Assembly: GCA_964609895.1 (NCBI GenBank)
Contig: CAZSTG010000002.1
Location: 3,362-67,361, forward strand
Reading direction: 5' to 3'
DNA from: an uncultured Gammaproteobacteria bacterium
GTDB taxonomy: Bacteria > Patescibacteriota > Microgenomatia > UBA10105 > UBA927
DNA length: 64,000 bases
Part shown: positions 1-64,000 of the stretch, in pieces
Layout of the letters: each line of letters opens with the position of its first letter
Numbering within the stretch: position 1 is the first letter of the stretch
Program-made: the position numbers and the translations under genes
Notes under the pieces: model-generated
What the model was told of the DNA's origin: nothing
Seen by the model: the letters and a program-made list of their open reading frames with translations, nothing else
The model's database searches: none

Positions 1-315
1 CTGTATGGTTACGGTTGGTGCAGTGAGGTCACCTGCCATACTTGCCGGTATATCGGAAGCAAAAAACGGGGTCGGGGTCGGGGTAGCATTGGCAAGTGCC
101 AGATTTTTTTCAAAATCCTCGGTAAAATTTGCGCTCATGGTGGCCGCTTCCGTTTCTGACAGTGTTTGCGGTTGTTCCTGCCACGACGGCTCAATTTCCG
201 CACCCGTCGTTTTTTCCCGTTCCTTGAGAAAGGAGGGAATGATGATGGCCGACCACAATCCAAGCGATATGCAAAGAAGTATGATGCTGACGAGGCGGAT
301 GGTATTTTTGCTCAT
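1..315 (-). CDS. Hypothetical membrane-anchored protein, 5' part only (continues beyond window start)
   Basis: ATG at 315 overlaps the stop of the upstream gene (ATGA coupling). An N-terminal hydrophobic segment (LVSIILLCISLGLWSAIII) is followed by a Thr/Pro-rich region. The frame stays open to position 1. Confidence 0.4.
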   Translation of the reverse strand, partial: MSKNTIRLVSIILLCISLGLWSAIIIPSFLKEREKTTGAEIEPSWQEQPQTLSETEAATMSANFTEDFEKNLALANATPTPTPFFASDIPASMAGDLTAPTVTIQ

Positions 316-3212
316 ATTCTTTTGTTGATGATAAAGAGAAAGGGAACAGGAATCAAGAGGAAACCGATCCATTCCAGAAGTTGCGGCAGAAAAAAGATGA
401 CAATGGTCATTTGTTCATTGGTCTTGATTGGGTTATTGGTCGGATTTGTTATTGTCCAGCCATTTGCCCAGTTGTTGATGAGGACGTGGTTTGTTAGTTC
501 TTTTCCAAACAAAAATGGTGCGAATTCAAAAAGCTGTTGCGGAATTTTTTTGGATTTTTTGGTATAGGCATGCCAGCCGGAATCAAATGCCTGAGAGAGG
601 ACAAGGGTGGACGGCTCCTGTATTTTTTGAGTGATTTGTGCACTGTAATAGGCTGGATTTGGGTGGTGTAGTGCAGGAAGCGTCACCGTTTCTTCTTTGA
701 CAGCACCAAACTGTATTTTTGTATTGACAATGGTGTTATATGGAATTTGGATGAGCCGGATTTTTGCTATGTCGTTTATCGTTGCTTCCTGTCCGATGGA
801 AAGATTATCAAATGTTATCGTATATCCCATGCCGAATGCATCCATAGGAGGGATGACAAAGTAAGATGTTTGCCATGTGGTGTCCGTTATGTTTTTTCCT
901 GTGACAAATGTTTCCATGAATGTACGTTTCGTGTCTTTATTGGTTATAGAAACAGAGAGTCTTCTTCCTGTGATATGGCGCGTTTCAATTGCAAGTAAAT
1001 ATCCTTGTCGTTGAGCAATCAAAGGAAGGTAAATATCCAGACAGTTACTCGCTTTTTTGCTGAAAAACCGTTCAAATGTTTTATTCTGCTCCTGCATATG
1101 GTCGCGTGTATATACCTCAACGCGTAATGGGTCGCATGACCGTACGGTTTGTTCAAATGGATTGGTGACTGTGCTGTCATAGACGACGGTATCGGGATTG
1201 ACAGGCACTGTGGTGGAGTTGCCGATTTGTACCGTATTCGCTGCTTCATAAATCGGAAATGCGCGTTCACTTTGATCACGACCTGTAAATACTGTTCGTT
1301 CCGGATAAAAAATATCGTAGGCTGCAGTTGTATCTGTTTTATATATACCTGTTGCAGTGGCCGCAACGTCATTGTCATTAAAGGAATATGCTGGTCCTAT
1401 ATTTGGAACGTTTGTGACAACAGTCACCGGTGAAGCAACAGCTGTCTGCACGTGATAGAGGGTGATGCGGCCGAATTTTTCCGCTTTTTGTATTTCCGGC
1501 AGTTTTGTAAGTACCGTATCGAATTGGGTTAGATACAACGCCTTGTCATTTACCGCATGAATAATGTGTTCATCGAAAAGAATCCAGTGAATATCGTATT
1601 TTTTTACAATTGCTCTGAATTGTTCTGCGTTGCTTGCATATACAGCCTGTGTAAGTTCCCAATATACATTTTCATTTTTGTCGCTCCATGGATCAAACGC
1701 CCTATCAATGGTTGCCTGTGGGATACCAAACCATGTAAATCCTGATCCGATAACACCCCACCTATATTGTGTCCACGCCCAATACCACGGCATTGGATAG
1801 ATGAGGACGCGTTCGGATACCGGCCGTTTTTGAAAGAAAGAAAATACATCAAAATATTCCTGTGGAATGCGTACTCGTAGATTTCTGAATACAAAATTTC
1901 CGGTAAATGAGGGTAGTGTTGTTGCGCCGAGCAGAAACAGTGTGGTAAGGAAAAGGCCGAGTGTGACCACTAATGTCCGTTTTTTTGTCAAGAGTTTTGT
2001 GATCGTTATGATTCCGGAAACCGCCATGAGCCCTGTGGTAAGGGCAAACAAAAAGAAAAATTTGGTAAATACGAAACGGAAAATATCCCCAAAAAGTGGA
2101 ATATATGCGCGGAGAAAATCAACTGCCTGCCTGATAACCGGTATATCGTTGCCTATGAAAAATACGGAAAGACAGTATAAGCATGCAGCAACACACCACC
2201 ATAACCCAGAGGAAATTCCACCGATGACGCCGATAAAAGCGATGCCAAAAAGTATCCAAGAAAATGTTGTCATATATGGAGATGCATTGTGTGAAATCCA
2301 CGGAAGAAGCATGAAATTAACGCTCGATGTAGTGAAGTCATATTGCATGTATTGCATAGAAAAACTGTTCATTAAAGCAACACTTGTAATATCACCAAAT
2401 GCCCTGTTTTTTTGGAAGGTGTCTTCCGTTGAAATCTGATTGTTCTTAGACTCGGTGATGGTACTCGCGCCATGGAGTGTTGCGTATGCAAAAGGGATAC
2501 CCCAAAACGCGTTGACGCAAAATGTAATGACGAGCATGATGATACAAGTCTTCCATGCGCGCATGTTGGAAGCGACGAGTTTTCCGACAAGGAGTACTGT
2601 AAGCACCATACAGTACACGATAAACACCGTAGGAACATGTGCCTGCGGAGTGGAAAGAAAAGAGACAATGGTAAAGAGCAGAAAATGCTTTTTCGTCGGC
2701 TGATCAAGGAGCTGGATTGCAGTGCGTATGAGCCATGGTAATGCCGCAAAATGCGTGATAAACACCTCAAACGGTAGATAATACATCTGTACCGTTGCAA
2801 AGCAATATTGATAGACAAGTGTGCCTATGAGTGAGAGAAGCGCGCTCATGTTTTGTTTTTTTGTGAGATACCGGAGGAGCGTGTAGATACCAATTCCTCC
2901 TACAAGATGGGTAAAGAAAATGAAAAAATAGCGAAGTAAGTGCTGTGGTAGTACAAATGATACGAGCCAGAGAAAACAATAATGGACAAGATTTGCCGCG
3001 TGTGACATGCCATCCATCAGTCCGAGTCCGCGGTATTCCTGCCAGACAGAGGAGAGTGTACGGTTCAGATTAAGTGAAAAATTGAATTCAGGAAACATGT
3101 TGTCCCAGCCGACAACATACGTATTCGGGGAAAAGTTTGTGAGAAAAAGGATTGTTTCAAGAGCAATGATGATACACACGGGCCACCATTGATTGAGGGT
3201 TCGCTTGATCAT
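312..3212 (-). CDS. Large polytopic membrane protein with C-terminal extracytoplasmic domain (YfhO/ArnT-like glycosyltransferase-like; family uncertain)
   Basis: 966-aa ORF with roughly 12 hydrophobic helices in the N-terminal 450 aa and a WDNMFPEF motif near the start. It sits next to a GT2 gene. Confidence 0.55.
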   Translation of the reverse strand: MIKRTLNQWWPVCIIIALETILFLTNFSPNTYVVGWDNMFPEFNFSLNLNRTLSSVWQEYRGLGLMDGMSHAANLVHYCFLWLVSFVLPQHLLRYFFIFFTHLVGGIGIYTLLRYLTKKQNMSALLSLIGTLVYQYCFATVQMYYLPFEVFITHFAALPWLIRTAIQLLDQPTKKHFLLFTIVSFLSTPQAHVPTVFIVYCMVLTVLLVGKLVASNMRAWKTCIIMLVITFCVNAFWGIPFAYATLHGASTITESKNNQISTEDTFQKNRAFGDITSVALMNSFSMQYMQYDFTTSSVNFMLLPWISHNASPYMTTFSWILFGIAFIGVIGGISSGLWWCVAACLYCLSVFFIGNDIPVIRQAVDFLRAYIPLFGDIFRFVFTKFFFLFALTTGLMAVSGIITITKLLTKKRTLVVTLGLFLTTLFLLGATTLPSFTGNFVFRNLRVRIPQEYFDVFSFFQKRPVSERVLIYPMPWYWAWTQYRWGVIGSGFTWFGIPQATIDRAFDPWSDKNENVYWELTQAVYASNAEQFRAIVKKYDIHWILFDEHIIHAVNDKALYLTQFDTVLTKLPEIQKAEKFGRITLYHVQTAVASPVTVVTNVPNIGPAYSFNDNDVAATATGIYKTDTTAAYDIFYPERTVFTGRDQSERAFPIYEAANTVQIGNSTTVPVNPDTVVYDSTVTNPFEQTVRSCDPLRVEVYTRDHMQEQNKTFERFFSKKASNCLDIYLPLIAQRQGYLLAIETRHITGRRLSVSITNKDTKRTFMETFVTGKNITDTTWQTSYFVIPPMDAFGMGYTITFDNLSIGQEATINDIAKIRLIQIPYNTIVNTKIQFGAVKEETVTLPALHHPNPAYYSAQITQKIQEPSTLVLSQAFDSGWHAYTKKSKKIPQQLFEFAPFLFGKELTNHVLINNWANGWTITNPTNNPIKTNEQMTIVIFFLPQLLEWIGFLLIPVPFLFIINKRI

Positions 3213-3229
3213 ATGTCAGGACAAAAGAG

Positions 3230-4210
3230 TTATCCGTTTATAGTATATCGGATTTTTGGAACTTGGATATGTGGAAACAGATGCGCTAAGCGGGCAAGTA
3301 TTTTCTTTATCTTTTTTATCGGAGAGTTCATGCCGCGAAATCCCATGTAGAGCGGTACGATGATTTGTTCAGGAAGGAGTGAAACGATGATAAACTGCAT
3401 GGTCATAATCACTAAACTGGTGAGTGGGATAGCATAGTGCAATTTTTTAATCGCTTCCATACGAATGTGTATGGAATTCATGAATTTCTGCTTCGGGTGC
3501 TGCAATGACAAATTATTTCCATGAATACGGTATTTCAGCAGATATTCCGGAAGATTGGCAAATTGACCGTACGGAAGCAGGGAAAAGAAAGTGTAATAAT
3601 CGTCGTTTACATCCCATTTCATGGCATAGATTTTGTTTCTGTCCGGCAGCATGCTTCTCCTTAGCATGACGGAGGGGTGAATCATCGGGTGAAGAATGCC
3701 GTACATCCGGTAAATTTCTTTATTGGAGGTTGGCATGTTTTTCGTTCCCGTAATTTTCCCGTTTCCGTCGATGATCCTTGCTTGTGTGCCCACGAGTATA
3801 GTGAGCGGGTGGGCGAGGAGATACGCAACCTGCTTTTCAATTCTTGTGGCATAGGAAACGTCATCCGCGTCCATGCGTGCGATGAATTCGCCTTTTGCAT
3901 ACGGAAGAGCAAAGTTTGTCGCTCCGTTTCCTGCTGAGTTCGTCTTCACCTTTGTTCGGAAGATCCGTATTTGTTTCGGATAGCGTTTTTTATATGACCG
4001 GATGATCTTCCAGGAGTTGTCGGTTGAACAGTCATCCACGATCAGAAGCTCAAGACGTGTATAGGTTTGTTTGAGAATACTGTCAATTGCTTCCGGCAAA
4101 AAGCGTTCGGTATTATGTACCGGCATAATGACGGAAACGAGTGGCGTAGTCGCGTTTGACGCGATTCGTTTTGTCTTTTTCATATGTTTTTTGTTAGTTT
4201 TTTGTGTCAT
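3230..4210 (-). CDS. Family 2 glycosyltransferase
   Basis: VSVIMPVHNTERFLPEAIDSILKQTY...LLIVDDCSTDNS...ARMDADDVS is a GT2 N-terminal Rossmann fold with DxD motifs. A C-terminal TM segment is present. Confidence 0.85.
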   Translation of the reverse strand: MTQKTNKKHMKKTKRIASNATTPLVSVIMPVHNTERFLPEAIDSILKQTYTRLELLIVDDCSTDNSWKIIRSYKKRYPKQIRIFRTKVKTNSAGNGATNFALPYAKGEFIARMDADDVSYATRIEKQVAYLLAHPLTILVGTQARIIDGNGKITGTKNMPTSNKEIYRMYGILHPMIHPSVMLRRSMLPDRNKIYAMKWDVNDDYYTFFSLLPYGQFANLPEYLLKYRIHGNNLSLQHPKQKFMNSIHIRMEAIKKLHYAIPLTSLVIMTMQFIIVSLLPEQIIVPLYMGFRGMNSPIKKIKKILARLAHLFPHIQVPKIRYTING

Positions 4211-4516
4211 ATATTCGCTTTAGCCAGCAATACGTTGTGTATAAAAACGCCTGCCTTCGTTTTAGTACTTGGTATCACTGGCTAGAGTGATGCGCGAATA
4301 TAGAGGATTATTTTTTGATTTTCCGGTTAAGGAAAGAAAAAATAGTCATATATTCGCGCGGATCACACATTCGTGAAGTTTAGGGCGACATAAGTCGCAA
4401 ACTAGAAACTTCTTGTGCACCTTATGTAAGGTGTTGTCTTCGTTGATAAAAATTTCTATCAACGTAGTACTATTCAATTGTTTTGGACCGTCGCGTACGC
4501 GTCGGTCAATCATGGT

Positions 4517-5959
4517 TTAGTTCGCAGGCTGCCAGGAAATACCGGCTGAGAGACGATCTTCGCCATGATAGGTAAACGTTCCTGCCGGTACATTGAAGTA
4601 CTGGCATGATCCGTCAGGGCTGGATAATGTGGCTTCGCCGGTGACGTTTCCGTTACAGAATAAAACTGTTCCAGGTTTCGTCGTGGTGAAGATGATGTTC
4701 TTCAAGGTTCCAAAATCTTGCATCATGGAAACCATTGAGGGTACCATCATGATCTCAACACCTTCAGGGCCTGCCCACGTCGCGGTATCTCCGGAGATCT
4801 TCCAATAACCGGTATATTCCACGATTTGTGCTTCAGTCATTCCCGCCCAGCCGCTTGCTGTAAATCTGACTCCGAATCCTGCGATTGGTGAGTTAGCATT
4901 GTCTTGAATAACATGCCACCCAGCATTGATTGCAACACGTTTTCCGCATTCACCAGCCTTTACGCCGAGAATATCGGATAATGGTGTGCCATCAAGCGTT
5001 CCCAAGGCGCATGTTTCCAACTGAGCTTCTTTGCCCAGATAGAAAATGACTTTGGTGATATCACCGTTTCGCATCAGATCCAGAGGGCCGGGGTCGCCGT
5101 TTCCAAAATTGCCGTCAGCTTCCGTGATGTCCTCTGAACCATCAGTTGGTCCGTACCACATCATAATGCCTTTGTCGATTTTGGACGTGTCCCAGCAAAG
5201 CCCTGCGCAAATCTCCGGGAAACCGTCTTCACCAGCCGAATACATTTCCGGTTGATCGGGAAGCGGTTCACCCCAAATTTCTTCTGCAAGTGCTTTGTTG
5301 TCGTCACTGGAAGCTACAGGAGTAGCTTCTGGTGTTTCGGCAACATCAGGTGCTTCGGTTGCATCAGGTGCTTCGGTTGCATCGGGTGCTTCGGTTGCAT
5401 CAGGTGCTTCGGTTGCATCGGGTGCTTCGGTTGCATCTGGTGCTTCAGTCACTTCGGCAGCAGGCGCTTCCGTTGCTTTGCCTTCTGGGGTTGTTGCATC
5501 GCGGCCGGACCAGCGGATGATGATGGCTCCGATGACAGCGATTACAAGGAAGAACAAAATCCAGTTACGCAGTTTACGGTGTTCAGCCCAGAATGCTTTC
5601 CAACGTTGACCGAATGTTGGTTTTTCAACCTCTTCCTGCTCTTCGTCGTCAGGATCAGTGTGAGCAGGTACAGGGGGAACGGGTGCTGGAATGGGAGCAG
5701 CATCAACGGTCAGGACGAATTCCTTTTCCGCCAAAACCTTGTTGGTTTTATCAAGGATTTGGTAGATAATCGGGAAATCTCCGGCTGTTTCGGGTGTGCC
5801 GACCAAGACAGTGCCTTCGAACAGTCTCATGCCTTTAGGCAGAACACCGATCACGTTGAACACGGCGCCAGCTGGAAGACCAGCAATATCAAATTCCTGC
5901 TGATATTCCTCTCCAATCTTGCCTTTTGGCAAGGTCGTGCTATTGATAACAGTAGCCAT
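4517..5959 (-). CDS. Single-pass membrane protein with N-terminal putative Ig-like domain, (PDATEA)x7 tandem repeat linker and ~290-aa C-terminal domain of unknown function
   Basis: Start chosen at MATVINS (ATG at 5959) with a GGAGGA RBS. A TM segment (WILFFLVIAVIGAIIIRW) and seven copies of EAPDAT from an 18-nt DNA tandem repeat are present. Confidence 0.65.
   Translation of the reverse strand: MATVINSTTLPKGKIGEEYQQEFDIAGLPAGAVFNVIGVLPKGMRLFEGTVLVGTPETAGDFPIIYQILDKTNKVLAEKEFVLTVDAAPIPAPVPPVPAHTDPDDEEQEEVEKPTFGQRWKAFWAEHRKLRNWILFFLVIAVIGAIIIRWSGRDATTPEGKATEAPAAEVTEAPDATEAPDATEAPDATEAPDATEAPDATEAPDVAETPEATPVASSDDNKALAEEIWGEPLPDQPEMYSAGEDGFPEICAGLCWDTSKIDKGIMMWYGPTDGSEDITEADGNFGNGDPGPLDLMRNGDITKVIFYLGKEAQLETCALGTLDGTPLSDILGVKAGECGKRVAINAGWHVIQDNANSPIAGFGVRFTASGWAGMTEAQIVEYTGYWKISGDTATWAGPEGVEIMMVPSMVSMMQDFGTLKNIIFTTTKPGTVLFCNGNVTGEATLSSPDGSCQYFNVPAGTFTYHGEDRLSAGISWQPAN
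5348..5473. repeat. 18-nt tandem repeat (ggtgcttcggttgcatca) x ~7 inside CDS
   Basis: Direct reading of the sequence shows near-identical 18-mers in tandem that encode PDATEA repeats on the minus strand. Confidence 0.85.
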
Positions 5960-6417
5960 TGTATCCTCCGATATATGGTTTGTTGCTATGGTATTGTTTT
6001 GTTTTACCCAAAAGTCGTAACAAAACAATGGTTTTTACTTTTACCCTAACGGGACAGTGAGTAAAAACAGATAGTATCGATAGTTGTATTGGGCATCGAT
6101 TTCCCAGACAGCGCCTGACACAGTAGGTATCAAGCGGTTTCTGGGAACGATATTCCAAGAACCATCAAAACCGTATGGTTGGAAGATAACAATTGAATAG
6201 ATATTGTGAATGTGCAATTCGTACTAACTCGGTATGTTCAGCGATAAACGCGATTGCTTATGTTTAAACAGTACCTCGTTCGTACGACCCGACCTTTTTT
6301 ACGGGTCAGGAACAGATAGTGAAGTCCTCACTACCTGCTTCTGACCATCACCCTACGGGTGTCGTCACCCGTACACTGTTTTTTGATGATTCAAAACAGT
6401 TACGAATTGACAAAAAA

Positions 6418-6445
6418 TAAACCGGCTGTTACGCCGGTTCTTTGT
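6418..6445. terminator. Bidirectional rho-independent terminator (aaccggc-tgtta-gccggtt with flanking A/T runs)
   Basis: A 7-bp GC-rich stem has an A-run upstream and a T-containing run downstream. It lies 3' of minus-strand gene 6501..7151. Confidence 0.5.
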
Positions 6446-6500
6446 TAAAAAATTGTTCGCTATCACCGGCAGGAATAGTGAACACTATTTTTATGTGTGT

Positions 6501-7151
6501 TTATTTATTTTTTTTCAAAAGAGCGATACCAATACCCCCAAGTGACAGGAAGGGGATCATGGCAATGACATCGTTAAATCCCGCAACAGGCAAGGTTGTT
6601 GCGCCATTGATTCTGGTTGTCATACAAAATTCTGCTGTGTCATCATCACCGTTTGGCCGAGCTGGTGCCGTCACAGTTGCATAGTTTGATGCACAGAAGA
6701 AGCTTTGATCGTTCGCGAATGCATTTTTGTCGGCAACCCGTGCGGTCACTTCAATTTCCTGTGTGTCACCAGCGGGGAGGTTGTCGAGTGTCATGACAAG
6801 TCTTCGTTTTCCTGCATCATACTCGCCTTTGACAGTTGAGCCTGTGTAAGTCAGATAGTCGGGTAATTGATCGACGATTTTGACGGATGAAAATGTTTCA
6901 CCGCTTGTGTTTTTGATAATGAGTTTGAATACAATGATGCCATCCGGAGAAAATGTTGGATCGGTTGATCCAAGATTTTCTACATAAGAATTTGTTATAG
7001 GATTTTTAACTTCTTTATCAATGGTCAGATCTGTCGGATAGTTGCATGTGGTGCCATACGAACCGTATGTGCAGTCGGCAACCACTGGAGTTGCGAAAAA
7101 GCTTGTTAGAGCAAATACAAATGCTGCAAGACAAAAAGTTATGTGTTTCAT
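6501..7151 (-). CDS. Secreted surface protein with DUF11-like repeat domain and C-terminal LPVAG sorting signal (sortase substrate)
   Basis: An N-terminal signal peptide (MKHITFCLAAFVFALTSFFATPVVA) is present. The C-terminus reads TTLPVAGF, then a hydrophobic stretch, then KKNK, which is the classic cell-wall sorting signal architecture. Confidence 0.6.
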   Translation of the reverse strand: MKHITFCLAAFVFALTSFFATPVVADCTYGSYGTTCNYPTDLTIDKEVKNPITNSYVENLGSTDPTFSPDGIIVFKLIIKNTSGETFSSVKIVDQLPDYLTYTGSTVKGEYDAGKRRLVMTLDNLPAGDTQEIEVTARVADKNAFANDQSFFCASNYATVTAPARPNGDDDTAEFCMTTRINGATTLPVAGFNDVIAMIPFLSLGGIGIALLKKNK

Positions 7152-7242
7152 AATTTTTTACAAAAAATCTCCTTACATCAGGAGAGGTTGACAGTATAAC
7201 ATAACTATAGGATTATGTCAAGTCTCTCACTGTTTTGACACG

Positions 7243-7971
7243 TTATTTGATTTTTTCGGTTTGTACAAGATCAGCTAATACCAGCAATCGCTCAGTGGTG
7301 GATCCCGGCGGCCAGCAGGTCTGGAGAATGAGCATTTGTTTGCCTTCCATGGGCGCCATATAAGAAACAGCTTCAGGAGATACCACCCGTTTTTCTGTGA
7401 GTTTGTAGGTGTATTCCGTTCCTTTATATATAAGGACGATGAGGTCTCCTTCTGTGAGATTTTTCAGGAGGTAGAACACCGCATTGAGGTCTTTGACAAA
7501 CCATTCATAGTTGGTGGAATGGGAAAAGATATAGACAGCGCCCTGTTCATTGGGAAAATAACTCGTTGCGGCATGCGCGACGCCTTCCTGCAGTGCCTTG
7601 CTGTACTGTTCTTGGTTTGTCGGATCTACGGCGGGTAAAACCGGCGTATTGATACCGATTTTCGGTACAATGAGGCTGAATTCCGTATTGACTGGGGTAA
7701 TGACGTTGCCTTCAGGATCAATCAGTGGATTGAATATCAAAGGAACTGCCGTCGGCATGGGTTTGTTGTCATTGAATTTTGAAGCGATGAAATGTATTGC
7801 GCGCGGAATCTGATATCCGAGTTCCTGACTTGCTGAGGGCAATACGGAATGTGTAATGCCGCCGAAGGCAAGTGCAATAAGTCCAAGACCGATAGTTTTC
7901 CAATTTCGGGCGAGTTGGTTTCGTTGTGCTTTCTTATTCCGATAGGATAAATAGGCAGTATATGCTTCCAT
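7243..7971 (-). CDS. Sortase-family transpeptidase
   Basis: An N-terminal TM anchor is present. The C-terminal motif reads LILQTCWPP...TTERL, the TLxTC catalytic Cys followed by the conserved Arg. The gene is adjacent to the LPVAG substrate gene. Confidence 0.55.
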   Translation of the reverse strand: MEAYTAYLSYRNKKAQRNQLARNWKTIGLGLIALAFGGITHSVLPSASQELGYQIPRAIHFIASKFNDNKPMPTAVPLIFNPLIDPEGNVITPVNTEFSLIVPKIGINTPVLPAVDPTNQEQYSKALQEGVAHAATSYFPNEQGAVYIFSHSTNYEWFVKDLNAVFYLLKNLTEGDLIVLIYKGTEYTYKLTEKRVVSPEAVSYMAPMEGKQMLILQTCWPPGSTTERLLVLADLVQTEKIK

Positions 7972-8030
7972 ATGACCCCTTTTTTGGGTAAGGACGGAAG
8001 TATAGCAGAAAGACCTATAATTTGCAACTC

Positions 8031-8085
8031 GGAGAGGGTCTGACCCTCGCGCGAAGCTAATTTTTCGAGGGTCAGACCCTCTCCA
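8031..8085. repeat. REP doublet (BIME-like): GGAGAGGGTCTGACCCTC - spacer gcgcgaagctaattttt - GAGGGTCAGACCCTCTCC
   Basis: Two inverted copies of the 15-nt palindrome GAGGGTC(A/T)GACCCTC are present. The same element recurs about 10 times in the window. Confidence 0.85.
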
Positions 8086-8091
8086 AGGAGT

Positions 8092-8577
8092 TTAGGAAGC
8101 TTTTGCTTTGCCTTGCCATTCAAGCTTGACGTCTTCATTAACGACTTGTTCTGCCAGTTTGACTGCAGCGTCATAGTTGCCGACGCGTATATAACTGGCG
8201 ACCATATCACTTGCTTTGTTTGCTATATTCTTTTCGTAACTTTGTGCGTAGGGCAGAACGATGGGGGAAAGCTCCGCACAGCTGTCATCCAGTTTGAAAA
8301 TAGCCTTGTAGAGCTGTTCCCAGTTCATACCGGGTTGCAATAGTTCGAGGGTCACTTGCGAGATCTGCTGGCCTCGTGCTTCGGTCATGGTGCCCGCAGC
8401 AACACTCTGTTTGATGAGTTCCACCACTGCAAGTTCTATTTCTTCTCGTACATCATCGGGAGACATATATTCAGTATGAAGTATTTGCAACATGGTAGCA
8501 AGTATAGCGGTTGATTTTACTATAGGGCTTATAGCATACTCCGAACATCTCGTTTTTCCTTTGTTGTCGTGCGACAA
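8092..8577 (-). CDS. Hypothetical protein
   Basis: ORF with no recognisable motif. The real start may be an internal Met. Confidence 0.45.
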   Translation of the reverse strand: MSHDNKGKTRCSEYAISPIVKSTAILATMLQILHTEYMSPDDVREEIELAVVELIKQSVAAGTMTEARGQQISQVTLELLQPGMNWEQLYKAIFKLDDSCAELSPIVLPYAQSYEKNIANKASDMVASYIRVGNYDAAVKLAEQVVNEDVKLEWQGKAKAS

Positions 8578-8672
8578 CGTTTTTTAAGGGGAAAAGTGAT
8601 ATTTTGCTCTTTGCCAACGTTTGAGATCATATTGTTTCATTCCGTCTACATTATTAGGGAAGGATTCGTATC

Positions 8673-9074
8673 ATGAAGAAGACAATTAAACAATATGTGT
8701 ACGATTTTGCAACAAAGAAGTTGACTGAGGTAACGCAGGCGCCTTCGTTCATTCCGGCAGATGTCCAAAAGCAAGTAATTGCTGCGGTAGAACAAAGCAA
8801 AGAAAAGCAACTGTTTGTATACTTTTGGAAGAAAAATGAGCGGATGATGGGTGTCTGTCTTACGGGAAAAGAAGTCCCTACTGACATTCTTCCATCAGTT
8901 ATTGAAGATGCCGAATCTAGGCATAGAAGTAGTTCTATAACCACCGATTTGCTGTCTGTCTTGTTGGAACTGGAACTCGTTTCTTCCTTGGCTGGGCTTC
9001 TGCAGGAATTTGAACCTGATTGCGCTACGTGCAAAAGCATCACGTGTCGAAAAAGCCCTATGTACAAGAAATAG
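8673..9074 (+). CDS. Hypothetical protein
   Basis: ORF divergent from 8092..8577. A C-terminal CATCKSITC cysteine cluster is present. Confidence 0.4.
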   Translation: MKKTIKQYVYDFATKKLTEVTQAPSFIPADVQKQVIAAVEQSKEKQLFVYFWKKNERMMGVCLTGKEVPTDILPSVIEDAESRHRSSSITTDLLSVLLELELVSSLAGLLQEFEPDCATCKSITCRKSPMYKK

Positions 9075-9218
9075 ATTTGTCTCAAACAATGTATTCTGTT
9101 GATTTTTGATCTCCCGTCTTGGCAAAGACAAACCAGTATGTATATTGGTAGATTTTTTATTGGTTTTGACCACGCCGCTTGCGAGAAGCAATTTTTGCAA
9201 AGGCGTGGTTATTTTTTT

Positions 9219-9273
9219 GGGAGAGGGTCAGACCCTCTCTTTTTTGAAGCTACGCGAGGGTCAGACCCTCTCC
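9219..9273. repeat. REP doublet (spacer tcttttttgaagctacgcga)
   Basis: Same palindrome pair as at 8031 but with the type-B spacer. Confidence 0.85.
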
Positions 9274-9319
9274 AAGGGTTCTTTCATCATCTGTGCGTAT
9301 ACGGTATACTAAGATTCTT

Positions 9320-10606
9320 ATGACAAACCTCGCATATGAAAAAACAGTGTTTCCCAACGGTGTACGACTCCTCTGTATTCCCATTTTGGGCGTTGAGAGC
9401 ATGGCAACATCGGTCATGGTAGGTGTGGGAAGCAGGTACGAAACAAAAGATATCAATGGTATTTCTCATTTTCTTGAACATATGGTGTTTAAAGGGACGC
9501 AAAAATTCCCGACGACTGATGATGTGAATTTCATTGAACGTTTAGGTGGCCTCCAAAACGCCTACACAGACCTCGATGTGACGTGCTACCACAATAAAGT
9601 ATTAGGTGAGGATTGGAAATCGGGGCTCGAGATAAACAAAGAACTTGCCTTGTATCCACGACTTGAAGAGCAATATGTGGACAAGGAACGAAACGTGATT
9701 TTAGAGGAAATGAAAAAGTATGAGGATGAACCGGCGATGAAAGTCGGAGAGCTCTTTCATACGATGCTCTATCCTGATACGCAACTTGGCATGCGAATTA
9801 TTGGAGAAGAGGCACCACTTCGGGCTGCCACCGCACAAACACTCAAAACATATCATGATGCATGGTACCAGCCGGAACGCATGGTGGTTGTGATGGCGGG
9901 GAAGTTGCCGGACGAATTGAAAACGGCGTGTAAGGAGGCTGTTGCTTCATGGTTTGGGGAAATCCCAGCAAAAAAGACAGGAGACATTGAACGGGTTGTT
10001 GATCATCAAAATGCACCTCGTGTGGCATTTGTTACAAAAAAAGATGCAACACAGGCTCATATTACCTTAGGACTTCGTACATTTAATAGGTATGCAGAGG
10101 ATCGGTTTGCCGCAAATGTCTTTAATTTACTGTTTGGTGTGTCGTTTACATCACGACTGTTCAAAGAAATTAGAGAGAAAAAAGGATTGTGTTACACCAT
10201 CCGTTCTTCGTCTGACACGTTTGAAGATGTTGGGTATTGGTCGATTTATGCAGGGGTTGCAACAGACAAAGTGCAAGAAGCAACTGCGGGAATTATGCAA
10301 GAAATTAAGAAGGTGTATACAGAGGGTGTGACAGATGAGGAAGTAAAGATCGCGATCAAACGCCTCAAAACGATGCTTGCGTTTCGTGCAGAGGATCCGG
10401 AGTTTGCAACAGAATGGTACGGTCGGCAGGAACTCTATCACATGCCAATCATGTCACTTACCGACTATATGGAACGCATTGCCAACGTGACAAAAGAAGA
10501 AATTAATGCGATGGTTAAAAAATATTTTGTTGCAACTAATTTGAACTTGGCAGTTGTGTGGAATAGACCGGAAGATACAAGTTTGGTAGAATTATTAAAA
10601 ATTTAA
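9320..10606 (+). CDS. M16-family zinc metallopeptidase (insulinase-like)
   Basis: The HFLEHMVFKGT inverted zinc-binding motif (HxxEH) is present and the length fits an M16B peptidase. Start chosen at MTNLAYE downstream of the REP. Confidence 0.85.
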   Translation: MTNLAYEKTVFPNGVRLLCIPILGVESMATSVMVGVGSRYETKDINGISHFLEHMVFKGTQKFPTTDDVNFIERLGGLQNAYTDLDVTCYHNKVLGEDWKSGLEINKELALYPRLEEQYVDKERNVILEEMKKYEDEPAMKVGELFHTMLYPDTQLGMRIIGEEAPLRAATAQTLKTYHDAWYQPERMVVVMAGKLPDELKTACKEAVASWFGEIPAKKTGDIERVVDHQNAPRVAFVTKKDATQAHITLGLRTFNRYAEDRFAANVFNLLFGVSFTSRLFKEIREKKGLCYTIRSSSDTFEDVGYWSIYAGVATDKVQEATAGIMQEIKKVYTEGVTDEEVKIAIKRLKTMLAFRAEDPEFATEWYGRQELYHMPIMSLTDYMERIANVTKEEINAMVKKYFVATNLNLAVVWNRPEDTSLVELLKI

Positions 10607-10622
10607 CTGAAAAAGGAGTCAT

Positions 10623-11045
10623 ATGATTGAAAAAACAGTCGTGCTTATTAAACCAGATGGAGTATTACAGCACATTACAGGAGAAATCATTAAACGATTT
10701 GAATCTGCAGGGCTTACGGTTGTGGGTCTGAAATACGTACAACTCACGCAAAGTATTCTTGATGTTTGGTACGCCCATCATAAAGAAAAGCCATTTTTCC
10801 CGAGTCTTTGCGAACAGATGATGGCAACACCGGTCGTTGCAATCGTGTTATCCGGTGAAAACGCAGTACATCAGGTATTTGATATCTGCGGCCCGACAGA
10901 TCCAGCAGAAGCTGCTCTTGGTACAATCAGGAAAGATTTTGGTGTGGACAAACCGCATAATGTGGTACACCGTTCAGACAGTGTTGAGGCAGCCGAGAAA
11001 GAAATCGGTCTGATTTTCACTCCGAGCGAGATTTTTGCGCTGTAA
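10623..11045 (+). CDS. ndk: Nucleoside diphosphate kinase
   Basis: LIKPDGV...NVVHRSDS contains the NDK active-site His motif. The ORF is 140 aa. Confidence 0.9.
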   Translation: MIEKTVVLIKPDGVLQHITGEIIKRFESAGLTVVGLKYVQLTQSILDVWYAHHKEKPFFPSLCEQMMATPVVAIVLSGENAVHQVFDICGPTDPAEAALGTIRKDFGVDKPHNVVHRSDSVEAAEKEIGLIFTPSEIFAL

Positions 11046-11104
11046 CGGATGCATATTGCATTATTCCATTATTGATTTATACTCCGTGGGTATAAGGAGT
11101 ATAT

Positions 11105-11464
11105 ATGGGGTCACCAGATAGAGCGCCGGTTTTTCATTTGGCAGAGGCTGTTGTTGATCCGCTTGCGCCTCCAAAATCAGATCAGGAATTGTTGGCGCGG
11201 ATACAAGAAAAACTGCACCCAACCGGAGTTGCTGGTCCTCGAGCATTTAGCGTTTCCTCCTTTGAGCTTGCCGATGATGAGGCAAATCACAATCCGCATA
11301 AATCAGATGAAGAGCGTGTGGTTGATCCGTTATTTCCACCAAAAACAGATAGAGAACTCGAGAGAATCACTGCTTTACAAAATACCACAAGCGAGCAACA
11401 GGTTATAAATGAAGATGAATATCGAGCAGCAGTTGGACTTCCGCCACTTCTTGTCGGTTCCTAA
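11105..11464 (+). CDS. Hypothetical small protein with two internal VVDPLxPPK(S/T)D(Q/R)EL repeats
   Basis: An internal duplication is visible in the translation and in the DNA. Confidence 0.45.
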   Translation: MGSPDRAPVFHLAEAVVDPLAPPKSDQELLARIQEKLHPTGVAGPRAFSVSSFELADDEANHNPHKSDEERVVDPLFPPKTDRELERITALQNTTSEQQVINEDEYRAAVGLPPLLVGS

Positions 11465-11659
11465 CTATCTCGGTTTTTCCTGTTGGCGATGTTGTTTGAG
11501 TACGGGATATTCTTTTTGTGGAGGGAGCACTGGTGGTTTTATTTGTTTTTCTGGCAGCTTTGGTTGTGGTGGCAGTTTTGGTTCATATTCGGCACATGTC
11601 ATACAAAAAGCATACTGGAAGACACCGAGTTTCTGCAAGAGAGAAAAGAAGAAAAGTTA

Positions 11660-12310
11660 TTACTTGATAATCTCTAGCTTCCGGAAAATAGGAAGAATAA
11701 ATTCAAATGGAAGACCGATGACGTTGGTGTAGCTTCCGTCGATTTTCGTAATCAGATCCCACGGTGCTTCGTTGACAGTGTACGCTGCGGCAAACCGCGA
11801 AAAATCATACCGGTTGATATATTGGTCAAGTTCCACAGTCGTCATTTTTCGCATGGTGACTTTGGTTGTTTCAATACCATCCCACATTTTTTTTACCGTA
11901 AGACCATGGAGGTACATCACTTTGACAGCTGTTGTGAAGGTATGTGTTTTTTCCATGAGCTCTTTGATCATGGCCTTTGCCTCTTCTTTTGTGTTGGTTT
12001 TTCCGAATGTCTTTTTGCCTAAAATTGCCATGGAATCGGCAGCGATAATAAGTGACCGGCTGTCGATGGGAACATTGAAAACACGGGGATTTTTCACTAT
12101 TTCTTCTGCTTTGGCGAGCGCCCGTTTTTTGATGGTTTTGGTGGGATCCGGATCAGTAATGGCATCCTCATTGACATTGGAAACCACTGTCCGGAACGGC
12201 AGACCGAGTTTTTCCAACAGCATTTTGCGACCCAGTGACTGGGAGGCCAAAATGATCTGAATTGGTTTTTCCTCTAAGGGAATGTGTTGAGGTTTGAATG
12301 AGAGGTTCAT
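11660..12310 (-). CDS. maf: Maf-like nucleoside triphosphate pyrophosphatase
   Basis: IILASQSLGRKMLLEKLGLPFRTVVSNVNE matches the Maf N-terminal signature (ILAS.S.RR..LL...G..F.V..S..DE). Start trimmed to MNLSF. Confidence 0.75.
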   Translation of the reverse strand: MNLSFKPQHIPLEEKPIQIILASQSLGRKMLLEKLGLPFRTVVSNVNEDAITDPDPTKTIKKRALAKAEEIVKNPRVFNVPIDSRSLIIAADSMAILGKKTFGKTNTKEEAKAMIKELMEKTHTFTTAVKVMYLHGLTVKKMWDGIETTKVTMRKMTTVELDQYINRYDFSRFAAAYTVNEAPWDLITKIDGSYTNVIGLPFEFILPIFRKLEIIK

Positions 12311-12398
12311 AATTCGGGTATTATACCGCAAAAACGACCTCAAAGCTAGGAGGGAAAAGCGAGCTTTACAAGGAGTGGCCTTACGAGGCTAATATTTG

Positions 12399-12471
12399 TC
12401 GGGATGGAGAGACTCGAACTCTCGACCTCTTCGTTCCGAACGAAGCACGCTACCAACTGCGCTACATCCCG
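12399..12471 (-). tRNA. tRNA-Pro (anticodon CGG)
   Basis: The reverse complement folds as a cloverleaf: acceptor CGGGATG/CATCCCG, anticodon stem CTTCG/CGAAG, loop TTCGGAA and T-loop TTCGAGT. Confidence 0.8.
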
Positions 12472-12524
12472 CGTAAATCAATCGTATTGTACGAAACAAT
12501 GAGGTAGAATACAATCAAGAAGTT

Positions 12525-12599
12525 GCCTTCGTAGCTCAATGGATAGAGCAGGCCCGTCCTAAGGGCAAGATAGGGGTTCGATTCCCTTCGAGGGCGCCA
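12525..12599 (+). tRNA. tRNA-Arg (anticodon CCT), CCA encoded
   Basis: GCCTTCGTAGCTCAATGGATAGAGCA... has anticodon loop GTCCTAA, T-arm GGTTCGATTCC and a 3' GCCA end. Confidence 0.8.
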
Positions 12600-12635
12600 C
12601 GTCAAACATGGCTGTCGCGTTCGACGCGACGCACG

Positions 12636-13844
12636 TTACCTGATATTAATTGCGTAGAGATTGGGTAGTGTGGAAGCTGTTGGAATGAGATTTGTTAAAA
12701 TCACCAGTTTGTTTGCACTTGTCCACGGCGCAACAAATGCATCCCAGAACGGTCCTGCGTAGAGCGTTTTTCTGTTTGTCCCGTCATAGTCCATCGCTTC
12801 AATCATATCTTTGGAGACGGTGATAAGATGGCGGGAAGTTGGCATCCATTGGAGATCAAGCGTTGCTGCATCACCGATGAGATAATTCCGATCTTCTTTG
12901 ATATCGTACGTATATATACTATATGGTTTGATATCCCGTACATCTTCTGTCGGATTGGTGCCGATAAGGGGCGGGTCAATAATTTGCGGGATGGTTGCCG
13001 CTGCAGTTGCCGTATATAAAATATTCCGTTCGTCCGGAGAAAATGCGATGATGCTCATGGACTGCGTCGCAATCTCAATCAGTTCTGGTGCGAGGGTAGA
13101 GAGTTTTTCCGTTTCTTTGGTTTTGGCGATCGTTTCCCATTCTTTGATGACGTCGCGTTTGATATACACGGGTTTGGCAAACTCATTGAGCTTATCTGTA
13201 TCAATGAGATAGGAGGCAGTTGTTTTTTGTGCGGTCGGAACATCAATCATGAGCTGTTTATTGTCGGGTGACCATGAAAGAACTGCCTGTGACACATCCA
13301 TTGTTTCGTTTTTCAGAATCTGTTTGGCATCACGGTTGAGTCCCAGTGGCTTGTCCACAAGATCCAAAATCCAAATACCCGCACGCTGCATAATTTGCGC
13401 ACTGTTTGTTGTTTCCAGAATAGGAGGGACGACGTAGGCAAGTTTGGATCCGTCGGGGGAAAGCACGGGGTTGAAGACACCACTTGTTGTAATGGCAGAG
13501 AGGGATGGATTGGTTGGATATAATGTTCCGTTTGCCTGTGCAACGACTTCACCCTGCACACGGATGTATTTTTCCCACGATTGGTAGCCTTCTTTTGCAA
13601 ATGTGATGGTGTACCATCCCGGTTTGACCGTGATAGTGGTGTTGGTTGCCCCGACTTTTTTTCCATCAATGAATATGGATGCGCCGATGGGATCGGAGGT
13701 GGCGCTGATGAGTCCTGTGGAGCCGATGGTTTTTTGTTTGAAGTTGAAGCGATACCCTCTGCCGTATGCGATGACGGCAAGTGACACAACCGCGATGAGA
13801 CAAACAGTAAATATGGAAAGCGCAGTGTTTTTGAATTGAACCAT
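12636..13844 (-). CDS. Membrane-anchored PEGA-domain / TolB-like beta-propeller protein
   Basis: A TM segment follows MVQFKNTALSIF. A PEGA-like segment (IFIDGKKVGATNTTITVKPGWYTITFAKEGYQSW) is followed by repeated SPDGSKLAY / SWSPDNKQL / AFSPDERNILY motifs typical of WD40/TolB propellers. Confidence 0.55.
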   Translation of the reverse strand: MVQFKNTALSIFTVCLIAVVSLAVIAYGRGYRFNFKQKTIGSTGLISATSDPIGASIFIDGKKVGATNTTITVKPGWYTITFAKEGYQSWEKYIRVQGEVVAQANGTLYPTNPSLSAITTSGVFNPVLSPDGSKLAYVVPPILETTNSAQIMQRAGIWILDLVDKPLGLNRDAKQILKNETMDVSQAVLSWSPDNKQLMIDVPTAQKTTASYLIDTDKLNEFAKPVYIKRDVIKEWETIAKTKETEKLSTLAPELIEIATQSMSIIAFSPDERNILYTATAAATIPQIIDPPLIGTNPTEDVRDIKPYSIYTYDIKEDRNYLIGDAATLDLQWMPTSRHLITVSKDMIEAMDYDGTNRKTLYAGPFWDAFVAPWTSANKLVILTNLIPTASTLPNLYAINIR

Positions 13845-13900
13845 AGTGAAATTATGTGGCCGGTATAGGATAGTATACAACGAAAGTATGGTAGAATGAA

Positions 13901-14926
13901 ATGAATCTGAAAACTCGTATGAATTTTTCTTCAAAACGCATCGGTATTGATCTTGGGACGGCAAACAGTCTCGTGTGGTTATCAGGCGAGGGAGTGGTAC
14001 TGAATGAGCCGACTGTTGTGGCTGTCACCGCGGATGATTCCCGTGTGGTTGCGGTTGGCAATGAAGCAAAAGAGATGCTTGGAAGAACGCCGGGGAACAT
14101 TGTGGCGACGCGGCCTATGCGCGACGGGGTGATTGCGGATTATCGGATTACCGAGGCGATGCTTGCATATTTTATCGACAAAACCGTGGGGAAAAACAGG
14201 TTTTTTAAGCCTGAGGTTATGATTTGTGTACCGACGGGATGTACCCAAGTGGAACGCAGGGCGGTGATGGATGCCACGCTTTCAGCAGGAGCCAAAACCG
14301 TATATCTCATCGAAGAACCGCTCGCCTCCGCAATCGGCGCAAAAATTCCCATCGCACAGGCATCAGGACACATGATTGTGGATATCGGCGGCGGATCTAC
14401 AGAAGCAGCTGTTATTTCTTTGGGTGGAGTTGTGGTGCACAAAAGTGCCCGAGTGGCCGGAAACAAAATAGATGAGGCAATTGCCCAGTATGTGAAACGG
14501 ACATATAACCTCATTATTGGAGAACGCATGGCGGAAACGATCAAAATTACGGTAGCAACGGCTGTAGAGGATGAGCCGCGCAGCATGGAAATCAGGGGGC
14601 GCGACGCCGTTTCCGGCATGCCCCGCATGGTGACCCTTACCAGTCGCGAATGTGTCACTGCCATTATGCCTGTCTTGCATCTGATTGTGGGTGCGGTGAA
14701 AGCAGTATTGGAGGATACGCCGCCGGAGCTTGCGGCCGACATCATTGACAAAGGCATCATCATGGCTGGTGGCACAAGTACACTTCGAAATCTTGATAAA
14801 CTGATGACGCAGATGACTGGTGTCGTGTGTCACGTTGCCGATGATCCGCTTTTGTGTGTTGTTCGAGGGACGGGAGTGGCGCTTGAAAATATTGAACTGT
14901 ACAAACGCAGTGTCAGTAAAAAATAA
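13901..14926 (+). CDS. mreB: Rod-shape determining protein MreB
   Basis: IGIDLGTANSLV...NEPTVVAV...MRDGVIAD...DIGGGSTE are the actin-fold phosphate and adenosine motifs of MreB. Confidence 0.9.
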   Translation: MNLKTRMNFSSKRIGIDLGTANSLVWLSGEGVVLNEPTVVAVTADDSRVVAVGNEAKEMLGRTPGNIVATRPMRDGVIADYRITEAMLAYFIDKTVGKNRFFKPEVMICVPTGCTQVERRAVMDATLSAGAKTVYLIEEPLASAIGAKIPIAQASGHMIVDIGGGSTEAAVISLGGVVVHKSARVAGNKIDEAIAQYVKRTYNLIIGERMAETIKITVATAVEDEPRSMEIRGRDAVSGMPRMVTLTSRECVTAIMPVLHLIVGAVKAVLEDTPPELAADIIDKGIIMAGGTSTLRNLDKLMTQMTGVVCHVADDPLLCVVRGTGVALENIELYKRSVSKK

Positions 14927-14948
14927 TCCTGTTTCGCAGGACAGGTCT

Positions 14949-15743
14949 ATGAAATTGACGAAGAAACAACTACTTGATGTCACCATTACGATTGATACTA
15001 AGGCAACAATTCTTTCTTTTATTGCAGACTATGTGCGCGGGGGGAGCGACTCGGGCAAAAAAACACCGCTTGTGATTGCAACACCGAACCCCGAACAACT
15101 GGTAGAAGCATCTGTTAACAGGGAATTTTTGTTGGCACTGAACCGGTCCGATGTCGCCATTCCCGACGGTATTGGGATTGTATTCGGTATGCGATTGCTT
15201 CATGGCATCAAATTGTCACAGATTTCCGGTATAGATTTTTTGGCTGATCTCGTCCGTCTTGCCAATAAACAGCACTGGACGATCGGATTTGTTGGCGGAA
15301 AAAACGATGCGGCGCACAAGGCGCTTATTACCCTTCAGTCTTCCTATGTTGAATTACATGGGTGGAGCGAACAGCCAAAGGAATTTTCTCGCGTGGAGGA
15401 GATTATGTCGTCTGACATGAGTAAGATCGTCCGAAGAATCATCGACAGCCAGACACGGTTTGTGTTTGTGGGGCTCGGTGCGCCCAAACAGGAGTTTTTT
15501 ATTGATATGCTGAAAAAGCAACTGATACAGGAACATACTCCACCGGTTGTTCTCATGTCGGTCGGCGGGTCGTTTGACATGATTGCGGGAAACATATCGC
15601 GTGCACCGGCATGGATGAGGAATCTGCATGTGGAATGGTTCTATCGGTTGATGCGCGAGCCGTGGCGGTGGAAACGGCAAACAGCGCTCTTTCAATTTCT
15701 TTGGCAATTACTTTTCTATCGTTCCAGAAACGCTCGTTGTTGA
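14949..15743 (+). CDS. WecB/TagA/CpsF-family glycosyltransferase
   Basis: VIATPNPEQLV...FVGGKND...LGAPKQEFF...WFYRLMREPWRWKR is the WecG/TagA family signature. Confidence 0.8.
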   Translation: MKLTKKQLLDVTITIDTKATILSFIADYVRGGSDSGKKTPLVIATPNPEQLVEASVNREFLLALNRSDVAIPDGIGIVFGMRLLHGIKLSQISGIDFLADLVRLANKQHWTIGFVGGKNDAAHKALITLQSSYVELHGWSEQPKEFSRVEEIMSSDMSKIVRRIIDSQTRFVFVGLGAPKQEFFIDMLKKQLIQEHTPPVVLMSVGGSFDMIAGNISRAPAWMRNLHVEWFYRLMREPWRWKRQTALFQFLWQLLFYRSRNARC

Positions 15744-16892
15744 TGCGAGGATGGTGTGGAAAATCTCCATGTACTTTTTTCCAATAACGTCCCATGTAAG
15801 GGTTGTAGCAAGATGCGTGCAGTTGTCGGTTATGGTTGTGCGGTATGTTGTGTCGAGACGGAATTTGGTTATGGCAGTTGCAATTGCCTCGCCGTTTTCA
15901 AATGGGACAAAACACGCATTCTGCTCGTTTAGAACAGAAGTTGCGTAAGCAAACGGTGTCGTGATAATGGGTTTTCCAGCACCGATGAAGAAAGAGAGTG
16001 GTCCGCTTGCTGTGTAACTGCGGTAAATATATGGAACAATGCCAATGTCAGCTGCTTGAATATATGAAAACAACTTTGTTTGTGAGACAAAATCCAAATC
16101 AAACACCACCATGTCTTCAAGGTGCTCCTGATCAATTGTTTCTCGGAGTTTTTTAAAATATGCCTGGCTTGTGGTGGTTGGGAGTGTTGTTCCTGCATAT
16201 ACAAAGACGACAGGTTCTTTTTGTTGTTTGCAGATTTTGATGGCCTCAATGGTTGTTGCGGTTCCTTTGTTTGGATGAAAAAAACCAAAGCTGAGCGCGA
16301 TGAATGCATCTTGTTTAAGATGAAGTTGTGTACGAAGTATGTGGGTTTCAAGCGTTTGACTGATGTGGGGAACAGGATGGGGGAACACACAGATAGTGTC
16401 GTTAGGATATCCGTAATCAACAAGCGTTTCTTTTGCTTTTGGCAAGAACGTAAAGATTTTGGCAATATGACTTTTAATTGATTTAAAAAACAGCTCTCGT
16501 TCTTCTGTATAATGCGCGTCACTGTCAACAGGAACTGTATGGGCAACAAGGATGATGGGTTTGGTAACGTGTTGAATGAGTTTTTGAATATATGTATTTT
16601 CCGATCCTCCGCCGTATGAGGAAAATTCATGTTGAATGACAAGGAGATTGATGGGGGATTCGTTGATAGCTGTTGCAGCGTCAAGATATTCTTGTAACTG
16701 TTCTTTGTGAATGATGGCAAGTGGTTTTCGTACGTCTCTATCTGGGTTTTTGTCGTCGTCGACAATGATGATGCGAGAAAGTGTTACTGAGGGGTCAACT
16801 GTGCGAAGGGAGGTTTCAAAATGCTCACTAAATTCTGCAATGCCACTTACCGATGGAGGGAAACTGCCGACAATACCGATGTGCATATGCAA
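15708..16892 (-). CDS. Family 4/1 glycosyltransferase
   Basis: The GT-B architecture is recognisable and the N-terminus reads MHIGIVGSFPPSVSGIAEF. Confidence 0.7.
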   Translation of the reverse strand: MHMHIGIVGSFPPSVSGIAEFSEHFETSLRTVDPSVTLSRIIIVDDDKNPDRDVRKPLAIIHKEQLQEYLDAATAINESPINLLVIQHEFSSYGGGSENTYIQKLIQHVTKPIILVAHTVPVDSDAHYTEERELFFKSIKSHIAKIFTFLPKAKETLVDYGYPNDTICVFPHPVPHISQTLETHILRTQLHLKQDAFIALSFGFFHPNKGTATTIEAIKICKQQKEPVVFVYAGTTLPTTTSQAYFKKLRETIDQEHLEDMVVFDLDFVSQTKLFSYIQAADIGIVPYIYRSYTASGPLSFFIGAGKPIITTPFAYATSVLNEQNACFVPFENGEAIATAITKFRLDTTYRTTITDNCTHLATTLTWDVIGKKYMEIFHTILASTTSVSGTIEK

Positions 16893-18035
16893 ATCATATC
16901 ATATTTTGATGCACGAAGAGACAAAATATTCTATGATATATATATGAATATATCTTCCTTGTCTGCTGAATTGGGGCAACAACATCAGCTTATTGAAATG
17001 AACCGTATGCAAGTGATGATGAAACGGTTTGGCATTATCACAGAGAAAGTTGCTATTCATCCTGTTGAGGCATTGGGATATGTCGTTCAATCAAACAACC
17101 AAGAAATGGTGAGAGAAAAAAAGAATGTATTGGTGTTGTTTGATTTTGATGATGTGTTGAACAAAACCACAGAAGGAAAGAATATCCTCATTGAGGAAAT
17201 GGATGCATATATAAAAGCACACAATAGTACTCTTTCTCCTGAAGATACAAAACATATGGTTTCGTCTGTTGAGACATTTTCTTCATGGAAAGATGGCGAT
17301 ATGAAAAAAGATATTGCCCATCCGCAGGCACAACTTATGGCAATGCAATATCTTCTTGATACGGTACGCCATAACAGTGGTGATTCTGGTGCAACACTTC
17401 AGGAAGGACTTCGTGTGCTTGATCGCATAAAAAAACAACAAACGCATAACGAGGCAACCTACCAAGAAGGTGATCCGTTTCGTTTTACTCCACAAGGAAC
17501 ACTGACAAAATTACAAGACAAGCATGTGTGGGACAAAGAATTGGAAGACATATATCTGCATTCATTTTTTGGTCCTTTGCCAGTTGCCGACATGATTTCT
17601 GAGATGAGGAGTATGCATGAATTAGGAATTGCTGTTGGTATTTTTACCACAGGTGATCCAACAGGACAAATCATGCGTGTGTGTGAGTTGTTTAAGGCAA
17701 ATGGACACCTTCCTGTTGACGCGCTTTGGCTTTCCAAAGGTGACAAAGGAACATTGTTAAAAGATTTGGCAACAGATGGGCATATGCCGCAGGTTGATAC
17801 TATTATTGTTATTGATGATAATCCAGATGTGCTTGATTCTGTTATTGCAGTCAATGAAACAATCAAAGGACCAACAATTGCAGGGGTGCGGTATCGATTA
17901 CCCGGTGGATACGCAGAACAAAAACAATGGAAAGCACGTGACCCAAATATACAAATAGATGTGCCAGAAGCAATATCACTTGGTGGGTTTGTTGGACTGA
18001 TACAATCAATTCACCAAAAGATACAAACAAAATAA
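16887..18035 (+). CDS. HAD-superfamily hydrolase-like protein (possible trehalose-6-phosphate phosphatase analogue; start uncertain)
   Basis: HAD motif I (LVLFDFDDVLN, DxDxV) and motif IV-like (IIVIDDNPDV) are present. The gene lies immediately upstream of otsA. Confidence 0.45.
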   Translation: MQIISYFDARRDKIFYDIYMNISSLSAELGQQHQLIEMNRMQVMMKRFGIITEKVAIHPVEALGYVVQSNNQEMVREKKNVLVLFDFDDVLNKTTEGKNILIEEMDAYIKAHNSTLSPEDTKHMVSSVETFSSWKDGDMKKDIAHPQAQLMAMQYLLDTVRHNSGDSGATLQEGLRVLDRIKKQQTHNEATYQEGDPFRFTPQGTLTKLQDKHVWDKELEDIYLHSFFGPLPVADMISEMRSMHELGIAVGIFTTGDPTGQIMRVCELFKANGHLPVDALWLSKGDKGTLLKDLATDGHMPQVDTIIVIDDNPDVLDSVIAVNETIKGPTIAGVRYRLPGGYAEQKQWKARDPNIQIDVPEAISLGGFVGLIQSIHQKIQTK

Positions 18036-18067
18036 ATAGAAACTGTTTATACTAAATTCATCTGCCT

Positions 18068-19618
18068 ATGTCTATTTCAAAATCCTTCAAACACCGTGTG
18101 ATACAATATGGCTATTATTCAGTTTCCCGTTCGATTATGGCTGCCCTGAAAACTCCGAAGGATCTTACGGTATTTGCAAAAGAATCGCTGGAAGGACGAA
18201 AGTTTATCGTCGCCATTCAGCGTGAGGCATACATTCACACCAATACCGCGCAGGGAATAGTTGTGGAAAAAGCGGCGGGCGGCGCACATAGTCTTCTGGA
18301 TGGTATATTGCAGGCAACGGGAGGTGTGATGGTTGCGCTTGCGGCAGGAGATGCAGACAGTCAGGTTGTCGACAAAAAAAACAGGGTAAAAGTGCCTCCG
18401 GAAAATCCGAAATATACCTTAAAGCGTGTATTTATCAAAAAAAAGGAACTTGAAGGATTCTATTACGGATTTGCTAATCAGACACTCTGGCCGCTGTGCC
18501 ATGCGGTTTTTGTCAAACCGATTTTCCATAATTCATGGTGGCAGGATTATGTGGCAGTCAATCAGAAATTTGCCGATGCCATTGCAGAGGAGCTGGACGG
18601 AGACAACGGGTTTGTTTGGGTGAATGATTATCACCTTGCATTGCTGCCGACCATGCTTCGCAGAATGAAACCGAAGATCAAAATCGGCGTCTTTTGGCAT
18701 ATTCCGTGGCCAACATACGAAATTTACCGGATTTGTCCATGGAGAAAAGAACTCGTTGCGGGACTCTTAGGAGCTGACTTTATTGGCTTTCACCGCGGGT
18801 ATCATGTCGATAATTTTGTTGAATGCACAAGGCGTGATTTGGAAAGCATTGTGGATACGGAACCGCGATCTATTACCTATAAAGAACATACGACCAAGGT
18901 AACGAACGTGCCGGCTGGCATTGATTATAAAGAAATTATGGATGAAATCGGCAACAAACGCCCGACGAAACAGCTGATAGAAGAAGACTTTGATTTTACC
19001 TATGAGCAACTTGGTATCAGTGTCGACCGGATCGATTATACAAAAGGCATTCCTGAACGGTTGAAAATCATCGATCATTTTTTTGAAAAATATCCTGATT
19101 ATATAGGCAAATTTACCTATCTGATGATCGGCGCACCGTCCCGTGTCCATATTCCCGCGTATAAGGCTATCAATCATGAAATCGACGATCTTATTGAAAA
19201 AATCAACTGGAAATACGGCAAAGAGACATGGCTCCCGATTCAATATATCAATAAAGTTATTCCCCGCGAGAAGATATTCCTCTATTATCATTTGGCGGAT
19301 GTATGCATGGTGACGTCACTCGATGACGGGATGAATTTGGTTGCAAAAGAATATGCAATCTGCAGCAAGGAGGATAAGGGGATGCTCCTGTTGTCCAAGT
19401 TTACGGGTGCTGCCAAAGACATGAAATCCGCAATGCTTATCAACCCGTATGATATAGAAGGTTCGGCCATTGCACTGTATCATGCGTTGACTATGGATGC
19501 GGCGGAAAAGGAAAAACGGAACAGAGATCTGAAAAAGGTGCTTGCAGAAAACAATATTTACAAATGGGGCATTGAATTTATGAAAGACACCCTAAGCGAA
19601 GCAGGGGAAAGTCTCTAA
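18068..19618 (+). CDS. otsA: Alpha,alpha-trehalose-phosphate synthase (GT20)
   Basis: YYGFANQTLWPLCH, VWVNDYHLALLP and FWHIPWP...GADFIGFH are OtsA hallmark segments. Confidence 0.85.
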   Translation: MSISKSFKHRVIQYGYYSVSRSIMAALKTPKDLTVFAKESLEGRKFIVAIQREAYIHTNTAQGIVVEKAAGGAHSLLDGILQATGGVMVALAAGDADSQVVDKKNRVKVPPENPKYTLKRVFIKKKELEGFYYGFANQTLWPLCHAVFVKPIFHNSWWQDYVAVNQKFADAIAEELDGDNGFVWVNDYHLALLPTMLRRMKPKIKIGVFWHIPWPTYEIYRICPWRKELVAGLLGADFIGFHRGYHVDNFVECTRRDLESIVDTEPRSITYKEHTTKVTNVPAGIDYKEIMDEIGNKRPTKQLIEEDFDFTYEQLGISVDRIDYTKGIPERLKIIDHFFEKYPDYIGKFTYLMIGAPSRVHIPAYKAINHEIDDLIEKINWKYGKETWLPIQYINKVIPREKIFLYYHLADVCMVTSLDDGMNLVAKEYAICSKEDKGMLLLSKFTGAAKDMKSAMLINPYDIEGSAIALYHALTMDAAEKEKRNRDLKKVLAENNIYKWGIEFMKDTLSEAGESL

Positions 19619-19644
19619 GTATGGATGTATGATACGATAGAACA

Positions 19645-20820
19645 ATGATACGTTTAGGTATTATTAATTCCAACTATGTCACGATAAGCAAAGGGACAAA
19701 AAAGGGCACTGAAATCTTCAGTTATATTCTCATTCGGAATCTTGCGCGCCAAGCCAAACGATACAATCTGCATATGACCGCATTTGCATCGGGCGATTCC
19801 GTGCTTCCGGTGAAGCTGTTGAGCGTCAATTACCAGTCTTCTTTAAAAGACCATGATATCGGAGAGCGGCATCATAAGACGTATGAACTTGCACTTCTTT
19901 CCAAGGCATTTAACATGCAGGAGGAGTTCGATTTATATCATGTCAATATCGGCAATGGAGATTCTGTTCTTCCCTTTGCCCCATTTGTGAAAAAACCCAT
20001 TCTAGTGACCATGCATGGAAGTTTTCTTGAGGAGAATTACAACAAAAAATATTTGTCATTGTTTAATAATCTGTCGAATGTGTATTTTGTGTCTCTTTCT
20101 TCGGCGCAGCGTCTGCCACTTCCGCATTTGAACTATATTACTACGATTCCGCACGGGATAGACATAAAACGGAATTGGAAATTTGATCCAGCCGGTGGAA
20201 AACACATGATATGGGCGGGGCGTGCCATAAAAGAAAAGGGCATCAATGAGCTGCCCATTATCGCCAAAAAAGTCCGGAAAACCATAGAAGCGTATCCCAT
20301 GGTGAAACAGGATTCGCCGAAATGGATCCAGGAGCTGGTTGAACGTCGTCGTCGGCCGATTGCCTTTTTTAACGTGAATGAGCCGGTCAACCGTCATGAT
20401 CTTGGGGCAAAATATCAGAAAAGCAAAATGTTGCTTTTTCCGATTCAGTGGGAAGAACCGTTCGGTTATGTTGTAATAGAAGCCCTTGCAAGCGGCACGC
20501 CGGTTATTGCATACGCACGGGGGTCGGTGCCTGAAATTATTGAAGATGGGGTGACAGGATTCATCATTAATCCGACACCTTCCGAAAAGAAAGGCGATTT
20601 TCTTATCAAAAAGACCGGCATTGACGGATTTTCGGAGGCCATTGAACGGATTTATGCGATGCCAGATGGAGAATACCGGCGTATGCGCAGAGCATGCCGG
20701 CAAAAAGCGGAAACCTGTTTTGCCGTGCAGACCATGATCAAACGCTATATAGAAACATACAAAAATGTGCTTCTTGACTGGAAAAAGAAGCAAGTGGCAT
20801 TTCGGAGGAAAGTACGGTAG
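19645..20820 (+). CDS. Family 4 glycosyltransferase
   Basis: The EPFGYVVIEALASGTPVIAYARGSVPEIIEDGVTGF GT-B nucleotide-sugar binding motif is present. Confidence 0.8.
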   Translation: MIRLGIINSNYVTISKGTKKGTEIFSYILIRNLARQAKRYNLHMTAFASGDSVLPVKLLSVNYQSSLKDHDIGERHHKTYELALLSKAFNMQEEFDLYHVNIGNGDSVLPFAPFVKKPILVTMHGSFLEENYNKKYLSLFNNLSNVYFVSLSSAQRLPLPHLNYITTIPHGIDIKRNWKFDPAGGKHMIWAGRAIKEKGINELPIIAKKVRKTIEAYPMVKQDSPKWIQELVERRRRPIAFFNVNEPVNRHDLGAKYQKSKMLLFPIQWEEPFGYVVIEALASGTPVIAYARGSVPEIIEDGVTGFIINPTPSEKKGDFLIKKTGIDGFSEAIERIYAMPDGEYRRMRRACRQKAETCFAVQTMIKRYIETYKNVLLDWKKKQVAFRRKVR

Positions 20821-20829
20821 AATACCATC

Positions 20830-21174
20830 ATGGCGAATACACCTTTTCATGAACATAAATTGTGGCAGGATGCGTATGTTGGTTTGATGGACGTCCATGA
20901 AGCATTTGATAGCCAAAAAGACGGCGACAATGAAGAAATCGCCGAACAAGTGTTGGATAGCGCAACTGATGTCACAGCAAAGATTGCCGATGGGTTGTCA
21001 CGTCTTGATAGACGGTTTGGACGACAAATTTTGATGGATACCATTGGACTCATTGCTGTGGTGAGAACACATCTTGCTGTTGCATGGGGCAGAGGGTTGG
21101 TCGATGATGAGTTGTTCCGTGCACTGGATGGGAAATACGACACCTTAGGCGTCGCACTTCAGAACCTCCGGTAA
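20830..21174 (+). CDS. Hypothetical protein
   Basis: ORF with no motif. A REP element follows immediately. Confidence 0.4.
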   Translation: MANTPFHEHKLWQDAYVGLMDVHEAFDSQKDGDNEEIAEQVLDSATDVTAKIADGLSRLDRRFGRQILMDTIGLIAVVRTHLAVAWGRGLVDDELFRALDGKYDTLGVALQNLR

Positions 21175-21180
21175 CCATCT

Positions 21181-21234
21181 GGAGAGGGTCTGACCCTCTC
21201 TTTTTTGAAGCTACGCGAGGGTCTGACCCTCTCC
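21181..21234. repeat. REP doublet (type-B spacer)
   Basis: ggagagggtctgaccctctcttttttgaagctacgcgagggtctgaccctctcc. Confidence 0.85.
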
Positions 21235-21274
21235 GGCATTTGCTTCCTACCTTTATTGTTTTTATACTAGGTGT

Positions 21275-21721
21275 ATGACCGTCTTTCTTGGTGCAGATCA
21301 TAAGGGGTTTCAGTTAAAAGAAGTATTGAAACCGTATGTGACTTCTTTGGGATACACCGTCGTTGACTGTGGTAATGCCGTATTCGATCCTCACGATGAC
21401 TATCCGGATTTTGCATTTGCTGTTGCCAAGGAGGTCATGAAGCTTCCTGAATCGCTTGGTATTGTTATATGTGGGTCTGGCGCTGGTGTATCCATTGCTG
21501 TTAATAAAATTGATGGCATCAGAGCAACACTTGCAGTGACGCCTGAACAAGTGCATGATGCTAAAAGTGATGATGATGTGAATGTGATTGCACTTGCAAG
21601 TGATTATCTTGATGAGGAGCAGGCAAAAGCAATTGTTTCCATGTTTTTGAAAACTCCATTTGATCCGCAGGAACGGTTTGTTCGTCGGATTAATAAAATT
21701 ATCGCGAAAGAACAGGAATAA
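21275..21721 (+). CDS. rpiB: Ribose-5-phosphate isomerase B
   Basis: The RpiB/LacAB fold is recognisable from ADHKGF...CGSGAGVSIAVNKIDGIRA and the ORF is 148 aa. Confidence 0.85.
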   Translation: MTVFLGADHKGFQLKEVLKPYVTSLGYTVVDCGNAVFDPHDDYPDFAFAVAKEVMKLPESLGIVICGSGAGVSIAVNKIDGIRATLAVTPEQVHDAKSDDDVNVIALASDYLDEEQAKAIVSMFLKTPFDPQERFVRRINKIIAKEQE

Positions 21722-22099
21722 TTATGTGCGTGCGGGGAGTGCATCAATAATCTTCGCAAGCCCTGCAAAACCTGTCGGACTTGCATCAATAAAAATAGGT
21801 GCTTTTTTTGGAAATTCGTTGATGGAAAATCCAACAACTGGCACGTCAGGCTGTTTTTCTTGCGCTAAATTGGCTAACTCAATGCCTTCTGATCCGTCTT
21901 TGATCCATGGACTGATGTTTGCATCGATGATGAGCGCATCAACATCTTCTGGTAAATGATTAATCAATTGTTTACCTTCTTCCATGGTTTCCACCACGTG
22001 CGCAACTCTATGTCCGCCTTTCGTTAAATGGTGGCGCATTAGGTCGATATTTGTTTGGTCGTCTTCAATGATAGCGATAGTAGCGCGTTCAGGACACAT
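21722..22099 (-). CDS. Stand-alone response-regulator receiver domain protein
   Basis: IAIIEDDQTNIDLM...ALIIDANI matches a CheY-like receiver with acidic pocket and phospho-Asp context. No output domain follows. Confidence 0.65.
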   Translation of the reverse strand: MCPERATIAIIEDDQTNIDLMRHHLTKGGHRVAHVVETMEEGKQLINHLPEDVDALIIDANISPWIKDGSEGIELANLAQEKQPDVPVVGFSINEFPKKAPIFIDASPTGFAGLAKIIDALPART

Positions 22100-22205
22100 A
22101 GATGTTTTTATATTTTTCTATCCTACCTGAATACCCATTCACTTGTATAGAGAGCATTTTTTCTTCTTGCATGTTTTGCGGCAATCCTGAATACTTATAA
22201 GTGTT

Positions 22206-22856
22206 ATGGAAATCATTGCAGGAATTCTGGAAACGGATGTTAAAGAGCTTGAGCGGAAAGCGACACTTGCCGTCGCGCACGTGGACGCATTACAGATAGA
22301 TATCGGAGACAACACAATTTTTCCCTGCAAGACGGTGCATGACATCGCCTTGCTTGCTCCTGCGGTCGAACGCCTTGTCAAGGCGGGAACGAAAATGGAA
22401 GCACATCTCATGGTCGCCAAGCCGGATGAATATCTGGCGGCGCTTGCGGAGGCGGGTTTTACCCGTGTGGTTGCCCACGTTGAATGTCACGATCCGCGCG
22501 AGTTTTTGGCGGAAGCGCGGACACATGAGTTCGAAGTGGGGCTCGCGATCGATGTGGATACGGAATTTGAGGCACTCGAACCATTTCTTGAGGAGGTTGA
22601 TTTCGTATTGGTGATGACCGTCGAGGCGGGGGCGAGCGGGAATATGTTTGAAGAAGCAGCAGTTGAAAAGATTAAGACAATTCACCGCAACTTGCCTGAT
22701 GTGCCTATCGAGGTAGATGGCGGAATGACGCCGGATACAGTAAAAATGGTGACGGAAGCTGGTGCGACTCGGATTGTGTCAACAAGCTATCTTTTTAAAA
22801 ATGAACAGGATATTGCTTCGGCCGTCGATGCGCTAAAATCCGCGCAACAGGGATGA
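22206..22856 (+). CDS. Ribulose-phosphate 3-epimerase-family (TIM-barrel) protein
   Basis: The C-terminal IEVDGGMTPDTV...AGATRIVSTSYLF matches the Rpe phosphate-binding end. The N-terminal metal ligands are diverged. Confidence 0.6.
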   Translation: MEIIAGILETDVKELERKATLAVAHVDALQIDIGDNTIFPCKTVHDIALLAPAVERLVKAGTKMEAHLMVAKPDEYLAALAEAGFTRVVAHVECHDPREFLAEARTHEFEVGLAIDVDTEFEALEPFLEEVDFVLVMTVEAGASGNMFEEAAVEKIKTIHRNLPDVPIEVDGGMTPDTVKMVTEAGATRIVSTSYLFKNEQDIASAVDALKSAQQG

Positions 22857-22882
22857 AGAGGTAGTGTATACTGATACTACAT

Positions 22883-24808
22883 ATGCTGCTTCCTGCCATT
22901 AAAAAACTTTCCAATCGGTTGCGTTTTGATGTTCTCTCGATGACGACTACCGCGGGTAGCGGTCATCCGACTTCATCACTTTCCGCTGTTGAGCTGATGG
23001 CGATGCTGTATTTCAAGTATTTGAGGCTTGATACAGATAATCCGAAAAACCTTTCCAATGACCGTGTTATTTTTTCAAAAGGCCACGCATCGCCGCTTCT
23101 GTATGCACTCTTTCATGTTGCGGGAATTATTTCGGACAAAGAACTTGGCGACTATCGTCAGTTTGGAAGTGTACTAGAAGGACATCCAACGCCACGATTT
23201 CCATTTGCAGATATCGCAACGGGCTCTTTGGGTCAGGGACTTGCGATAGGACTGGGCGAAGCGCTTGCAGGAGCACCGCGCGTGTTTGTGTTGTTAGGTG
23301 ACGGGGAACTGTCAGAAGGCGCCATTTGGGAAGCAGTGATGGCTGCGGGATATCATAAAACACAGAACCTCATTGCACTTGCTGATATTAATGCACTCGA
23401 ACAATCAGGTGGTACGATGGACGCATGGGATACGGAAGCGTATCGCAAACGATTTGAAGCATTTGGATGGGCAGCAATTGTGGTTGATGGCCATGATCTA
23501 AAAATGCTTGATACAGCGTACCAAAAGGCAATTGATTATCGTGGTGGACCAACTATTATTCTTGCCAAAACAAACAAAGGACACGGCATATCGTTTTTAC
23601 AAAATAAACATGGGTGGCATGGGAAAGTGCTTTCCAAGGAACTGCTTGTGAAAGCGCTTGCAGAACTGGGTGATGTCGACACATCATTTGAAGGGATTAT
23701 CAAAAAACCTGAGAGCACCAAAGAACACGCGATGACAAGACGCGATGATGCATTTGTACGGAAGAACACAGTATATGAAAAACCGACAACAACGCGTGAG
23801 GGGTTTGGAAAAGCGCTCGTGCGACTTGGTACGCGGGACACCCACATGATGGTGTTGGATGGAGATTTGGAGAAGTCTACGTACACACAGTTGTTTCATG
23901 AAGCATTTCCGAAACAGTTTTTCGAGTGTCATATTGCAGAACAACTTATGGTTGGTATTGCTGCAGGTATGGCTATTTGTGGGAAGTATCCTGTCATTTC
24001 TTCCTATGGGAGTTTTCTCACACGTGCCTTTGATCAACTCAGAATGGCAGCACTCTCTGGCATGTCCCTGATGGTCAATGGATCGCATGGAGGCGTGTCC
24101 GTTGGTCCAGATGGCGCGTCACAAATGGGACTTGAGGATATTGCGTTGTTTCGAACACTGCCAAACTCTATCGTTTTAAGTCCTGCAGATGCGGTATCAG
24201 CCGAAAAACTGACCGAATGTATTTATGGGTATGACGGCATTGCCTATATCAGAACAACCCGTCCGAATCTGCCGATACTATATGACGGGAAAACGGAATT
24301 TGCAATCGGCGGCAGTCACGTGTTTACAGAAACAAACATGCACCGTGCTGGAAATAAAACTGGCAGTTCCACCAAGCCCGTCACTTCGCTTCCCACAAAA
24401 TCAAAGCTTAGCTTTGAAAAGATTGTGACGATTATCGCAACGGGTGTGACCGTACATGAAGCACTGAAAGCACAAAAAGAATTAGAAGCCAGCGGCACGC
24501 CAACACGCGTCATTGATTGTTATAGCATCAAACCGATTGATGCGCAAGCAATTCGAAATGCGGCGGCTGTATCCAAACAACTGATTATTGTGGAGGATCA
24601 TTATCCTGAAGGCGGGTTAGGCGAGGCAGTATTTACCGCACTTTCAGGCACAAATTCGGAGAGGGTCAGACCCTCGCAGGGTCAGACCCTCCAGATGAAT
24701 AGTACGCATTTAGCCGTGTATAAACAGCCGATGTCGGGAACTGCGGAAGAACTGCTCCGATATGAAGAGATTGATGCAACGGCAATAATTAGGAATGCGA
24801 TAGTATAA
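22883..24808 (+). CDS. tkt: Transketolase (full length, TPP-, Pyr- and C-terminal domains)
   Basis: SGHPTSSLS...FSKGHASPLLYA...GSLGQGL...VLLGDGELSEGAIWEA is the TPP-binding N-domain. HIAEQLMVGIAAGMA is the Pyr domain and GGLGEAV the C-domain. A REP element lies in frame near the 3' end. Confidence 0.9.
   Translation: MLLPAIKKLSNRLRFDVLSMTTTAGSGHPTSSLSAVELMAMLYFKYLRLDTDNPKNLSNDRVIFSKGHASPLLYALFHVAGIISDKELGDYRQFGSVLEGHPTPRFPFADIATGSLGQGLAIGLGEALAGAPRVFVLLGDGELSEGAIWEAVMAAGYHKTQNLIALADINALEQSGGTMDAWDTEAYRKRFEAFGWAAIVVDGHDLKMLDTAYQKAIDYRGGPTIILAKTNKGHGISFLQNKHGWHGKVLSKELLVKALAELGDVDTSFEGIIKKPESTKEHAMTRRDDAFVRKNTVYEKPTTTREGFGKALVRLGTRDTHMMVLDGDLEKSTYTQLFHEAFPKQFFECHIAEQLMVGIAAGMAICGKYPVISSYGSFLTRAFDQLRMAALSGMSLMVNGSHGGVSVGPDGASQMGLEDIALFRTLPNSIVLSPADAVSAEKLTECIYGYDGIAYIRTTRPNLPILYDGKTEFAIGGSHVFTETNMHRAGNKTGSSTKPVTSLPTKSKLSFEKIVTIIATGVTVHEALKAQKELEASGTPTRVIDCYSIKPIDAQAIRNAAAVSKQLIIVEDHYPEGGLGEAVFTALSGTNSERVRPSQGQTLQMNSTHLAVYKQPMSGTAEELLRYEEIDATAIIRNAIV
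24658..24692. repeat. Truncated REP pair inserted in frame within transketolase C-terminal domain
   Basis: ggagagggtcagaccctcgcagggtcagaccctcc is translated as SERVRPSQGQTLQ in the tkt frame. Confidence 0.8.
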
Positions 24809-24813
24809 TAGGG

Positions 24814-25152
24814 GTGCGTATGGGAAAATCAGAAAAGCCTTTTCCAGTTGCGCCTTCGCCGCTTCAAACGCCTGAACAACTGACTCCATTTAAGGAAATT
24901 ATGCGGTATCTCGGTCAATATGGGACAGATATTACTGAGTCCCTTCATGGAGGTATAAAGATAACAGAACACACGCCCGAAGGGGATATTACGAGTATCG
25001 TCGGCGAGGTGGATGATGATCTTCCGGAAAAACTGCCAGAAGAAATTCTTTTCAGTTCATTGTCCGAAGGTGCACAAAAACTTTATTTCCGGCTTGAAAA
25101 AGAGGGAAAGGTGCCAAAATTGCGATCACACGAAGCTTCAGAAGGTATATAA
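24814..25152 (+). CDS. Hypothetical acidic protein
   Basis: ORF only. Confidence 0.35.
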   Translation: MRMGKSEKPFPVAPSPLQTPEQLTPFKEIMRYLGQYGTDITESLHGGIKITEHTPEGDITSIVGEVDDDLPEKLPEEILFSSLSEGAQKLYFRLEKEGKVPKLRSHEASEGI

Positions 25153-25161
25153 TGAACGCTT

Positions 25162-26172
25162 ATGTATACCCACGCTGTGTGTGGCGGAACATTTGATCAT
25201 TTCCATAGCGGACATGCCGCTCTGCTTACTCGTGCGTTTCATCTTGCCGGTCGCGTCACTATCGGCATTACCACAGACATCTATGTTCGGCAAAATAAAT
25301 ATGATGAAGAGCGTATGTCTGGTGTTGCCTGTCCATCCTGTTCATCACCTCCTATACAGTCATTTGCCAAGCGGAAACAACAGATAACAGTATGGTTGCG
25401 TGATCGGGGATTATCTGATCGTGCAACTCTTGTCCCGATTGACGACGTGTACGGTCCGACCATTCAAAAAAAAGCCGGTGCGCAGTCCATGGATGTTATT
25501 ATCGTATCTTCTGATACCCACGCCGGTGCATGTAGTATTAATGAAAAACGGAAACAACTCGGGCTTCCTGTTTTAGCTCTTCAGATTATTCCTATGGTGC
25601 CGGCGCAGGATACCAGACCGATATCAGCAACCCGTATCCGAAAACACGAAATTGATACGGAGGGGAGGTTAGTGCTGCCTGACAGCATGCGAAGTGAACT
25701 CGCTGTTCCGTTTGGAGCGGTAGTGAGGGATGCAGATGTGCGATCCGTAATCAAGAAAGATCGTGATGCACTGGTTATTGCCGTCGGAGATAAAACAACG
25801 AAACGACTGGTGCAACACGGCCTTGTGCCGTCGCTTGCCATTATTGACATGCAGGTGGAACGCCAGCCGTATATGTGGGAAAAAGCATTGTGGGACATGT
25901 TGCCGGCGTCAAAAAAAGAGTTTGTCAGCGGTCCAGGGTATATTGGCACATCTGTTGTTGCTGCGCTTGCGGCTTGGTCAACAAATCCCGAGCCAACCTT
26001 GTTTGTGATTGAAGGGGAAGAGGATTTACTGGTATTGCCTGTTATTGCACAAGCGCCGCACAACGCGGTTGTGTATTATGGACAACCTGGGGTTGGTATG
26101 GTGCGGGTTGTGGTGACGAACGAGAAAAAAAAGATGGTAAGAGCGATTCTTACTCGTTTTTTGATTCCGTAA
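25162..26172 (+). CDS. Phosphopantetheine adenylyltransferase-like nucleotidyltransferase fused to a C-terminal ~170-aa domain (possibly DUF359/GTP-dependent dephospho-CoA kinase-like)
   Basis: N-terminal CGGTFDHFHSGH (archaeal-type HxGH nucleotidyltransferase) and ISATRIR (ISSTxIR-like) motifs are present. The C-terminal half is unassigned by eye. Confidence 0.55.
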   Translation: MYTHAVCGGTFDHFHSGHAALLTRAFHLAGRVTIGITTDIYVRQNKYDEERMSGVACPSCSSPPIQSFAKRKQQITVWLRDRGLSDRATLVPIDDVYGPTIQKKAGAQSMDVIIVSSDTHAGACSINEKRKQLGLPVLALQIIPMVPAQDTRPISATRIRKHEIDTEGRLVLPDSMRSELAVPFGAVVRDADVRSVIKKDRDALVIAVGDKTTKRLVQHGLVPSLAIIDMQVERQPYMWEKALWDMLPASKKEFVSGPGYIGTSVVAALAAWSTNPEPTLFVIEGEEDLLVLPVIAQAPHNAVVYYGQPGVGMVRVVVTNEKKKMVRAILTRFLIP

Positions 26173-26188
26173 TATGCTTCTCAGTTTT

Positions 26189-26554
26189 TTAATTTAAAGG
26201 GGAGTCTATCGCTTTCAGGCAAACTTGGCTTTCCACACAATACACATTGTCCGTGTTTTTTACAGGTATTTTTTCACCGACAATAACAGAGGTGTTTGGC
26301 AATAAAGGGACTTCTTCGAGTGGTGTATCATTTTTTGTTCGTACATAGGCTATGTGCGTTTCCTCTTCCCAATGAATTGTTAACGGTGAGTTTGCATTTG
26401 GTTTACTTGTACAACTCCGAGTGAGTGTTTCTATAAGATCGGATCCGTTTGGATTTGGACGCCTTATTTCAAGAGGTGACATGGATGTAAGTATAGCGAC
26501 ATGTGGATTTTTTGCAATTTTTTGTCTTGACACTCGTTGTCTAATACGTGACAC
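26189..26554 (-). CDS. Hypothetical protein
   Basis: ORF divergent from the galT-like gene. Confidence 0.3.
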   Translation of the reverse strand: MSRIRQRVSRQKIAKNPHVAILTSMSPLEIRRPNPNGSDLIETLTRSCTSKPNANSPLTIHWEEETHIAYVRTKNDTPLEEVPLLPNTSVIVGEKIPVKNTDNVYCVESQVCLKAIDSPLN

Positions 26555-27414
26555 TTAGATATATGGCAATGTATGTTCCTGATTGTAAAACCCAAAGGTG
26601 GGTCATTATTTCTCCTGCAAGAAGCGATCGTCCGACGGTGGCGCAAAAACCCGACGTATATCATGTTTGCCCGTTTTGTGCGGGTAATGAACAAGACACG
26701 CCACCGGAGGTGTACCGGTTGGGGATAGGAGCACCGGACACTGCAGGATGGGAAGTGCGGGTCGTGCCAAACAAATACACCATCACTGATATTCATGAAG
26801 TGATCATTCATTCTCCTAGCTGTACGGATGATGTGGATACATTGCCGGTTGAGCAGGTACGGAAAATATTTTTTGTCTACAGAGACAGATATCGTGCACA
26901 TGAGACGGACGGGCAGGTGCTGATTTTCTGCAATCACGGGGCAACTGCGGGAGCAAGTCTCAAACATCCGCATAGCCAACTCGTGGTTATCCCGAATCAG
27001 ATTAATCTGGATTCGTTGACCATTGAACCGTTCAAAAATATTGTCGAAGAATCTGCACATTATGTTACCTATTGTCCAGATTTTTCTCAGTGGCCGTTTG
27101 AAACGTGGATTGCGCCGAAAACTGCAGGAAAAAAATTCAGTGAAGTGACCGACAGTGAACTTCCGGAGCTTGCATCTTGTGTAAGCAGGGCGCTGCGGAA
27201 GATAAGCAGTGCATTAAAAGGCCATGAACTGCGGTTTAAACAGGCAAATGAGCCTTTTGTATTCAATTACTATATCTATCATGGAAAAGATTGGTTTATC
27301 CGTATTATTCCGCGTTCCATTCATAGAGCGGGCTTTGAACTCGGAACAGGTTTGAATGTCAACGTTATCGATCCTGTGGATGCTGCAAAGGTGTTGCAAA
27401 AAGTGGCGGTTTGA
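26548..27414 (+). CDS. Galactose-1-phosphate uridylyltransferase-family (HIT-like) enzyme
   Basis: CPFCAGNE (zinc-binding CxxC) and KHPHSQLVVIP (HxHxQ nucleotidyl-His motif) are present. Confidence 0.8.
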   Translation: MTLRYMAMYVPDCKTQRWVIISPARSDRPTVAQKPDVYHVCPFCAGNEQDTPPEVYRLGIGAPDTAGWEVRVVPNKYTITDIHEVIIHSPSCTDDVDTLPVEQVRKIFFVYRDRYRAHETDGQVLIFCNHGATAGASLKHPHSQLVVIPNQINLDSLTIEPFKNIVEESAHYVTYCPDFSQWPFETWIAPKTAGKKFSEVTDSELPELASCVSRALRKISSALKGHELRFKQANEPFVFNYYIYHGKDWFIRIIPRSIHRAGFELGTGLNVNVIDPVDAAKVLQKVAV

Positions 27415-27691
27415 CCCCTGAATGGTCAACGATGAGCGTTTCGTGGTTTTTCCATGGAAACATTTTCATTTCCCCCTGTAGTACACGTCCTACGATGTCA
27501 TTGTGAATCGTGCCTGACGTTGTGTCATAGAGCGTGACACATCCTATTGGTGTTGCACCATGAATTGCCAGAATGTTGTTTTCCGGTGATTGCAGCGATG
27601 TGTGGTTTTCAGTATCAGACACTGTACCAACTGGAAAACCTAATCGTTCCGGATGATCCGTTGGTTTGATGTAAATATATGCTTCCGTCAT
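27365..27691 (-). CDS. Hypothetical protein
   Basis: ORF in tandem with 27712..28080. Confidence 0.35.
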   Translation of the reverse strand: MTEAYIYIKPTDHPERLGFPVGTVSDTENHTSLQSPENNILAIHGATPIGCVTLYDTTSGTIHNDIVGRVLQGEMKMFPWKNHETLIVDHSGVKPPLFATPLQHPQDR

Positions 27692-27711
27692 GGGAGTGCG
27701 CTCTGTTTTTG

Positions 27712-28080
27712 TTATGATCCTTTGATGAAAATGCCAGGAATATTTGTATATTGATCATGCGCATCAAGTTGGGCATGATGGGCGCCTTGGTAATCATAGA
27801 TAGTGCCACCTTGTCCAGATTTTTGGGCATCAATTTGGAGATTATATGATTGTCCATTTCCGTGTTCTAAGACAAGGGTTGCGAGTTCGTTAGCGAATGT
27901 AATGTTTTGATTAATTCGTTCATCATCAGAAAACGGAAGTGGCGTGTGGTTTAGTTTTGTGCAACGACGTGATGCATCCCAATTAAGACGAAATACGTTG
28001 GGATTTATTTCAACATTTATTGTCATAGCACCCCAAATACGGATTACACCTGTCCTTTTTGTTGGAGTCCCAATAGCCAC
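27712..28080 (-). CDS. Hypothetical protein
   Basis: ORF only. Confidence 0.35.
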   Translation of the reverse strand: MAIGTPTKRTGVIRIWGAMTINVEINPNVFRLNWDASRRCTKLNHTPLPFSDDERINQNITFANELATLVLEHGNGQSYNLQIDAQKSGQGGTIYDYQGAHHAQLDAHDQYTNIPGIFIKGS

Positions 28081-28244
28081 ATGACCGCTTCTTTTTTGTA
28101 GCGTCTGTCACCTCTGGAATTGATGCGAATTGCAGGTAGCTTGCCCCGTTTACCCCAACGTTTGATTGTAAGAGGGGAAACACGCAAAATTTTTGCGACT
28201 TCCTTTACAGTTAATAAATCTGGCCATTCATCACCCATTGCCAT
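28044..28244 (-). CDS. Small excisionase/MerR-type helix-turn-helix DNA-binding protein
   Basis: LLTVKEVAKILRVSPLTIKRWGKRGKLPAIRI matches the HTH_17/excisionase-family pattern. Confidence 0.6.
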   Translation of the reverse strand: MAMGDEWPDLLTVKEVAKILRVSPLTIKRWGKRGKLPAIRINSRGDRRYKKEAVMWLLGLQQKGQV

Positions 28245-28408
28245 AGGATCTCCTTTTTTTCCGGGCAAGGAAACGTATATATGTATCGTTTGCAGTCAAA
28301 CAATATCATGTGATGTCGGACATTGTCAATGGATGAAAATGTTTTGTGGATAAGTTGTGTGGTAAAAAATATTTTGCGACGTGAAAAAAGAATTTTTCTT
28401 TTTTGCAA

Positions 28409-28437
28409 CAAAAAATCCCCCAAAGGGGGACTTTTTG
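28409..28437. terminator. Bidirectional rho-independent terminator (aaaaaa-TCCCCC-aaa-GGGGGA-cttttt) downstream of rplL
   Basis: A perfect 6-bp GC stem is flanked by A- and T-runs. Confidence 0.75.
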
Positions 28438-28513
28438 TATATACTCTTTACTTCTTTCGTGAAAAATTACTCGAGCATTTGTCCCGACTGAGTCGGGATC
28501 TCGAATATATTTT

Positions 28514-28897
28514 TTACTTGAGCTCGGCTTTTGCACCGGCAGCTTCAAGTTTTTTCTTTGCTTCTTCTGCTGTGCTCTTGTTGACACCTGTTAAGACTTC
28601 TTTCGGAGCAGACTCAACGAGTGTTTTTGCTTCTACAAGTCCAAGTGTTGGAACGAGTTCACGGACTGCTTTGATTGCACCAATTTTGTTGGCGCCTGCA
28701 TCTGTGATAACAACATCAAACACTGTTTGTTCTTCTTTTGCTTCACCTTCGGCTGCTGCTGCAGGTCCTGCTGCTACTGCGACAGGTGCTGCGGAAACGC
28801 CGAATTTTTCTTCAAGTGCTTTTACCAAATCGGAAAGTTCAAGAACGGTCATTTCTTCAACTGCCGACAAGATTTCGTCTTTTGTAAGTTTTGCCAT
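28514..28897 (-). CDS. rplL: 50S ribosomal protein L7/L12
   Basis: [34 protein letters not shown]...[17 protein letters not shown]. Confidence 0.95.
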
Positions 28898-28985
28898 AAT
28901 ATCTTGTCACCACCTTTCTTAGAAACACTTAATAAGTTTTTCGAATTTAGTGTTTCTTATCCGCCTTTGGCGGAAAAAGTTTTTT

Positions 28986-29501
28986 TTACGCTGTTTTCTT
29001 TGCCTTGACACTGTTCAAAGCCCACACCAGTTTGTTCATGTTCCATGACAGAGCATGATGCAGATTGGCAATAGGGGCTTTGAGTTGCCCTGCAAGCTGA
29101 CCAAGTAACACTTCTTTGCCAGGAATGCTCGCAAGCTTGGAAACGTCTTTGTCAGAAAGCACAGTGACTCCGAGAAGTCCTGCTTTTGTTTTGCCGACAT
29201 TTGCCGCTTTGAAGAACTTCAACAGTTCTTTGAGTCCTGAAACTTCATCTTTATAGCTGAATATTGTGGCTGTTGCCTGTTTGAGCACGTCTTTGAGCTG
29301 TGCCGCGTTTTCACCAAGTGCGCGTTCCATGAGTTTGTTTTTGGTCACCATGAATTCCGCGTCAACGAGCCGCATTTTTTTGCGGAGGTCTTCGAGTTGT
29401 TTGTGTTTCAGTCCGATATAATCGGCAAAAATGATGGATTTCGATTTTGCAATCTTATCCGTCATTTCTTGCACTGCATCGATTTTCTTTTGTGTTGCCA
29501 T
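28986..29501 (-). CDS. rplJ: 50S ribosomal protein L10
   Basis: The sequence has L10-like composition and lies between rplA and rplL. Start chosen at MATQKK. Confidence 0.85.
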   Translation of the reverse strand: MATQKKIDAVQEMTDKIAKSKSIIFADYIGLKHKQLEDLRKKMRLVDAEFMVTKNKLMERALGENAAQLKDVLKQATATIFSYKDEVSGLKELLKFFKAANVGKTKAGLLGVTVLSDKDVSKLASIPGKEVLLGQLAGQLKAPIANLHHALSWNMNKLVWALNSVKAKKTA

Positions 29502-29650
29502 ATACATCCTTTCCAAAAAAATATCCCTCAGGTGAGGGATAGAATAGCAGTGTTACTATACTGCCTGTATTCAATCCCTCGGTAGGAATTATGGACATTG
29601 CTGTCCGCCTACTGTCTCAAGGACAATGCTTATTTATACCATGGTGCGCC

Positions 29651-30499
29651 TTAAAGCGCAAGCTTGATGCCTGGTCCCATGGTCGTTGTGATCGTCACTT
29701 TGACGAGTTTGTTTTTGCCCATGGCACTCAGCACCGCCTGAATGTTTTCTGTCAGCTGCTTTTCTTCAAAGGACACTTTGCCGACTGCCATATGGACAAT
29801 CGGGTTGTCTGGTTCGCTTTTGTAGTTGACTTGTCCGTTGGATAATTCTTTCACCCGCTTGTCGATTTCTGTCGTTACTGTGCCGGTTTTCGGATTCGGC
29901 ATGAGGCCTTTTGGTCCCAAAACACGCGCAACTTTGGCAAGTTTCGGCATCATGGACGGGTGTGCAACCAATATATCAAAATTGATTTTTCCCGCCGTTA
30001 TTTCTTCTATGAGTTTGTCGTCTGCTACTGCCACACGTACCTGTTTCCCTGTTCCGTGCGGGAGCGTGACGCTGCCGCGGATGTCTTTTTTGTCTCCCAG
30101 TGTTAACGGGTTGATGTTGATGTGCAGTTCAACAGTGCCGTCAAATTTGGTGACGCTGGTTAACTTGACAAGCTTGAGTGCTTCCGGAAGAGAATAGGAC
30201 TTGTTTTTGTCGACAAGTTTTGCCGCTTCCTGATATTTTTTTCCGTGCTGTCTCGGTCCTGACACTTTCTTTTTTTTGTTTTCTTTTGCATTTTCGCCGT
30301 TTTCAACCTTGTCCATCAGTTCCCGCACTTCCGGTTTGAGCTCATCACCTTCGACGAGAACGGTGCGCTCGCCGCCTTTGAGGTTCACACCTTCGACTTT
30401 GGCTTTTTTGGCTTTTTTGCCTTCGCGCCTCGCGTCAGCTTTCCGTTTTTGTTCTTTTTCTGCCGCTTCATCACCAAGAATAACTTTTCGTACTTTTCC
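29651..30499 (-). CDS. rplA: 50S ribosomal protein L1 with ~80-aa Lys-rich N-terminal extension
   Basis: SVTKFDGTVELHININP...GPKGLMPNPKTGTVT is the L1 core. It is preceded by a KKAKKAK-rich extension. Confidence 0.9.
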   Translation of the reverse strand, partial: GKVRKVILGDEAAEKEQKRKADARREGKKAKKAKVEGVNLKGGERTVLVEGDELKPEVRELMDKVENGENAKENKKKKVSGPRQHGKKYQEAAKLVDKNKSYSLPEALKLVKLTSVTKFDGTVELHININPLTLGDKKDIRGSVTLPHGTGKQVRVAVADDKLIEEITAGKINFDILVAHPSMMPKLAKVARVLGPKGLMPNPKTGTVTTEIDKRVKELSNGQVNYKSEPDNPIVHMAVGKVSFEEKQLTENIQAVLSAMGKNKLVKVTITTTMGPGIKLAL

Positions 30500-30506
30500 C
30501 ATATGA

Positions 30507-30932
30507 TTACTCCGTTTTAATACCCATGCTTCGTGCAGTTCCTGCAACGACTTTCATGGCTGCTTGTACGTCTGTTGTGTTGAGATCCGGTAATTTGTCT
30601 TTGGCAATTTGTTCGACCTGTGCTTTGGTAAGTGTCGCAACGATTTCTCGTCCCGCTTTACCACCTGCTTTGTCAATGCCCAGTGTGCGTTTAATCATGG
30701 CCGCTACCGGTGGAAGCTTGGTGACAAACGTAAATGTGCGGTCTTCAAAGACGGTGATGACTGCAGGAATGATTTGTCCTTTGAGTTTGGCGGTTCGTTC
30801 GTTGTAGGCCTTCACGAATTCCATGATCGGAAGTCCGTGCTGACCAAGAGCAGGACCGACCGGCGGGGCTGCGTTTGCTTCGCCTGCTTTGAGATTCAGT
30901 TTAATAAGTGTTTTGACTTTTTTCGCTGCCAT
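30507..30932 (-). CDS. rplK: 50S ribosomal protein L11
   Basis: [34 protein letters not shown] is the invariant L11 N-domain. Confidence 0.95.
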
Positions 30933-31247
30933 ACCAAGTAGTGAAATTTCGACCATTGCCTTTTATGCGGTCAAAATCTCAACATCCTTTCGTTAATGAA
31001 TAATACTCTTCACCCCCAGATTTGTCTAGAATTCGGGCAATGCGGGAACGCATGTCGAAATTCTACTACCTGGTTGGGAAAACTTGGTTTCGAAGGGAAA
31101 TAGAAGAAATATCTATGTTCGGTTCGAAACGGTTTTCGTTTCTCCCTCCATACAAACGTACAGAAGTGAAGAAGAGTATAGCAAATGTGTGTGGGTTCGT
31201 AAAGGGGGAGGATGGGAATGGAAAAAGATGATTCTATTGCGCCGAAG

Positions 31248-31268
31248 TGATATAATTATAGGCTGTTA
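31248..31268 (+). promoter_or_regulatory. Extended -10 promoter module gTGaTATAATtataggctgtt (copy 1)
   Basis: A TGnTATAAT extended -10 sits roughly 130 bp upstream of CDS 31395. An identical 21-mer recurs at 32228. Confidence 0.5.
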
Positions 31269-31394
31269 TAAGAGGTTTGACTATTGGATACGTGAAAGGG
31301 AGGGAAATTGCACATTTCCAAGTGAATATACGTTCGAAGAAGCTTTGTTTCTACCGTCGGGTACCATTTCATATTCAAAAAAGAGAGGAATAGA

Positions 31395-32024
31395 ATGAGT
31401 GCAGCATGGGATATGACGAAAGAGATCGAGCGTAGTAGACAGTCGGTAACATTAAAACAAAGGCAATTGCTTTACAAAACGGAGCTAAAAAAGCTGTTCG
31501 AGGATCAAAGAAAAAAACTTATCCAATTTGATATTGATTTTCTTAATGCCAAAACGAAGAAATTGGATACAGGGCTTTCATCTATCAAGCAGCAGCTGGT
31601 AAAAGCAGGCTTTCAAGTGACGTTGACAGTTGAAATAAATCCATTATTGGCGAATATCGAAAAAATAGAACGGATAGAATATCCAGGTGAACCTGCAGAT
31701 TACGATGATGACCGTCATAAATGCTATATGTTTTATGAAGACCCGAGTAAGAAACGCTCCCGAGTTTTGAACTTAACAAGAAAATGGGTGTTGAATATCG
31801 TCAATGCTGCGGGGGATAGTAAATCAATTGCGATTTTTGCAATCATGGCTTTCTATCACGAAGAAGATTGCAAAGACCTGCAAGAGTCAGCTTACTATTC
31901 GGATCCAAAAGTATATATGAGTTTTCCCAGACGTATTGTATATACGACCGAGCGCGGAGGGAAATATTCGTTAACTACAGAGGATGTTGAAGTCATCAGA
32001 AGTGAGGTTGCGGAGTTTATTTAG
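31395..32024 (+). CDS. Hypothetical protein (island gene A)
   Basis: 209-aa ORF with an RBS-like gagaggaa upstream. No motif recognised. Confidence 0.5.
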   Translation: MSAAWDMTKEIERSRQSVTLKQRQLLYKTELKKLFEDQRKKLIQFDIDFLNAKTKKLDTGLSSIKQQLVKAGFQVTLTVEINPLLANIEKIERIEYPGEPADYDDDRHKCYMFYEDPSKKRSRVLNLTRKWVLNIVNAAGDSKSIAIFAIMAFYHEEDCKDLQESAYYSDPKVYMSFPRRIVYTTERGGKYSLTTEDVEVIRSEVAEFI

Positions 32025-32227
32025 CTGATTAGATCTTCGAACGCGAAGAGTGAATGAGAGAGAAAATCAGGCCGTTCATCCACAACGCGGATGGAATTCT
32101 CTTGTTTGTTTTCCCTCATTTATATCATGGGCTTGCTCACTGATTGCGTGTACCCACACGTATATGCAGCATATGCATAGATAACCAGTGAGTGTTTTTT
32201 TGGGAAAATAGGAGCATTTGATGCTCC

Positions 32228-32248
32228 GTGATATAATTATAGGCTGTT
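32228..32248 (+). promoter_or_regulatory. Extended -10 promoter module (copy 2)
   Basis: This 21-mer is identical to the one at 31248 and lies upstream of CDS 32415. Confidence 0.5.
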
Positions 32249-32414
32249 TTCGGAGATTAAGCCACGGGAAGAATTAGGGAGAGGAGTTGCACATTCACAT
32301 ACATGTTCGAAATGAAGGAAATACGTCAACCATATGTTGACATATATCACGTTCACTGTTTTTTGCCGGTCGATGGAACTATCGACTAACCTGTATCTTG
32401 CCAAAGGAGAAGAA

Positions 32415-33116
32415 ATGAACGCAAAAGGAAAGAGCGGTTGGAATCTTGGTACGGCAATTGCCGAAGTAACAACGGCAAAACATACTGTCGATACACGACG
32501 TCATGCGCTAGACGCTTGCGGCGAGTACGAACGACAGCTTGTTCAGGCAGCGTCTGTTGTCAATGGTGAAGGTCGACCCATTGCTGAAGCAGATATGAGT
32601 ATGCTCACCGGTTCGTTCATCCTTGAATGTACGAAAGCAATACAAGCATTCGTCCGAGAGATGCGCCGCAATGGGCTGCCTGCGTCTATGGAGTTTCAAC
32701 CGGTGCAAAGACGGGAAAATGAGGTAACAAATCAGCGTCGTGCGCGAAGCTTTGCGGGTGATCACCGTCCGCCGTATCTATTGGTGACATTTGCCAAGGA
32801 CAATCCGGTGCTTGAAGATACGCTTAGTTATTTTTTACTTACGCCATCCGTTGGGTGGTTGATCACTGTCCGTATCGGGGGTATGAGGAAAAAGTTTGCA
32901 TTGCATGCAACTGTTGGTTTTCCATACCCTGAATCATTTGCGGGTGACCTGAGTGCTCATATCCCTCAAGATGCAGACGAAAATAAGCGATATCAAGCAT
33001 TTCCACGCTCCATTGTGTTTTTCTTTGGGGATCCTTGGAATCAACAGTATACGGATTCCCTTGAGGGCATAGAGCCATGGCTACGACATTGGTTGAATGA
33101 AATAACACCGATATAA
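32415..33116 (+). CDS. Hypothetical protein (island gene B)
   Basis: ORF with a GGAGAAGAA RBS before MNAKGKSGW. No motif recognised. Confidence 0.5.
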   Translation: MNAKGKSGWNLGTAIAEVTTAKHTVDTRRHALDACGEYERQLVQAASVVNGEGRPIAEADMSMLTGSFILECTKAIQAFVREMRRNGLPASMEFQPVQRRENEVTNQRRARSFAGDHRPPYLLVTFAKDNPVLEDTLSYFLLTPSVGWLITVRIGGMRKKFALHATVGFPYPESFAGDLSAHIPQDADENKRYQAFPRSIVFFFGDPWNQQYTDSLEGIEPWLRHWLNEITPI

Positions 33117-33351
33117 GATTTTGAACATGAATAAACGGAAAGAAATTCCTTATAAGGAATGCATAATACTTGCATTGTTGGTGTTCCTTTGCGAATTTTT
33201 TCTTTTCGTCAATTTTTGACCCCCGCCAAGGTATTGGTACTTTTTGGTGGGGGTTTTGTTTTGGAAAAAATAGGGAAAAGAGAAAAATTTCTGTCGGTTT
33301 TAGCACAAAGGGTTCAACCGACAGACGGTAATGGTAAAAACGTAGAATTCG

Positions 33352-33885
33352 CTATCCACCGATTTCATTGAGTAATCCAATGCATGCGGTGAATAACCGG
33401 TCTTTTGATGCGTGCGCAGGTGTCTGTCTCATGATGTTTGCCAGTGTTTCCGATGCAAGTTCAATTTCCGACAGCGGGCGGGTGACTGTGGAATGCATCA
33501 AAAACAACCGGAGTTGTATAAGCCGTTCTTCGAGCGGAATGGTGTCAGTTGTGACAAACTTCGGAAGGGTTTGTTCCAGAATGAAACAGACTGCGTTGGT
33601 ATAGCGTATTTTATCGCTTCGTTGTATGGTAAAACCCGGTAATTGATGCAGCAATCGGTTTCTTGGGTCGCTTGTGTTTTTTTCGTCAAGGTGCTTGGCT
33701 GATGGTGACAACAGAATCGTATCGATCGCAAAAACCGCGCCTTGCATGGGTAAGAGTTTTGCGCAGACGATAAGCTCCCGTGTGAGTTTTTGGTCAAGCT
33801 CCCTTTCTTTATGTGTGACTTCGTAATGCACACATGAGAGTAACTCGTACAACTGATTAAGTGACAGTATCATGAATTCCTCCAT
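33352..33885 (-). CDS. Hypothetical protein (island gene C)
   Basis: 177-aa ORF only. Confidence 0.45.
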   Translation of the reverse strand: MEEFMILSLNQLYELLSCVHYEVTHKERELDQKLTRELIVCAKLLPMQGAVFAIDTILLSPSAKHLDEKNTSDPRNRLLHQLPGFTIQRSDKIRYTNAVCFILEQTLPKFVTTDTIPLEERLIQLRLFLMHSTVTRPLSEIELASETLANIMRQTPAHASKDRLFTACIGLLNEIGG

Positions 33886-34118
33886 ATATTTTGATTAAGA
33901 ATGATCTGACGGGCAGATAATGCAAATAGGTGTGCGTTGACAATACTTGCACATAACTGCCTGCCAGATGCCCTTGGAGGATTGAATATCTACGTTTTGT
34001 TAAAGAGCGCATCTATCACCCTAAATATGACAATCGGCAAGCAAAATATGCCGTCAGGGTGCGATGATACCTGTATTATAGTGCTGCGTAGAAGAAAGTC
34101 AAAAATAGCCTATAATAC

Positions 34119-34147
34119 TTGACAAATCAGGATAAATGGCCTATAAT
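34119..34147 (+). promoter_or_regulatory. Perfect sigma70-type promoter TTGACA-17 nt-TATAAT
   Basis: ttgaca(34119-34124), a 17-nt spacer, then tataat(34142-34147). Confidence 0.6.
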
Positions 34148-34186
34148 ATGCTTCTTAGTGTTTTGCCTGCCGGTGAGATATGAAAA

Positions 34187-34209
34187 GCGCCGTCAGCGGC
34201 GCTTTTTTT
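34187..34209 (+). terminator. Rho-independent terminator GCGCCG-tca-GCGGCGC + T7, ~35-50 nt downstream of the consensus promoter
   Basis: A GC-rich hairpin is followed by TTTTTTT. Confidence 0.6.
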
Positions 34210-34387
34210 GTGCCTCAGGCATGGCTGAAACATATCTAGCGAAGCTAGATGCTCTTTACCAACCAGGTGAGAAGTATATTTTTGGTTTTAGGCAACATAC
34301 CGGCATGGGAATGATGTCTGTCGTTCTTGTACTGGTATGTTGTTTCAAAAAACTAAAAAAATAATTCATGAATTGGAGAAGAAAAAA

Positions 34388-34588
34388 ATGTTAAAAGGAT
34401 GTGTTGTCATCGTTGTTCTGCTTGTGATTCTTGCGATCATCAGTTGTTGTTGTGTCTTGCCAGTAGCGTTTGCATTGGGATGTGATCCAGATTTACCGGG
34501 ATCTACTGACAAGAACTGTTCTGTTGAGGGGGGATTTACTGGAATGTTTCGATTTGGAATCAATTCGATTTCTAGCGCAAATCCGTAG
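34388..34588 (+). CDS. Small hydrophobic Cys-rich membrane peptide (hypothetical)
   Basis: The ggagaag RBS precedes MLKGCVVIVVLLVILAIISCCCVLPVAFALGC. Confidence 0.35.
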   Translation: MLKGCVVIVVLLVILAIISCCCVLPVAFALGCDPDLPGSTDKNCSVEGGFTGMFRFGINSISSANP

Positions 34589-34615
34589 ACAGCCCTCCCC
34601 AGCTGTTTTTTTAAA

Positions 34616-34650
34616 AAAGAGTCTGCCGATTGCTGACAGACTCTTTTGAT
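34616..34650. terminator. Bidirectional terminator (agagtctgccgattgctgacagactct with flanking T/A runs) serving nusG on minus strand
   Basis: A 10-bp stem has T-runs on both strands. Confidence 0.6.
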
Positions 34651-34760
34651 CTTTTATTGGATCACATTTTTTAGTATTTTCTGTTTCTCTTTTCACCTGG
34701 TTGTCTTTTTTCCACTACAACCACTTCCGTAATTTTTCCAGAAAAAATCCTGATTGAAGT

Positions 34761-35510
34761 TTACAGTTTTGCAACCTGCAAGAAATCGAGTTCCACCGGT
34801 GTTTCCCGTCCGAAGATGGAAACAAGGACTTTAACTTTACCTTTTTCTTCATCCAGTGAATCGACCGTTCCCAAAAAGTCCGAGAACGGGCCGTCGGTAA
34901 TCTTGACCGCTTCACCGACGGAGAAGCTTGTTTTGTATTTCGGAGCTTCCAATGCCATAAATTTCATGATTGCCGCGACTTCGGGTGCACTGATGGGGGT
35001 CGGTTTGTCTCCTGTTCCCACGAACGCAGTCACTCCCTGAGTGGTTCTGACCGCGAGCCACGAGATGTCGTCTAAGATCATGCGAACCAAAATATACCCC
35101 GGAAAAATCTTTTCCTTTTGTTCTTCTTTTTTGCCGTGTTTAACCGTAACGATATTCCGTGTCGGCACGATGATGTCAAAAATCTGATCCTTGAGTTTCA
35201 TCGTATCAATGCGTTGTTTCAATGTTGTTGCGACCTTGTTTTCATGTCCTGAATAGGTATGGACGACATACCATTTTGCATTTTCCGGTACATCGGTTCG
35301 GAGTACGACCTGCGGTTCTTCTTTGGTGATATCAAGTTTTTTTGTGGCTGCTTTTTTGGAGTCAACAACGGGTTTTGCCTCTTCTTTTTTCTCTTCTACC
35401 ATAGGGGTGGCTTCCATAACTGGGGCTTCTGTAACAGGTGTTTCTTCCACAGGAGTATTTTCATTTGTCATTGGCAATTTATCATTTAGCATTGCGTTTG
35501 TGTCATCCAT
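34761..35510 (-). CDS. nusG: Transcription antitermination factor NusG with ~70-aa acidic/Pro-rich N-terminal extension
   Basis: WYVVHTYSGHENKV is the NGN domain. The C-terminal KOW domain reads FSVGEAVKITDGPFSDFLGTV. Confidence 0.9.
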   Translation of the reverse strand: MDDTNAMLNDKLPMTNENTPVEETPVTEAPVMEATPMVEEKKEEAKPVVDSKKAATKKLDITKEEPQVVLRTDVPENAKWYVVHTYSGHENKVATTLKQRIDTMKLKDQIFDIIVPTRNIVTVKHGKKEEQKEKIFPGYILVRMILDDISWLAVRTTQGVTAFVGTGDKPTPISAPEVAAIMKFMALEAPKYKTSFSVGEAVKITDGPFSDFLGTVDSLDEEKGKVKVLVSIFGRETPVELDFLQVAKL

Positions 35511-35512
35511 AA

Positions 35513-35722
35513 TTATCTCCTAAAAATAAGAGCGGTTATACGTAAAAATGTGCTGTCTAAGATACCGATGAACACTCCGACAATGACGGATATCACAATG
35601 ACAACCACAGTCAGTTTCAGTGTTTCGGCTCTTGTCGGCCACGTTACCTTTTTAAGTTCTGCCATCACTTCACGAACAAATTGTCTTGGTGACGGTAGTT
35701 TGGAAACTGCAGGATTTTCCAT
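35513..35722 (-). CDS. secE: Preprotein translocase subunit SecE
   Basis: FVREVMAELKKVTWPTRAETLKLTVVVIVISVIVGVFIG is the typical SecE single-TM pattern. The gene lies directly upstream of nusG. Confidence 0.85.
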   Translation of the reverse strand: MENPAVSKLPSPRQFVREVMAELKKVTWPTRAETLKLTVVVIVISVIVGVFIGILDSTFLRITALIFRR

Positions 35723-35823
35723 ATTTTTCCCTAACTAAAGACCCCTCCCGGGGTCACTGGTAACGATCATAACAAAAACAGCGTTGTTTGTAAAGTACAG
35801 TGGACAGGTCATTGGCATATATG

Positions 35824-37542
35824 TCAGTCAAAAGGACTGCCATTCGGATCTTTTGCCTTACAGTCGTCGACAAATAACTGTGATGTGCGGCCGACAGGGG
35901 AACAGCCTGATGCGGACACGTTGCCGCGGGCGACAACTTCCTGATACGTTCCCCTGATGTTGCTTGGAAAGCATCGGTTGTCGTTTTTTCCCTGATCAAG
36001 TGCGAATGTTGTACACCCCACTCCTCCCGCTGCGTATGAGCATAACAGATCATAGGTAGAATTACGTACGGGATAATGATAGATGCACAGCAGTTGTTCA
36101 CATACAGTACTGTTTCTTCCGACACCAACTCCTTTTTCAACGTCGAATGTACATCCCATCGGCTGCGCGCCGATCGCTCCCGCCGCAGTTTCTTCTATCC
36201 AAAGCGCAACAAGATAGGATGGATTCCATCCCATTTTCACGGCCCATTCCTCAATGGTTTTGTAATAGGCAAGGACATTTTCTTTCGCCTGTTGTTCTTC
36301 AGGTCGTCCTTTAATCCATTGAGCGGCAAAATCAGCAACCGCTTCCACGTTTTGAATGGTGCAGCTAGTAGTATGCATCGGGATACTGAATCCCAGAACA
36401 CTGTCATTGGAAGATCCGAATCCGCTATATTTGGATGGGTCGAGTGTTACACCTTCAAATGTTGCGTCGCACGATTGTGATTCAGGTGTCGCGGTCGGGA
36501 CGTCCTGTTTGCATTTGTCGGATAATCCGTATTTGTCTCTGAGAGCCTTGGGAAGGATTGCACATTTCATGTAATTGGTGGCATCTTCCACTGCCTTGGT
36601 GCCCAGTGTGTGTGTTTTAATGGTCTGATTATTGCTGAATGCATTGTCTTGTTCACCGCTGGTTTCGTCTCCTGTGATGGTATGTGAGATATGCGCATAT
36701 GTTTCCACGACGCCGCCTGCTTCCTTTACCCGTTTCTGTTCCTCTTCGTTTTTGAGATACGACAGATCACCACCCGCTGCGCAGCCGGTAATCAGACAGT
36801 CCATGCTTTCCGCATAGGGAGTAAGCTGTCTGGATGCAAGTGTTGCCTTGACAACACCTCCGGTTCCGAAAATGCTTTTGAACAACTCAAGCAGTCCGCC
36901 GGTGTTAAAAAATCCTCCCGTTGTTTTGACTGTTTTTGTCTCCTGTGTGTCACCTGTATCCGTTTCATCGCAGAGCGGTGCACGCGCAAGCTCCAGAGGT
37001 TCACGATCTGTGTTGTAATTGTAGTCTCCGTCTACCGGCGAAATGGAATATCTGCTGGTAATTGCAGCGGCAAAGCGCGATGCCTGATCAAGTGTGGAGA
37101 GTTCCGGAATGATTTCTGTTGTATATGCTTGTTTGCTTTCCTGTTCGACAATACGGTTGTTTTCGTTTGTTTTACAATAGCGGGCGCGCCCCGAAATATA
37201 CAGGTTTTTTTCCTGATCAATTGTTTTTTCTTTGATGACATAAGGGGTGAGAAACCGTACGCCGCTCGCAAAAAAATTGGCAATGGTTTCCAGTTTTGGC
37301 ACATTGAAATCCGCGCCCGTCGTCAGATTGACGTCTTTGATGGTTATGGTTACGGAAGGTGCTGTCCCGCCGATGGAAAACGGCACGGAGTTATCAAGCA
37401 GTTCATTGAGCGCTCCTCCTGTTTCGATCTGCCGGACTGCAGGGGAGGTAGGGATCGGGGTTGTTGTTTGTGCGCACGCCTGCTGTTCAGGTATAACGCT
37501 CAGAAAAAAAAGGACAGCGACGGCACAAAAAAACCGTTTCAT
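35824..37542 (-). CDS. Large secreted Cys-rich hypothetical protein
   Basis: Start chosen at MKRFFCAVAVLFFLSVIPEQQACA (signal peptide). Upstream in-frame residues overlap galU on the other strand. More than 20 Cys residues are present. Confidence 0.6.
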   Translation of the reverse strand: MKRFFCAVAVLFFLSVIPEQQACAQTTTPIPTSPAVRQIETGGALNELLDNSVPFSIGGTAPSVTITIKDVNLTTGADFNVPKLETIANFFASGVRFLTPYVIKEKTIDQEKNLYISGRARYCKTNENNRIVEQESKQAYTTEIIPELSTLDQASRFAAAITSRYSISPVDGDYNYNTDREPLELARAPLCDETDTGDTQETKTVKTTGGFFNTGGLLELFKSIFGTGGVVKATLASRQLTPYAESMDCLITGCAAGGDLSYLKNEEEQKRVKEAGGVVETYAHISHTITGDETSGEQDNAFSNNQTIKTHTLGTKAVEDATNYMKCAILPKALRDKYGLSDKCKQDVPTATPESQSCDATFEGVTLDPSKYSGFGSSNDSVLGFSIPMHTTSCTIQNVEAVADFAAQWIKGRPEEQQAKENVLAYYKTIEEWAVKMGWNPSYLVALWIEETAAGAIGAQPMGCTFDVEKGVGVGRNSTVCEQLLCIYHYPVRNSTYDLLCSYAAGGVGCTTFALDQGKNDNRCFPSNIRGTYQEVVARGNVSASGCSPVGRTSQLFVDDCKAKDPNGSPFD

Positions 37543-37635
37543 AAATCTTGGTTTATCATAACAAATTGACATTCTGTTTGCACGACGGATACAATTGAGG
37601 AACGATTGAAATATCTGCAAGGAGGAGGGCAGTGT

Positions 37636-38514
37636 ATGGAACCACGAAAACCGATTCGAAAAGCAATTATTCCCGCAGCCGGATTCGGCACGAGGTTTTT
37701 GCCGCAGACCAAAGCCATGCCGAAGGAAATGCTGCCGATTGTCGATAAACCGGTGATTCAATATGTTGTCGAGGAACTGGTGGAGTCCGGTATTACGGAA
37801 ATTATCATTGTCACGGGGTGGCACAAACGCGCAATCGAAGATCATTTTGATTATCCCAATGAGCTGATCCAGACGCTCAAAGATCAGGGAAAAGAGCAAA
37901 TGATTGAGGCGGTTAAACGGCCGGCGGAACTTGCCAACTTTGTGTATATCCGGCAAAAAGGGCCGTATGGTAACGGAACGCCGGTACTTTGTGCAAAAGA
38001 CGTCATCGGCGATGAGCCGTTTGTCGTGATTTGGGGAGATGAGTTTATTTACAGCCGTCCCGCGCGTGCAAAGCAGTGTCTGGACGTGTTCGCAAAATAC
38101 GGTGACCCCGTCATTTCCGCAATTCGTGTGCCGAAAGAAGATGTTTCCAGATACGGTATCGTGGAAACGGTGGATGTTGAAAAAAACGTCGGACAGATCA
38201 AACGGTTGATTGAAAAACCATCCATTGCAGAAGCACCGTCCAATTTAGCGGCGCACGGGTGTTATGTGTTGACCCCTGATATTTTTCCGATTCTTGAACA
38301 TGTCAAGCCGGGGAAAAGCGGAGAGATTTGGCTGACTGACGCGATACGGGAACTGATGAAGACGCGGCCTGTATATGCCTGCGAAGTGCAGAATGCGAAA
38401 TATTATGACACGGGAAATAAACTGGAATATCTGAAAACCGTTGTGGAATTCGCGCTCAGTCATAAGGATTTGAACGGAGATTTCCGTGATTATCTGAAGT
38501 CATTGAAATTATAA
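37636..38514 (+). CDS. galU: UTP--glucose-1-phosphate uridylyltransferase
   Basis: KAIIPAAGFGTRFLPQTKAMPKEMLPIVDKPVIQYVVEE is the GalU N-terminal signature. Confidence 0.9.
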   Translation: MEPRKPIRKAIIPAAGFGTRFLPQTKAMPKEMLPIVDKPVIQYVVEELVESGITEIIIVTGWHKRAIEDHFDYPNELIQTLKDQGKEQMIEAVKRPAELANFVYIRQKGPYGNGTPVLCAKDVIGDEPFVVIWGDEFIYSRPARAKQCLDVFAKYGDPVISAIRVPKEDVSRYGIVETVDVEKNVGQIKRLIEKPSIAEAPSNLAAHGCYVLTPDIFPILEHVKPGKSGEIWLTDAIRELMKTRPVYACEVQNAKYYDTGNKLEYLKTVVEFALSHKDLNGDFRDYLKSLKL

Positions 38515-38519
38515 CCGAC

Positions 38520-39050
38520 ATGAAACGATCCATTGCCAAACTGAAAGGGCTCGGCTATATCATCTGGCACGCCAGACACATGCTCTATCATCTGCTTATC
38601 GGCCTTGTGTGGGCATGGTTTTTGCGCGAAATGTGGGATGTATTCAGTTGGAAAATTGTTTTACTTTCCGTGTTCGGGTCATTTTTTCCTGACAGCGAAC
38701 ATCTGGTGTATTTTCTTATTTCAGGAAAGAAAGATGAATATTCCAAACAGGTGAAGGCGTTTTTCAAGGCCAGAGAATGGCGGGTATTGACGTCATTTAT
38801 AGAAACAGGGCATAAATACAACACGAACCTTTCCTATCATAATGTGTATTTTGTGGTATTCCTGATGATTCTCACGATTATCTGTTTCTTGATAGACTGG
38901 GAAGCATGGATGGCGGTTTTAGGCGCAATGGTGTTGCATTACCTTTTTGACATTGCGGATGATTATCATACGCTTGGATATTTGAATGACAATTGGAAAC
39001 GATGGGGAAGTAAGAACAAGAAACCTACAGCTTCACGTACACAAAAATAA
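38520..39050 (+). CDS. Hypothetical polytopic membrane protein
   Basis: ORF with about 4 hydrophobic helices. Confidence 0.45.
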   Translation: MKRSIAKLKGLGYIIWHARHMLYHLLIGLVWAWFLREMWDVFSWKIVLLSVFGSFFPDSEHLVYFLISGKKDEYSKQVKAFFKAREWRVLTSFIETGHKYNTNLSYHNVYFVVFLMILTIICFLIDWEAWMAVLGAMVLHYLFDIADDYHTLGYLNDNWKRWGSKNKKPTASRTQK

Positions 39051-39516
39051 GCGTGCATATAATGGCACTTTCGATACGCATCACCGGATGAGTGATATAG
39101 GTTTTGATAAATACTTTTTTGTCTTCAAGATGCATATCTTTGACGGAATGCAGGATGTTAAAAAACCTTGTGCTGAACGGATAGAGCCATCTGATGCCAC
39201 TTCTCATATCAATGGTATCGAAAAGAAAATGACTGATCACACCGACAGTGAGTATATGTATATATGGAAGAATAGCTGGATAGAACGCTGCAATGAAGTA
39301 TGAAGCTCCGATGATACAGAACCAGAAGAGCGGTGTGTGCAGGAGACTTTCCCTGTGATTTTTGGACATGGGGATATATAACACATCAAAATCCGGCAGG
39401 TTTGCCGCAATCACGCCGATGGGATAGATCATAGGAGATGCTAGGGGAATCATCCCTGTATCAACGGATATTTTTGCAAGAACAATACCAAATAACGTGT
39501 GTGTAAGTGTTGTCAT
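39025..39516 (-). CDS. Membrane-bound metal-dependent hydrolase-like protein (YdjM/DUF457-like)
   Basis: MTTLTHTLFGIVLAKI...PDFDVLYIPMS fits a His/Asp-rich small inner-membrane hydrolase pattern. Confidence 0.5.
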   Translation of the reverse strand: MTTLTHTLFGIVLAKISVDTGMIPLASPMIYPIGVIAANLPDFDVLYIPMSKNHRESLLHTPLFWFCIIGASYFIAAFYPAILPYIHILTVGVISHFLFDTIDMRSGIRWLYPFSTRFFNILHSVKDMHLEDKKVFIKTYITHPVMRIESAIICTLIFVYVKL

Positions 39517-39587
39517 AATAAAATAAAATAGTGTTATCGGATAATAATTATACTCGGGAAAAACCCACCTCTTTCTTCATCGCGCGT

Positions 39588-40184
39588 TTATTTATTGGGA
39601 GTAAAGGTGGACACAAGTGTGTCAAAAATCTGTATACTTTCCGGCGTTGCCTTGTTTTTTCCGGAATCATAAATTAGCAGATAGTTTGTGTTGTCGACAA
39701 GGATCGGGCCGATATGGATGACAGTGCCCGTATTGGAATACCCTTTGACTCTAGTGGTACGCTGTCCTGCTACCGTTACCTGTTTGACCACATCTCTTGT
39801 TGTGATGAATTTTATATTCGGATCAGTGTTTTTGGGGTAGGAAACAACGAACATGGAATATCCTGCATCGGGCGGAGTCCATGTGTCCAAGAGAACCTGC
39901 GGTTTTATTTCATTGCTTTTGGTTTGTAATTCCGTCGGATATTTTGCGGCATAGCTCACTCCCGCGAATCCTTTCCACGCCGTTGTATCCAGATTCCCTT
40001 GGTCGGGCGAGGTATCTGCCTGTGCTCCGCCACGCATCTGGGATGCGGTATTTTTTTGTTTCTGTGCAGCATACAGCCAGAAACTGAGTGCAAGAGACAG
40101 GAATACTGCAATAACAATAATAGCGGTGGTTTTTTTTGAGGTACTGCCCGATGTATGTTTCGGGTCGACTGCATTGTCTTCCAT
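39588..40184 (-). CDS. Hypothetical membrane-anchored secreted protein
   Basis: An N-terminal TM (AIIVIAVFLSLALSFWLYAA) is followed by a soluble domain. Confidence 0.45.
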   Translation of the reverse strand: MEDNAVDPKHTSGSTSKKTTAIIVIAVFLSLALSFWLYAAQKQKNTASQMRGGAQADTSPDQGNLDTTAWKGFAGVSYAAKYPTELQTKSNEIKPQVLLDTWTPPDAGYSMFVVSYPKNTDPNIKFITTRDVVKQVTVAGQRTTRVKGYSNTGTVIHIGPILVDNTNYLLIYDSGKNKATPESIQIFDTLVSTFTPNK

Positions 40185-40226
40185 ATATCAATAACTATAC
40201 TCATTCTTCCGTATTGTGTCTAGTCT

Positions 40227-40297
40227 GCAGGGGCGTCAGGATTCGAACCTGAAAGAGCGGTTTTGGAGACCGCCATGATACCGTTTCATCACGCCCC
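40227..40297 (-). tRNA. tRNA-Trp (anticodon CCA)
   Basis: The reverse complement folds with acceptor AGGGGCG/CGCCCCT, anticodon stem GCGGT/ACCGC, loop CTCCAAA and T-loop TTCGAAT. Confidence 0.7.
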
Positions 40298-40321
40298 TAA
40301 CGGATTTCATTATATCAGGAA

Positions 40322-40816
40322 TTACGGTATGAGCGTGAGGGAGTTTATCATGGCGTTAAACCCCATACCAATGCCCGAAATAAGGATATCCATACCCGTT
40401 TTCGGATGAGTGAGCAGGAAAACATCAATCGGTCTACCATCTTTGGGTGTTGCGGTGTGATACAGGATGCCCGACATACTGCCAATCTGTACTGTTTCTT
40501 TGTTATCTTCGGAAACGGCAATACTGGGAATATCTTTTTGACAGGCAAGGACAATCGTATCAGTGTCGGATGTAAACGTTGCGCTTCGTGTTGCTTCTTT
40601 CACTTGAAAGGATTCGGGGTAAGAAAGAGAAACACCACAATCAAGGTTGGTGTATGGACGCATGTTCAACAGTTTGGGAGTTGGAGATGCTGTTGGCGTT
40701 ACAGCGGGTGTTGCTGCAGTAGGTTCCTGATTGATTTTTTTCCCGACATTAAATCCGACAAGAAGCGAAGCGATAACTGCGAGGAGCACGACTAGAATAA
40801 AAGTATTTTTATGCAT
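40322..40816 (-). CDS. Hypothetical secreted protein
   Basis: A signal peptide/TM (MHKNTFILVVLLAVIASLLVGFNV) is present. Confidence 0.45.
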   Translation of the reverse strand: MHKNTFILVVLLAVIASLLVGFNVGKKINQEPTAATPAVTPTASPTPKLLNMRPYTNLDCGVSLSYPESFQVKEATRSATFTSDTDTIVLACQKDIPSIAVSEDNKETVQIGSMSGILYHTATPKDGRPIDVFLLTHPKTGMDILISGIGMGFNAMINSLTLIP

Positions 40817-40934
40817 ACGTAATACAGGTTGTTTGTATTATAGCGAATATTTTTTACCCCTGCAGATGCGTTTTTATCAAACAATTTCACGATGGAAAAT
40901 GCGTATTTGAAGCTAGATCAAAGCTAGCATTTCA

Positions 40935-40985
40935 CGAGGGTCTGACCCTCTCTTTTTTGAAGCTACGCGAGGGTCTGACCCTCGC
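40935..40985. repeat. REP doublet (type-B spacer), preceded by degenerate gaagctagatcaaagctagc
   Basis: cgagggtctgaccctctcttttttgaagctacgcgagggtctgaccctcgc. Confidence 0.85.
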
Positions 40986-40993
40986 AAAGGGGA

Positions 40994-41167
40994 TTAGTCT
41001 AAGTGACCGGTTTCCTTATGCTCCGTATGTTTTTTGCAGTGTCTGCAGTATTTATTGAGGTGCAATTTTTCCGGAGTATTAATTTTATTCCGTTTTGTTA
41101 TATAGTTGGTCGCTTTGCACACGGTGCAGACGAGTCCAATGAGTAGCCGTTGATCTTTCTTTGCCAT
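40994..41167 (-). CDS. rpmG: 50S ribosomal protein L33
   Basis: MAKKDQRLLIGLVCTVCKATNYITKRNKINTPEKLHLNKYCRHCKKHTEHKE (57 aa) has the L33 zinc-ribbon pattern. It is absent from the ORF track because it is shorter than 60 aa. Confidence 0.8.
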   Translation of the reverse strand: MAKKDQRLLIGLVCTVCKATNYITKRNKINTPEKLHLNKYCRHCKKHTEHKETGHLD

Positions 41168-41209
41168 AAGAACCGTATTATATCGTATTTGATGATGCGC
41201 GCCAAGGGG

Positions 41210-42148
41210 TTAGTCGAGCAGGTTGTTTTTGACGATGGCATCAGCAATTTTTGTAGCCATCAGCGCACGGCCTTTATCTGAATAATGGATATGATCACCG
41301 CTGTTTATATAGGTGAGATTTCCATTGCCGTCGGGCAAGAGTGAAGGATGATAGGCATCAGCAAGCGGTAAATGTTCACCGTTTGCAAACCGGACGGTGT
41401 TTTCCAGATATTTTTTTATCGTTGTTGTGCGTTGCCACTTCTCAATGACGGAAAATGAAAGACCATATGCACCGTCGCCAAACCGATTTGCATTCGGCGC
41501 GATGGTTGCCGCCATGACGATTTTGGCGTTCGGCAGATGTGCCTTGATGGTATCCACAGTTTTGGCAAGGAGGAGCCAGTGGGCATCAATTGTACCCGCG
41601 TCATCACCAAATGGATTGTATCCGAATGATTCCACAACCACGATGTCGGGATTTGCGGACACAAGCGGTGCATACGACGTGCCAAGATACGTGTATCCGT
41701 TGGTGATGCGCTCGATGCCGTATTGTATACCGGTGCCGCCAACGCCATAGTTTTTGATGATGAATGTGGTGCGTGGAAAACGTTTTTTGAGTGCTGTTTG
41801 GAGTGTGGGTGCGTTTGGTCCCATGGTGTCCATCATGGAATCTCCGAGGAGTGCAATGGTGACAGCACCTTTTTTTATTGCGCTGTTTTGCTGTTTTGTC
41901 TGCGGCGTCGGAATGACCGAGGGTTTAACAGGACCGATAAATGTGGTGGTGCCGAGGACTGCAGGTGCAGTAGTGGGAATGGGTGTAGATGTCGCCATTA
42001 ATTCCCCAAACGAAGATGCTGCTGATACGGGTTGTGCGAATAATACGAACGTAATGAGCGTCGTGATGAATACGAGAATGGCATGCATGGCATATTCCAT
42101 GATACGGGTCTTGAGGAAAGCAATCAACTCGTTATGCGCGTTTTGCAA
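41210..42148 (-). CDS. SGNH/GDSL-family hydrolase, membrane anchored
   Basis: VTIALLGDSMMDT is the GDS(L) block I. Block V-like (DHIH) is present near the C-terminus, and an N-terminal TM is present. Confidence 0.7.
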   Translation of the reverse strand: MQNAHNELIAFLKTRIMEYAMHAILVFITTLITFVLFAQPVSAASSFGELMATSTPIPTTAPAVLGTTTFIGPVKPSVIPTPQTKQQNSAIKKGAVTIALLGDSMMDTMGPNAPTLQTALKKRFPRTTFIIKNYGVGGTGIQYGIERITNGYTYLGTSYAPLVSANPDIVVVESFGYNPFGDDAGTIDAHWLLLAKTVDTIKAHLPNAKIVMAATIAPNANRFGDGAYGLSFSVIEKWQRTTTIKKYLENTVRFANGEHLPLADAYHPSLLPDGNGNLTYINSGDHIHYSDKGRALMATKIADAIVKNNLLD

Positions 42149-42518
42149 GTTTTGCTTTTACTTCTTTTGCGCCGAAATAGTCTTTGCAAAACTTAGTGGT
42201 GAGTTTCGCATCAAACCATGCGCAGGAAAAAATATTCAAATATACAGCCTTTTTGTATTCGGAAAAATGTGCGGTGACGGAACTGGTTTCAATCAGTTGC
42301 ACAAGAGAAAACCCCGAGGTGATTGGATTTTCATGTCCGAAATGGGGGATGAGTGCTTTGCCGTATCGTTTCATGTGGATGACGTGATCACAGAGTTCGA
42401 TGACAAATTTCCTGATTTTTGAGCGTGAGGAAATGGTTGCAAGATTGCAACCATACAGATTTAAGGTTAATTCCTGTCCGAACAATTCACTATCTTCTTC
42501 TCGTGGTGAGTGTAACAT
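42132..42518 (-). CDS. S-adenosylmethionine decarboxylase proenzyme (SpeH-type, pyruvoyl-dependent)
   Basis: LVQLIETSSVTAHFSE matches the ES|S autoprocessing site motif of class-1 AdoMetDC. Start trimmed to MLHSPR. Confidence 0.75.
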   Translation of the reverse strand: MLHSPREEDSELFGQELTLNLYGCNLATISSRSKIRKFVIELCDHVIHMKRYGKALIPHFGHENPITSGFSLVQLIETSSVTAHFSEYKKAVYLNIFSCAWFDAKLTTKFCKDYFGAKEVKAKLAKRA

Positions 42519-42644
42519 AAAAATATTTCCAAAAATAAAACAATAAAATAAAAAACGTGAGCAGTACGTCTTATGTATAAGTGTCAAGGAAAAGAAACGT
42601 GCTGTCAAGAGAGGAAAACAATTTTGGATGAAAAATATTCGTTG

Positions 42645-42716
42645 AGCCCGGGGGGAGAATCGGACTCCCGACCTTTTTCTTACCAAGAAAACGTTCTACC
42701 ACTGAACTACCCGGGC
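42645..42716 (-). tRNA. tRNA-Thr (anticodon GGT)
   Basis: The reverse complement reads GCCCGGGTAGTTCAGTGGTAGAAC...TTGGTAA loop...GGGAGTCCGATTCTCCC. Confidence 0.8.
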
Positions 42717-42845
42717 AACATTGGTCTTCATTTTATCAAAATTTCCAGCCTTTGTATTGTTGACTTTTTTTCTCATGAACAATACAGTGGTGGAGCGCAT
42801 GATTTTTCAAAAATCTTCGACTAATCATATATCAGGAGATATACT

Positions 42846-43787
42846 ATGAACAATATTTTGGTGACAGGAGCGTTCGGACAGATTGGCAGTGAGCTGGTGC
42901 CAGCATTGCAGAAAAAATTTGGTGTGGAGCATGTGGTGGCAATCGGGCATCACAACATTCCAAAAGATTTCAAAGGCATTGTGGAAATTGCGGACGTCAG
43001 TGAGGGAGAAAAACTGGAAGCCATCATCAAAAAATATTCCATTGATACGGTCTACCATCTTGTGTCGCTTCTTTCCGCCAAAGGGGAAGTGGATCCGTTG
43101 TTGACGTGGCAGGTGAACATGGGTGGGCTAAAAACTATTTTGGATTTGGGAGTGAAGTACAAACTGCAAATATTTTGGCCAAGTTCCATTGCAGCATTCG
43201 GCCCCACGACACCGCGGGTTGAAACTCCGCAGCGGACAGTATTGGAACCAACCACGATGTACGGAGTGACCAAAGTTGCGGGAGAACTCATGGTTTCCTA
43301 CTACCATAAAAAATATGGGCTTGATGTTCGGTCTATCCGGTACCCAGGACTTATCAGTTTTAAAACACCCCCAGGTGGCGGCACGACGGATTATGCGGTG
43401 GCCATCTTTTATGATGGGCTGCAAAAAGGAACATATGAATGTTTTGTCCGTCCGGATACGACACTTCCCATGATGTATATGGATGATGCGGTTAGAGGAA
43501 CGATGGAACTCATGGATGCAGACCCGACGAAACTGACCGTGACGACGAGCTACAATTTTGCGGCCATCAGTTTTACAGCGGAAGAATTAGCTAGGGAAAT
43601 CCAAAAACATATAAAAGTCGAAGTAACCTATGCGCCGGATGCACGTCAGGCAATCGCTGACAGCTGGCCGCAGTCCATTGACGATGGAGCCGCACGGACA
43701 GACTGGGGATGGAAGCATGAATTTACGCTTTCAAAAATGACAACAGTGATGATTGCGGAACTACAAAAGAAGTTTGGAATGGTCTGA
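42846..43787 (+). CDS. NAD-dependent epimerase/dehydratase-fold L-threonine 3-dehydrogenase-like enzyme
   Basis: MNNILVTGAFGQIGSEL is the Rossmann GxxGxxG motif. The ORF is 313 aa with a YxxxK catalytic region and lies in an operon with kbl. Confidence 0.75.
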   Translation: MNNILVTGAFGQIGSELVPALQKKFGVEHVVAIGHHNIPKDFKGIVEIADVSEGEKLEAIIKKYSIDTVYHLVSLLSAKGEVDPLLTWQVNMGGLKTILDLGVKYKLQIFWPSSIAAFGPTTPRVETPQRTVLEPTTMYGVTKVAGELMVSYYHKKYGLDVRSIRYPGLISFKTPPGGGTTDYAVAIFYDGLQKGTYECFVRPDTTLPMMYMDDAVRGTMELMDADPTKLTVTTSYNFAAISFTAEELAREIQKHIKVEVTYAPDARQAIADSWPQSIDDGAARTDWGWKHEFTLSKMTTVMIAELQKKFGMV

Positions 43788-43788
43788 T

Positions 43789-44139
43789 ATGCAATATATT
43801 TTTACGAAAGATCAATCGCCGAAGTTTGAAAAACACGGTGTTTCCATGTGGCAACTCGGCGGTACCCTTGAACAACCTGAAAAAATAATCTATCAGGAAA
43901 CGATGAAGGGGCATGACGAAGAATTTCTCAATACGACAAGCACATTCAAATATTTTATTTTGGAAGGGAACGGCGAATTTATCATCTCCGGTCAGTCGTA
44001 TCCGGTTTTTGCAGGAAATGTCGTGATCATTCCGCCCAAGACCCCGTTTTATTACAAAGGGAATTTGAAGCAAATCCTTGTCACTGCACCAAGTTGGAAA
44101 GAAGGAACAGATGTACATATTAAAGATAGTATTTTATAG
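43789..44139 (+). CDS. Cupin-domain protein
   Basis: [30 protein letters not shown] is a cupin beta-barrel motif pattern. Confidence 0.5.
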
Positions 44140-44150
44140 AAAGGACAGAT

Positions 44151-45362
44151 ATGACAGATCCACTGCAACCGTTTTATGATCAGATTGAGACGATGAAAGA
44201 GAAGGGGCTCTATAGCACCATCCGTACGGTAGAGTCGCCGCAGGGCGCATGGCTCGCGGTGAACGGGAAAAAGGTTTTGAATTTCTGTTCCAATAATTAT
44301 CTTGGGCTTGCCGCGCATCCCAAAGTTCGAGCAGCAGCAACTAGTGCAATTAAAAAATACGGGGTCGGGCCCGGAGCAGTGCGTACATTATCGGGAACCA
44401 ATGTACTCCATTTGGCTCTTGAGGAGGAAATGGCGAAATTTAAGAAATGTGAAGCGGCACTTGTGGTGCAGGGAGGGTTTATCGCTAACATCATTGCTAT
44501 CCAGACCATCATGGGAAAAGAGGATATCGTGATTTCCGATGAACTCAATCATGCATCCATCATCGACGCGGTGAAAATTGCGCAGATTCAAAACAAGTTT
44601 ATTTATAAACACAACGACATGACGGATCTCGAAAAGAAGCTGCAGGAGATCCAGACATTGGCAGCAACCCCGAGGGCTGACGGATCAAAACGGCTGGTTT
44701 TGATCGTCACGGATGGCGTCTTTTCCATGGACGGCGATATTGCGCCGCTTCCTGATATCGTGCGTCTTGCCAAGAAATACGGCGCAATTACTATGACGGA
44801 TGATGCGCATGGTGAGGGAGTTTTGAGCAGCCATGGTCGGGGAATTGTGGATTATTTCCATTTGCACGGACAGGTGGATATTGAGGTAGGAACATTTTCC
44901 AAAGCGCTCGGCGTTTTGGGCGGTGTGATTGCGGGAAAGAAGGAACTCATTGAATACTACCGTCAAAAGGCGCGTCCATTTGCCTTTTCCACGGGACTGA
45001 CTGTTCCTGATACCGCAGCGCTCATTGCGGGAATAAAATTGCTTGAAAGTTCAGATACATTGGTGAAAAAAGTATGGGCAAACGGGAATTATCTGAAAAA
45101 GGAATTTCAAAAGCTCGGATTTGATACCGGCGTGTCAGAAACACCGATTACACCCGTGATGATTGGTGATGAAAATCTTGCTAAGACGTTCAGCGCAAAG
45201 CTTTTTGAACACAATGTGTTTGCAACGCCAATTAAGTTTCCGATGGTGGCTCTTGGCAAAGCACGCATCCGTGTGATGCCGTCAGCTTCTCACACAAAAA
45301 AGGATTTGGACTTTGGTATTGCCGCATTTCAAACGGTCGGCAAAGAACTTGGGATTATCTAA
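44151..45362 (+). CDS. kbl: 2-amino-3-ketobutyrate CoA ligase (glycine C-acetyltransferase)
   Basis: The protein belongs to the PLP-dependent AOS family: [11 protein letters not shown]...DDAHGEG...[12 protein letters not shown] with the PLP-binding Lys. Confidence 0.9.
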
Positions 45363-45366
45363 CAAT

Positions 45367-45419
45367 GGAGAGGGTCAGACCCTCTCCTGAAGCTAATTTT
45401 TCAAGGGTCAGACCCTCGC
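45367..45419. repeat. REP doublet (type-A spacer) filling kbl/hydrolase intergenic gap
   Basis: ggagagggtcagaccctctcctgaagctaatttttcaagggtcagaccctcgc. Confidence 0.85.
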
Positions 45420-45424
45420 AGGCT

Positions 45425-46426
45425 ATGAAACGATGGATGATTGTGTCTCTTATTCTGTGCGGCGTGATCGCCAGCGGCTTGGTGGGATGGTTTCTCTTTT
45501 CCAAAGAACGGCCCGTCCTTGTCAGTCCACTCAGTGGTATTCGGGAAAAGCCGCTTGAAAAATATTCCATACCGCGGTTGCGTATGAGACAATTTGTGCC
45601 GTCCACAATTGTGTTGGGTGAGCCGATAGCGACAGCGAGCGCATATACCGTGCACCCGTTTTCGTTTGTCAGTGATGGAAAAAAAGTGACGGGAATTGCC
45701 CATATACCAACGTCAACAAATCCTGAAAGAAAATTTCCTGTGATTGTACAATTGCGCGGGTATGTAGGTCGGGAAATATATACGGCGGGGATGGGAACAA
45801 CGCATAGCGCGGAAGTATATGCATCAAACGGGTATATTTCTCTGGCGCCTGATTTTTTAGGATATGGTGAATCTGATATGCCATCAACAAGCCCTATTGA
45901 AGAACGATTGGAAACGTATACGACCGCGTTAACACTTCTTGCATCTGTTCCGACCTTGCCATATGCCGATTTGACCCATATTGGATTGTGGGGACACAGT
46001 AACGGCGGACAGATAGCACTCACACTGCTTACGATTCTTGGTGATCGTGCAGTGCCAACGGTGGTATGGGCACCGGTGACGAAACCGTTTCCATATAATA
46101 TTTTGTACTATACAGATGAATTTGATGATCGGGGAAAGGCACTCAGGAAAGTGGTTGCGGATTTTGAGGCGGAGTATGACGCGGATGTGTATTCCATGAC
46201 ACAATATCTTGACGGGATTGCCGTCCCCATACAGCTTTCTCAGGGGACACGCGATGATGCGGTTCCTGTCGCGTGGAGCGATACGTTTGTAAAAACACTG
46301 GAAGAGAAGGAAAAAGACATTACGTATTTCACATACTCCGGCGCGGATCACAATTTAGCGGGGGGTGATGCATGGAATACGGCGATGACGCGCGATATGC
46401 AATTTTTCAAGAATGCATGGAAGTAG
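45425..46426 (+). CDS. Membrane-anchored alpha/beta-hydrolase (S9/dienelactone-hydrolase-like)
   Basis: An N-terminal TM and the IGLWGHSNGGQIAL nucleophile elbow (GxSxG) are present. Start trimmed to MKRWM downstream of the REP. Confidence 0.7.
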   Translation: MKRWMIVSLILCGVIASGLVGWFLFSKERPVLVSPLSGIREKPLEKYSIPRLRMRQFVPSTIVLGEPIATASAYTVHPFSFVSDGKKVTGIAHIPTSTNPERKFPVIVQLRGYVGREIYTAGMGTTHSAEVYASNGYISLAPDFLGYGESDMPSTSPIEERLETYTTALTLLASVPTLPYADLTHIGLWGHSNGGQIALTLLTILGDRAVPTVVWAPVTKPFPYNILYYTDEFDDRGKALRKVVADFEAEYDADVYSMTQYLDGIAVPIQLSQGTRDDAVPVAWSDTFVKTLEEKEKDITYFTYSGADHNLAGGDAWNTAMTRDMQFFKNAWK

Positions 46427-46435
46427 CCGTAAGGA

Positions 46436-46486
46436 AAGGGTCTGACCCTCTCCTTTTTGAAGCTACGCGAGGGTCAGACCCTCTCC
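46436..46486. repeat. REP doublet (type-B spacer)
   Basis: aagggtctgaccctctcctttttgaagctacgcgagggtcagaccctctcc. Confidence 0.85.
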
Positions 46487-46494
46487 AACAAAAA

Positions 46495-46521
46495 ACACGG
46501 AGGCGTGCCCCGTGTTTTTTT
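46495..46521. terminator. Bidirectional rho-independent terminator (ACACGG-aggcgtgcc-CCGTGT + T6)
   Basis: A hairpin with flanking A-run and T-run sits between convergent genes. Confidence 0.65.
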
Positions 46522-46542
46522 AGTTTTATATTTTTATTTCGT

Positions 46543-47049
46543 TTACGGTAGGGTCATCGTGCCGGCTGTACAGGACGCTGATGCTCCCTGATCGTCCGTC
46601 ACCATCGTTTTCATGGTGACTGCCGCGCCTTTGATGAGTTCTACTGCCTTGGTGGTGCATTGATATGTCTGTCCGCCGCGTTCGTCAGCCGGTTTTAATA
46701 CGGCATTTGTCTCTGATGTTGCAAGTATTTTTCCGTCCGCATTTGCTGTGACCGTAAATGTACAGGTGATGCTTTTGGTTGTCAGCAGTGCAGAGCCTTC
46801 TGCAGATAAGTAGTATTTTGGAAATCCGATCATCGGATTGTACCATTGCTTATCGCAGGAGAGCTTGGTAATCATGGTTTTTTCTTCTACGACCGGTGGG
46901 GTTGTACTGGTTGTTTCCGCAGGTGCAGCTTTTGGTTTTGGCCACAAAAGTACTCCCGCAACGATAACGGCAACTACGATGATAGCGCCGATGATATATA
47001 CGCTTGAGGTTTCACCCTCTTGATGTGTGTTCTGGGTTTCGTTTTCCAT
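46543..47049 (-). CDS. Hypothetical membrane-anchored protein
   Basis: N-terminal TM (VYIIGAIIVVAVIVAGVLLW). Confidence 0.45.
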   Translation of the reverse strand: MENETQNTHQEGETSSVYIIGAIIVVAVIVAGVLLWPKPKAAPAETTSTTPPVVEEKTMITKLSCDKQWYNPMIGFPKYYLSAEGSALLTTKSITCTFTVTANADGKILATSETNAVLKPADERGGQTYQCTTKAVELIKGAAVTMKTMVTDDQGASASCTAGTMTLP

Positions 47050-47106
47050 ATGTAGATACTATATATATAAATGAAGTTATTTTGCAAGAGGCGAGAGGAT
47101 TTGTTG

Positions 47107-47178
47107 AGCCGAGACGGGGATTCGGACCCCGGACCTACTGTTTACAAAACAGTTGCTCTACCACTGAGCTATCTCGGC
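47107..47178 (-). tRNA. tRNA-Thr (anticodon TGT)
   Basis: The reverse complement reads GCCGAGATAGCTCAGTGGTAGAGCA ACTGT-TTTGTAA-ACAGT ...GGGGTCCGAATCCCC. Confidence 0.8.
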
Positions 47179-47209
47179 AAGCAGTGTTGGTGTTTGATAC
47201 GCTCATGAG

Positions 47210-47294
47210 TGTCAGGACCAGGATTCGAACCTGGGTAGCCCGTTAAGGCGACAGTTTTACAGACTGTTGCGATTGTCCACTCTGCCATCCTGAC
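47210..47294 (-). tRNA. tRNA-Tyr (anticodon GTA), long variable arm
   Basis: The reverse complement has acceptor GTCAGGA/TCCTGAC, anticodon stem-loop ACAGT-CTGTAAA-ACTGT, a long variable arm and T-arm CCAGGTTCGAATCCTGG. Confidence 0.75.
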
Positions 47295-47501
47295 AATATG
47301 TGACAGTTGTCATTATATCGTAAACAAACGCTGCTTTCCATGACGTTTTTATGTGTGTAAATAAACTTGACAACGGGATTGATTTATTTTACGCTTACTA
47401 GTGCTCGGAAGGGATTTTTGTAAAGTTATTTTTTCTCTACAAATTTCTCATCAATGAGGTTCGCATCTGTTAATTTTTATCAGATGCTACAGGACCACAG
47501 T

Positions 47502-47526
47502 ATTGTGTACCCGAGGGTACACAATC
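47502..47526. promoter_or_regulatory. Perfect inverted repeat ATTGTGTACCC-gag-GGGTACACAAT upstream of arsR (candidate operator)
   Basis: An 11-bp perfect palindrome arm sits roughly 105 bp upstream of the ArsR start. Confidence 0.35.
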
Positions 47527-47631
47527 AGTCCTACCAATTAGTTCTAGACGGGAAAAACCTTTACAAACCCTTCGAGCGGAATTATTTTCTTCTCTTTCTT
47601 TCTGTTGTCGTTTTCGTGATACGATAGAGCT

Positions 47632-47955
47632 ATGCTTACCGGCGTGAGACTCAAGGAAAAATCGAGAATGTTTGAAAAAAAGATGCGGGGGCCTGCACAT
47701 ACGATCAGGCTTTCCATTATCTATCTTCTGGCACACGGCGAGCTGTCGCTGCATGAAATCGTTTTGGATATTGATAAACCGCAGAATCTTGTGTCGCATC
47801 ATATGAAAATTTTGGAAAAAAGCGGATGGGTGACAAAACGATCAGAAGGCAGGGAGGTCTATTATCATCTGATTGACCGAGGTTTTTTTGAACTGCACCG
47901 GATGCTTGTTGATACGCCGTTTTATCACACGAAACTGATGAAACGGTTGAAATAG
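47632..47955 (+). CDS. ArsR/SmtB-family transcriptional regulator
   Basis: IRLSIIYLLAHGELSLHEIVLDIDKPQNLVSHHMKILEKSGWV is the wHTH ArsR signature. Confidence 0.7.
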   Translation: MLTGVRLKEKSRMFEKKMRGPAHTIRLSIIYLLAHGELSLHEIVLDIDKPQNLVSHHMKILEKSGWVTKRSEGREVYYHLIDRGFFELHRMLVDTPFYHTKLMKRLK

Positions 47956-47958
47956 CAT

Positions 47959-47979
47959 GGAGAGGGTCAGACCCTCTCC
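47959..47979. repeat. Single REP palindrome GGAGAGGGTCAGACCCTCTCC between arsR stop and RAYT stop
   Basis: A 21-nt near-perfect palindrome. Confidence 0.85.
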
Positions 47980-48645
47980 TTATTCTTCATTGTCGAGAAG
48001 ATACGCGTCCATCGTCCATTCGACTTTTTTCTGTGCTTCGTCGGTGTCTTCGACAAATGATTTGTAAGACGTAAATGTTTGTTGTGATGGGATATTGGAA
48101 CTAAATGATGAAAGAATAATATGCGGATTGACCCATGAAATATTTTTGAGTCCTAGATATTGTGCATAAGATGAATGTGCTGTTACTAAATCAACACCGA
48201 GTTTTATGGGATTTCTATGAATGTATCGTGATATATGGAGGAAATATGCATCATCATCAATCAAAATTGCTTTGTAAACGCTTTCAAATAGTGCGCCGAT
48301 ACGTCGGTATTTTTTATTGAAATACATGGAATATCTTGTGCACACAGATTTGAGAAATGTATGCAGGGAATGTTCATCTTGCTGTTGTATCAGGAAATGA
48401 AAGTGATTGGGCATGAGGCAATAGGCCAGCATGGTGATGGTATCGGAAAAATTTTGGACAGGATCTTTTATGTGTGGACCAATCATTGCCGTCGGGATTT
48501 CTTTTTTCAGCGCCTCTTTAAGTATGTTGAGAAACCGCAGGTAATCTGATTCCTCGAGGAAAATATTCCGTTTCTCCACACCGCGATTGTAGACGTGGTA
48601 TATCCCGTCTAATACAAAAAGTCTTTTTGTATTTTTTCTGGGCAT
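47980..48645 (-). CDS. REP-associated tyrosine transposase (RAYT; IS200/IS605-like Y1 HUH transposase)
   Basis: The N-terminal GIYHVYNRGVEKRNIF, the HUH motif (MPNHFHFLIQ) and the C-terminal catalytic-Tyr motif SRYIHRNPIKLGV (YxxxNP) are present. The gene is flanked on both sides by the inverted REP palindromes. Confidence 0.8.
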   Translation of the reverse strand: MPRKNTKRLFVLDGIYHVYNRGVEKRNIFLEESDYLRFLNILKEALKKEIPTAMIGPHIKDPVQNFSDTITMLAYCLMPNHFHFLIQQQDEHSLHTFLKSVCTRYSMYFNKKYRRIGALFESVYKAILIDDDAYFLHISRYIHRNPIKLGVDLVTAHSSYAQYLGLKNISWVNPHIILSSFSSNIPSQQTFTSYKSFVEDTDEAQKKVEWTMDAYLLDNEE

Positions 48646-48672
48646 TATGTTCACTATATCACAGAATAGATT

Positions 48673-48726
48673 GGAGAGGGTCAGACCCTCTCTTGAAGCT
48701 AATTTTGCGAGGGTCAGACCCTCTCT
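48673..48726. repeat. REP doublet (type-A spacer) upstream of RAYT
   Basis: ggagagggtcagaccctctcttgaagctaattttgcgagggtcagaccctctct. Confidence 0.85.
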
Positions 48727-48875
48727 GGGGAGAATTGCTACTTGACGAAGTTTTATATTTTCTTTCATACTATATAGGTTCGTATGTATTCTGCCCGAAG
48801 ACAGTGCTATGAACTTTAATTATTTCAATAGTGCATATACGGCAACCACAGTTGCCGGATATTCTTTTCTTTTTT

Positions 48876-48900
48876 AAAGACCCGTACGGGTCTTTTTTTG
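48876..48900. terminator. Bidirectional terminator (aaAGACCCGtacGGGTCTttttttt)
   Basis: A hairpin with flanking A- and T-runs. Confidence 0.6.
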
Positions 48901-48913
48901 AGGAAGTATATTA

Positions 48914-48966
48914 GGAGAGGGTCAGACCCTCGCCTAGCTTCAAAAAAGAGAGGGTCAGACCCTCGC
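48914..48966. repeat. REP doublet, inverted orientation (spacer gcctagcttcaaaaaagaga)
   Basis: ggagagggtcagaccctcgcctagcttcaaaaaagagagggtcagaccctcgc. Confidence 0.85.
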
Positions 48967-49017
48967 TAAGAGGAAATTTGAGGCATATTGAAGAAAATAG
49001 CACTATAGGGTACAATT

Positions 49018-50718
49018 ATGAATATGGCAGAACGAGGATCGACATCAGAACCAATTCAGACTGGCAGTTATCGTCCTGATGGATATAAGCCAGCAACATT
49101 ATCACATAAATTAAAAAATGCGTTAGGTGTGCTGATTATCGGTGGAGGGCTCGCAACCGGTTGTGCTCCAAAAGAGGGTTTCCATCCTACACAGATGCCG
49201 ACTATGGGTGGTGAGACACCCGCTGCAACCTTGGTTGATCCGACACTTGCTCCGACAGAATATATCCTTCCTCCAGCGGCCGCAACAGAAACGTCTGTTG
49301 TGAGCACACCGACACTTCCGATAGAAACGCAGCCCGCACAGGTTCCTTTGGCACTCCCCGGAGTAGAATTTGGTGCCGGCGGACCCGACCTTGTACAAAA
49401 TCCGTTGACCACGGCGTTGCAAAAAGCCGTCAATACTGTGGGATTTGGTGTTGTTTACAGCGGTGAAAACAATGTGAGTGCGGAAACAGGACAAGTATGT
49501 TTTAGTGTTGTTCCGGAAAAACTGGTGAGCGACACCAATGTAAACGGAGAACAGCTTCTGAAAGATGCCACTTCGAAAACTGGTATTGCCGAATACGACG
49601 ATACGCAGGTACTTGGTGAGGTTTCCATTCCCAAAGACACGGAAACAGAAACATTTGCCTGTGTCCTTGGCTATGCGCTTCCTGAAAATACGATGTACCA
49701 AGACGGAACGCTTCGTCAGTTATTGGTACAAACGAACATTGCAGACGGATCCGTCGAAGTAATTGCTTCCATGCAAGCGGGGTTTTCCATGAATGATATT
49801 GTGGAAGTAAAAAATGGTGTTGTTTATGTGAACGGGGAGGTGCAGAACTGGACAGCATTTGAAGGTCAGCAACTTCCTGTGGAAAAAGATTATCGCGCGG
49901 ATTATGAAAAGGTGCAGGCTGATCCGTGGACGGCAACCGAAGCAGAGAAAGCAGGATATGACACGTATGTCCGTCAACAGCTTGCGGCAGCAGGTATCAA
50001 AGACGCCGAAACCTTGTCTGACTATGATCTTTTGGAAGCAGTGATTGAATATCAGCAGGCACTGATTGCTAAAGGTGGGTTGGAAAATCCTGCAGATTAT
50101 TTAGTTGAATTGCCGATTTCCCTTCATGAACTGATCCGGACGGATATGGATAATGTTGTTGCTGTACACCGTGAGCCAAGTCGGGATAATGCAAAATATG
50201 GCATCGGCGGAACTGTTAACCCAAGTCGAGAAGATTTACTTAATGAAATTACGAACATATTTCCGGATTTTTCCATATATGGAACAGTGATGCAGGCGAG
50301 CGCTCATGAGTATCAGATAAATGGTGATTTGATTCTATTATATAGAACTCCTGGTATGGATCCGAGTGTCGGCATTGGTGCGGTTTTAAAAATGTATGAT
50401 GGTGATAAGGTTGCGTATGCGGAGGCGTTAATTTCAACTTCAACTGCACCCATTAATTCAGGAGATTTGTGCATGGGAAATCAAGTAGGAGAGGAAGTTT
50501 TGCCAAAAGCGTGTCCGGTTGGTGCACAAAGAACTCAAGCATATATAAAGGATAAAAGTTGGGAACTTTTTGAATTGTCAGATTTATTAAAAATAATGTC
50601 GGAAAGCGACCATGTGTTACAATTGGAAATGACGAGCGATGGCTCACATAAAGCGGGTGCTCCAATGTGGTCGGATGGAATAAAGATAGCTACTGACATA
50701 ACTATATTAAATAATTAA
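49018..50718 (+). CDS. Large hypothetical lipoprotein/secreted protein
   Basis: A lipobox-like LIIGGGLATGCAP follows the N-terminal region. The ORF is 566 aa with no motif recognised. Confidence 0.5.
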   Translation: MNMAERGSTSEPIQTGSYRPDGYKPATLSHKLKNALGVLIIGGGLATGCAPKEGFHPTQMPTMGGETPAATLVDPTLAPTEYILPPAAATETSVVSTPTLPIETQPAQVPLALPGVEFGAGGPDLVQNPLTTALQKAVNTVGFGVVYSGENNVSAETGQVCFSVVPEKLVSDTNVNGEQLLKDATSKTGIAEYDDTQVLGEVSIPKDTETETFACVLGYALPENTMYQDGTLRQLLVQTNIADGSVEVIASMQAGFSMNDIVEVKNGVVYVNGEVQNWTAFEGQQLPVEKDYRADYEKVQADPWTATEAEKAGYDTYVRQQLAAAGIKDAETLSDYDLLEAVIEYQQALIAKGGLENPADYLVELPISLHELIRTDMDNVVAVHREPSRDNAKYGIGGTVNPSREDLLNEITNIFPDFSIYGTVMQASAHEYQINGDLILLYRTPGMDPSVGIGAVLKMYDGDKVAYAEALISTSTAPINSGDLCMGNQVGEEVLPKACPVGAQRTQAYIKDKSWELFELSDLLKIMSESDHVLQLEMTSDGSHKAGAPMWSDGIKIATDITILNN

Positions 50719-50784
50719 TTTCTTCAATTTCAAACTATTCATATTTCTCTTGATTATTCTCTTCATCACTGATACCGTAGAAGT

Positions 50785-52452
50785 ATGACCAAGTTGTCAT
50801 ATGGCATTATTACAGCTCTGCTTCTTTTAGTAACAGGTGTTTTATCGTTTAAACCGACTGTTGTGCATGTACAGGCCGTGTATCCATCTAGCACTCCGAC
50901 AACAGCGCCTACACGAGAGCCGGATGCATGTACCGGATCGGTTGATTGTAAAGATCCAAGTGTATATGAAGATGCTCCTGATTGTTGCTGTACTGGCTGC
51001 ACAAAAAGTGGTTCTAAAATAGTTGTGGTTGAATGTAGACCTCTCTACGATCTCACTCAGCCTTATGTAGTATGTTCAAATTCTTGTCAGGCAAGTACAG
51101 AGTGTGGGCCAACATTGGTGCCAACAGGATATTATGTCGGGTGTCAGTATTGTCCAGATACATTTGCTTGGACGTATATGCCGCAAGATGACTGTGGAGG
51201 AAGTGCATGCGGATGCGGGGAACGCAGGACAGTATCTGTGTGGTGCAACGGGACACATTGTTATGACACCTGTAGAGCTGACACCTCCTGTACCAATAAA
51301 TGCGGTGTTACGCCGGTGCCGACGTCCACACCGTACGATCCACCTGGACCGGATACGTATTACGGCACCTTGCAGGCAAAAGTGGTCACCGCGTCGGCAG
51401 AGGATCTCAGTTGCACTACCATTGCCGCATCAACAGATTATCTTGCAGGAACGCTTGTGACATTTTCTCCGTATATCGGTGAAGAAAAGCTTCTGACAGA
51501 CAGTGTCCTTACATGGACTAATGTTGCGACATCCGGAATGACTGTATACGGTATTTCCAGTACACCGCCTGGACAATATACACCGGGGAATGTGTGTGTC
51601 TCGTCAAACGGGGGCGCGTATACGCAGGCATCCGCAGGAACGCTGACGGCCAACGGCATTTTGAATTTTGTCATTGCCTACTTACCGCAAAGCGGATGGG
51701 TGCAGACTGTCGGCGGTGATGCATATGCCGCTTCTTCTCTTGTTTCCTCCATTCCTTCGACCATCACAACATATTTTAATCTTGCAGGTGCCATGGGAGA
51801 TGCAGGTATGGTGTCATACGGATCAAGCTATGATTTTGCTTTGAGTTATGCTAGTTTCGGCGAAGAGCTGGTATCGGAAAAGCAATGGTTAGTGCACCAA
51901 GCCAATACGACAACAAATTTTTATGAACATTTTGCGACACAGATGGATGTAGCAGGAAGCGCCACACCGATTGAAACGCTGGTTAATATCAGTAAGCCGA
52001 CGTCCTGTACGTCCTCGCCCTGCGTGTATTATGCAAACGGCGATCTGACTACGGATGCAGCCTCCGCGTGGGCAATTGATGCAGCGGAACAGACAGTTTT
52101 GTTTGTCAACGGGAATGTGACCATACACAGTAACATTACCATTGCCTCCGGTGGATTTTTTGCCATTGTAGCAAACGGCAATATCACACTTGATCCTGCG
52201 GTCACGGAACTTCAGGGAATATATATTGCGTCCAATGCAACCAATAATGCGGTATTTAGCTCCGGCAGCGGATCAACACAGCTTGTGGTGACGGGGTCGG
52301 TGATAGCGGACAATTTCGCGTTGGAGCGGGATCTCGTTTCACTGAATGCAACCACTCCGGGGGAGATCTTTCTGTTCAATCCACAGTTGTTGTTTACGAT
52401 GCCTGACGCGATGAAAGAAACCCCGTACATCTGGCAGGAAGTTGCTCCATAA
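50785..52452 (+). CDS. Large hypothetical secreted Cys-rich protein
   Basis: A signal peptide (MTKLSYGIITALLLLVTGVLSF) precedes a Cys-rich N-terminal module (CTGSVDCKD...CCCTGC). Confidence 0.5.
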   Translation: MTKLSYGIITALLLLVTGVLSFKPTVVHVQAVYPSSTPTTAPTREPDACTGSVDCKDPSVYEDAPDCCCTGCTKSGSKIVVVECRPLYDLTQPYVVCSNSCQASTECGPTLVPTGYYVGCQYCPDTFAWTYMPQDDCGGSACGCGERRTVSVWCNGTHCYDTCRADTSCTNKCGVTPVPTSTPYDPPGPDTYYGTLQAKVVTASAEDLSCTTIAASTDYLAGTLVTFSPYIGEEKLLTDSVLTWTNVATSGMTVYGISSTPPGQYTPGNVCVSSNGGAYTQASAGTLTANGILNFVIAYLPQSGWVQTVGGDAYAASSLVSSIPSTITTYFNLAGAMGDAGMVSYGSSYDFALSYASFGEELVSEKQWLVHQANTTTNFYEHFATQMDVAGSATPIETLVNISKPTSCTSSPCVYYANGDLTTDAASAWAIDAAEQTVLFVNGNVTIHSNITIASGGFFAIVANGNITLDPAVTELQGIYIASNATNNAVFSSGSGSTQLVVTGSVIADNFALERDLVSLNATTPGEIFLFNPQLLFTMPDAMKETPYIWQEVAP

Positions 52453-52504
52453 CAAAACATTTGTGAGGAGATGTCATACGTAGACTGTGTCAGACATGCA
52501 GAAG

Positions 52505-53308
52505 TTATCCCAGTGAAAAATGGAACAGCGACTGCGAAAGCAGCCAGAGGCCTTCGGACAATATCAGGATTGCGATGAGTATCTGCAACACTTTTACATT
52601 GAGATGCTTTGTGAGCGTTGGTCCAACGATTCCTCCCAGAAAAGCCCCGATGGTCAGATTAATGAGAAGATCGTAGGAAATGACTTTCCCAGACAAAAGA
52701 TAGATGATAAATCCGGTAATACAGATGGGAACTTCGGAGAGTGTTGTTGAACCGATGGATTTTTTTGCATGATTACCGGAGAGCACCTGTCCTCCTGTCA
52801 TCAAGGGACCAAAGCCGCCTCCGGAAATGCCTTTATTGAAGGCTGATATGATGGCAAGTCCGGTTATTTTTTTCCATGAAAAATGAAACCGGCGTTTTAA
52901 CAGAAGAACAATTCCTATGACCGTGACGAGGATGCCAATATAGAGTTTTAATATGTCTTTTGGCAGTTTTACTCCCAATACCGCTCCAACGATGGTTGCG
53001 CCGACCCCCAAGCATCCCACGAGAAGCGAGATACGGAGGTCTTTGGAAATAGAGAGATGTTTTTTTCCGTCATCACCGCTTGCCACGAGCGACGGAAACA
53101 GATCCGCTGTTTTATATTTATTATGGAAAAATGCGGCCATAAATCCGCCGACAGCTTGGGAAATCAGAATGGACGGCACAACGAGATTGGAAGAGAATCC
53201 AAAAATGATAAGGAGCGGCGACAGGATTGTCCCGTATCCCATGCCAAGCCCCGAATCAATGACCTCCATGATGAATGCGAGCACAATCAGTAACAATGCA
53301 TTTTCCAT
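52505..53308 (-). CDS. TauE/SafE (TSUP) family sulfur-anion transporter
   Basis: VLAFIMEVIDSGLGMGYGTILSPLL matches the DUF81/TSUP N-terminal signature. There are about 8 TM helices. Confidence 0.7.
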   Translation of the reverse strand: MENALLLIVLAFIMEVIDSGLGMGYGTILSPLLIIFGFSSNLVVPSILISQAVGGFMAAFFHNKYKTADLFPSLVASGDDGKKHLSISKDLRISLLVGCLGVGATIVGAVLGVKLPKDILKLYIGILVTVIGIVLLLKRRFHFSWKKITGLAIISAFNKGISGGGFGPLMTGGQVLSGNHAKKSIGSTTLSEVPICITGFIIYLLSGKVISYDLLINLTIGAFLGGIVGPTLTKHLNVKVLQILIAILILSEGLWLLSQSLFHFSLG

Positions 53309-53312
53309 ATAG

Positions 53313-55070
<1,758 letters not shown>

Positions 55071-55118
55071 TTATACAATAGATACCAGTATCCATTGCTG
55101 TAGAACGCGCAATGTCCC

Positions 55119-56285
55119 ATGAAACATCTTATCGTCATGCCTTTCGCATTTCCGTGGAACTGGTCTGCGGACTATGAAAAGGAAACAGCACAACAGTTGG
55201 CAAAGAAGCATATTGTAGTCGCGTTTTTGGTCGGAGAAGGGTTCACACTTTGGCAATTTTTTTTGCAGCCACACAAACTAATTGAATCTGTGAACGACCG
55301 ATTATATCTTTATAGACCGTTATATCTGCTTCCTTTTCAACGGTTTTCTGTAATCAGGAATATAAATTTTCGAATTGCATCACTCATGGTGCGCTTGTGG
55401 ATAGCCATGTCGCCTTGGAAAAATAAGCGAAAAATATATTGGTCTTTTTCTTTGCAACATGCGGTGTTTCCAAGCTATTTTGGGAAAAAGTATTTTCCTC
55501 TTTATGACTGTGTTGACGCGTGTGTTTCAGAAAATACGGCATTGCAACGCGCGTGGAAGCGAGATGAAAAGAAAACTATGGCTGAATCAGCAGTAGTTTT
55601 TGTGAATTCATCGACACTGTTCGCGCAAAAAGCAGGTCAGCACCCGCATGTGTTTCAGACAAGTGAGGGGTTATTTAGTCAGGAGATTTTTCAGGACGCA
55701 TATTTGAAAGAAGAACCCGACGATATATCGGTAATTCCGAAACCCCGCATAACATTCCTAGGCAACATAAATACCCGATTAGATTTTTTACTCCTTAACA
55801 AACTCATACAGATGACCCCTCAGTATTCCTACGTATTTATTGGCATGGAGGATGTTGGTTTTGCTGGCCATGCAACCGTTGATTTTTCCCAAGAAATTTC
55901 GCGACTGAAACACATGCCGAATTGCTATTTTTTAGGGAAGAAACTGAAAAATGAAATCCCTCGGTACATACAAAGTAGTGATGTGGGGCTGATACCATAT
56001 GATATTTCTTTAGCATTTAATCGGTATTGTTATCCAATGAAAATTTCAGAGTATTTCTATATGGGAAAACCGGTTTTGTGTACCAACATCGAAGAAGCGA
56101 AAAAACTTGTTCCGTATATCTCATTATTTCATACAGCGGATGAGGGGAAACGTCAGTTACAAAAATTAGTATCCACACCGTTACCACGTTCTTATATCCG
56201 CGCGATGCGTAAGATTGCCAAAAGCAATTCAATTGCAACAAAATGTCAGTATGTAGAAACGGTGCTGCAAAAACAGTGTAGGTAG
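55119..56285 (+). CDS. GT-B fold glycosyltransferase-like protein (family uncertain)
   Basis: C-terminal GLIPY...MKISEYFYMGKPVL resembles the GT1/GT4 E-x7-E region. Confidence 0.45.
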   Translation: MKHLIVMPFAFPWNWSADYEKETAQQLAKKHIVVAFLVGEGFTLWQFFLQPHKLIESVNDRLYLYRPLYLLPFQRFSVIRNINFRIASLMVRLWIAMSPWKNKRKIYWSFSLQHAVFPSYFGKKYFPLYDCVDACVSENTALQRAWKRDEKKTMAESAVVFVNSSTLFAQKAGQHPHVFQTSEGLFSQEIFQDAYLKEEPDDISVIPKPRITFLGNINTRLDFLLLNKLIQMTPQYSYVFIGMEDVGFAGHATVDFSQEISRLKHMPNCYFLGKKLKNEIPRYIQSSDVGLIPYDISLAFNRYCYPMKISEYFYMGKPVLCTNIEEAKKLVPYISLFHTADEGKRQLQKLVSTPLPRSYIRAMRKIAKSNSIATKCQYVETVLQKQCR

Positions 56286-56312
56286 TAAGTCTGATACAAT
56301 GCATACAATCAT

Positions 56313-57284
56313 ATGATCATTCCTCAATCAGCCATTATTGCCATTACACTCAACTGCAATTCACGGTGTACGATGTGCAATATCTGGCAAAATCATATCA
56401 AAAATGAGCTTACACCGGATCAGTATCTCAAGCTGCCGTCAACGCTTACTGACATTAATATTACCGGTGGAGAGCCTTTTTTGCGGCGAGATATTGTTGA
56501 AATAGTGCGTAATATGAAAACTGCGGCACCACGTGCACGGTTGATTTTGAATACGAACGGATTTATGACTCATAAGATCGTTGCTGACATGCGGCAGATT
56601 ATCGCCATTGATCCGCATTTTGCATTCCGCGTCTCTTTGGACGGAATAGGAAAGGTACACGACACAATACGGGGAATTCCGGGCGGATACGAAAAGTGTA
56701 TGGAAACGCTCCGTGCTGTACGAGCATTAGGAGTGAAGGATATCGGCATTTCATTTACCCTGATGCAGCAGAACATCGATGAATTGCCAAAAGTGCAGCA
56801 GGTGTGCAAGGAACAGGGATATGAGTTTTCTCTGACAGTGGTCACCAATTCGCCGATTTATTTTGGCGAGAAGAAAGAAGATTTTCGTCCGAAACGCAAT
56901 GTAAAACTGGATAGAATTCTCAAAACTGCCGCAAGAACACATTATCAGTCATATGCTCCGAAGGAAATTATCCGTGGGTGGTTTGTTTCCCGTTTGCTGT
57001 CGTATATACAAACCGGAAAGCGGGTGCTTCCGTGTTATGCAGGATCCGGATTTTTTTACATGGATTCCGTAGGTAACGTGTATACCTGCCATATGAAGCC
57101 GTGGATCATGGGAAACATTACCAAACAATCCTTTCCTGCGATACTGGCCAATCAACATTTTGCACCCCGTGTAGCCAGCTGTAATGACTGCTTCATGGTC
57201 TGTACCGTCAAATCCAGCATGCGGCATCATTTGTTTCAAGTGGCACGCGAAGCAGTGCAAGAGAAAATAACTGCGCATATATGA
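56313..57284 (+). CDS. Radical SAM enzyme with C-terminal SPASM/twitch-like Cys cluster
   Basis: CNSRCTMC is the CxxxCxxC radical-SAM motif at residues about 15-22. The C-terminus reads PCYAGSGFFYMDSVGNVYTCH...CNDCFMVC. Confidence 0.75.
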   Translation: MIIPQSAIIAITLNCNSRCTMCNIWQNHIKNELTPDQYLKLPSTLTDINITGGEPFLRRDIVEIVRNMKTAAPRARLILNTNGFMTHKIVADMRQIIAIDPHFAFRVSLDGIGKVHDTIRGIPGGYEKCMETLRAVRALGVKDIGISFTLMQQNIDELPKVQQVCKEQGYEFSLTVVTNSPIYFGEKKEDFRPKRNVKLDRILKTAARTHYQSYAPKEIIRGWFVSRLLSYIQTGKRVLPCYAGSGFFYMDSVGNVYTCHMKPWIMGNITKQSFPAILANQHFAPRVASCNDCFMVCTVKSSMRHHLFQVAREAVQEKITAHI

Positions 57285-58570
57285 ACGGGGGACATGTCAC
57301 CAACCGGCAGCACATGGGGGATATCAAAAAATATTTTACCGTCGGCATTGTGAGCGGTATGGTGGTGCTTGTTGTCACCAAAGCCTTGCAACTGGGACTA
57401 AAATTGATTGTTGCACGCCTTGGGGTTGAGGAATTCGGTTCGTATTATTATTTCATTTCTTTATACACATCTTTTGTCACTATTGCATCGCTTGGAATTC
57501 CGATGAGCATTACACGGTTTTTTTCCTATTACAGTGGAAAAAAGCAGGAACAGATGCGTGCGCACATCATTCAATCTGCACTGGTGCTCATGGGTATTAT
57601 TGCCGTTGTTTTGACGGGAAGTCTCATGTTTTGCGTATGGCGATTTGCCGGATATTTTACTGCCGCGGCATATACCACAAGTCTGTGGCTGCTTGTGTGT
57701 TCCATCCCATTTTCATTCCTGATTGTCAGCATGAAGGCAGGATTATTGGGGCAGCTGCAGATAAAAAAGAGCTATTGTATTGACGGACTTACGGCACTTA
57801 TTACATTTGGTTGTATTTCTCTTGCGCTTTTTGTTTTTCATGCGGGAGTTGCGGGAGCATTATATGCGTATGCACTCTCCATGCTTGTAACCGCCGCGAT
57901 CAGCGTTTATTTATTCCATTCCTACATTCCCTTTGCTTCATTCTCTTTTCGGATTTCAAAAGAATTTTTTCAGTATACGTGGCCGGTAAGTGTGTCGGAG
58001 ATTTTGACCGCGTCTTCTGCAATTTTCTATGTAACTGTCTTGAAATACTATGGTGGAACAGACGAGGTCGGTCTGTATGGCTTAGCTGTTACCCTTGCAT
58101 CCCTTGTGAATATATTTCCGCAGATCATTCTTCCTGTATTTTTTCCCGTCATTTCCAAGTTGTACAGCAAACACATTTCCATCCGTGAGGTGTATAAGAA
58201 AATTGTTCTATTATTGATTATTACATCGTTGCTATCTGCTGGACTAGTGTTATTAGGAAGCCGCTGGGGGACAGGGTTGTTTTTCGGTTCTTCCTATCTT
58301 CCGGCTCTTCCCATGGTGCCGTATCTTATTGCCGCATACACGGTGTACATTTTGTTTGTGTGGTATAACAGGCAACTTTTGGATATGGCAGGGATGACCA
58401 AGGTAAATTTGTTAGCAACTCTATTGCGTGTAGGAATAACAATTGTAAGCATTTTTTTGTTTCTTCCGCATATCACAGGCATGCAACTTGCTATTGCATG
58501 TGGGATAGGATGGATTAGTGAAGGAGCAATGTGTCTTACTGTTATTTATAAAAAACGACTTCTTCAATAA
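57281..58570 (+). CDS. Polysaccharide-biosynthesis flippase-like (MOP/Wzx family) membrane protein
   Basis: About 12 TM helices are present. The N-terminal IVARLGVEEFGSYYY pattern is typical of Wzx-type exporters. Confidence 0.55.
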   Translation: MNGGHVTNRQHMGDIKKYFTVGIVSGMVVLVVTKALQLGLKLIVARLGVEEFGSYYYFISLYTSFVTIASLGIPMSITRFFSYYSGKKQEQMRAHIIQSALVLMGIIAVVLTGSLMFCVWRFAGYFTAAAYTTSLWLLVCSIPFSFLIVSMKAGLLGQLQIKKSYCIDGLTALITFGCISLALFVFHAGVAGALYAYALSMLVTAAISVYLFHSYIPFASFSFRISKEFFQYTWPVSVSEILTASSAIFYVTVLKYYGGTDEVGLYGLAVTLASLVNIFPQIILPVFFPVISKLYSKHISIREVYKKIVLLLIITSLLSAGLVLLGSRWGTGLFFGSSYLPALPMVPYLIAAYTVYILFVWYNRQLLDMAGMTKVNLLATLLRVGITIVSIFLFLPHITGMQLAIACGIGWISEGAMCLTVIYKKRLLQ

Positions 58571-58586
58571 GCGTTTTTAGTGGAAA

Positions 58587-60110
58587 CTATCGTATGAACG
58601 ATTTTTTATCTTGATATATTCGTTCAATATATCCCCGCATGGACCAAAAGATGATCACCATAGGAAGAGAAACGTGCATCATGGTGAATAAATTGGCAAA
58701 AAGATAGAGCCAACTAATGGAACTGAGAGACGCAAATATAAGTAATTCATCATTCTTAAGTATACGTGCCAGACGCACGTCTATTTGCAGAAACGTTGCA
58801 AGCAGCCACGTGAGAACTAAAAATCCGATTACGCCATTTTCAGCAAGAACGGTCAGATACCAATTATGCGGATATGCATAGACATTTTGAAGAATTTTAT
58901 AGTTTGGTTCATAGACGCGTCCTCCATATCTGGAGTATACAATCTGCACATTATCCTTATAATTTCCTAATCCGACTCCGAGCAGCGGGTGCTGTATAAA
59001 TATGTCAATTGCTTGGTTGTACATGACAAATCTTCGTTCAACACTGACAACATCTTCGGAATAGCTTTTCATCAGAAATCGATCAATAATGGTGCTTTTA
59101 AAAAAGATTACGGATATGCCGAGATAGAGGGCAAAAAGTATTCCACCTATGGAGAGGAACCATTTAGTTATGACTTTTCTTTCTTTGGGTATGTATATCC
59201 ACATAAGAATAAATCCAAGACCATAGGTGAGGAATCTATACCGGTAGTTCACAAGAAAAATTGCGATTAAGGAAACGGAAAAAATTATGAGGCTAGCCCA
59301 GAAGAGTTTTTTTTGTTTCATTTGTTTGGCAAAAAGAAGTATCGCGATGATGCATGGAGTAAAATATTCGAAATCAATGATGGAAAAAATACGTCCTCTT
59401 GCCAAATCATGCGCAAAAACACTTCGTTCATACGAAGGGTACAGGACTTCTATGAGAGATGATCCTAAGGGTTTATCAATAAAAACAAGCAAGACCAAGA
59501 GAGAAGCACCGAGCATAAACCAAGGGTAGGTACTGATAATCCGTTTTGCCTCTGCCCATGAGAAAAACCAATAGGATAAGAACATGAACAGCAGGCCGGT
59601 GAAAGCAATATTTACATCCTGCAGAAAAAAGTTGCTGTTTGTCATGGAAAATACTGATAAAAGAAGGCTTATGACATAGAGGCAGACGGGATACAATGAA
59701 TACATTGACAGAAATGGAAGAATTTTTTTGGCAATGATTTGTATGCACACGGCTCCAACCAACAGAAGCGCAAAGAATTTTGCAAATCCTAATGTGGTAT
59801 TAAATCGGAGTATGGATGGTAGCCTCATCGGTCCAAAGAATGTCAATAGCAATCCACTGGTAAGAAGAGATGGCAGGAATGTGCCCCACTGAATTTTTTT
59901 TCTGTATATAACAACTCCCAACAATGCCAAAATGAGAGGCACAATGACAATTGCCGATCCTTTTGAAGGAAGGTATCCAAGTTCCGATAAGCTCGAAGTT
60001 GCGCCCGGATCATATGGTAAATCCTGAGGGAATTCAGACCGATAATTTGGAACTTGTTTTTGAAGATTATAGGAATTATCAAATCGATTCGGATATTGTG
60101 CGTTTTCCAT
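58587..60110 (-). CDS. Polytopic membrane protein, O-antigen polymerase/ligase-like (Wzy/WaaL-type) by topology and context
   Basis: The 507-aa ORF has more than 10 TM helices with a large loop. It sits in the glycan cluster. Confidence 0.4.
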   Translation of the reverse strand: MENAQYPNRFDNSYNLQKQVPNYRSEFPQDLPYDPGATSSLSELGYLPSKGSAIVIVPLILALLGVVIYRKKIQWGTFLPSLLTSGLLLTFFGPMRLPSILRFNTTLGFAKFFALLLVGAVCIQIIAKKILPFLSMYSLYPVCLYVISLLLSVFSMTNSNFFLQDVNIAFTGLLFMFLSYWFFSWAEAKRIISTYPWFMLGASLLVLLVFIDKPLGSSLIEVLYPSYERSVFAHDLARGRIFSIIDFEYFTPCIIAILLFAKQMKQKKLFWASLIIFSVSLIAIFLVNYRYRFLTYGLGFILMWIYIPKERKVITKWFLSIGGILFALYLGISVIFFKSTIIDRFLMKSYSEDVVSVERRFVMYNQAIDIFIQHPLLGVGLGNYKDNVQIVYSRYGGRVYEPNYKILQNVYAYPHNWYLTVLAENGVIGFLVLTWLLATFLQIDVRLARILKNDELLIFASLSSISWLYLFANLFTMMHVSLPMVIIFWSMRGYIERIYQDKKSFIR

Positions 60111-60113
60111 GGA

Positions 60114-60926
60114 TTACTCAACGGAGAGTATCTCGCCCTCGCTCAGATTATAATTAGTAAAAAGGAGCCATATACTGCTTCCTGTTTTTATATATTGTTC
60201 TTCCCTGTATACAAACTCTCCGTTTTGTTCGACCATTTTCAATTTGACCGTAAGATAAAAATCTTCATATATCGTACTTGCAGTTCTCACAAGCTGCCCG
60301 TTATTGTTTGCCGCTTCGGTGAGTGCGGGTGTCCGACTTTTTTCTAGTATTTCAGTGATAACGATTCCATCGCCGTCGACAATGGTGTCACCTACGTGTA
60401 TTGCATCAAATTCATACGGCCAGCGATTTTTATGACGTATATGGACGATTTTTTCAACGTACTGTTTATTGTATTCGCCGTCTTTATATATAGCCACAAT
60501 CATGCCTGGAAAAAAAGCATTATTCAGGTCTAAGCTGATCGGATCACCGATTGCCACAGGTTCACCTTTATACCGATACTGATTTGTTTTCTTGTTGTGT
60601 TGTACTGCCAAACGAACGGAAAGATATGCATCCCGTGTAGATCCACCTGCATCATACACATCAACTGCCATCACTTCTGCTGTCGCTTTGTTTGCACTAT
60701 TGTATTCTTTATCTCCCTTTTTAATGGAGAATGCTAGCCAATCAGGGGGTCTTGGTGTGACCCACCACCAGTTTCCAGGACTGCCCTTGACACGAACGAT
60801 AATATACTCCTGTTTTACGATGACTAACTTATACGTAAGAACGCCGCTTAATCCTAATACTGCACATATCATGATGAGTAAGCGAAGATGTTGCAGGAAA
60901 AATTTTTTTGCTTTTTTGATTTTCAT
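60114..60926 (-). CDS. Hypothetical membrane-anchored protein
   Basis: An N-terminal TM is present and no motif was recognised. Confidence 0.4.
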   Translation of the reverse strand: MKIKKAKKFFLQHLRLLIMICAVLGLSGVLTYKLVIVKQEYIIVRVKGSPGNWWWVTPRPPDWLAFSIKKGDKEYNSANKATAEVMAVDVYDAGGSTRDAYLSVRLAVQHNKKTNQYRYKGEPVAIGDPISLDLNNAFFPGMIVAIYKDGEYNKQYVEKIVHIRHKNRWPYEFDAIHVGDTIVDGDGIVITEILEKSRTPALTEAANNNGQLVRTASTIYEDFYLTVKLKMVEQNGEFVYREEQYIKTGSSIWLLFTNYNLSEGEILSVE

Positions 60927-60941
60927 TGGTCTATATATACA

Positions 60942-62156
60942 TCATCGAGTTTCCAATATCAAGCGATAGAACGCCTCATATTTTTTTGCAATGTATTGAA
61001 TAGTAAAGAATTTTTGTGCGTAGCGTTTTGCTTGTGTCCCAATGGTGCGTCTTTTTGATTCATGAGAAAGCAAATCGTGTATTGCTGCAGTAAGTGAATT
61101 GACGTCATTTGGCGGGATGAGAATACCATAGGTATTGTTTCTGATCGATTCTGGAGTTCCGCCGACATTGGTGGCAATGACAGAACAACCTGAGGTCATC
61201 CCCTCAATCACCGTTCTTCCGCATGGTTCGGACCATAATGAGGGAACGACTACAATTTTTGCTCTGCGGTAAAACTGTATCATGTGCGGGTGTTTGTGTT
61301 CGCTCATAATTTGTACAGACTGTTCTAAATGTAATGTCTGAATCAGCTGCTTATATACTGCGGTTTCACCGCCGCCGATGAGTGAAACGCGGACGTGTTG
61401 TCGTGCTGTCACCTGTTTAATTGCATAGAGCAATGTTTCAATTCCTTTATACCAAACGAGTTTTCCAACATAGAGAATATCGATATCCTTTTGCGTTTTT
61501 TTCATATGAAACCACGTGTTCGGAACGCCATTTCCAATGATGGACGTTTGTATGTGGGGAGCCATGTTTTTTAGTTTTTGTTCGACAAAATGACTTACAC
61601 AGATCGCATATCGTATATGGGACACACACCGCTTTCGCATATATTTCTTCATCTGGCCTTGTATGTATGGTATGAGGTTTTTTGGAGAAAGAATAAAAAA
61701 GTCCTTCCGACGGATGATTTTCGTTTTGCCGGTCGGGCGAGGAATTGCGTTTTGCCGTTCAAATAACAGATCGTTTTCTGGGGAGATAAGTCCGTAATCC
61801 TGAATGACCGCAACGAATGTATGGCAAAAGTATTTCCAATACGAAAGAAGTGAAATGCTATCAACATCGATAGCCTGAATGATATCCGCGTGTTGCAGGA
61901 ATGCATCAGATTTGAGATGTTGCCGTAACAAGAGACTGCGGATCGGCAGCAGGAGCGTTCGAAAGGGGACGGGATATAAGAATGGCGTTGTTTTTATACA
62001 ATACCCGTGCACATATTGTGTTTTTTGTTTCCCACCCGTATATATCGTAATTGTATGACCGCGTGCGACTAATTCTTTTGCGACTAGTTCTGTAAGTATT
62101 TCAGCACCACCGATATATGTTGAGGGCAAATAGCTGGAAAATATCGCGATATTCAT
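60942..62156 (-). CDS. Family 4 glycosyltransferase
   Basis: GGAEILTELVAKELVARGHTITIY is the N-domain and EPCGRTVIEGMTSGCSVIATNVGGTPESI the C-domain signature. Confidence 0.85.
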   Translation of the reverse strand: MNIAIFSSYLPSTYIGGAEILTELVAKELVARGHTITIYTGGKQKTQYVHGYCIKTTPFLYPVPFRTLLLPIRSLLLRQHLKSDAFLQHADIIQAIDVDSISLLSYWKYFCHTFVAVIQDYGLISPENDLLFERQNAIPRPTGKTKIIRRKDFFILSPKNLIPYIQGQMKKYMRKRCVSHIRYAICVSHFVEQKLKNMAPHIQTSIIGNGVPNTWFHMKKTQKDIDILYVGKLVWYKGIETLLYAIKQVTARQHVRVSLIGGGETAVYKQLIQTLHLEQSVQIMSEHKHPHMIQFYRRAKIVVVPSLWSEPCGRTVIEGMTSGCSVIATNVGGTPESIRNNTYGILIPPNDVNSLTAAIHDLLSHESKRRTIGTQAKRYAQKFFTIQYIAKKYEAFYRLILETR

Positions 62157-63274
62157 ATCTTTTTTGCGGATTCGGCAATCTCTTTATACACAGCGTATGT
62201 TTTTTTGGCACAGGCAGTCCATGAATATTGTGCTGCCCGTCGTATGCCCAGACTGCGGTATTTCTTCTGTGTTTTTTGATCATTAATCAGGTGTTGTATT
62301 GTTTTCATTTCTGCAGTTGTCGGAGGAAGAGAGATGTATATGCCGTTATTTTGAACCATTTCCATAAGTGCCGGAATATGACTGACAATGACAGGACAAC
62401 CGCACGCCATTGCCTCGAGTACGGTAAATCCAAACCCTTCTGCATAGGAGGGTTGAAGAAGTACCGTGGCTGCCGTATAGATTGGAGGTAAATCCTTTTC
62501 GGGAATTGAGCCTAAGTGCCGTATCCTCTGTGCAAACGGTGATGTCTGTATGAAGGCCTCTTGTTCCTTTGTCCACGGTTCACCAACTTTTACGAGATGG
62601 AGATTCCGGTCGCGTTTTGCAAGGATAAAAAATATGTTCAGTAACCCCTCAATATTTTTATTGTAATATGTTGTGCCTACATGCAGGAGATAGGTGTCCG
62701 GAAGCGCGTATTGCTTTTTTATTCGATGCAATACCTGTACATCAGTGCAGGGAGTAAATGTTGAAGCCACCCCTTCGGGGATAACGATAACTTGTTTTTC
62801 GGGAATATGGAGATACCGGATGATGTCTTGTTTTGTTGCTTCAGATACAGCGAGTATTCTTGCAGCATGTCGCATCCGTCCGACTCTCCAACGTTCTATT
62901 GCATGTTTTATCTGTTTTTTGATCGTCGGCTTAACATACTGCATCATCCAATACGGCGCAGTGAGGTCATGGCACGTGATAATTGTTTTTTTCGGATCGA
63001 GTACTGCAAGAAGATGGGCGTTTGCGTGGTCGGTAATATGATATACATCTGCATGCTTACCAAGAATTCCCATGGGGTTAACGATATAACGGAATACTTG
63101 CCTGATTTGTTTGTGGCGCGCCGAGAATAACTTGGATAGGGCAGGAAGTGTGACATGCGAGGTAATTGACAATGGTTTTTTGAGAGAGAGCAATGCGTTT
63201 TTGAGCTTGTCCGCATAGACATCCATACTCGTCCAATGCTCTTCTTTGTAGTCAGGTAAAAAAAGGACGTTCAT
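62153..63274 (-). CDS. Family 4/1 glycosyltransferase
   Basis: EGFGFTVLEAMACGCPVIVSHIPALMEMV is the GT-B motif. Confidence 0.85.
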   Translation of the reverse strand: MNVLFLPDYKEEHWTSMDVYADKLKNALLSLKKPLSITSHVTLPALSKLFSARHKQIRQVFRYIVNPMGILGKHADVYHITDHANAHLLAVLDPKKTIITCHDLTAPYWMMQYVKPTIKKQIKHAIERWRVGRMRHAARILAVSEATKQDIIRYLHIPEKQVIVIPEGVASTFTPCTDVQVLHRIKKQYALPDTYLLHVGTTYYNKNIEGLLNIFFILAKRDRNLHLVKVGEPWTKEQEAFIQTSPFAQRIRHLGSIPEKDLPPIYTAATVLLQPSYAEGFGFTVLEAMACGCPVIVSHIPALMEMVQNNGIYISLPPTTAEMKTIQHLINDQKTQKKYRSLGIRRAAQYSWTACAKKTYAVYKEIAESAKKI

Positions 63275-63357
63275 AATTGCATGGTAGAGTATAGTGATTT
63301 TCCGTGCATATTGCCTATGATGTTAGTTTCTTGAACATTATTGTACAATAAACCACA

Positions 63358-64000
63358 ATGAAGAGATCTGCAGTTTATATTGTTTATTCAAATTTGCTCC
63401 TCGGTGGTATTCCAACCAAAATTATTGATATTGCAAATGCGTTTCGTTCGTCAAAGACGACTGTCTACATAGTACTGCAAAAGGGAGCTCCGCAGGATTT
63501 ACGTTCATCCATAACAAACAAACACGTACATATTATTGATAGTCCATCACAAAATCCAGTCATATTTATGTTTTGGATATGGATGCGGCTTCTTTCTGAC
63601 AGGCCTTCGTCTGTACTTGCGTTTGTGAGTTCCTATGCATTACCCGTACTTTTGATAAAGACATTGTTTTTGCATGCAATGCGTGTTGTGGTTAGCGAAG
63701 ATCATTATACACAAACAATGCTGCAATCCATGAGATTTCCTGCACTGCAGCGTATAGGTATCCAATACTTGTATCCGAAAGCGGATAGCATCATTGTTCC
63801 AACGCATGAGATTAAACAACAGTTGCAATCATTTTTTGCTAGACCATTGTCTCAAATAACTGTCATTCGTAACTGGACACGTTTTTCTGCACCCGTCAAG
63901 CCGTTGAAGCAGACAATTGACATTGTTCATATTGGAAGATTAGTCCCTTCAAAAAACCCGATGCGCATCGTTCAATGCATGCATGCATATTGTACAAAAT
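63358..64000 (+). CDS. Glycosyltransferase (GT4-like N-domain), 3'-truncated by window end
   Basis: The frame stays open from ATG 63358 to the window end (MKRSAVYIVYSNLLLGGIPTKIIDIANAF...). It is not in the ORF track because no stop lies within the window. Confidence 0.5.
   Translation, partial: MKRSAVYIVYSNLLLGGIPTKIIDIANAFRSSKTTVYIVLQKGAPQDLRSSITNKHVHIIDSPSQNPVIFMFWIWMRLLSDRPSSVLAFVSSYALPVLLIKTLFLHAMRVVVSEDHYTQTMLQSMRFPALQRIGIQYLYPKADSIIVPTHEIKQQLQSFFARPLSQITVIRNWTRFSAPVKPLKQTIDIVHIGRLVPSKNPMRIVQCMHAYCTK

Follow-up and report, generated by a model that had tools for sequence, protein, structure and literature searches.

A palindromic repeat family and its probable cognate RAYT gene in a genome of the Microgenomates group

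Palindromic repeats in the 64-kb window

The 64-kb stretch of DNA analyzed here (the window) belongs to a Microgenomates-group (CPR/Patescibacteria) genome, that is, to a tiny-genome bacterium, and carries a single RAYT-like gene together with ten loci of a short palindromic repeat. The palindrome GAGGGTC(A/T)GACCCTC (GAGGGTCWGACCCTC) has 16 exact matches in the window and 19 with at most one mismatch, compared to 0.00 expected by chance from dinucleotide-preserving shuffles; the 13-nt core AGGGTCWGACCCT is perfect in all 19 copies, and a search of the window at up to two mismatches yielded no additional degenerate palindromes. The repeat unit is a GC-rich hairpin, (GGA)GAGGGTC-W-GACCCTC(TCC), with A or T at the center of 141 of the 142 copies seen. 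A palindrome is present at each of the ten loci that had been listed in a sequence-only reading of this DNA, and the assembly artefact that was named in that reading as a possible refutation is not borne out: the independent Logan contigs L001 and L002 (SRR8925774) contain the copies at 40936 (partial), 45370 (in L001), 47962, 48676 (in L002) and 48917, with 99.96% identity between L001 and the window. The palindrome family is confirmed as real and far above chance. Both contigs start within a repeat.

The ten loci had all been described as REP doublets, and eight are, with first palindromes at 8034, 9223, 21184, 40936, 45370, 46436, 48676 and 48917, exactly 18 nt between the palindromes and an invariant pitch of 33 nt; the other two are a tight tandem whose copies are 1 nt apart (24661-24691) and a singlet (47962-47976). 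The two proposed spacer variants were recovered at seven loci: type A, NNNN-GAAGCTA-ATTTT(T/G)C, at 8034, 45370 and 48676, and type B, TC(T/C)TTTTT-GAAGCTA-CGC, at 9223, 21184, 40936 and 46436. The spacer at 48917 is the type B reverse complement with one substitution (CTAGGC), in agreement with the claim that one doublet lies in the opposite orientation. Folding gives one long hairpin per doublet (dG -14 to -23.6 kcal/mol, z -3.7 to -6.8); in single-stranded DNA, its stem of 15-19 bp is closed by a 16-18-nt loop, which is conserved in two versions, A and B. The sequence-only reading took the palindromes of a doublet for inverted pairs, but their relative orientation is undecidable, since a 15-mer of this kind equals its reverse complement and the center is the sole asymmetric base; in six of the eight doublets, both centers are the same base (A,A or T,T), as in direct repeats, which weighs against paired inverted REPs. 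The label 'BIME-like' fits the architecture only, given that neither the E. coli BIME motif nor the GTAG tag is present in the repeats.

The type A doublets are all on the plus strand. The one at 8031..8084 (GCGCGAAGCTAATTTTTC), with palindromes at 8034-8048 (center T) and 8067-8081 (center A) and GGA/TCC outer flanks, forms one 19-bp hairpin (dG -23.6, z -6.8); the second, at 45367..45417, lies between the kbl stop codon (45362) and the start of a hydrolase gene, and the third, at 48673..48725 (spacer TCTTGAAGCTAATTTTGC), precedes the RAYT start codon by 30 nt. The plus-strand type B doublets are located upstream of an M16 peptidase gene (9220..9273, TCTTTTTTGAAGCTACGC), 10 nt past the stop codon of the ORF at 20830-21174 and upstream of rpiB (21181..21234), at 40936..40983, and 10 nt past the hydrolase stop codon (46433..46486). 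The reversed type B doublet, on the minus strand at 48914..48964, is inside a 69-nt insertion that has GAGGAA as a direct repeat at its borders. The second palindrome at 45367..45417 and the first at 46433..46486 start with AAGGG.

Six of the ten loci, rather than the seven previously counted, fall between 40.9 and 49.0 kb. The hotspot that had been placed around the RAYT is weak: the scan-statistic p value is 0.018 with all loci and 0.25, not significant, without the RAYT's own two flanking repeats. Placement in intergenic gaps, previously claimed for most copies, holds for sites such as kbl stop-REP-hydrolase and ArsR stop-REP-RAYT stop but not for the copy at 24661, which is inside the transketolase ORF; six of the nine intergenic loci follow a stop codon at a distance of at most about 11 nt. 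Of the nine elements with an orientation, eight point the same way, and GC skew is uniformly positive across the window; this strand bias fits strand-specific, single-stranded targeting.

The RAYT-like gene

The RAYT-like Y1/HUH gene (47980..48645, minus strand, 221 aa) was recognized by its Y1_Tnp domain (Pfam, 5.4e-9), its catalytic motifs and its predicted fold. The HUH motif is H81-F-H83 and the catalytic tyrosine, Y141, is within RYIHRNP; both HFH and RYIHRNP are invariant across 30 homologues. Against the NCBIfam equivalog REP_Tyr_transpos, the protein scores 47 bits, below the cut-off of 80, and a PDB sequence search returned no match, so that it is only a distant relative of the characterized E. 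coli enzyme. The best PDB fold match of the AF2 model (pLDDT 83.7) is nevertheless 4ER8, the complex of the E. coli RAYT with REP (E 4.6e-6), which outranks the ISDra2, IS608 and IS200 transposases.

As had been proposed, the gene genuinely adjoins the repeats, which flank it on both sides: the type A doublet 30 nt upstream of the ATG and, 3 nt past the stop codon, the singlet (47959..47979, not oriented), a 21-nt perfect palindrome (GGAGAGGGTCAGACCCTCTCC) that folds into a hairpin (dG -9.5) between the convergent stop codons of the RAYT and of an ArsR/SmtB-family regulator gene (47632..47955, plus strand). Translations of the repeats had been dismissed as six-frame artefacts, and this is correct for the EGLTLAKLASREGLTLS peptide, which spuriously extends the RAYT ORF at its N terminus and is retained in public gene calls (P0001, 262 aa), but not for the copy at 24661.

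Repeats and RAYT in related genomes

The syntenic relative JBAQFJ, with 77-88% nucleotide identity to the window, lacks the approximately 800-bp REP-RAYT-REP block, with only a CCCTCT remnant at the site, and may be viewed as a natural knock-out of the RAYT at this locus. In this genome, all five orthologous doublet sites hold singlets, and exact 18-mers number 4 in 1.02 Mb versus 14 in the 64-kb window (about 56-fold fewer per kb).

Comparison of individual sites shows that copies are polymorphic among relatives. The ortholog of the 8031..8084 doublet is a type A doublet with the same spacer in L086 and a singlet in JBAQFJ (L059), whereas that of 9220..9273 is a singlet in both. The doublet at 21184, spacer included, is present in one relative (the ortholog of 21181..21234 in L083/L084) and absent in two (empty sites in L085 and L089). 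Singlets also occupy the orthologous sites of 40936..40983 in L005, beside the gene for ribosomal protein L33, where the difference amounts to one repeat-plus-spacer unit, of 45367..45417 in L005, and of 46433..46486 in L005 and L003. The doublet at 48917 is a clean 69-nt insertion relative to the empty sites in L005 and L003, with the 6-bp direct repeat GAGGAA and a few extra bases outside the palindromes.

The loci of the four CPR RAYT homologues examined all contain cognate palindromes at the gene. These are CAGGGTCWGACCCTG in L003 (RAYT with 75% identity), TGTCAGGGTGWCACCCTGACA in L091 (about 50% identity), TAGGGTCSGACCCTA in L092 and AAGGTGCCACCTT in L093; the palindromes flank the RAYT on both sides in L003, L091 and L092, whereas L093 has one copy upstream and one within the ORF. 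The stem changes between lineages are compensatory and, by sequence comparison, RAYT and REP co-vary between lineages. Near a distant actinobacterial homologue (L031, 23% identity), palindromes occur on the downstream side alone, as two copies of GGGTCWGACCC. The RAYT itself appears to be vertically inherited: it is syntenic with ArsR in L003, as in the window, and in L091 it has the same two neighbors, an sRNA-like element and a gene for a large protein downstream, and ArsR lies within about 6 kb.

A probable REP-RAYT system

Taken together, we consider it quite probable that these are REP/REPIN-type non-autonomous palindromic repeats paired with a cognate single-copy RAYT, a homologue of Y1 HUH tyrosine transposases, and that the RAYT most likely spreads the repeats. 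The enzyme would recognize the hairpin in single-stranded DNA at the replication fork and would cleave and rejoin the DNA beside it, by analogy with IS200/IS605 TnpA and E. coli TnpA-REP, so that copies could be added, removed and homogenized, while the RAYT would be passed on vertically at a fixed locus between its own REPs. We infer this catalysis on the repeats and its single-stranded route, as well as any direction of the change between singlets and doublets. Several observations count against this explanation: the RAYT is only distantly related to the characterized E. coli enzyme, most doublets are direct pairs by their center bases, cores are perfect at five orthologous sites even in the relative lacking the RAYT, no GTAG or CGTC tag adjoins the hairpins, and the sole clean insertion is bounded by the GAGGAA direct repeat, whereas IS200/IS605-type transposition produces no flanking direct repeat.

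Alternatively, the hairpins could be mainly host-function elements under selection, stabilizing mRNA 3'-ends, terminating transcription or binding a protein, with the RAYT being incidental. The proximity of most intergenic copies to stop codons is compatible with such a role, as is the T-run behind the first hairpin of the type B doublets, a hairpin flagged as terminator-like. Furthermore, stems and cores are 100% conserved at five orthologous sites, including those of the relative lacking the RAYT at the syntenic site, next to 40-nt flanks that are 73% identical, and perfect cores beside diverged flanks suggest either selection for a host function or another RAYT elsewhere in that genome. Nevertheless, only two of the five type B elements have the orientation needed to terminate an upstream gene on the same strand, a canonical terminator follows the doublet at 46436 anyway, and type A has no T-run after the hairpin. 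Since this explanation also fails to account for repeats of co-varying sequence flanking the RAYT in every CPR lineage examined, for the lineage-specific 69-nt insertion and for the density gap relative to JBAQFJ, we regard it as unlikely, although a host function as an added, co-opted role is compatible with a REP-RAYT system.

It is far less plausible that the doublets represent MITEs mobilized by a DDE-type transposase whose gene lies elsewhere, with the palindromes as terminal inverted repeats and target-site duplication upon insertion. The outer ends, GGAGAGGGTC...GACCCTCTCC, do resemble terminal inverted repeats, and the insertion at 48917 is bounded as this scenario predicts, but that is a single case; the singlet/doublet sites show no flanking duplication and differ by one repeat-plus-spacer unit. 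Moreover, the repeat-flanked Y1 RAYT is the only transposase-like gene identified in the window, where no DDE transposase was found, and the cognate palindromes at RAYT homologues in other lineages would be left unexplained. We assign an equally low probability to the absence of transposition, whereby ancient, purely vertically inherited copies interconvert between doublets, tandems and singlets solely through slippage during replication or through recombination of identical palindromes. The single unit that separates singlets from doublets at five orthologous sites is what slippage at direct repeats of 15 nt would produce, the transketolase tandem and single copy differ by 12 nt, and the near-invariant A/T center fits palindrome flip-flop rather than point mutation. 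Slippage, however, can yield neither the same 18-nt spacer sequence at unlinked loci nor the 69-nt insertion where two relatives have an empty site, and leaves the RAYT flanking and the RAYT/repeat co-variation without an explanation.

Comparison with known systems

Systems of this kind are already known; for the present lineage, the Microgenomates of the CPR, we found no published description of one. Like the REPIN-RAYT systems of Pseudomonas and Enterobacteria (Bertels & Rainey 2011, PMC3116915; Bertels et al. 2017, PMC5581495), the one described here consists of short GC-rich palindromes, mostly in fixed-spacer doublets that fold into one long single-stranded DNA hairpin, and of a repeat-flanked RAYT that is apparently inherited vertically at a fixed locus, with sparse repeats, mostly singlets, in a relative without the RAYT there. 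It differs in its Microgenomates-group (CPR) host, whose closest syntenic relative is known from a 1.02-Mb contig; in its distant RAYT, below the NCBIfam equivalog cut-off and without a PDB sequence match; in a REP that is a perfect 15-21-nt palindrome with a single-base center, which leaves the orientation within a doublet undefined; in a loop with two discrete conserved sequence classes instead of a variable spacer; and in one copy in frame in a housekeeping gene. The REP and RAYT copy numbers given here for the source genome cover the 64-kb window.

The Y1 HUH fold is shared with E. coli TnpA-REP (YafM; PDB 4ER8, PMC3479197), which binds the REP hairpin, 4ER8 being the best structural match to the predicted model, but the C terminus of the RAYT carries about 70 aa of helical structure that the 165-aa E. 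coli chain lacks. As in E. coli BIMEs, REPs and defined linker motifs make up composite elements at gene 3' ends, without sequence similarity to the Y/Z REPs or the BIME linker motifs and without a GTAG tetranucleotide adjacent to the stem. In the GTAG-/CGTC-tagged REP super-families (Di Nocera et al. 2013, PMC3733652), high-copy palindromes of 20-40 nt likewise accompany RAYT genes, but the defining terminal tag of these families is absent here: GTAG occurs only on the minus strand in type B spacers, 2 nt and 12 nt from the palindromes, and is missing from type A. With IS200/IS605 elements (IS608, ISDra2), the putative system shares the enzyme superfamily and, by analogy, hairpin-guided single-stranded DNA chemistry and a replication-strand bias; unlike them, the RAYT has no IS ends, occurs as one copy in the window and keeps its synteny across species, and the repeats are 50-nt non-coding units, not gene copies.

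An in-frame copy in transketolase

The tight tandem (24658..24691, plus strand; two palindromes with a 1-nt gap) lies in frame within the transketolase gene (22883..24808, plus strand; NCBIfam NF004559, 761 bits, aa 6-638), in the stretch encoding S592-Q604, SERVRPSQGQTLQ, where alignment with human transketolase shows a 12-aa excess. Homologues in L083 (from about 11729) and L085 (from about 11169) contain one in-frame copy each, GGAGAGGGTCAGACCCTCTC, and six transketolase homologues with 78-81% identity keep such a single copy in frame (ERVRPS or DRVRPS). Rickettsia palindromic elements are reportedly inserted in frame in protein-coding genes, with inserts of roughly 30-50 aa. The transketolase copy is similar in that a palindromic repeat occupies, in frame, a surface loop of a conserved enzyme and is retained across species with the frame preserved; the two kinds of repeat are unrelated in sequence, the insert spans 4-13 aa here, and this repeat family has a candidate mobilizing enzyme alongside.

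Repeat family and arrangement of the copies

The palindrome GAGGGTC(A/T)GACCCTC, which the sequence-only reading had picked out as the core of a REP family, is a genuine repeat of the window: GAGGGTCWGACCCTC occurs 16 times exactly and 19 times at up to one mismatch, against an expectation of 0-0.6 copies and none in dinucleotide-preserving shuffles. The 13-nt core AGGGTCWGACCCT is perfect in all 19 window copies, and its relaxation to two mismatches gained no decayed copies in the 64-kb window; many of the copies extend to the 21-nt palindrome GGAGAGGGTCWGACCCTCTCC. All ten loci that had been described as doublets exist: eight are doublets with 18 nt between the palindromes and an invariable pitch of 33 nt (8034, 9223, 21184, 40936, 45370, 46436, 48676 and 48917), one (24661-24691) is a tight tandem of copies 1 nt apart and one is a singlet (47962-47976). 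The two proposed spacer variants are both present and recur at separate loci, type A, NNNN-GAAGCTA-ATTTT(T/G)C, at 8034, 45370 and 48676, and type B, TC(T/C)TTTTT-GAAGCTA-CGC, at 9223, 21184, 40936 and 46436; the copy for which the opposite orientation had been reported, at 48917, is indeed the reverse complement of type B, with one substitution. Placement of the repeats in intergenic gaps holds for nine of the ten loci, the exception being 24658-24691, which lies in frame inside a transketolase gene. Assembly artefacts had been named as a possible source of the copies; independently assembled Logan contigs of SRR8925774 hold the same copies, one of them (L001) being 99.96% identical to the window, and both L001 and a second contig (L002) begin within a repeat, as would be expected of short-read assemblies that break at repeats. 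The earlier finding is thus real and was for the most part correctly interpreted, with the corrections given here.

The reported hotspot fared less well. Six loci, not seven, lie at 40.9-49.0 kb, and the scan-statistic p value for six of ten loci in 8.0 kb is 0.018, rising to 0.25 when the two loci that flank the RAYT are left out; clustering of the repeats around the RAYT is not robust and is not established.

The palindromes are flanked by GGA/TCC, CGC, CAC and similar sequences. The GTAG/CGTC tag of the Di Nocera super-families is absent at the palindrome ends in the window, and GTAG occurs in the window repeats only within type-B spacers, on the minus strand and not abutting the stem. The repeats therefore have the general features of REPs, being short, GC-rich and largely extragenic palindromes in many copies, and lack the tag. 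At Rfam gathering thresholds the window yields only tRNAs and an L10 leader, and the repeats are unmatched. The GC content of the window is ~44%, and its GC skew, positive throughout, makes it probable that the entire window belongs to a single replichore; in this uniformly positive-skew stretch, eight of the nine oriented elements share the same orientation, a small sample.

Hairpin structure of the doublets

When folded as single-stranded DNA, all eight wide doublets adopt as the minimum-free-energy structure a single long hairpin in which palindrome 1 pairs with palindrome 2, with a stem of 15-19 bp and a loop of 16-18 nt (free energies of -14 to -23.6 kcal/mol; z-scores of -3.7 to -6.8), like the REPIN architecture described by Bertels and Rainey (PMC3116915). 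The term "inverted" is meaningless for these doublets because each 15-mer is its own reverse complement; doublet orientation is undefined, with the centre as the sole asymmetric base. Doublets 8034 and 46436 have the centres T,A, four others A,A and the remaining two T,T, so that, by this base, two of the eight doublets are inverted (T,A) and six are direct (A,A or T,T). Among the copies of all the loci fetched, 74 have A at the centre, 67 have T and 1 has C, counts that would be more in keeping with a palindrome inverting by flip-flop than with point mutation. In a relative (L087; JGI Ga0172375_10000514), a conserved tail, TTGAG(A/G)...AAA..TTTAACCTATAG, comes after each of the singlets at 2109, 3517 and 6143. 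The two closest copies have the tail form TTGAGGCTAAACTTTTAACCTATAG, whose similarity to the type-A spacer TGAAGCTAATTTTT raises the possibility of a REP unit made up of the hairpin and a 3' tail.

The RAYT gene

The open reading frame at 47980-48768(-) opens with a translated REP doublet, and its true start codon is ATG 48645, yielding a protein of 221 aa that begins with MPRKNTKRLF. The public RAYT record (P0001) is 262 aa long, its first 41 residues being translated REP doublet, and an exact look-up of the 221-aa protein came back empty because public gene calls use the extended frame. The hydrolase frame at 45365-46426 is likewise called from an ATG inside the 45370 doublet (L001 gene 4412-4678). 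The view that the repeat-encoded peptides are artefacts is therefore borne out for the N-terminal extension of the RAYT and for the hydrolase start at 45365, and fails for the transketolase copy. REP-derived artefacts are already in the public gene calls, besides the breaks that the repeats cause in short-read contigs.

The RAYT matches the Pfam family Y1_Tnp (PF01797; E 5.4e-9) and scores 47.1 bits against NCBIfam NF047646 (REP_Tyr_transpos), below the cut-off of 80 for this equivalog. Across 30 aligned homologues there is no variation at H81-F-H83 and Y141, and little or none in the motifs YH(I/V)YNRG, CLMPNHFH (HUH) and SRYIHRNP (catalytic Tyr). The AlphaFold2 model (mean pLDDT 83.7) predicts a RAYT-like fold: the top Foldseek match in the PDB (E 4.6e-6; TM 0.68 on target) is the complex of the E. 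coli RAYT with a REP hairpin, 4ER8, and ISDra2, IS608 and IS200 TnpA are the next fold matches. A PDB search with the RAYT sequence gave nothing at E <= 0.01; the protein belongs to a distant clade rather than to the proteobacterial equivalog.

The gene is present in one copy in the window and is flanked by repeats, as is characteristic of REPIN-associated RAYTs: on the upstream side, 30 nt separate a type-A doublet from the ATG, and a 21-nt singlet lies 3 nt past the stop codon, wedged between the convergent stops of ArsR and the RAYT. The locus is syntenic in a relative (L003; 75% identity), and the RAYT of a more distant CPR locus (L091; about 50% identity) occupies the same neighbourhood.

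Loss of the RAYT and repeat polymorphism among relatives

The nearest named homologues of the RAYT and of the transketolase come from Candidatus Gottesmanbacteria and Curtissbacteria, the ArsR encoded beside the RAYT clusters at 90% identity with a "Microgenomates group bacterium" protein, and the 1.02-Mb contig JBAQFJ010000001.1 (GCA_049287205.1) is syntenic with the window over 37.9-58.3 kb at 77-88% nucleotide identity. These relationships indicate that the window belongs to the Microgenomates group of the Patescibacteria/CPR.

The JBAQFJ contig is without the block 47955-48756 (REP, RAYT, REP), in place of which it has ~29 bp including a CCCTCT remnant, and no close RAYT orthologue from this contig is found among the RAYT homologue matches. 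At all five comparable sites (8034, 9223, 40936, 45370 and 46436), it carries a singlet against the doublet of the window, the difference being one repeat-plus-spacer unit. The repeats are sharply depleted in this relative, whose copy of the locus has lost the RAYT: JBAQFJ has 4 exact matches to the 18-mer GGAGAGGGTCWGACCCTC in 1.02 Mb and the 64-kb window has 14, a ~56-fold density gap. The stems are unchanged at five orthologous sites whereas the 40-nt flanks are 73% identical, which points to selection on the stem.

Both doublet types are conserved in another relative (JGI Ga0172375_10000043), whose orthologs of 8034 and 21184 carry the type-A and type-B doublets of the window, respectively, and whose ortholog of 9223 carries a singlet; both loop types are therefore older than the species split. 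Parsimony is indecisive as to the direction of the singlet/doublet change, the three genomes being nearly equidistant (77-88% identity); the M16 gene, taken alone, suggests that the window and Ga0172375 are sisters.

Comparison of presence and absence across relatives, which had been proposed as a check, revealed insertion polymorphism at 48917 and 21184, which is evidence of mobility. The 21184 doublet is present in one relative (L083), and the site is empty in two others (L085 and L089). The 48917 doublet lies inside a 69-nt insertion with a GAGGAA direct repeat at both ends, and the site is empty in two relatives (L005 and L003); the insertion is apparently recent. With the RAYT present or deleted, orthologous sites occupied by singlets or doublets, and one recent insertion, the related metagenome assemblies amount to a natural experiment that could test the dependence of the REP population on the RAYT.

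The window also differs from JBAQFJ in gene content near the repeats, at two places. An extra gene of ~116 aa (Cupin_2, a weak match, in L001) is located directly upstream of kbl at 43753-44139, and at 47091-47104 the window is without a 224-aa 2-phosphosulfolactate-phosphatase-like gene that lies upstream of arsR in JBAQFJ and L003.

Co-variation of RAYT and palindrome in other CPR lineages

Each of four related RAYT loci has its own version of the palindrome. In L003, where the RAYT is 75% identical to that of the window, tight tandems of CAGGGTCWGACCCTG lie on both sides of the gene, at the same position beside arsR; TGTCAGGGTGWCACCCTGACA is found on both sides of the inverted gene in L091 (GCA_043798445.1; protein named Candidatus Gottesmanbacteria; about 50%), TAGGGTCSGACCCTA on both sides and inside the frame in L092 (GCA_030647775.1; protein named Candidatus Curtissbacteria; about 48%), and AAGGTGCCACCTT upstream, with one copy inside the frame, in L093 (about 48%). 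The differences between these lineages are compensatory on the two arms, which supports a hairpin that would be read as structure and co-evolve with the RAYT.

The cognate palindromes within RAYT genes are in frame, at 10159-10171 and 10428-10442 in L092 (at about aa 53, DTGSDPK, and about aa 143, KIGSDPK) and at 1512-1524 in L093 (about aa 69), and the 3' tandem of L003 (3068-3098) is read through as the RAYT C-terminus GSDPVRVRPS. The same loop, variable and of low pLDDT, contains palindrome-like peptides (LQGSTLQ, TFKGVTFKG) in many other RAYT homologues; the window RAYT has no such peptide there.

An in-frame copy in transketolase

The open reading frame at 22883-24808 fits the transketolase model over residues 6-638, and the tandem at 24658-24691 is in frame, with TCG GAG AGG GTC AGA CCC TCG CAG GGT CAG ACC CTC CAG encoding S592-Q604 (SERVRPSQGQTLQ), a 12-residue excess over human transketolase in a loop of the C-terminal domain. 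All six closest homologues (78-81% identity) read (E/D)RVRPS-LQ, and both of those for which DNA was fetched (L083/L084 and L085) carry a single in-frame GGAGAGGGTCAGACCCTCTC; the window gene is longer than this single-copy form by 12 nt, that is, four codons. A housekeeping enzyme of several species has thus kept a REP without loss of frame, and in this genome the repeat appears to have been partly duplicated with the frame intact; the tandem version is known from the NCBI assembly only, the protein (P0122) having no Logan counterpart. A transketolase clade at 68% identity has a loop of similar length without the palindrome, and a search of its member L089 for an older, decayed repeat found no palindrome in the loop and none recurrent in 21.9 kb.

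In-frame hairpins in CPR coding regions include those in the transketolase of seven sequences (the window and six homologues) and in the RAYT frames of L092 and L093. One speculative and rather improbable idea, prompted by this recurrence in frame, is that the hairpin serves as a cis element, with autoregulation as one possible role, or generates variation in protein loops.

Distribution beyond the lineage

The doublet is absent from the 185,579 GTDB species genomes scanned, a set to which the source genome does not belong, and a scan of JGI metagenomes returned three stretches, all from one sample; exact-palindrome doublets are therefore rare outside this lineage. Two matches in IMG/VR fall on one viral contig with an unrelated 55%-GC sequence, apparently by chance.

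The GGAGAGGGTCWGACCCTCTCC core recurs in unrelated phyla, which may be due to horizontal transfer or to convergence. In the UBP4 bacterium UBA6127 (L009, L012, L018, L026, L032, L034, L038, L041, L062, L064, L072, L074 and L077), it centres 13 copies of a ~45-nt hairpin, aCGGAGttgTAACGGAGAGGGTCWGACCCTCTCCGTTAcaaCTCCGt; in the 65%-GC Acidimicrobiales MAG-156 (L011, L020, L024, L028 and L061), it takes the form TAAGGAGAGGGTCWGACCCTCTCCTTA; and Actinobacteria AC_21 (L031) has two such palindromes immediately downstream of a RAYT homologue that is 23% identical to that of the window. GGGTC-N-GACCC was accordingly seen in Microgenomates (including a Curtissbacteria MAG), UBP4 (UBA6127), Acidimicrobiales and an actinobacterial RAYT locus. 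That one widespread RAYT clade uses essentially this one hairpin across such distant phyla is a speculative and rather improbable proposition; if true, it would mean that REP-RAYT systems pass from phylum to phylum, CPR episymbionts and their hosts being possible partners in such exchange.

The repeats as a probable REP/REPIN-RAYT system

Taken together, the repeats and the RAYT quite likely constitute a REP/REPIN-RAYT system. By analogy with TnpA-REP and IS200/IS605, the RAYT would bind the hairpin on single-stranded DNA at the fork and cut and rejoin beside it, a reaction that would add or remove repeat-plus-spacer units and seed new copies; the shared orientation of the oriented elements, albeit few, agrees with a strand-specific, replication-coupled process. 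Such a system would work like the REPIN-RAYT systems of Pseudomonas and Enterobacteria, although it is not their sequence relative. The label "BIME-like" is apt insofar as REPs are joined by two discrete linker classes, and does not extend to the sequences. E. coli BIMEs are mosaics of Y and Z REPs and defined linker motifs with IHF or gyrase binding, whereas the window repeats match neither these REPs nor the linker motifs, as judged against the E. coli consensus.

Several observations fit the REPIN-RAYT reading poorly, namely that the one clean insertion has a 6-bp direct repeat, that the GTAG/CGTC tag is lacking and that the stems are perfectly conserved in the RAYT-less genome, the last of which leaves room for a co-opted host role of the hairpins. 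For six of the nine intergenic loci, a stop codon is no more than about 11 nt away. Intrinsic termination was rejected as a general role, as a T-run follows only the first type-B hairpins and only two of the five type-B elements are correctly placed and oriented. A CRISPR array was also considered and rejected, given that there are at most two repeats per locus and that the spacers recur between loci; no cas genes were found among the window ORFs examined.

To our knowledge, REP and REPIN-RAYT systems have been studied almost only in Proteobacteria. In the part of Bertels et al. 2017 (PMC5581495) used here, abundant flanking repeats are reported only for RAYT Groups 2 and 3, and CPR are not listed among RAYT hosts; CPR go unmentioned in Quentin et al. 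2018. Our literature search found no paper that ties RAYT or REP to CPR in this sense and none that prints the motif. The case is one of a known kind of system in an unusual host, with the in-frame coding copies and the hairpin core shared across phyla as additional features. In a streamlined CPR genome, non-coding DNA should be under pressure, and persistent repeats need explaining.

Conserved segments near the repeats

Between the RAYT and the next gene lies a conserved non-coding element of ~150 nt (48757-48905, plus strand), which is found in four related genomes (elsewhere at L005 10352-10498, L003 about 2040-2290 on the reverse strand, and L091 about 10900-11050) and is about 85% identical where coding DNA is about 78% identical. 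It has a promoter-like TTGACG-18-CATACT from 48742, and its end, immediately upstream of the 48914 doublet, forms a strong terminator hairpin, AAAGACCCGTACGGGTCTTTTTTT. Rfam gave only sub-threshold matches for 48757-48905; the element resembles a small RNA gene or leader. A second segment, of 108 bp (window 8511-8618), is 96% identical to JBAQFJ (L059 5800-5907) amid surroundings of ~78% identity, and its order relative to the neighbouring segments differs; a small RNA is one possibility for it, and a highly conserved stretch that encodes a peptide is another.

Follow-up and report, generated by a model that had tools for sequence, protein, structure and literature searches.

A REP doublet translated in frame within the transketolase gene of a Patescibacteria genome that carries its own RAYT-like gene

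REPs are extragenic by definition, and the persistence of REPINs over millions of years is still debated. Rickettsia palindromic elements (RPEs) were reportedly described by Ogata and colleagues in 2000, work that Di Nocera et al. (PMC3733652) also cite. In the IS200/IS605 family (IS608, ISDra2), the TnpA Y1 transposases bind subterminal hairpins on single-stranded DNA. Small CPR genomes, for their part, are thought to hold little repetitive DNA. REPIN-RAYT systems have been described in Pseudomonas and Enterobacteria (Bertels and Rainey, 2011, PMC3116915; Bertels et al., 2017, PMC5581495), and a structure of the E. coli RAYT-REP complex is available (4ER8; PMC3479197). Intragenic REPs were treated by Di Nocera et al. 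(2013, PMC3733652), which is also our source for the GTAG- and CGTC-tagged REP superfamilies. Our literature search for REP or RAYT in CPR or Patescibacteria returned nothing relevant, although their absence is not thereby established.

Here, we analyzed a 64-kb stretch of DNA (hereafter, the window) in which a palindromic repeat lies inside a transketolase gene (tkt). The features of this locus are as follows:

22883-24808, plus strand: transketolase gene, host of the insertion, encoding a fused human-type Tkt of 641 aa; the sole long ORF there
24658-24675, plus strand: REP unit 1, GGAGAGGGTCAGACCCTC, with the translation (S)ERVRPS; common to seven related genomes
24676-24678, plus strand: junction GCA, 3 nt, between the two tkt units; the loop of the long hairpin
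24679-24692, plus strand: REP unit 2, GGGTCAGACCCTCC, with the translation (Q)GQTL(Q); +12 nt specific to this genome

A sequence-only reading of this DNA had placed a REP pair at 24658-24692 and proposed that tkt reads straight through it. We indeed found GGAGAGGGTCAGACCCTC-GCA-GGGTCAGACCCTCC at these positions inside the Tkt ORF, where it is translated as S592-ERVRPSQGQTL-Q604 with zero stops, leaving the ORF intact. All three Pfam domains (Transketolase_N, Transket_pyr, and Transketolase_C) scored above their cut-offs, human TKT structures matched the ORF in a PDB comparison (E 5e-141), and a protein alignment showed it to be collinear with 24 orthologues, all catalytic-domain motifs being aligned. 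The host ORF is a full-length transketolase, predicted to be active, in agreement with the earlier view that the gene is no pseudogene.

The segment from GGLGEAV to HLAV is 25 residues long in the window, 21 in the seven closest orthologues, and most often 13 in more distant orthologues; the insert therefore amounts to 12 residues relative to the uninserted state. The earlier figure of roughly 11 added residues was close to this; four of the 12 alone (QGQT) are specific to this genome. AlphaFold pLDDT was <50 at residues 591-603, between a helix (579-588) and a strand (606-610), and the same loop varies in length over the family, which bears out the loop position suggested previously. The insert lies in the non-catalytic C-terminal domain, in a surface loop of variable length that is predicted to be disordered and exposed. 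The tkt copy, folded as single-stranded DNA, gives a single hairpin of 13 bp (-13 kcal/mol, z -4.2), and the A-centred REP palindrome is open in all three reading frames.

We then followed the palindrome through the rest of the window. The family core, GGGTCWGACCC, is present at 10 loci in 64 kb, 9 of them intergenic. With up to 2 mismatches allowed, GGGTCAGACCCTC matched the window 38 times, where 0.67 matches would be expected and none of 100 shuffles attained this number; these matches make up the 10 loci. Eight doublets have a 33-bp period, with outer arms GGAGA.../...TCTCC in inverted symmetry; the extragenic doublet at 9219-9274 folds as one hairpin of -17.5 kcal/mol (z -5.3). The commonest 16-mer of the whole window, GAGAGGGTCAGACCCT (11 copies), is found in both the 5' and the 3' flank of a RAYT-like gene. 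Together with this gene, the loci outside tkt (the REPs having no strand assigned) are:

8031-8084: REP doublet, intergenic
9220-9273: REP doublet, intergenic
21181-21234: REP doublet between a 23S-rRNA-IVP-like gene and rpiB, with syntenic copies in the related genomes L081, L082, and L086
40936-40983: REP doublet, intergenic
45367-45417: REP doublet between an aminotransferase gene and a hydrolase gene
46433-46486: REP doublet, intergenic, between convergent genes
47959-47979: solo REP, GGAGAGGGTCAGACCCTCTCC, abutting the RAYT stop codon
47980-48645, minus strand: RAYT-like Y1/HUH transposase gene, 221 aa from the ATG at 48645
48673-48726: REP doublet with 33-bp period, ~27 nt upstream of the RAYT start codon
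48914-48964: REP doublet, intergenic, upstream of RAYT

In the flanks of 19 units, the stem was extended by GGAGA or GCGA, and neither GTAG nor CGTC was conserved at the foot of the hairpin; the one place where GTAG turned up was the type-A spacer, at a distance of 12 nt from the next unit, and type-B spacers lacked it. Because the foot tetranucleotide is missing, we kept the element out of the GTAG/CGTC REP superfamilies. At the gathering threshold, Rfam gave no match at any REP. Type-A doublets resemble a hairpin followed by a T-run, but a general role as terminators was rejected because their orientation to the flanking genes is inconsistent and because no T-run follows the tkt hairpin, which for the same reason is no intrinsic terminator. 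A metagenome scan with the 15-mer GAGGGTCWGACCCTC yielded, among the matches listed, high-GC contigs (median GC 0.65) with for the most part one match each and is thus uninformative on the distribution of the family; three low-GC contigs (L135, L185, and L191) were among the matches listed.

The RAYT-like gene, the one copy of its kind in the window, lies 23 kb from the tkt insert. Its product matched Pfam Y1_Tnp (PF01797) with 36.6 bits against a 23-bit cut-off, and the best NCBIfam match was REP_Tyr_transpos (NF047646; E 2e-12, 47 bits, equivalog cut-off 80). Among PDB folds, the AlphaFold2 model (mean pLDDT 82.7) came closest to 4ER8, the RAYT-REP complex of E. coli (E 5e-7, target-normalised TM 0.68), and a PDB search by sequence alone returned nothing or marginal matches only (ISDra2 TnpA, E 0.045). 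H81-F-H83 and Y141 (in RYIHRNP) were invariant in 23 homologues. We also noticed that the ORF caller lets the gene run through a REP as far as 48768. The same core borders the homologous RAYT genes of L091 and L185, whereas the flanks of the L092 homologue carry a different, co-varying palindrome. Tight doublets with 16-bp spacing flank the RAYT gene of L091; such a doublet is a natural form of the family, so the tkt pair is no damaged remnant, and its earlier description as truncated is refined accordingly. The label REP itself holds: the palindrome family is dispersed, and the same window contains a cognate Y1/RAYT-like gene flanked by the same palindromes.

As in REPIN-RAYT systems, the short palindromes here lie mostly between genes and each doublet folds up as a single long hairpin; the commonest 16-mer, in our case of the 64-kb window, borders a Y1/HUH gene on either side; RAYT homologues elsewhere have their own co-varying palindrome in their flanks; and copies are kept at orthologous positions across species. 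Unlike in those systems, the host belongs to a lineage of the CPR (Patescibacteria), the palindrome, almost perfect, has no GTAG or CGTC at its foot, the RAYT belongs to a divergent clade of ~225 aa below the NCBIfam equivalog cut-off, and one copy is intragenic and translated. The RAYT-like protein shares the HUH/Y1 fold with IS200/IS605 transposases (Foldseek ranks 2-29), but its gene comes without distinct left-end and right-end hairpins and without tnpB. The hairpins are scattered independently, with roughly one locus every 6 kb, and we regard this as REP rather than IS behavior.

The intact ORF, the loop of 25 versus 13 residues, the uninserted orthologue L002, and the pLDDT <50 place the tkt copy among in-frame intragenic palindromic insertions. 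Unlike the tkt REP, RPEs are 100-150 bp long and have no linked RAYT. The likeness to intragenic REPs and RPEs extends to an in-frame palindromic repeat in a known protein whose ORF stays intact, to dimers being common, to positions thought permissive, and to a site common to related species. The host here is a transketolase, whereas the published list holds mostly DNA replication and repair genes (PMC3733652). In the accessible part of this literature, we did not meet a quantification of synonymous-site conservation or a change of unit number and frame between species, both of which are given below.

This very site is occupied in seven related Gottesmanbacteria genomes, whose Tkt is 79-84% identical: L001, L081, L083, L084, and L086 have a single unit there, at the same codons, and L085 and L087 have two units, as a tight doublet. 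Five genomes agree exactly in the codons and frame of the unit, in the CTT CAG ATG that follows it, and in the sequence of the flank upstream. The REP-bearing genomes form a clade with 100% bootstrap in the gene tree. No uninserted or strain-variant allele was found in this clade, and a query with the C-terminal 129 aa yielded two more members, both inserted. An uninserted allele in other strains, for which the sequence-only reading had proposed a check, thus did not emerge within the clade; on these comparisons, the insert is old and shared and is no strain polymorphism. The 13-residue loop is found in L002, which we aligned at the DNA level, and in P0012-P0017. In the sister clade, P0008-P0011, the loop has about the same length, its nucleotides are unrelated, and the hairpin is gone. 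A loop of equal length with unrelated nucleotides had been named beforehand as the sign of a coincidental match, and the sister clade comes part of the way to this; coincidence is not rescued by it, since in the closest orthologues it is the REP sequence that is present. The interpretation given to the tkt insert by the first reading is, as a whole, supported.

The doublet shared by L085 and L087 is homoplastic, the two genomes not forming a monophyletic group in the tree, and the REP is read in three frames in different genomes (GSDP, RVRP, and GQT). The unit 1 codons AGG GTC AGA CCC are the same in the relatives save for one substitution in L001, and the unit 2 stretch is an alignment gap in all seven. 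The flank sub-type of the tkt copy is that of the extragenic REPs of its own genome (GAGA-type in the window, L081, and L086; CA-type in L085), the sub-type of each genome being called from very few copies and from 8-22 kb of sequence per relative. The tkt flank and junction of the window, CCCTCGCAG, recur at the extragenic REP at 45405 and also in L086. At the tkt site, the changes in number of units, frame, and REP sub-type are incongruent with the gene tree.

The hairpin itself is strongly conserved as nucleotide sequence. Across the eight genomes, 19 of 225 residue-invariant codons with 4- or 6-fold degeneracy were also codon-invariant (8.4%), and the hairpin codons AGG, GTC, and CCC are all in this set. 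By nucleotide conservation, the 17-nt REP stretch ranked in the top 4 of 1706 such windows, a level equal to that of the cofactor-binding motifs, though it encodes a loop predicted to be disordered. Identity at third codon positions reached its maximum for the gene in the REP region taken with 33 nt of native tkt upstream (0.82; gene mean 0.59) and rose to 1.0 in five genomes. A hypervariable dinucleotide lies exactly at the 5' foot of the hairpin.

We consider it probable that the tkt insert belongs to the REP/RAYT system of this Gottesmanbacteria (CPR) genome, as a doublet forming a REPIN-like hairpin, and that it was inserted and has since been re-templated under a frame filter. A REP would have landed in the Tkt loop in an ancestor of the clade, and we propose that the exposure of the loop and the lack of stops in the palindrome allowed it to be tolerated. 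Since then, the tkt copy would have been a live member of the REP population of its genome, repeatedly re-templated or rearranged via RAYT or by recombination between REP copies or lineages. Such events would hold the copy at the family consensus while altering its sub-type and its number of units (one, or two on either side), and selection on Tkt would let through only in-frame, stop-free outcomes. Unit 2 (+12 nt, QGQT) may be the latest such event. From these patterns, we infer a continuing templated renewal of the tkt hairpin under the frame filter. The identity of the tkt-specific 33-nt flank in five genomes cannot be explained by conversion from extragenic REPs and calls instead for short inter-lineage tracts or for nucleic-acid selection. 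We tentatively raise the possibility, itself rather doubtful, that the tkt REP is still an active RAYT substrate, in which nicking at the foot starts short one-sided tracts of repair or conversion templated by other REP copies or by DNA of related lineages. Active nicking would explain together the consensus hairpin, the dinucleotide at the 5' foot, the identical 33-nt flank, and the homoplastic unit number.

The same conservation could mean that the hairpin has been co-opted at the tkt locus, for mRNA stability, processing, or ribosome pausing between structural elements, or as a DNA binding site for a host factor or RAYT, and is held by purifying selection on the nucleic acid. The invariant synonymous sites of the hairpin and the peak of third-position identity over the REP and its upstream flank agree with this, as does the known action of REPs elsewhere as RNA elements (PMC3733652). 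We nonetheless regard co-option as unlikely, given that the sister clade retains the loop and lost the hairpin, that unit number, frame, and flanks differ between genomes, and that there is no Rfam match. An RNA structure test around the tkt REP found 0 compensatory pairs, too little variation being present, and structure beyond the palindrome is without covariation support. Selection could instead act on the peptide ERVRPS(L), with codon preference fixing its sequence: ERVRPSLQMN is invariant as protein in 5 of the 7 relatives, with D for E in L085 and L087 and I for R in L001. But selection on protein leaves synonymous sites unfixed, as the 8.4% baseline indicates, and disorder is predicted for the segment, the same loop changes rapidly at the protein level in the sister clade, and the palindrome is read in all three frames in different genomes. 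A protein role is accordingly very improbable in our estimate.

Instead of one old, maintained insertion, each lineage might have received its own recent REP at a shared hot-spot. The same Tkt loop holds a full 33-bp-spaced doublet in L088, which is placed outside the clade, and unrelated palindromes in L214, and the homoplasy of L085 and L087 points the same way. The placement of L088 is weak (30-50% bootstrap), however, and the codons, frame, and both flanks shared by five genomes, along with the failure to find an uninserted allele in the clade, make repeated independent insertion quite improbable. We give practically no credence to an assembly artefact or a decaying pseudogene. The source is a metagenome-assembled genome, in which repeats can cause mis-joins, but the same site is occupied in eight independent assemblies (NCBI, JGI, ENA, and Logan), both flanks are collinear tkt sequence, and the ORF is of full length with its catalytic-domain motifs in place. 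Renewal of an old insertion from the REP population stays our preferred account of the locus.

The tkt gene of the window has a second insertion, at residues 487-510. A REP origin is not supported for it, as its spacer-like motif differs from the REP spacer by more than 3 mismatches, and no 14-mer of it matched other DNA of the window. In L081, we observed a weak resemblance in GAAGCTAC, which lies in the linker insert.

Overall, two surface loops of Tkt stand out as sites where palindromic repeats have landed repeatedly in several lineages of the CPR, and a REP/RAYT-type system is documented in CPR bacteria. The precedents for the tkt REP are the intragenic REPs and the Rickettsia RPEs, and what appears new here is the lineage; selfish DNA inside an intact core-metabolism gene is unusual, not unprecedented. 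For annotation, caution is due in two respects. ORF callers run genes into REPs, as in the RAYT gene and in the ORF downstream of the 45367-45417 REP, whose start at 45365 is probably wrong because the first ATG lies in the REP. Peptides encoded by REPs (ERVRPS, GSDP, GQTL, and EGLTL) also turn up in predicted proteins. A translated REP offers an internal control, in that synonymous sites in the rest of the gene gauge the neutral divergence against which the hairpin can be compared. Because the hairpin is conserved though the loop is predicted to be disordered and copy number and frame vary between species, the locus provides direct comparative evidence that REP sequences are maintained by something other than protein function. 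If the tkt REP is indeed still an active RAYT substrate, a translated REP would be a natural reporter, its frame separating selection on protein from maintenance at the DNA level, and RAYT activity would be able to remodel the loops of an essential protein.

We observed a pair of palindromes, GGAGAGGGTCAGACCCTC-GCA-GGGTCAGACCCTCC (24658-24692, 35 bases), inside the transketolase gene tkt, whose ORF (22883..24808, forward strand, 641 aa) reads through it as S592-ERVRPSQGQTL-Q604. Sequence, ORF and translation agree on the in-frame, stop-free REP pair that a sequence-only reading had claimed. The host gene is a full transketolase, as that reading had assumed: it has all three Pfam domains (N, Pyr and C), and the match to human transketolase (TKT) structures has E 5e-141. 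The two 14-nt copies (spacing 16 bp) are complementary to each other, and the segment folded as single-stranded DNA forms one 13-bp hairpin (-13 kcal/mol, z -4.2). By direct reading of the sequence, all three frames of the A-centred orientation, GGAGAGGGTCAGACCCTCTCC, are open (GEGQTLS, ERVRPS, RGSDPL), and one frame of the T-centred orientation is closed by a TGA (GTC TGA CCC). Units read as RVRP, the frame closed in the T-centred orientation, are all A-centred; the T-centred units of the distant relative L088 are translated in an open frame.

The pair belongs to a dispersed family. We found 38 matches to GGGTCAGACCCTC with ≤2 mismatches on both strands of the window, against 0.67 expected, and no shuffle reached 38. 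They group into ten loci: eight doublets with a period of 33 bp (GGAGAGGGTCWGACCCTC, an 18-nt spacer and GAGGGTCWGACCCTCTCC), one solo unit and the tkt copy. The spacer exists as two sub-types, in both of which GAAGCTA, or the complementary motif, is accompanied by a run of T or A. Of the ten loci, nine are placed between likely genes. At 45367 and 48673 the neighboring ORF's first ATG lies in or upstream of the REP; these start calls are probably wrong, since the Pfam domains begin far downstream. The mechanical calls of two ORFs, 47980-48768 (-) and 45365-46426 (+), take in REP doublets on the 5' side; the second ORF probably starts at an ATG after 45417, and a public protein of 262 aa (P0121) includes the REP-encoded stretch PREGLTLAKLASREGLTLS. 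Rfam gave no match at any REP copy of the window, and the hairpin foot of the units compared lacks the GTAG or CGTC tetranucleotide, a canonical REP feature. Elsewhere in the window Rfam matched a ribosomal protein L10 leader (29509-29639, reverse strand), with 45.5 bits over a gathering score of 44, as well as six tRNA genes (12399, 12525, 40228, 42645, 47107 and 47210), two of them 0.7-0.9 kb from the cluster of REPs around a REP-associated Y1/HUH transposase (RAYT) gene. This cluster comprises:

47980..48768, reverse strand: RAYT ORF
47959-47979: solo REP adjoining the RAYT stop codon
48673-48726: REP doublet ~27 nt upstream of the RAYT start
48914-48964: further REP doublet near RAYT

The ORF scores 36.6 bits against Pfam Y1_Tnp (gathering score 23), and its best NCBIfam match, 'REP-associated tyrosine transposase' (E 2e-12), reaches 47 bits, under the 80-bit cut-off. 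Its start is likely the ATG at 48645 (MPRKNTKRLF..., 221 aa), because the 41 codons upstream pass through a REP doublet. Homologues of ~225 aa number in the thousands, the source-named ones being from Gottesmanbacteria or Curtissbacteria, and 23 homologues all keep the HUH motif (H81-F-H83) and the Y141 of RYIHRNP. The best PDB fold match of the AlphaFold model (mean pLDDT 82.7) is 4ER8, an E. coli RAYT with a bound REP hairpin (E 5e-7, target-normalised TM 0.68), ranked above the IS608 and ISDra2 transposases. Bertels et al. separated RAYTs from other genes by flanks carrying the most abundant 16-mer (PMC5581495); the window's commonest 16-mer (11 copies, counted window-wide) is present in both RAYT flanks, placing the gene among RAYTs by that measure. 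A homologue 75% identical (L091) has tight doublets of the window core on both sides, and on a low-GC metagenome contig, L185 (2490-3242), a Y1_Tnp ORF lies between a doublet and a triplet of this core with a period of 17 bp. Around a homologue 50% identical (L092) the palindrome is a different one, TGTCAGGGTG[A/T]CACCCTGACA. Dispersed copies and cognate RAYT flanks bear out the earlier naming of the tkt element, and on these comparisons the label REP holds for the whole palindrome family. The pair is not 'truncated', contrary to the earlier reading: tight doublets occur naturally in this family, also in tkt of the relatives L085 and L087 and in the RAYT flanks of L091.

The proposed surface-loop position is supported by the AlphaFold model of the transketolase protein (Tkt). 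Mean pLDDT is 85.5 and three segments fall below 50; one of these, residues 591-603, corresponds exactly to the REP-encoded residues and is predicted between a helix (579-588) and a strand (606-610). In an alignment to human TKT, the REP segment forms extra residues between ...AVVGE and ...THLAV. The transketolase C-terminal domain is not known to take part in the active site. A second low-confidence insertion, in the Pyr-C linker (residues 487-510, ~24341-24412), adds 16 aa over the closest relatives and ~25 aa over baseline. A local palindrome, CAAAGCTTAGCTTTG, lies within this insertion, which has no detectable kinship to the REP family or other window DNA. A Tkt fragment of a different CPR lineage (L214) has palindromes of unrelated families in the same C-terminal loop (GATTCCGGGAATC, ATTCCCGGGATC), with two more hairpins in the Pyr-to-C-domain linker (ATCCCCGCGAAGGCGGGGAT, ATCCTCGGGTCAAGCCCGAGGAT; palindrome regions 550-630 and 850-905). 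The two sites look like recurrent landing pads for palindromes. Gottesmanbacteria-type Tkt proteins (P0066, P0068, P0073, P0100, P0244) have, at the protein level, an expanded C-terminal loop or linker with repeated peptides (e.g., DSGN..DSGN, NFKF..NFKF, VIPGLTGDP..SRFRGNDMG), which suggests more translated repeats. On low-GC metagenome contigs, a radical-SAM ORF translates through a REP-core doublet shortly past CxxxCxxC (GGSDPPRFGEGLTLP; L191 5111-5147), and an OPT transporter ORF through a REP unit near its C-terminus (L135 2154-2164).

We measured loop length in orthologues as the segment between GGLGEAV and HLAV: the family mode is 13 residues, the seven closest orthologues have 21 and the window has 25. 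The insertion of ~11 residues that had been claimed is therefore present, at 12 over the mode, but only 4 of the 12 are specific to the window genome, the closest orthologues being inserted too.

States of the REP site in tkt
One unit, GAG AGG GTC AGA CCC TCT = ERVRPS, codons matching unit 1 of the window: L001, L081, L083, L084, L086
Two units 16 bp apart, the extra one upstream in another frame, GCA GGG TCA GAC CCT GAC AGG GTC AGA CCC = GSDPDRVRP: L085, L087
Two units, the extra one downstream in the third frame (QGQT, +12 nt): window
Full doublet, 33-bp spacing, read as GSDPARASVFEGSDPS: L088/L089 (Tkt 61% identical)
Uninserted: L002 (Tkt 68% identical)
22-residue loop without hairpin, by DNA comparison: sister clade L090, L093

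In a neighbor-joining tree of Tkt with the loop left out, the eight REP-bearing genomes form one clade (100% bootstrap), with the long-loop clade as its sister (82%). No uninserted allele was found in the REP-bearing clade, and the C-terminal 129 aa used as a query added only two members, both inserted; the insertion, common to the whole clade, appears to be ancient. The upstream doublet is common to L085 and L087, which do not group as sisters, and L088 falls outside the clade at nodes with just 30-50% bootstrap. The sister-clade loop (L090 11714-11760, L093 8826-8870) encodes an xSDP peptide with an AGY rather than a TCA serine codon. It may be a decayed REP, as GGT AGT GAC CCT in L093 may be, or may have an independent origin; no REP of the window core occurs in ~32 kb of the L090 and L093 loci. 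The window REP at 21181-21234, between a 23S-rRNA-IVP-like gene and rpiB, recurs in a syntenic position in a number of related genomes and is missing from L084 and L087:

Intact: L081 8280; L082 5193; L086 1425
One unit left: L085 3205; L001 8303

Among the eight tkt genes, synonymous sites have diverged strongly: pairwise, only 52-75% of identical residues have the same codon, and of the 225 residue-invariant codons with 4- or 6-fold degeneracy just 19 are identical in all eight. The hairpin codons AGG, GTC and CCC are identical in 8/8 genomes (chance ~6e-4 if the three are independent). AGA is retained in the seven genomes with Arg (ATA, Ile, in L001), and TCT in the seven relatives (TCG at the remodelled junction of the window). 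By nucleotide conservation the 17-nt REP stretch is among the top 4 of 1706 windows (19 pairwise differences; median 92). The sister-clade loop evolves fast even at the protein level, which argues that protein function is not behind the hairpin conservation.

Units in tkt share their flank sub-type with the extragenic REPs of their own genome. The window, L081 and L086 have the GAGA-type and L085 has the CA-type; in L085, cctgacaGGGTCAGACCCt is common to an extragenic unit and the tkt unit; the CA-type also surrounds the RAYT of L091. The tkt junction of the window, CCCTCGCAGG, recurs at the extragenic unit 45405. Given the hairpin conservation, the shared flank sub-types and the homoplasy in unit number, we see about an even chance that the tkt REP has been continually renewed from templates. 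Conversion from extragenic REPs cannot explain the 33 nt of native tkt on the 5' side (24623-24655), which are tkt-specific and beyond their reach. These are nucleotide-identical in five genomes, where their third-position identity is 1.0, the highest in tkt (mean 0.59). At the 5' foot of the REP, in contrast, two bases are hypervariable (TC, AT, CT, TT, CT). Short recombination tracts between lineages, starting at the REP, may account for the identity of the 33 nt, or else selection on the nucleic acid; RNAalifold found no covariation around the tkt REP and favors neither. We consider it nearly certain that the element belongs to a REP/RAYT system and is tolerated in frame; our best explanation as a whole is reasonably probable, its renewal component standing at the even chance given above.

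The closest named Tkt and RAYT relatives are Microgenomates or Gottesmanbacteria MAGs, which points to a CPR (Patescibacteria) genome for the window (GC ~44%). For palindromic DNA within protein-coding genes, the longer RPE-1 elements are the classic example. Di Nocera et al. (2013) described intragenic in-frame REPs in several species, many as dimers, including Rickettsia RPE-4 and RPE-6 (PMC3733652); the tkt element resembles those as an in-frame dimeric palindrome in a protein gene but differs in its CPR lineage and host gene. That REPIN-RAYT systems exist and persist at orthologous sites is already established (PMC3116915, PMC5581495), and we found no report of REP/RAYT in CPR in the literature searched. 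What is new here is the CPR lineage, transketolase as a host gene and, in quantitative terms, a translated REP kept at its family consensus while unit number and frame vary by species.

Follow-up and report, generated by a model that had tools for sequence, protein, structure and literature searches.

A vertically inherited gene set with a predicted structured RNA leader at the nusG–rplK junction of Gottesmanbacteria

No part of this locus in the window (the whole 64,000-nt stretch of DNA that was analysed) is as unusual as the 3.8 kb between nusG and rplK, and the gene set found there is inherited, fast-evolving and genus-specific, not a recent insertion. We think it likely that the junction in the genus-level clade of the window, within Gottesmanbacteria, houses a vertically inherited module consisting of family A proteins, the optional proteins of families B and C, and a structured leader followed by a small exported protein. 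The set of the window type comprises family A, family B, and the RNA leader with the small exported protein behind it.

Bacteria of the CPR (Patescibacteria) have small genomes in which roughly every second gene is without a known function; Gottesmanbacteria are episymbiotic bacteria with reduced genomes. To our knowledge, descriptions of regulatory RNAs from the CPR are very few. The locus yields a well-delimited, covariation-supported RNA motif that is absent from Rfam, and a compact protein family whose confidently predicted structure matched no fold in the libraries searched. It also identifies nusG–rplK, among the most conserved bacterial junctions, as a stable home of lineage-specific genes across a CPR class, and it cautions that an ORFan-filled gap between core genes need not be a defence island. 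The wider impact is limited by the narrow taxonomic range of the RNA and the absence of a functional handle.

Layout and inheritance of the junction

The operons rplK-rplA-rplJ-rplL and secE-nusG lie 3.8 kb apart, all on the minus strand and in canonical order. The split reported by the first-pass annotation is real, and Pfam matches confirm the flanking genes. The features are as follows.

29509–29639: L10 leader upstream of rplJ (Rfam RF00557)
30507–30932 (−): rplK (L11; Pfam L11 N- and C-terminal domains)
30934–31073: ~137-bp insertion directly upstream of the rplK start codon (inverted repeat I1)
31175–31203 (−): predicted own promoter of rplK, TTTACG-17-TATACT with TG, conserved in relatives
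31248–31394 (+): predicted extended −10 promoter (31248–31256) and conserved leader of A1
31395–32024 (+): ORF1, family A, subfamily A1, 209 aa, an old paralogue of ORF2
32229–32414 (+): predicted extended −10 promoter TGaTATAAT (32229–32237) and conserved leader of A2
32415–33116 (+): ORF2, family A, subfamily A2, 233 aa, cytoplasmic, assigned by homologue searches
33218–33255 (+): terminator-like hairpin of ORF2 (GACCCCCGCCAAGG...), then UUUUGUUUU (z −3.9)
33296–33325 (−): terminator-like hairpin of ORF3 (CUGUCGGUU...AACCGACAG and a U-rich tail; z −2.9)
33352–33885 (−): ORF3, family B, soluble, 173–177 aa, found in this clade only
34075–34102 (−): predicted divergent promoter of ORF3, TTGACT-16-TATAAT, 11/12 consensus
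34119–34147 (+): predicted leader promoter, TTGACA-17-TATAAT, 12/12 consensus (perfect sigma-70)
34153–34390 (+): structured RNA leader, ~235 nt (RNAalifold, covariation, covariance model)
34388–34588 (+): small Cys-rich exported ORF, 66 aa (83 aa from the ATG at 34337), lipoprotein-like
34615–34647: bidirectional terminator-like hairpin between the small ORF (+) and nusG (−), flanked by an A-run and a U-run
34761–35510 (−): nusG (Pfam NusG, E 1e-27, and KOW)
35513–35722 (−): secE (Pfam SecE, E 3e-20)

The window belongs to a Candidatus Gottesmanbacteria (Microgenomates, CPR) genome: its NusG is 84–87% identical to that of Gottesmanbacteria MAGs. RplK is 97% identical to that of L007. The NGN domain of NusG begins at residue 79, which leaves an N-terminal extension of ~75 aa. 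Between these genes, predicted promoters and hairpins mark out four additional transcription units, of which three run antisense to the ribosomal genes, and the resident module appears to be built of separate units, most with a recognisable putative promoter and terminator-like hairpin. The region around the bidirectional hairpin (34589–34665) folds at −24.3 kcal/mol (z −5.8). The three hypothetical genes of the first-pass annotation (ORF1 to ORF3) were recovered with the same ends and strands, and its view of them as undescribed genes was borne out: the island proteins gave no match with a meaningful E-value in Pfam, NCBIfam, PADLOC or PHROGs, and their predicted transcription is independent of the ribosomal operon. 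The ~137-bp insertion next to rplK was seen only in the window, where it is single copy; it carries terminal inverted repeats of ~20 bp and folds at −49.5 kcal/mol (z −3.7), and five relatives without it read AACCA-TATGGCAGC.

Insertions at this junction had been called rare, but among 70 Microgenomates loci the nusG–rplK gap measures 400 bp or more in 47 and 1 kb or more in 36. The cargo tracks clades: 16 loci have an Ig-like protein, 8 have MFS, and other families occur in fewer. An IS200-like Y1 transposase is present in the gaps of L020 and L030, and a PaaX/Cas2-like protein in those of L023 and L043. All relatives with sufficient context (L003/L007, L088, L089, L090, L092/L093 and L109) have genes of the ORF2 family at this junction. 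Loci with family A are monophyletic in a NusG tree (simple NJ, ~178 residues) and form a genus-level clade, and the HMMs of families A and D match these clade loci only. The synteny comparison proposed in the first-pass annotation speaks against a recent or rare insertion, as relatives carry the same genes at the same place. With one caveat: conservation falls short of the housekeeping type, the proteins diverging several times as fast as nusG and rplK (dN/dS 0.18–0.37 for families A and D vs 0.01–0.11 for rplK and nusG). The GC and codon-usage comparison that it also proposed returned a native composition, with GC at 0.419 in the island vs 0.442 in the window and GC3 in the range of neighbouring genes. 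The nusG–rplK junction in Microgenomates is not tight and houses vertically inherited, lineage-specific genes. The island ORFs are real genes, as indicated by homologues under purifying selection and by a confident model for family A. A mobile genomic island or prophage remnant was considered and rejected: the distribution is monophyletic, the GC native, no island ORF matched integrase or transposase families, no flanking direct repeats were found, and the nearest tRNA is 5.5 kb away.

A predicted RNA leader before small exported proteins

The first-pass annotation described a mini-transcript in the island. The consensus promoter sequence is present, followed by a GC hairpin and a U-run, but the mini-transcript is the 5′ domain of a longer structured leader of the small membrane-protein gene. 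This leader consists of a P1 stem, a P1a GC hairpin with a U-run, a variable P2 hairpin, a core with the conserved single-stranded sequence UUUA(A/C)CAACCAGGU, and a long P3 hairpin, and its 3′ end coincides with the SD/AUG of the small ORF. The promoter is invariant in five lineages (conserved block CCTATAATACTTGACAAA). RNAalifold predicted a structure of 62 pairs at −56.5 kcal/mol; the structural evidence as a whole comes from six close and four distant sequences. Compensatory changes on both sides were seen in 14 of the 62 pairs vs 0–3 in slid controls, and 95.6% of cells were paired vs 42–52%, the pairs being counted on the alignment that gave the structure. In P3, 14 of 20 pairs covary across 10 sequences. 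The covariance model R1 independently matched L030 (60.9 bits), L026 and L023. A search of Rfam 15 up to E ≤ 10 gave no match near a gathering threshold; the best were eukaryotic miRNA models at 19–21 bits (thresholds 65–85; E 1.5–2.2).

In 1.5 Mb of sequence the 16-nt core was counted 12 times; with three pairs on duplicate contigs, these copies represent about nine distinct lineages. All 12 copies are antisense to nusG; nine lie within a measured gap, and the others (L003, L092, L100) are on contigs without rplK. Four more distant Gottesmanbacteria have diverged copies at the same junction and in the same orientation. In ten of ten lineages the RNA precedes, by 110–160 nt, a small ORF whose product has a signal peptide, a lipobox or a membrane anchor. 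Its covariation-backed structure and its constant 5′ UTR position before a consistent class of genes fit what would be expected of a structured cis-regulatory leader.

The first-pass annotation had also noted a small Cys-rich membrane peptide, and the ORF is present and hydrophobic, with a hydropathy maximum of 3.5 at residue 6 and six Cys. In bacterial lipoproteins the lipobox, [LVI][ASTVI][GAS]C, follows a hydrophobic region. Judged by eye, the ORF has an h-region and then a lipobox-like IISC, and corresponding motifs follow the leader in relatives (LTAC in L021 and L023, LSAC in L026, ISAC in L030). With its positively charged N-terminus, hydrophobic region and apparent lipobox Cys, the product has the features of a putative bacterial lipoprotein. 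It is the positional equivalent of family D, membrane-anchored proteins of 139–151 aa in sister lineages, and gave a weak match to the family D HMM (1e-8) that is partly circular because the HMM came from alignment A8, which contains the 66-aa ORF. Family D has a hydrophobic anchor, no clear lipobox, and a conserved extracytoplasmic domain with a WPGP motif and two conserved Cys. In the nine other lineages the protein after the leader is 84–151 aa long and has a signal peptide or lipobox. The downstream proteins of distant lineages are unrelated in sequence, and the RNA is far better conserved. The unit of RNA and small exported protein is older than the rest of the module. The window copy is the most diverged leader and its downstream ORF is truncated, and the unit may be decaying in this genome. 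The exported proteins would act at the envelope or cell surface.

An anti-SD helix (CUCCUUUU/AAAAGGAG) is predicted in five of the six close sequences, the window copy being without the CUCC, and it shows compensatory changes (columns 140–151 with 240–251). Two alternative SD partners are predicted, an internal CUCC tract and a 5′ CCUU (CCUU-AAGG pairing). By this reading of the folds, the leader would control the downstream gene after transcription has started. The early GC hairpin and U-run could stop transcription, leaving a product of ~55 nt; in read-through transcripts the upstream CUCC(U)n tract would pair with the AAAGGAG Shine-Dalgarno around the P3 hairpin, and translation would then need a trigger (a ligand, a protein or temperature). 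In a further-reaching version, which we regard as speculative and rather doubtful, the ~235-nt RNA would be a new class of ligand- or protein-responsive riboregulator, an ancestral resident of nusG–rplK in Gottesmanbacteria that gates fast-diverging small surface lipoproteins, and family A would be a new fold co-opted alongside it.

Soluble proteins of the module

ORF1 and ORF2 match each other by BLASTP (E 7e-4), and a joint profile recovers both subfamilies. Clade members have one or two copies of family A, transcribed divergently from rplK. ORF1 is 50% identical to its L087 homologue (dN/dS 0.18), and dN/dS of ORF2 is 0.26. The family is represented by only 8 clusters among 1.84 billion representative proteins and had no match in Pfam, NCBIfam, PADLOC, PHROGs or PDB sequences. 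An AlphaFold (AF2) model of ORF2 from a 10-sequence family A alignment (pLDDT 86.3, pTM 0.79) predicts a long N-terminal helical hairpin and a C-terminal antiparallel beta-sheet domain. With a known fold defined by Foldseek as E ≤ 0.001 or TM ≥ 0.5 against PDB and BFVD, none was assigned: the best PDB match had E 0.1 and TM < 0.25, and BFVD gave no fold match. W, R, L and V make up the invariant residues, and family A is therefore probably a non-enzymatic binding or structural protein. A 17-mer upstream of ORF1 (TATAATTATAGGCTGTT) is identical to the copy upstream of ORF2, and the leader sequence of family A is more conserved than its proteins; we looked for a consensus secondary structure in the A2 leader and found none. 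The terminator-like hairpin of ORF2 is within a block 79.6% conserved with L007.

Families B and C are optional soluble proteins in the clade, and the window has only ORF3 (family B). ORF3 is 45% identical to a protein of L007 (12483–13010) and has a weak homologue in L092–L094; it gave no protein-family matches and no homologue in an indexed search of 5.8 billion proteins. Over the segment 33914–34268 the window and L007 share 75% identity, in spite of a dS of 0.55–1.24 between the two genomes.

Alternative explanations and known systems

The first-pass annotation suggested defence or host-interaction cargo in a rare insertion, which PADLOC, PHROGs, composition and phylogeny do not support. 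In this reading the junction would be a hotspot of defence or conflict genes, and families A, B and C together with the exported protein would make up an anti-phage or host-interaction system not described before. Like defence islands and integration hotspots, it has variable, mostly uncharacterised cargo bracketed by conserved housekeeping genes: the cargo differs between Gottesmanbacteria clades, some gaps include the Y1 transposase or PaaX/Cas2-like protein, and the island proteins are ORFans that evolve several times faster than their neighbours. One component is exported, and fast evolution with an exported protein would also be expected of a conflict system. We nevertheless consider this improbable. 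Searched against PADLOC-DB 2.0 at E ≤ 0.1, neither the window proteins (ORF1 to ORF3 and the small ORF) nor the family C and D proteins of relatives gave a match; PHROGs gave no match of note for the window proteins, and no relative of the island genes was found in viral contigs. The proteins lack enzymatic motifs, including those of nucleases, ATPases and NTPases, the invariants of family A being W, R, L and V, and dN/dS is well below 1. Unlike that of defence islands, the window cargo is inherited with the clade, following the NusG phylogeny without shuffling; it has no integrase, tRNA or flanking repeat, and its composition is native.

Two further alternatives concern the RNA. It could be a free-standing non-coding RNA gene (a P1/P1a product of ~55–80 nt or the full 235 nt) with the ORF merely downstream, as the perfect promoter, the GC hairpin with a U7 tail ~55 nt past the start and the conservation of the RNA relative to the downstream proteins might suggest. 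This is unlikely given that in all ten lineages the RNA reaches the SD/AUG of a same-strand exported protein at a similar distance, that P3 and the anti-SD tract are conserved downstream of the putative terminator, and that the U-run is predicted to pair with an A-rich 5′ strand in an extended helix with one compensatory change (A-U to U-A). Alternatively, RNA and ORF could form a type I toxin-antitoxin-like cassette in which the structured 5′ UTR silences translation until processing. The strong consensus promoter fits, and the long leader with predicted SD sequestration and a small membrane-targeted ORF, in the window only 66 aa with an N-terminal transmembrane segment, resembles hok/sok and aapA/isoA mRNAs. 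Type I toxins, however, are pore-forming peptides of 20–60 aa, whereas the proteins here are 84–151 aa in the nine other lineages, with a lipobox or, in family D, a conserved extracytoplasmic domain. No antisense promoter or RNA was seen, reverse-strand matches of the covariance model being mirrored hairpins, and the unit is single-copy, syntenic and fixed at one locus. We thus regard this as very improbable; at 66–151 aa vs under ~60 aa and with no antisense element found, the ORFs were not assigned to type I systems.

The cis-regulatory leader that we favour is closest to orphan riboswitch candidates among Rfam-type leaders. These likewise are multi-helix 5′ UTRs with covariation and invariant single-stranded nucleotides, a fixed position before one functional class of genes, and a predicted expression platform (here a terminator-like hairpin and SD sequestration). 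Unlike them, the leader is found only in Gottesmanbacteria and at one junction, without an Rfam 15 match, and the genes behind it are sequence-unrelated small lipoproteins or exported proteins that give no hint of a ligand. The locus as a whole retains the gene order and strand of the canonical bacterial arrangement, the E. coli-type secE-nusG/rplKAJL-rpoBC, including an rplK promoter and leader of its own downstream of nusG and an L10 leader before rplJ. It differs in that nusG is predicted to stop at its own bidirectional terminator, and in the length of the nusG–rplK spacer, which is roughly 0.1–0.2 kb in the E. coli type and 3.8 kb in the window.

Layout of the nusG–rplK junction

The flanks of the island, secE–nusG on one side and rplK on the other, all on the minus strand, were confirmed by Pfam. 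The three ORFs, the small Cys-rich ORF and the consensus promoter with its hairpin are present between nusG and rplK, as the first-pass annotation had described. Its statement that none carries a recognisable motif also held, as the island proteins had no meaningful match in Pfam, NCBIfam, PADLOC or PHROGs. Promoter-like and terminator-like signals were predicted for most island genes.

Features of the junction and its surroundings (positions in the window, strand, description)
35513–35722, minus: secE (Pfam SecE)
34761–35510, minus: nusG (Pfam NusG and KOW)
34615–34647: bidirectional hairpin between the small ORF and nusG
34388–34588, plus: small Cys-rich hydrophobic ORF
34153–34390, plus: RNA leader
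34119–34147, plus: RNA-leader promoter, 12/12 consensus, with GC hairpin and U-run downstream of it
33352–33885, minus: ORF3, 177 aa
~33296–33325: terminator-like hairpin of ORF3
33218–33255: terminator-like hairpin of ORF2
32415–33116, plus: ORF2, 233 aa
31395–32024, plus: ORF1, 209 aa
31203–31175: rplK's own promoter, conserved
30507–30932, minus: rplK, L11 (Pfam L11)
29509–29639: L10 leader, 5′ of rplJ (Rfam)

NusG has a low-complexity N-terminal extension of ~75 aa, with the Pfam NGN domain beginning at residue 79 (34761–35510), and L1 (rplA, 29651–30503) is ~284 aa long with a Lys-rich N-terminal extension. The usual arrangement places tRNA-Trp next to secE. In the window this adjacency is broken too: tRNA-Trp (40227–40298) lies 4.5 kb from secE, and the interval (35824–40298) holds a 572-aa protein without a Pfam match, an NTP-transferase, a YdjM-like gene and others. 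The 572-aa protein is kept at this position across Gottesmanbacteria, and loci L088–L090 have the same tRNA-Trp-to-secE gene order as the window.

Inheritance of the gene set in an open junction

The exact ORF1 sequence was found on two Logan contigs with identical gene order. Searching GTDB contigs (one genome per species) with NusG gave 80 loci, the best from Candidatus Gottesmanbacteria/Microgenomates MAGs at 84–87% identity. Insertions between nusG and rplK had been called rare, which does not apply here: measured from the nusG end to the rplK start in the 70 loci with both genes, the gap is at least 400 bp in 47 and at least 1 kb in 36. A tight gap (71–156 bp) occurs in only three Gottesmanbacteria loci, the majority spanning 1–5.3 kb. 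The cargo is varied yet clade-specific, and comprises a secreted Ig-like-domain protein (16 loci), an MFS transporter (8 loci), a TAT-signal protein, an IS200-like Y1 transposase (2 loci) and a PaaX/Cas2-like protein (2 loci). Given the gap lengths (≥400 bp in 47/70) and this clade-specific cargo, the junction is generally open in the lineage. Our literature search found nothing on the nusG–rplK junction in CPR. In a distant Gottesmanbacterium (L030, 10593–12863) the junction holds the RNA described below and a lipoprotein ORF, with which an IS200-like Y1 transposase gene overlaps, as well as a 329-aa ORF that, read by eye, looks sigma-70-family-like.

The window's own cargo recurs in relatives. 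ORF1 and ORF2 belong to one family (A, subfamilies A1 and A2) and ORF3 to another (B). An ORF2 homologue at 71% identity is likewise found between nusG and rplK in L003/L007, where it adjoins an ORF3 homologue at 45% identity. A profile built from ORF1, ORF2 and two homologues recovered only 8 proteins among 1.84 billion cluster representatives, and these form subfamilies A1 and A2. Wherever the context suffices (L088, L089, L090, L092/L093, L109), family A lies between rplK and nusG, divergent from rplK. A1 and A2 stand in tandem in L087 and L093, as in the window, whereas L007, L088 and L089 have A2 alone and L100/L109 A1 alone. HMMs of family A and of family D, a membrane-anchored protein of relatives, had no match in the remaining Microgenomates loci, and in a neighbour-joining NusG tree the module-bearing loci form one clade, sister to L008–L011. 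A metagenome scan with the 18-mer TTAGTGTTTTGCCTGCCG returned 15 loci, of which only L098, L100 and L109 were true and the others chance matches. A recent tandem duplication of ORF1/ORF2 is out, as both A1 and A2 are represented in other lineages; that lineages differ in retaining A1, A2 or both also speaks against it.

An accessory or defence island, as had been proposed, would be expected to look different. The anticipated deviation in GC and codon usage was not seen: GC is 0.419 in the island versus 0.442 in the window, GC3 falls inside the spread of neighbouring genes, and the base composition is native. At the island edges there was neither a flanking direct repeat nor a tRNA, and the ORFs did not match integrase families. 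Viral contigs yielded no relatives in a single-protein scan or in a scan with the 16-nt RNA core, whose 21 matches were due to chance, with 0 confirmed by the covariance model. The first-pass annotation had weighed its proposal against the same genes recurring in place with housekeeping-like conservation; they do recur in place, but dN/dS (0.18–0.37 for family A, 0.24 for family D) exceeds that of nusG (0.06–0.11) and rplK (0.01–0.03). With no PADLOC match, native composition and a distribution in one clade, the island is neither mobile nor a defence island but a fast-evolving module passed on vertically.

A structured RNA leader and the exported proteins that follow it

Non-coding blocks of the island are 75–80% identical to L007 despite a dS of 0.55–1.24 between the two genomes and are therefore constrained. 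One of them, the ORF3 5′ UTR (~180 nt, 33914–34068, minus), is 75% identical to L007 and can be aligned to L092 too. In L007/L092 its equivalent precedes not a family B gene but that of another soluble protein, family C, so this leader stayed with the promoter and the operon's first gene was lost in the window lineage.

When the stretch running from ORF3 (or family A) to the small-protein gene was aligned for five lineages, it revealed a ~235-nt element that is conserved block-wise and begins directly after an invariant promoter, CCTATAATACTTGACAAA...CCTATAAT. RNAalifold folded six sequences into a structure of 62 pairs (−56.5 kcal/mol).

Elements of the RNA leader
P1: GUGUUUUGCCUG / CAGGCUGAAACAU, encloses P1a
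P1a: GC hairpin, its U-run paired with the A-rich 5′ strand
P2: hairpin, fully variable in sequence
Core: UUUA(A/C)CAACCAGGUAGA, invariant and single-stranded
P3: long hairpin with conserved internal GUGUGAAUGA...UUCGUUCUCAUUCAG

Pairing is possible in 95.6% of cells versus 42–52% with slid partners, and 14 pairs show changes on both sides versus 0–3 in the slid controls; in P3, 14/20 pairs covary across all ten lineages. In one prediction, a CUCCUUUU tract further upstream forms pairs with the AAAAGGAG Shine–Dalgarno region, with compensatory changes present, whereas a second prediction pairs AAGG with the 5′ CCUU instead. The CUCC tract is missing from the window's copy. The "mini-transcript" of the first-pass annotation does have a consensus promoter, GC hairpin and U-run, and it forms the 5′ end of this leader.

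The covariance model R1 recovered the six training loci with their duplicates and independent copies in L030 (60.9 bits), L026 (24.7) and L023 (21.3). With ≤2 mismatches allowed, 12 copies of the 16-nt core are present in the 1.5 Mb of Microgenomates loci, L021 included; three pairs are duplicate contigs, leaving about nine independent lineages. All 12 copies are on the strand opposite nusG, and 9/12 lie within a measured nusG–rplK gap; for those of L003, L092 and L100 the gap is unmeasurable because the contigs have nusG and no rplK. Rfam 15 contained no match even at E≤10, and our literature search turned up nothing on Gottesmanbacteria RNA motifs. Judged from the aligned sequences, the leader is a structured, covariation-backed RNA that is absent from Rfam and novel.

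Each lineage has, 110–160 nt downstream of the RNA, a small ORF with a predicted export signal. It encodes lipobox-bearing proteins in L021, L023, L026, L030 and the window (IISC), and in lineages sister to the window the membrane-anchored family D. Since copies extend beyond the window's clade, the unit of RNA and exported protein is older and more widespread than families A–C, and no other non-ribosomal feature of the junction is as well conserved. In L026 (9700–9770) the lipoprotein ORF is apparently split by a one-base frameshift, the Arg/Lys-rich N-terminal region being read in one frame, the hydrophobic region and lipobox in the following one; either an assembly error or a genuine frameshift could account for this.

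Families A to C and the region upstream of rplK

Family A is soluble and lacks a hydrophobic segment. AlphaFold with a 10-sequence alignment (pLDDT 86.3, pTM 0.79), superseding an AF2 run with 4 sequences (pLDDT 55.6), predicted long N-terminal helices (11–49 and 58–85), an antiparallel β-sheet domain and a C-terminal helix. Four columns are invariant (L64, W148, R198 and V201); no conserved catalytic-type residue set appears in the alignment, which argues for a non-enzymatic role. Family A is a tiny novel family with a confident model, for which neither PDB nor BFVD gave a fold match. ORF3 (family B) and family C are soluble and clade-restricted, the latter present in L007 and L092 and missing from the window; phmmer found families A, B and C mutually unrelated.

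Family-A genes have in common an extended −10 promoter and a ~80-nt leader. These regions (31248–31394, 32229–32414) are better conserved across lineages than the encoded proteins, and both contain the identical 17-mer TATAATTATAGGCTGTT. A consensus RNA structure of the leaders was unsupported (−4.6 and −1.1 kcal/mol), and by eye they conserve neither start codon nor frame, and so no leader peptide. TTCGAA is scarce in the window (18 sites versus ~29 expected), and 5/18 fall within 1.2 kb (31089–32311): two in the rplK leader and one each in the A1 leader, just past the ORF1 stop and in the A2 leader. Several of these are kept in relatives, and the motif, as a shared operator or protein-binding site, may tie rplK to family-A expression.

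A ~137-bp insertion (30934–31073) with ~20-bp terminal inverted repeats separates the conserved rplK leader from the start codon of rplK, where five relatives have the insertion-free AACCA-TATGGCAGC. It is single-copy in the window, is predicted to fold into a long hairpin (−49.5 kcal/mol) occluding the start region, and looks MITE-like. The occurrence of CAACCAGGT in both the RNA core and the leader of rplK (inverted repeat I8) was judged to be chance, because in relatives the copy at rplK lies directly against the ATG and the window version was made by the insertion.

The locus is real and unusual. In our working model, the leader would most likely exert post-initiation control over the small surface protein, and families A and B would most likely act as non-enzymatic cytoplasmic proteins. 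The module as a whole is genus-specific, and the junction that houses it is open throughout Gottesmanbacteria.
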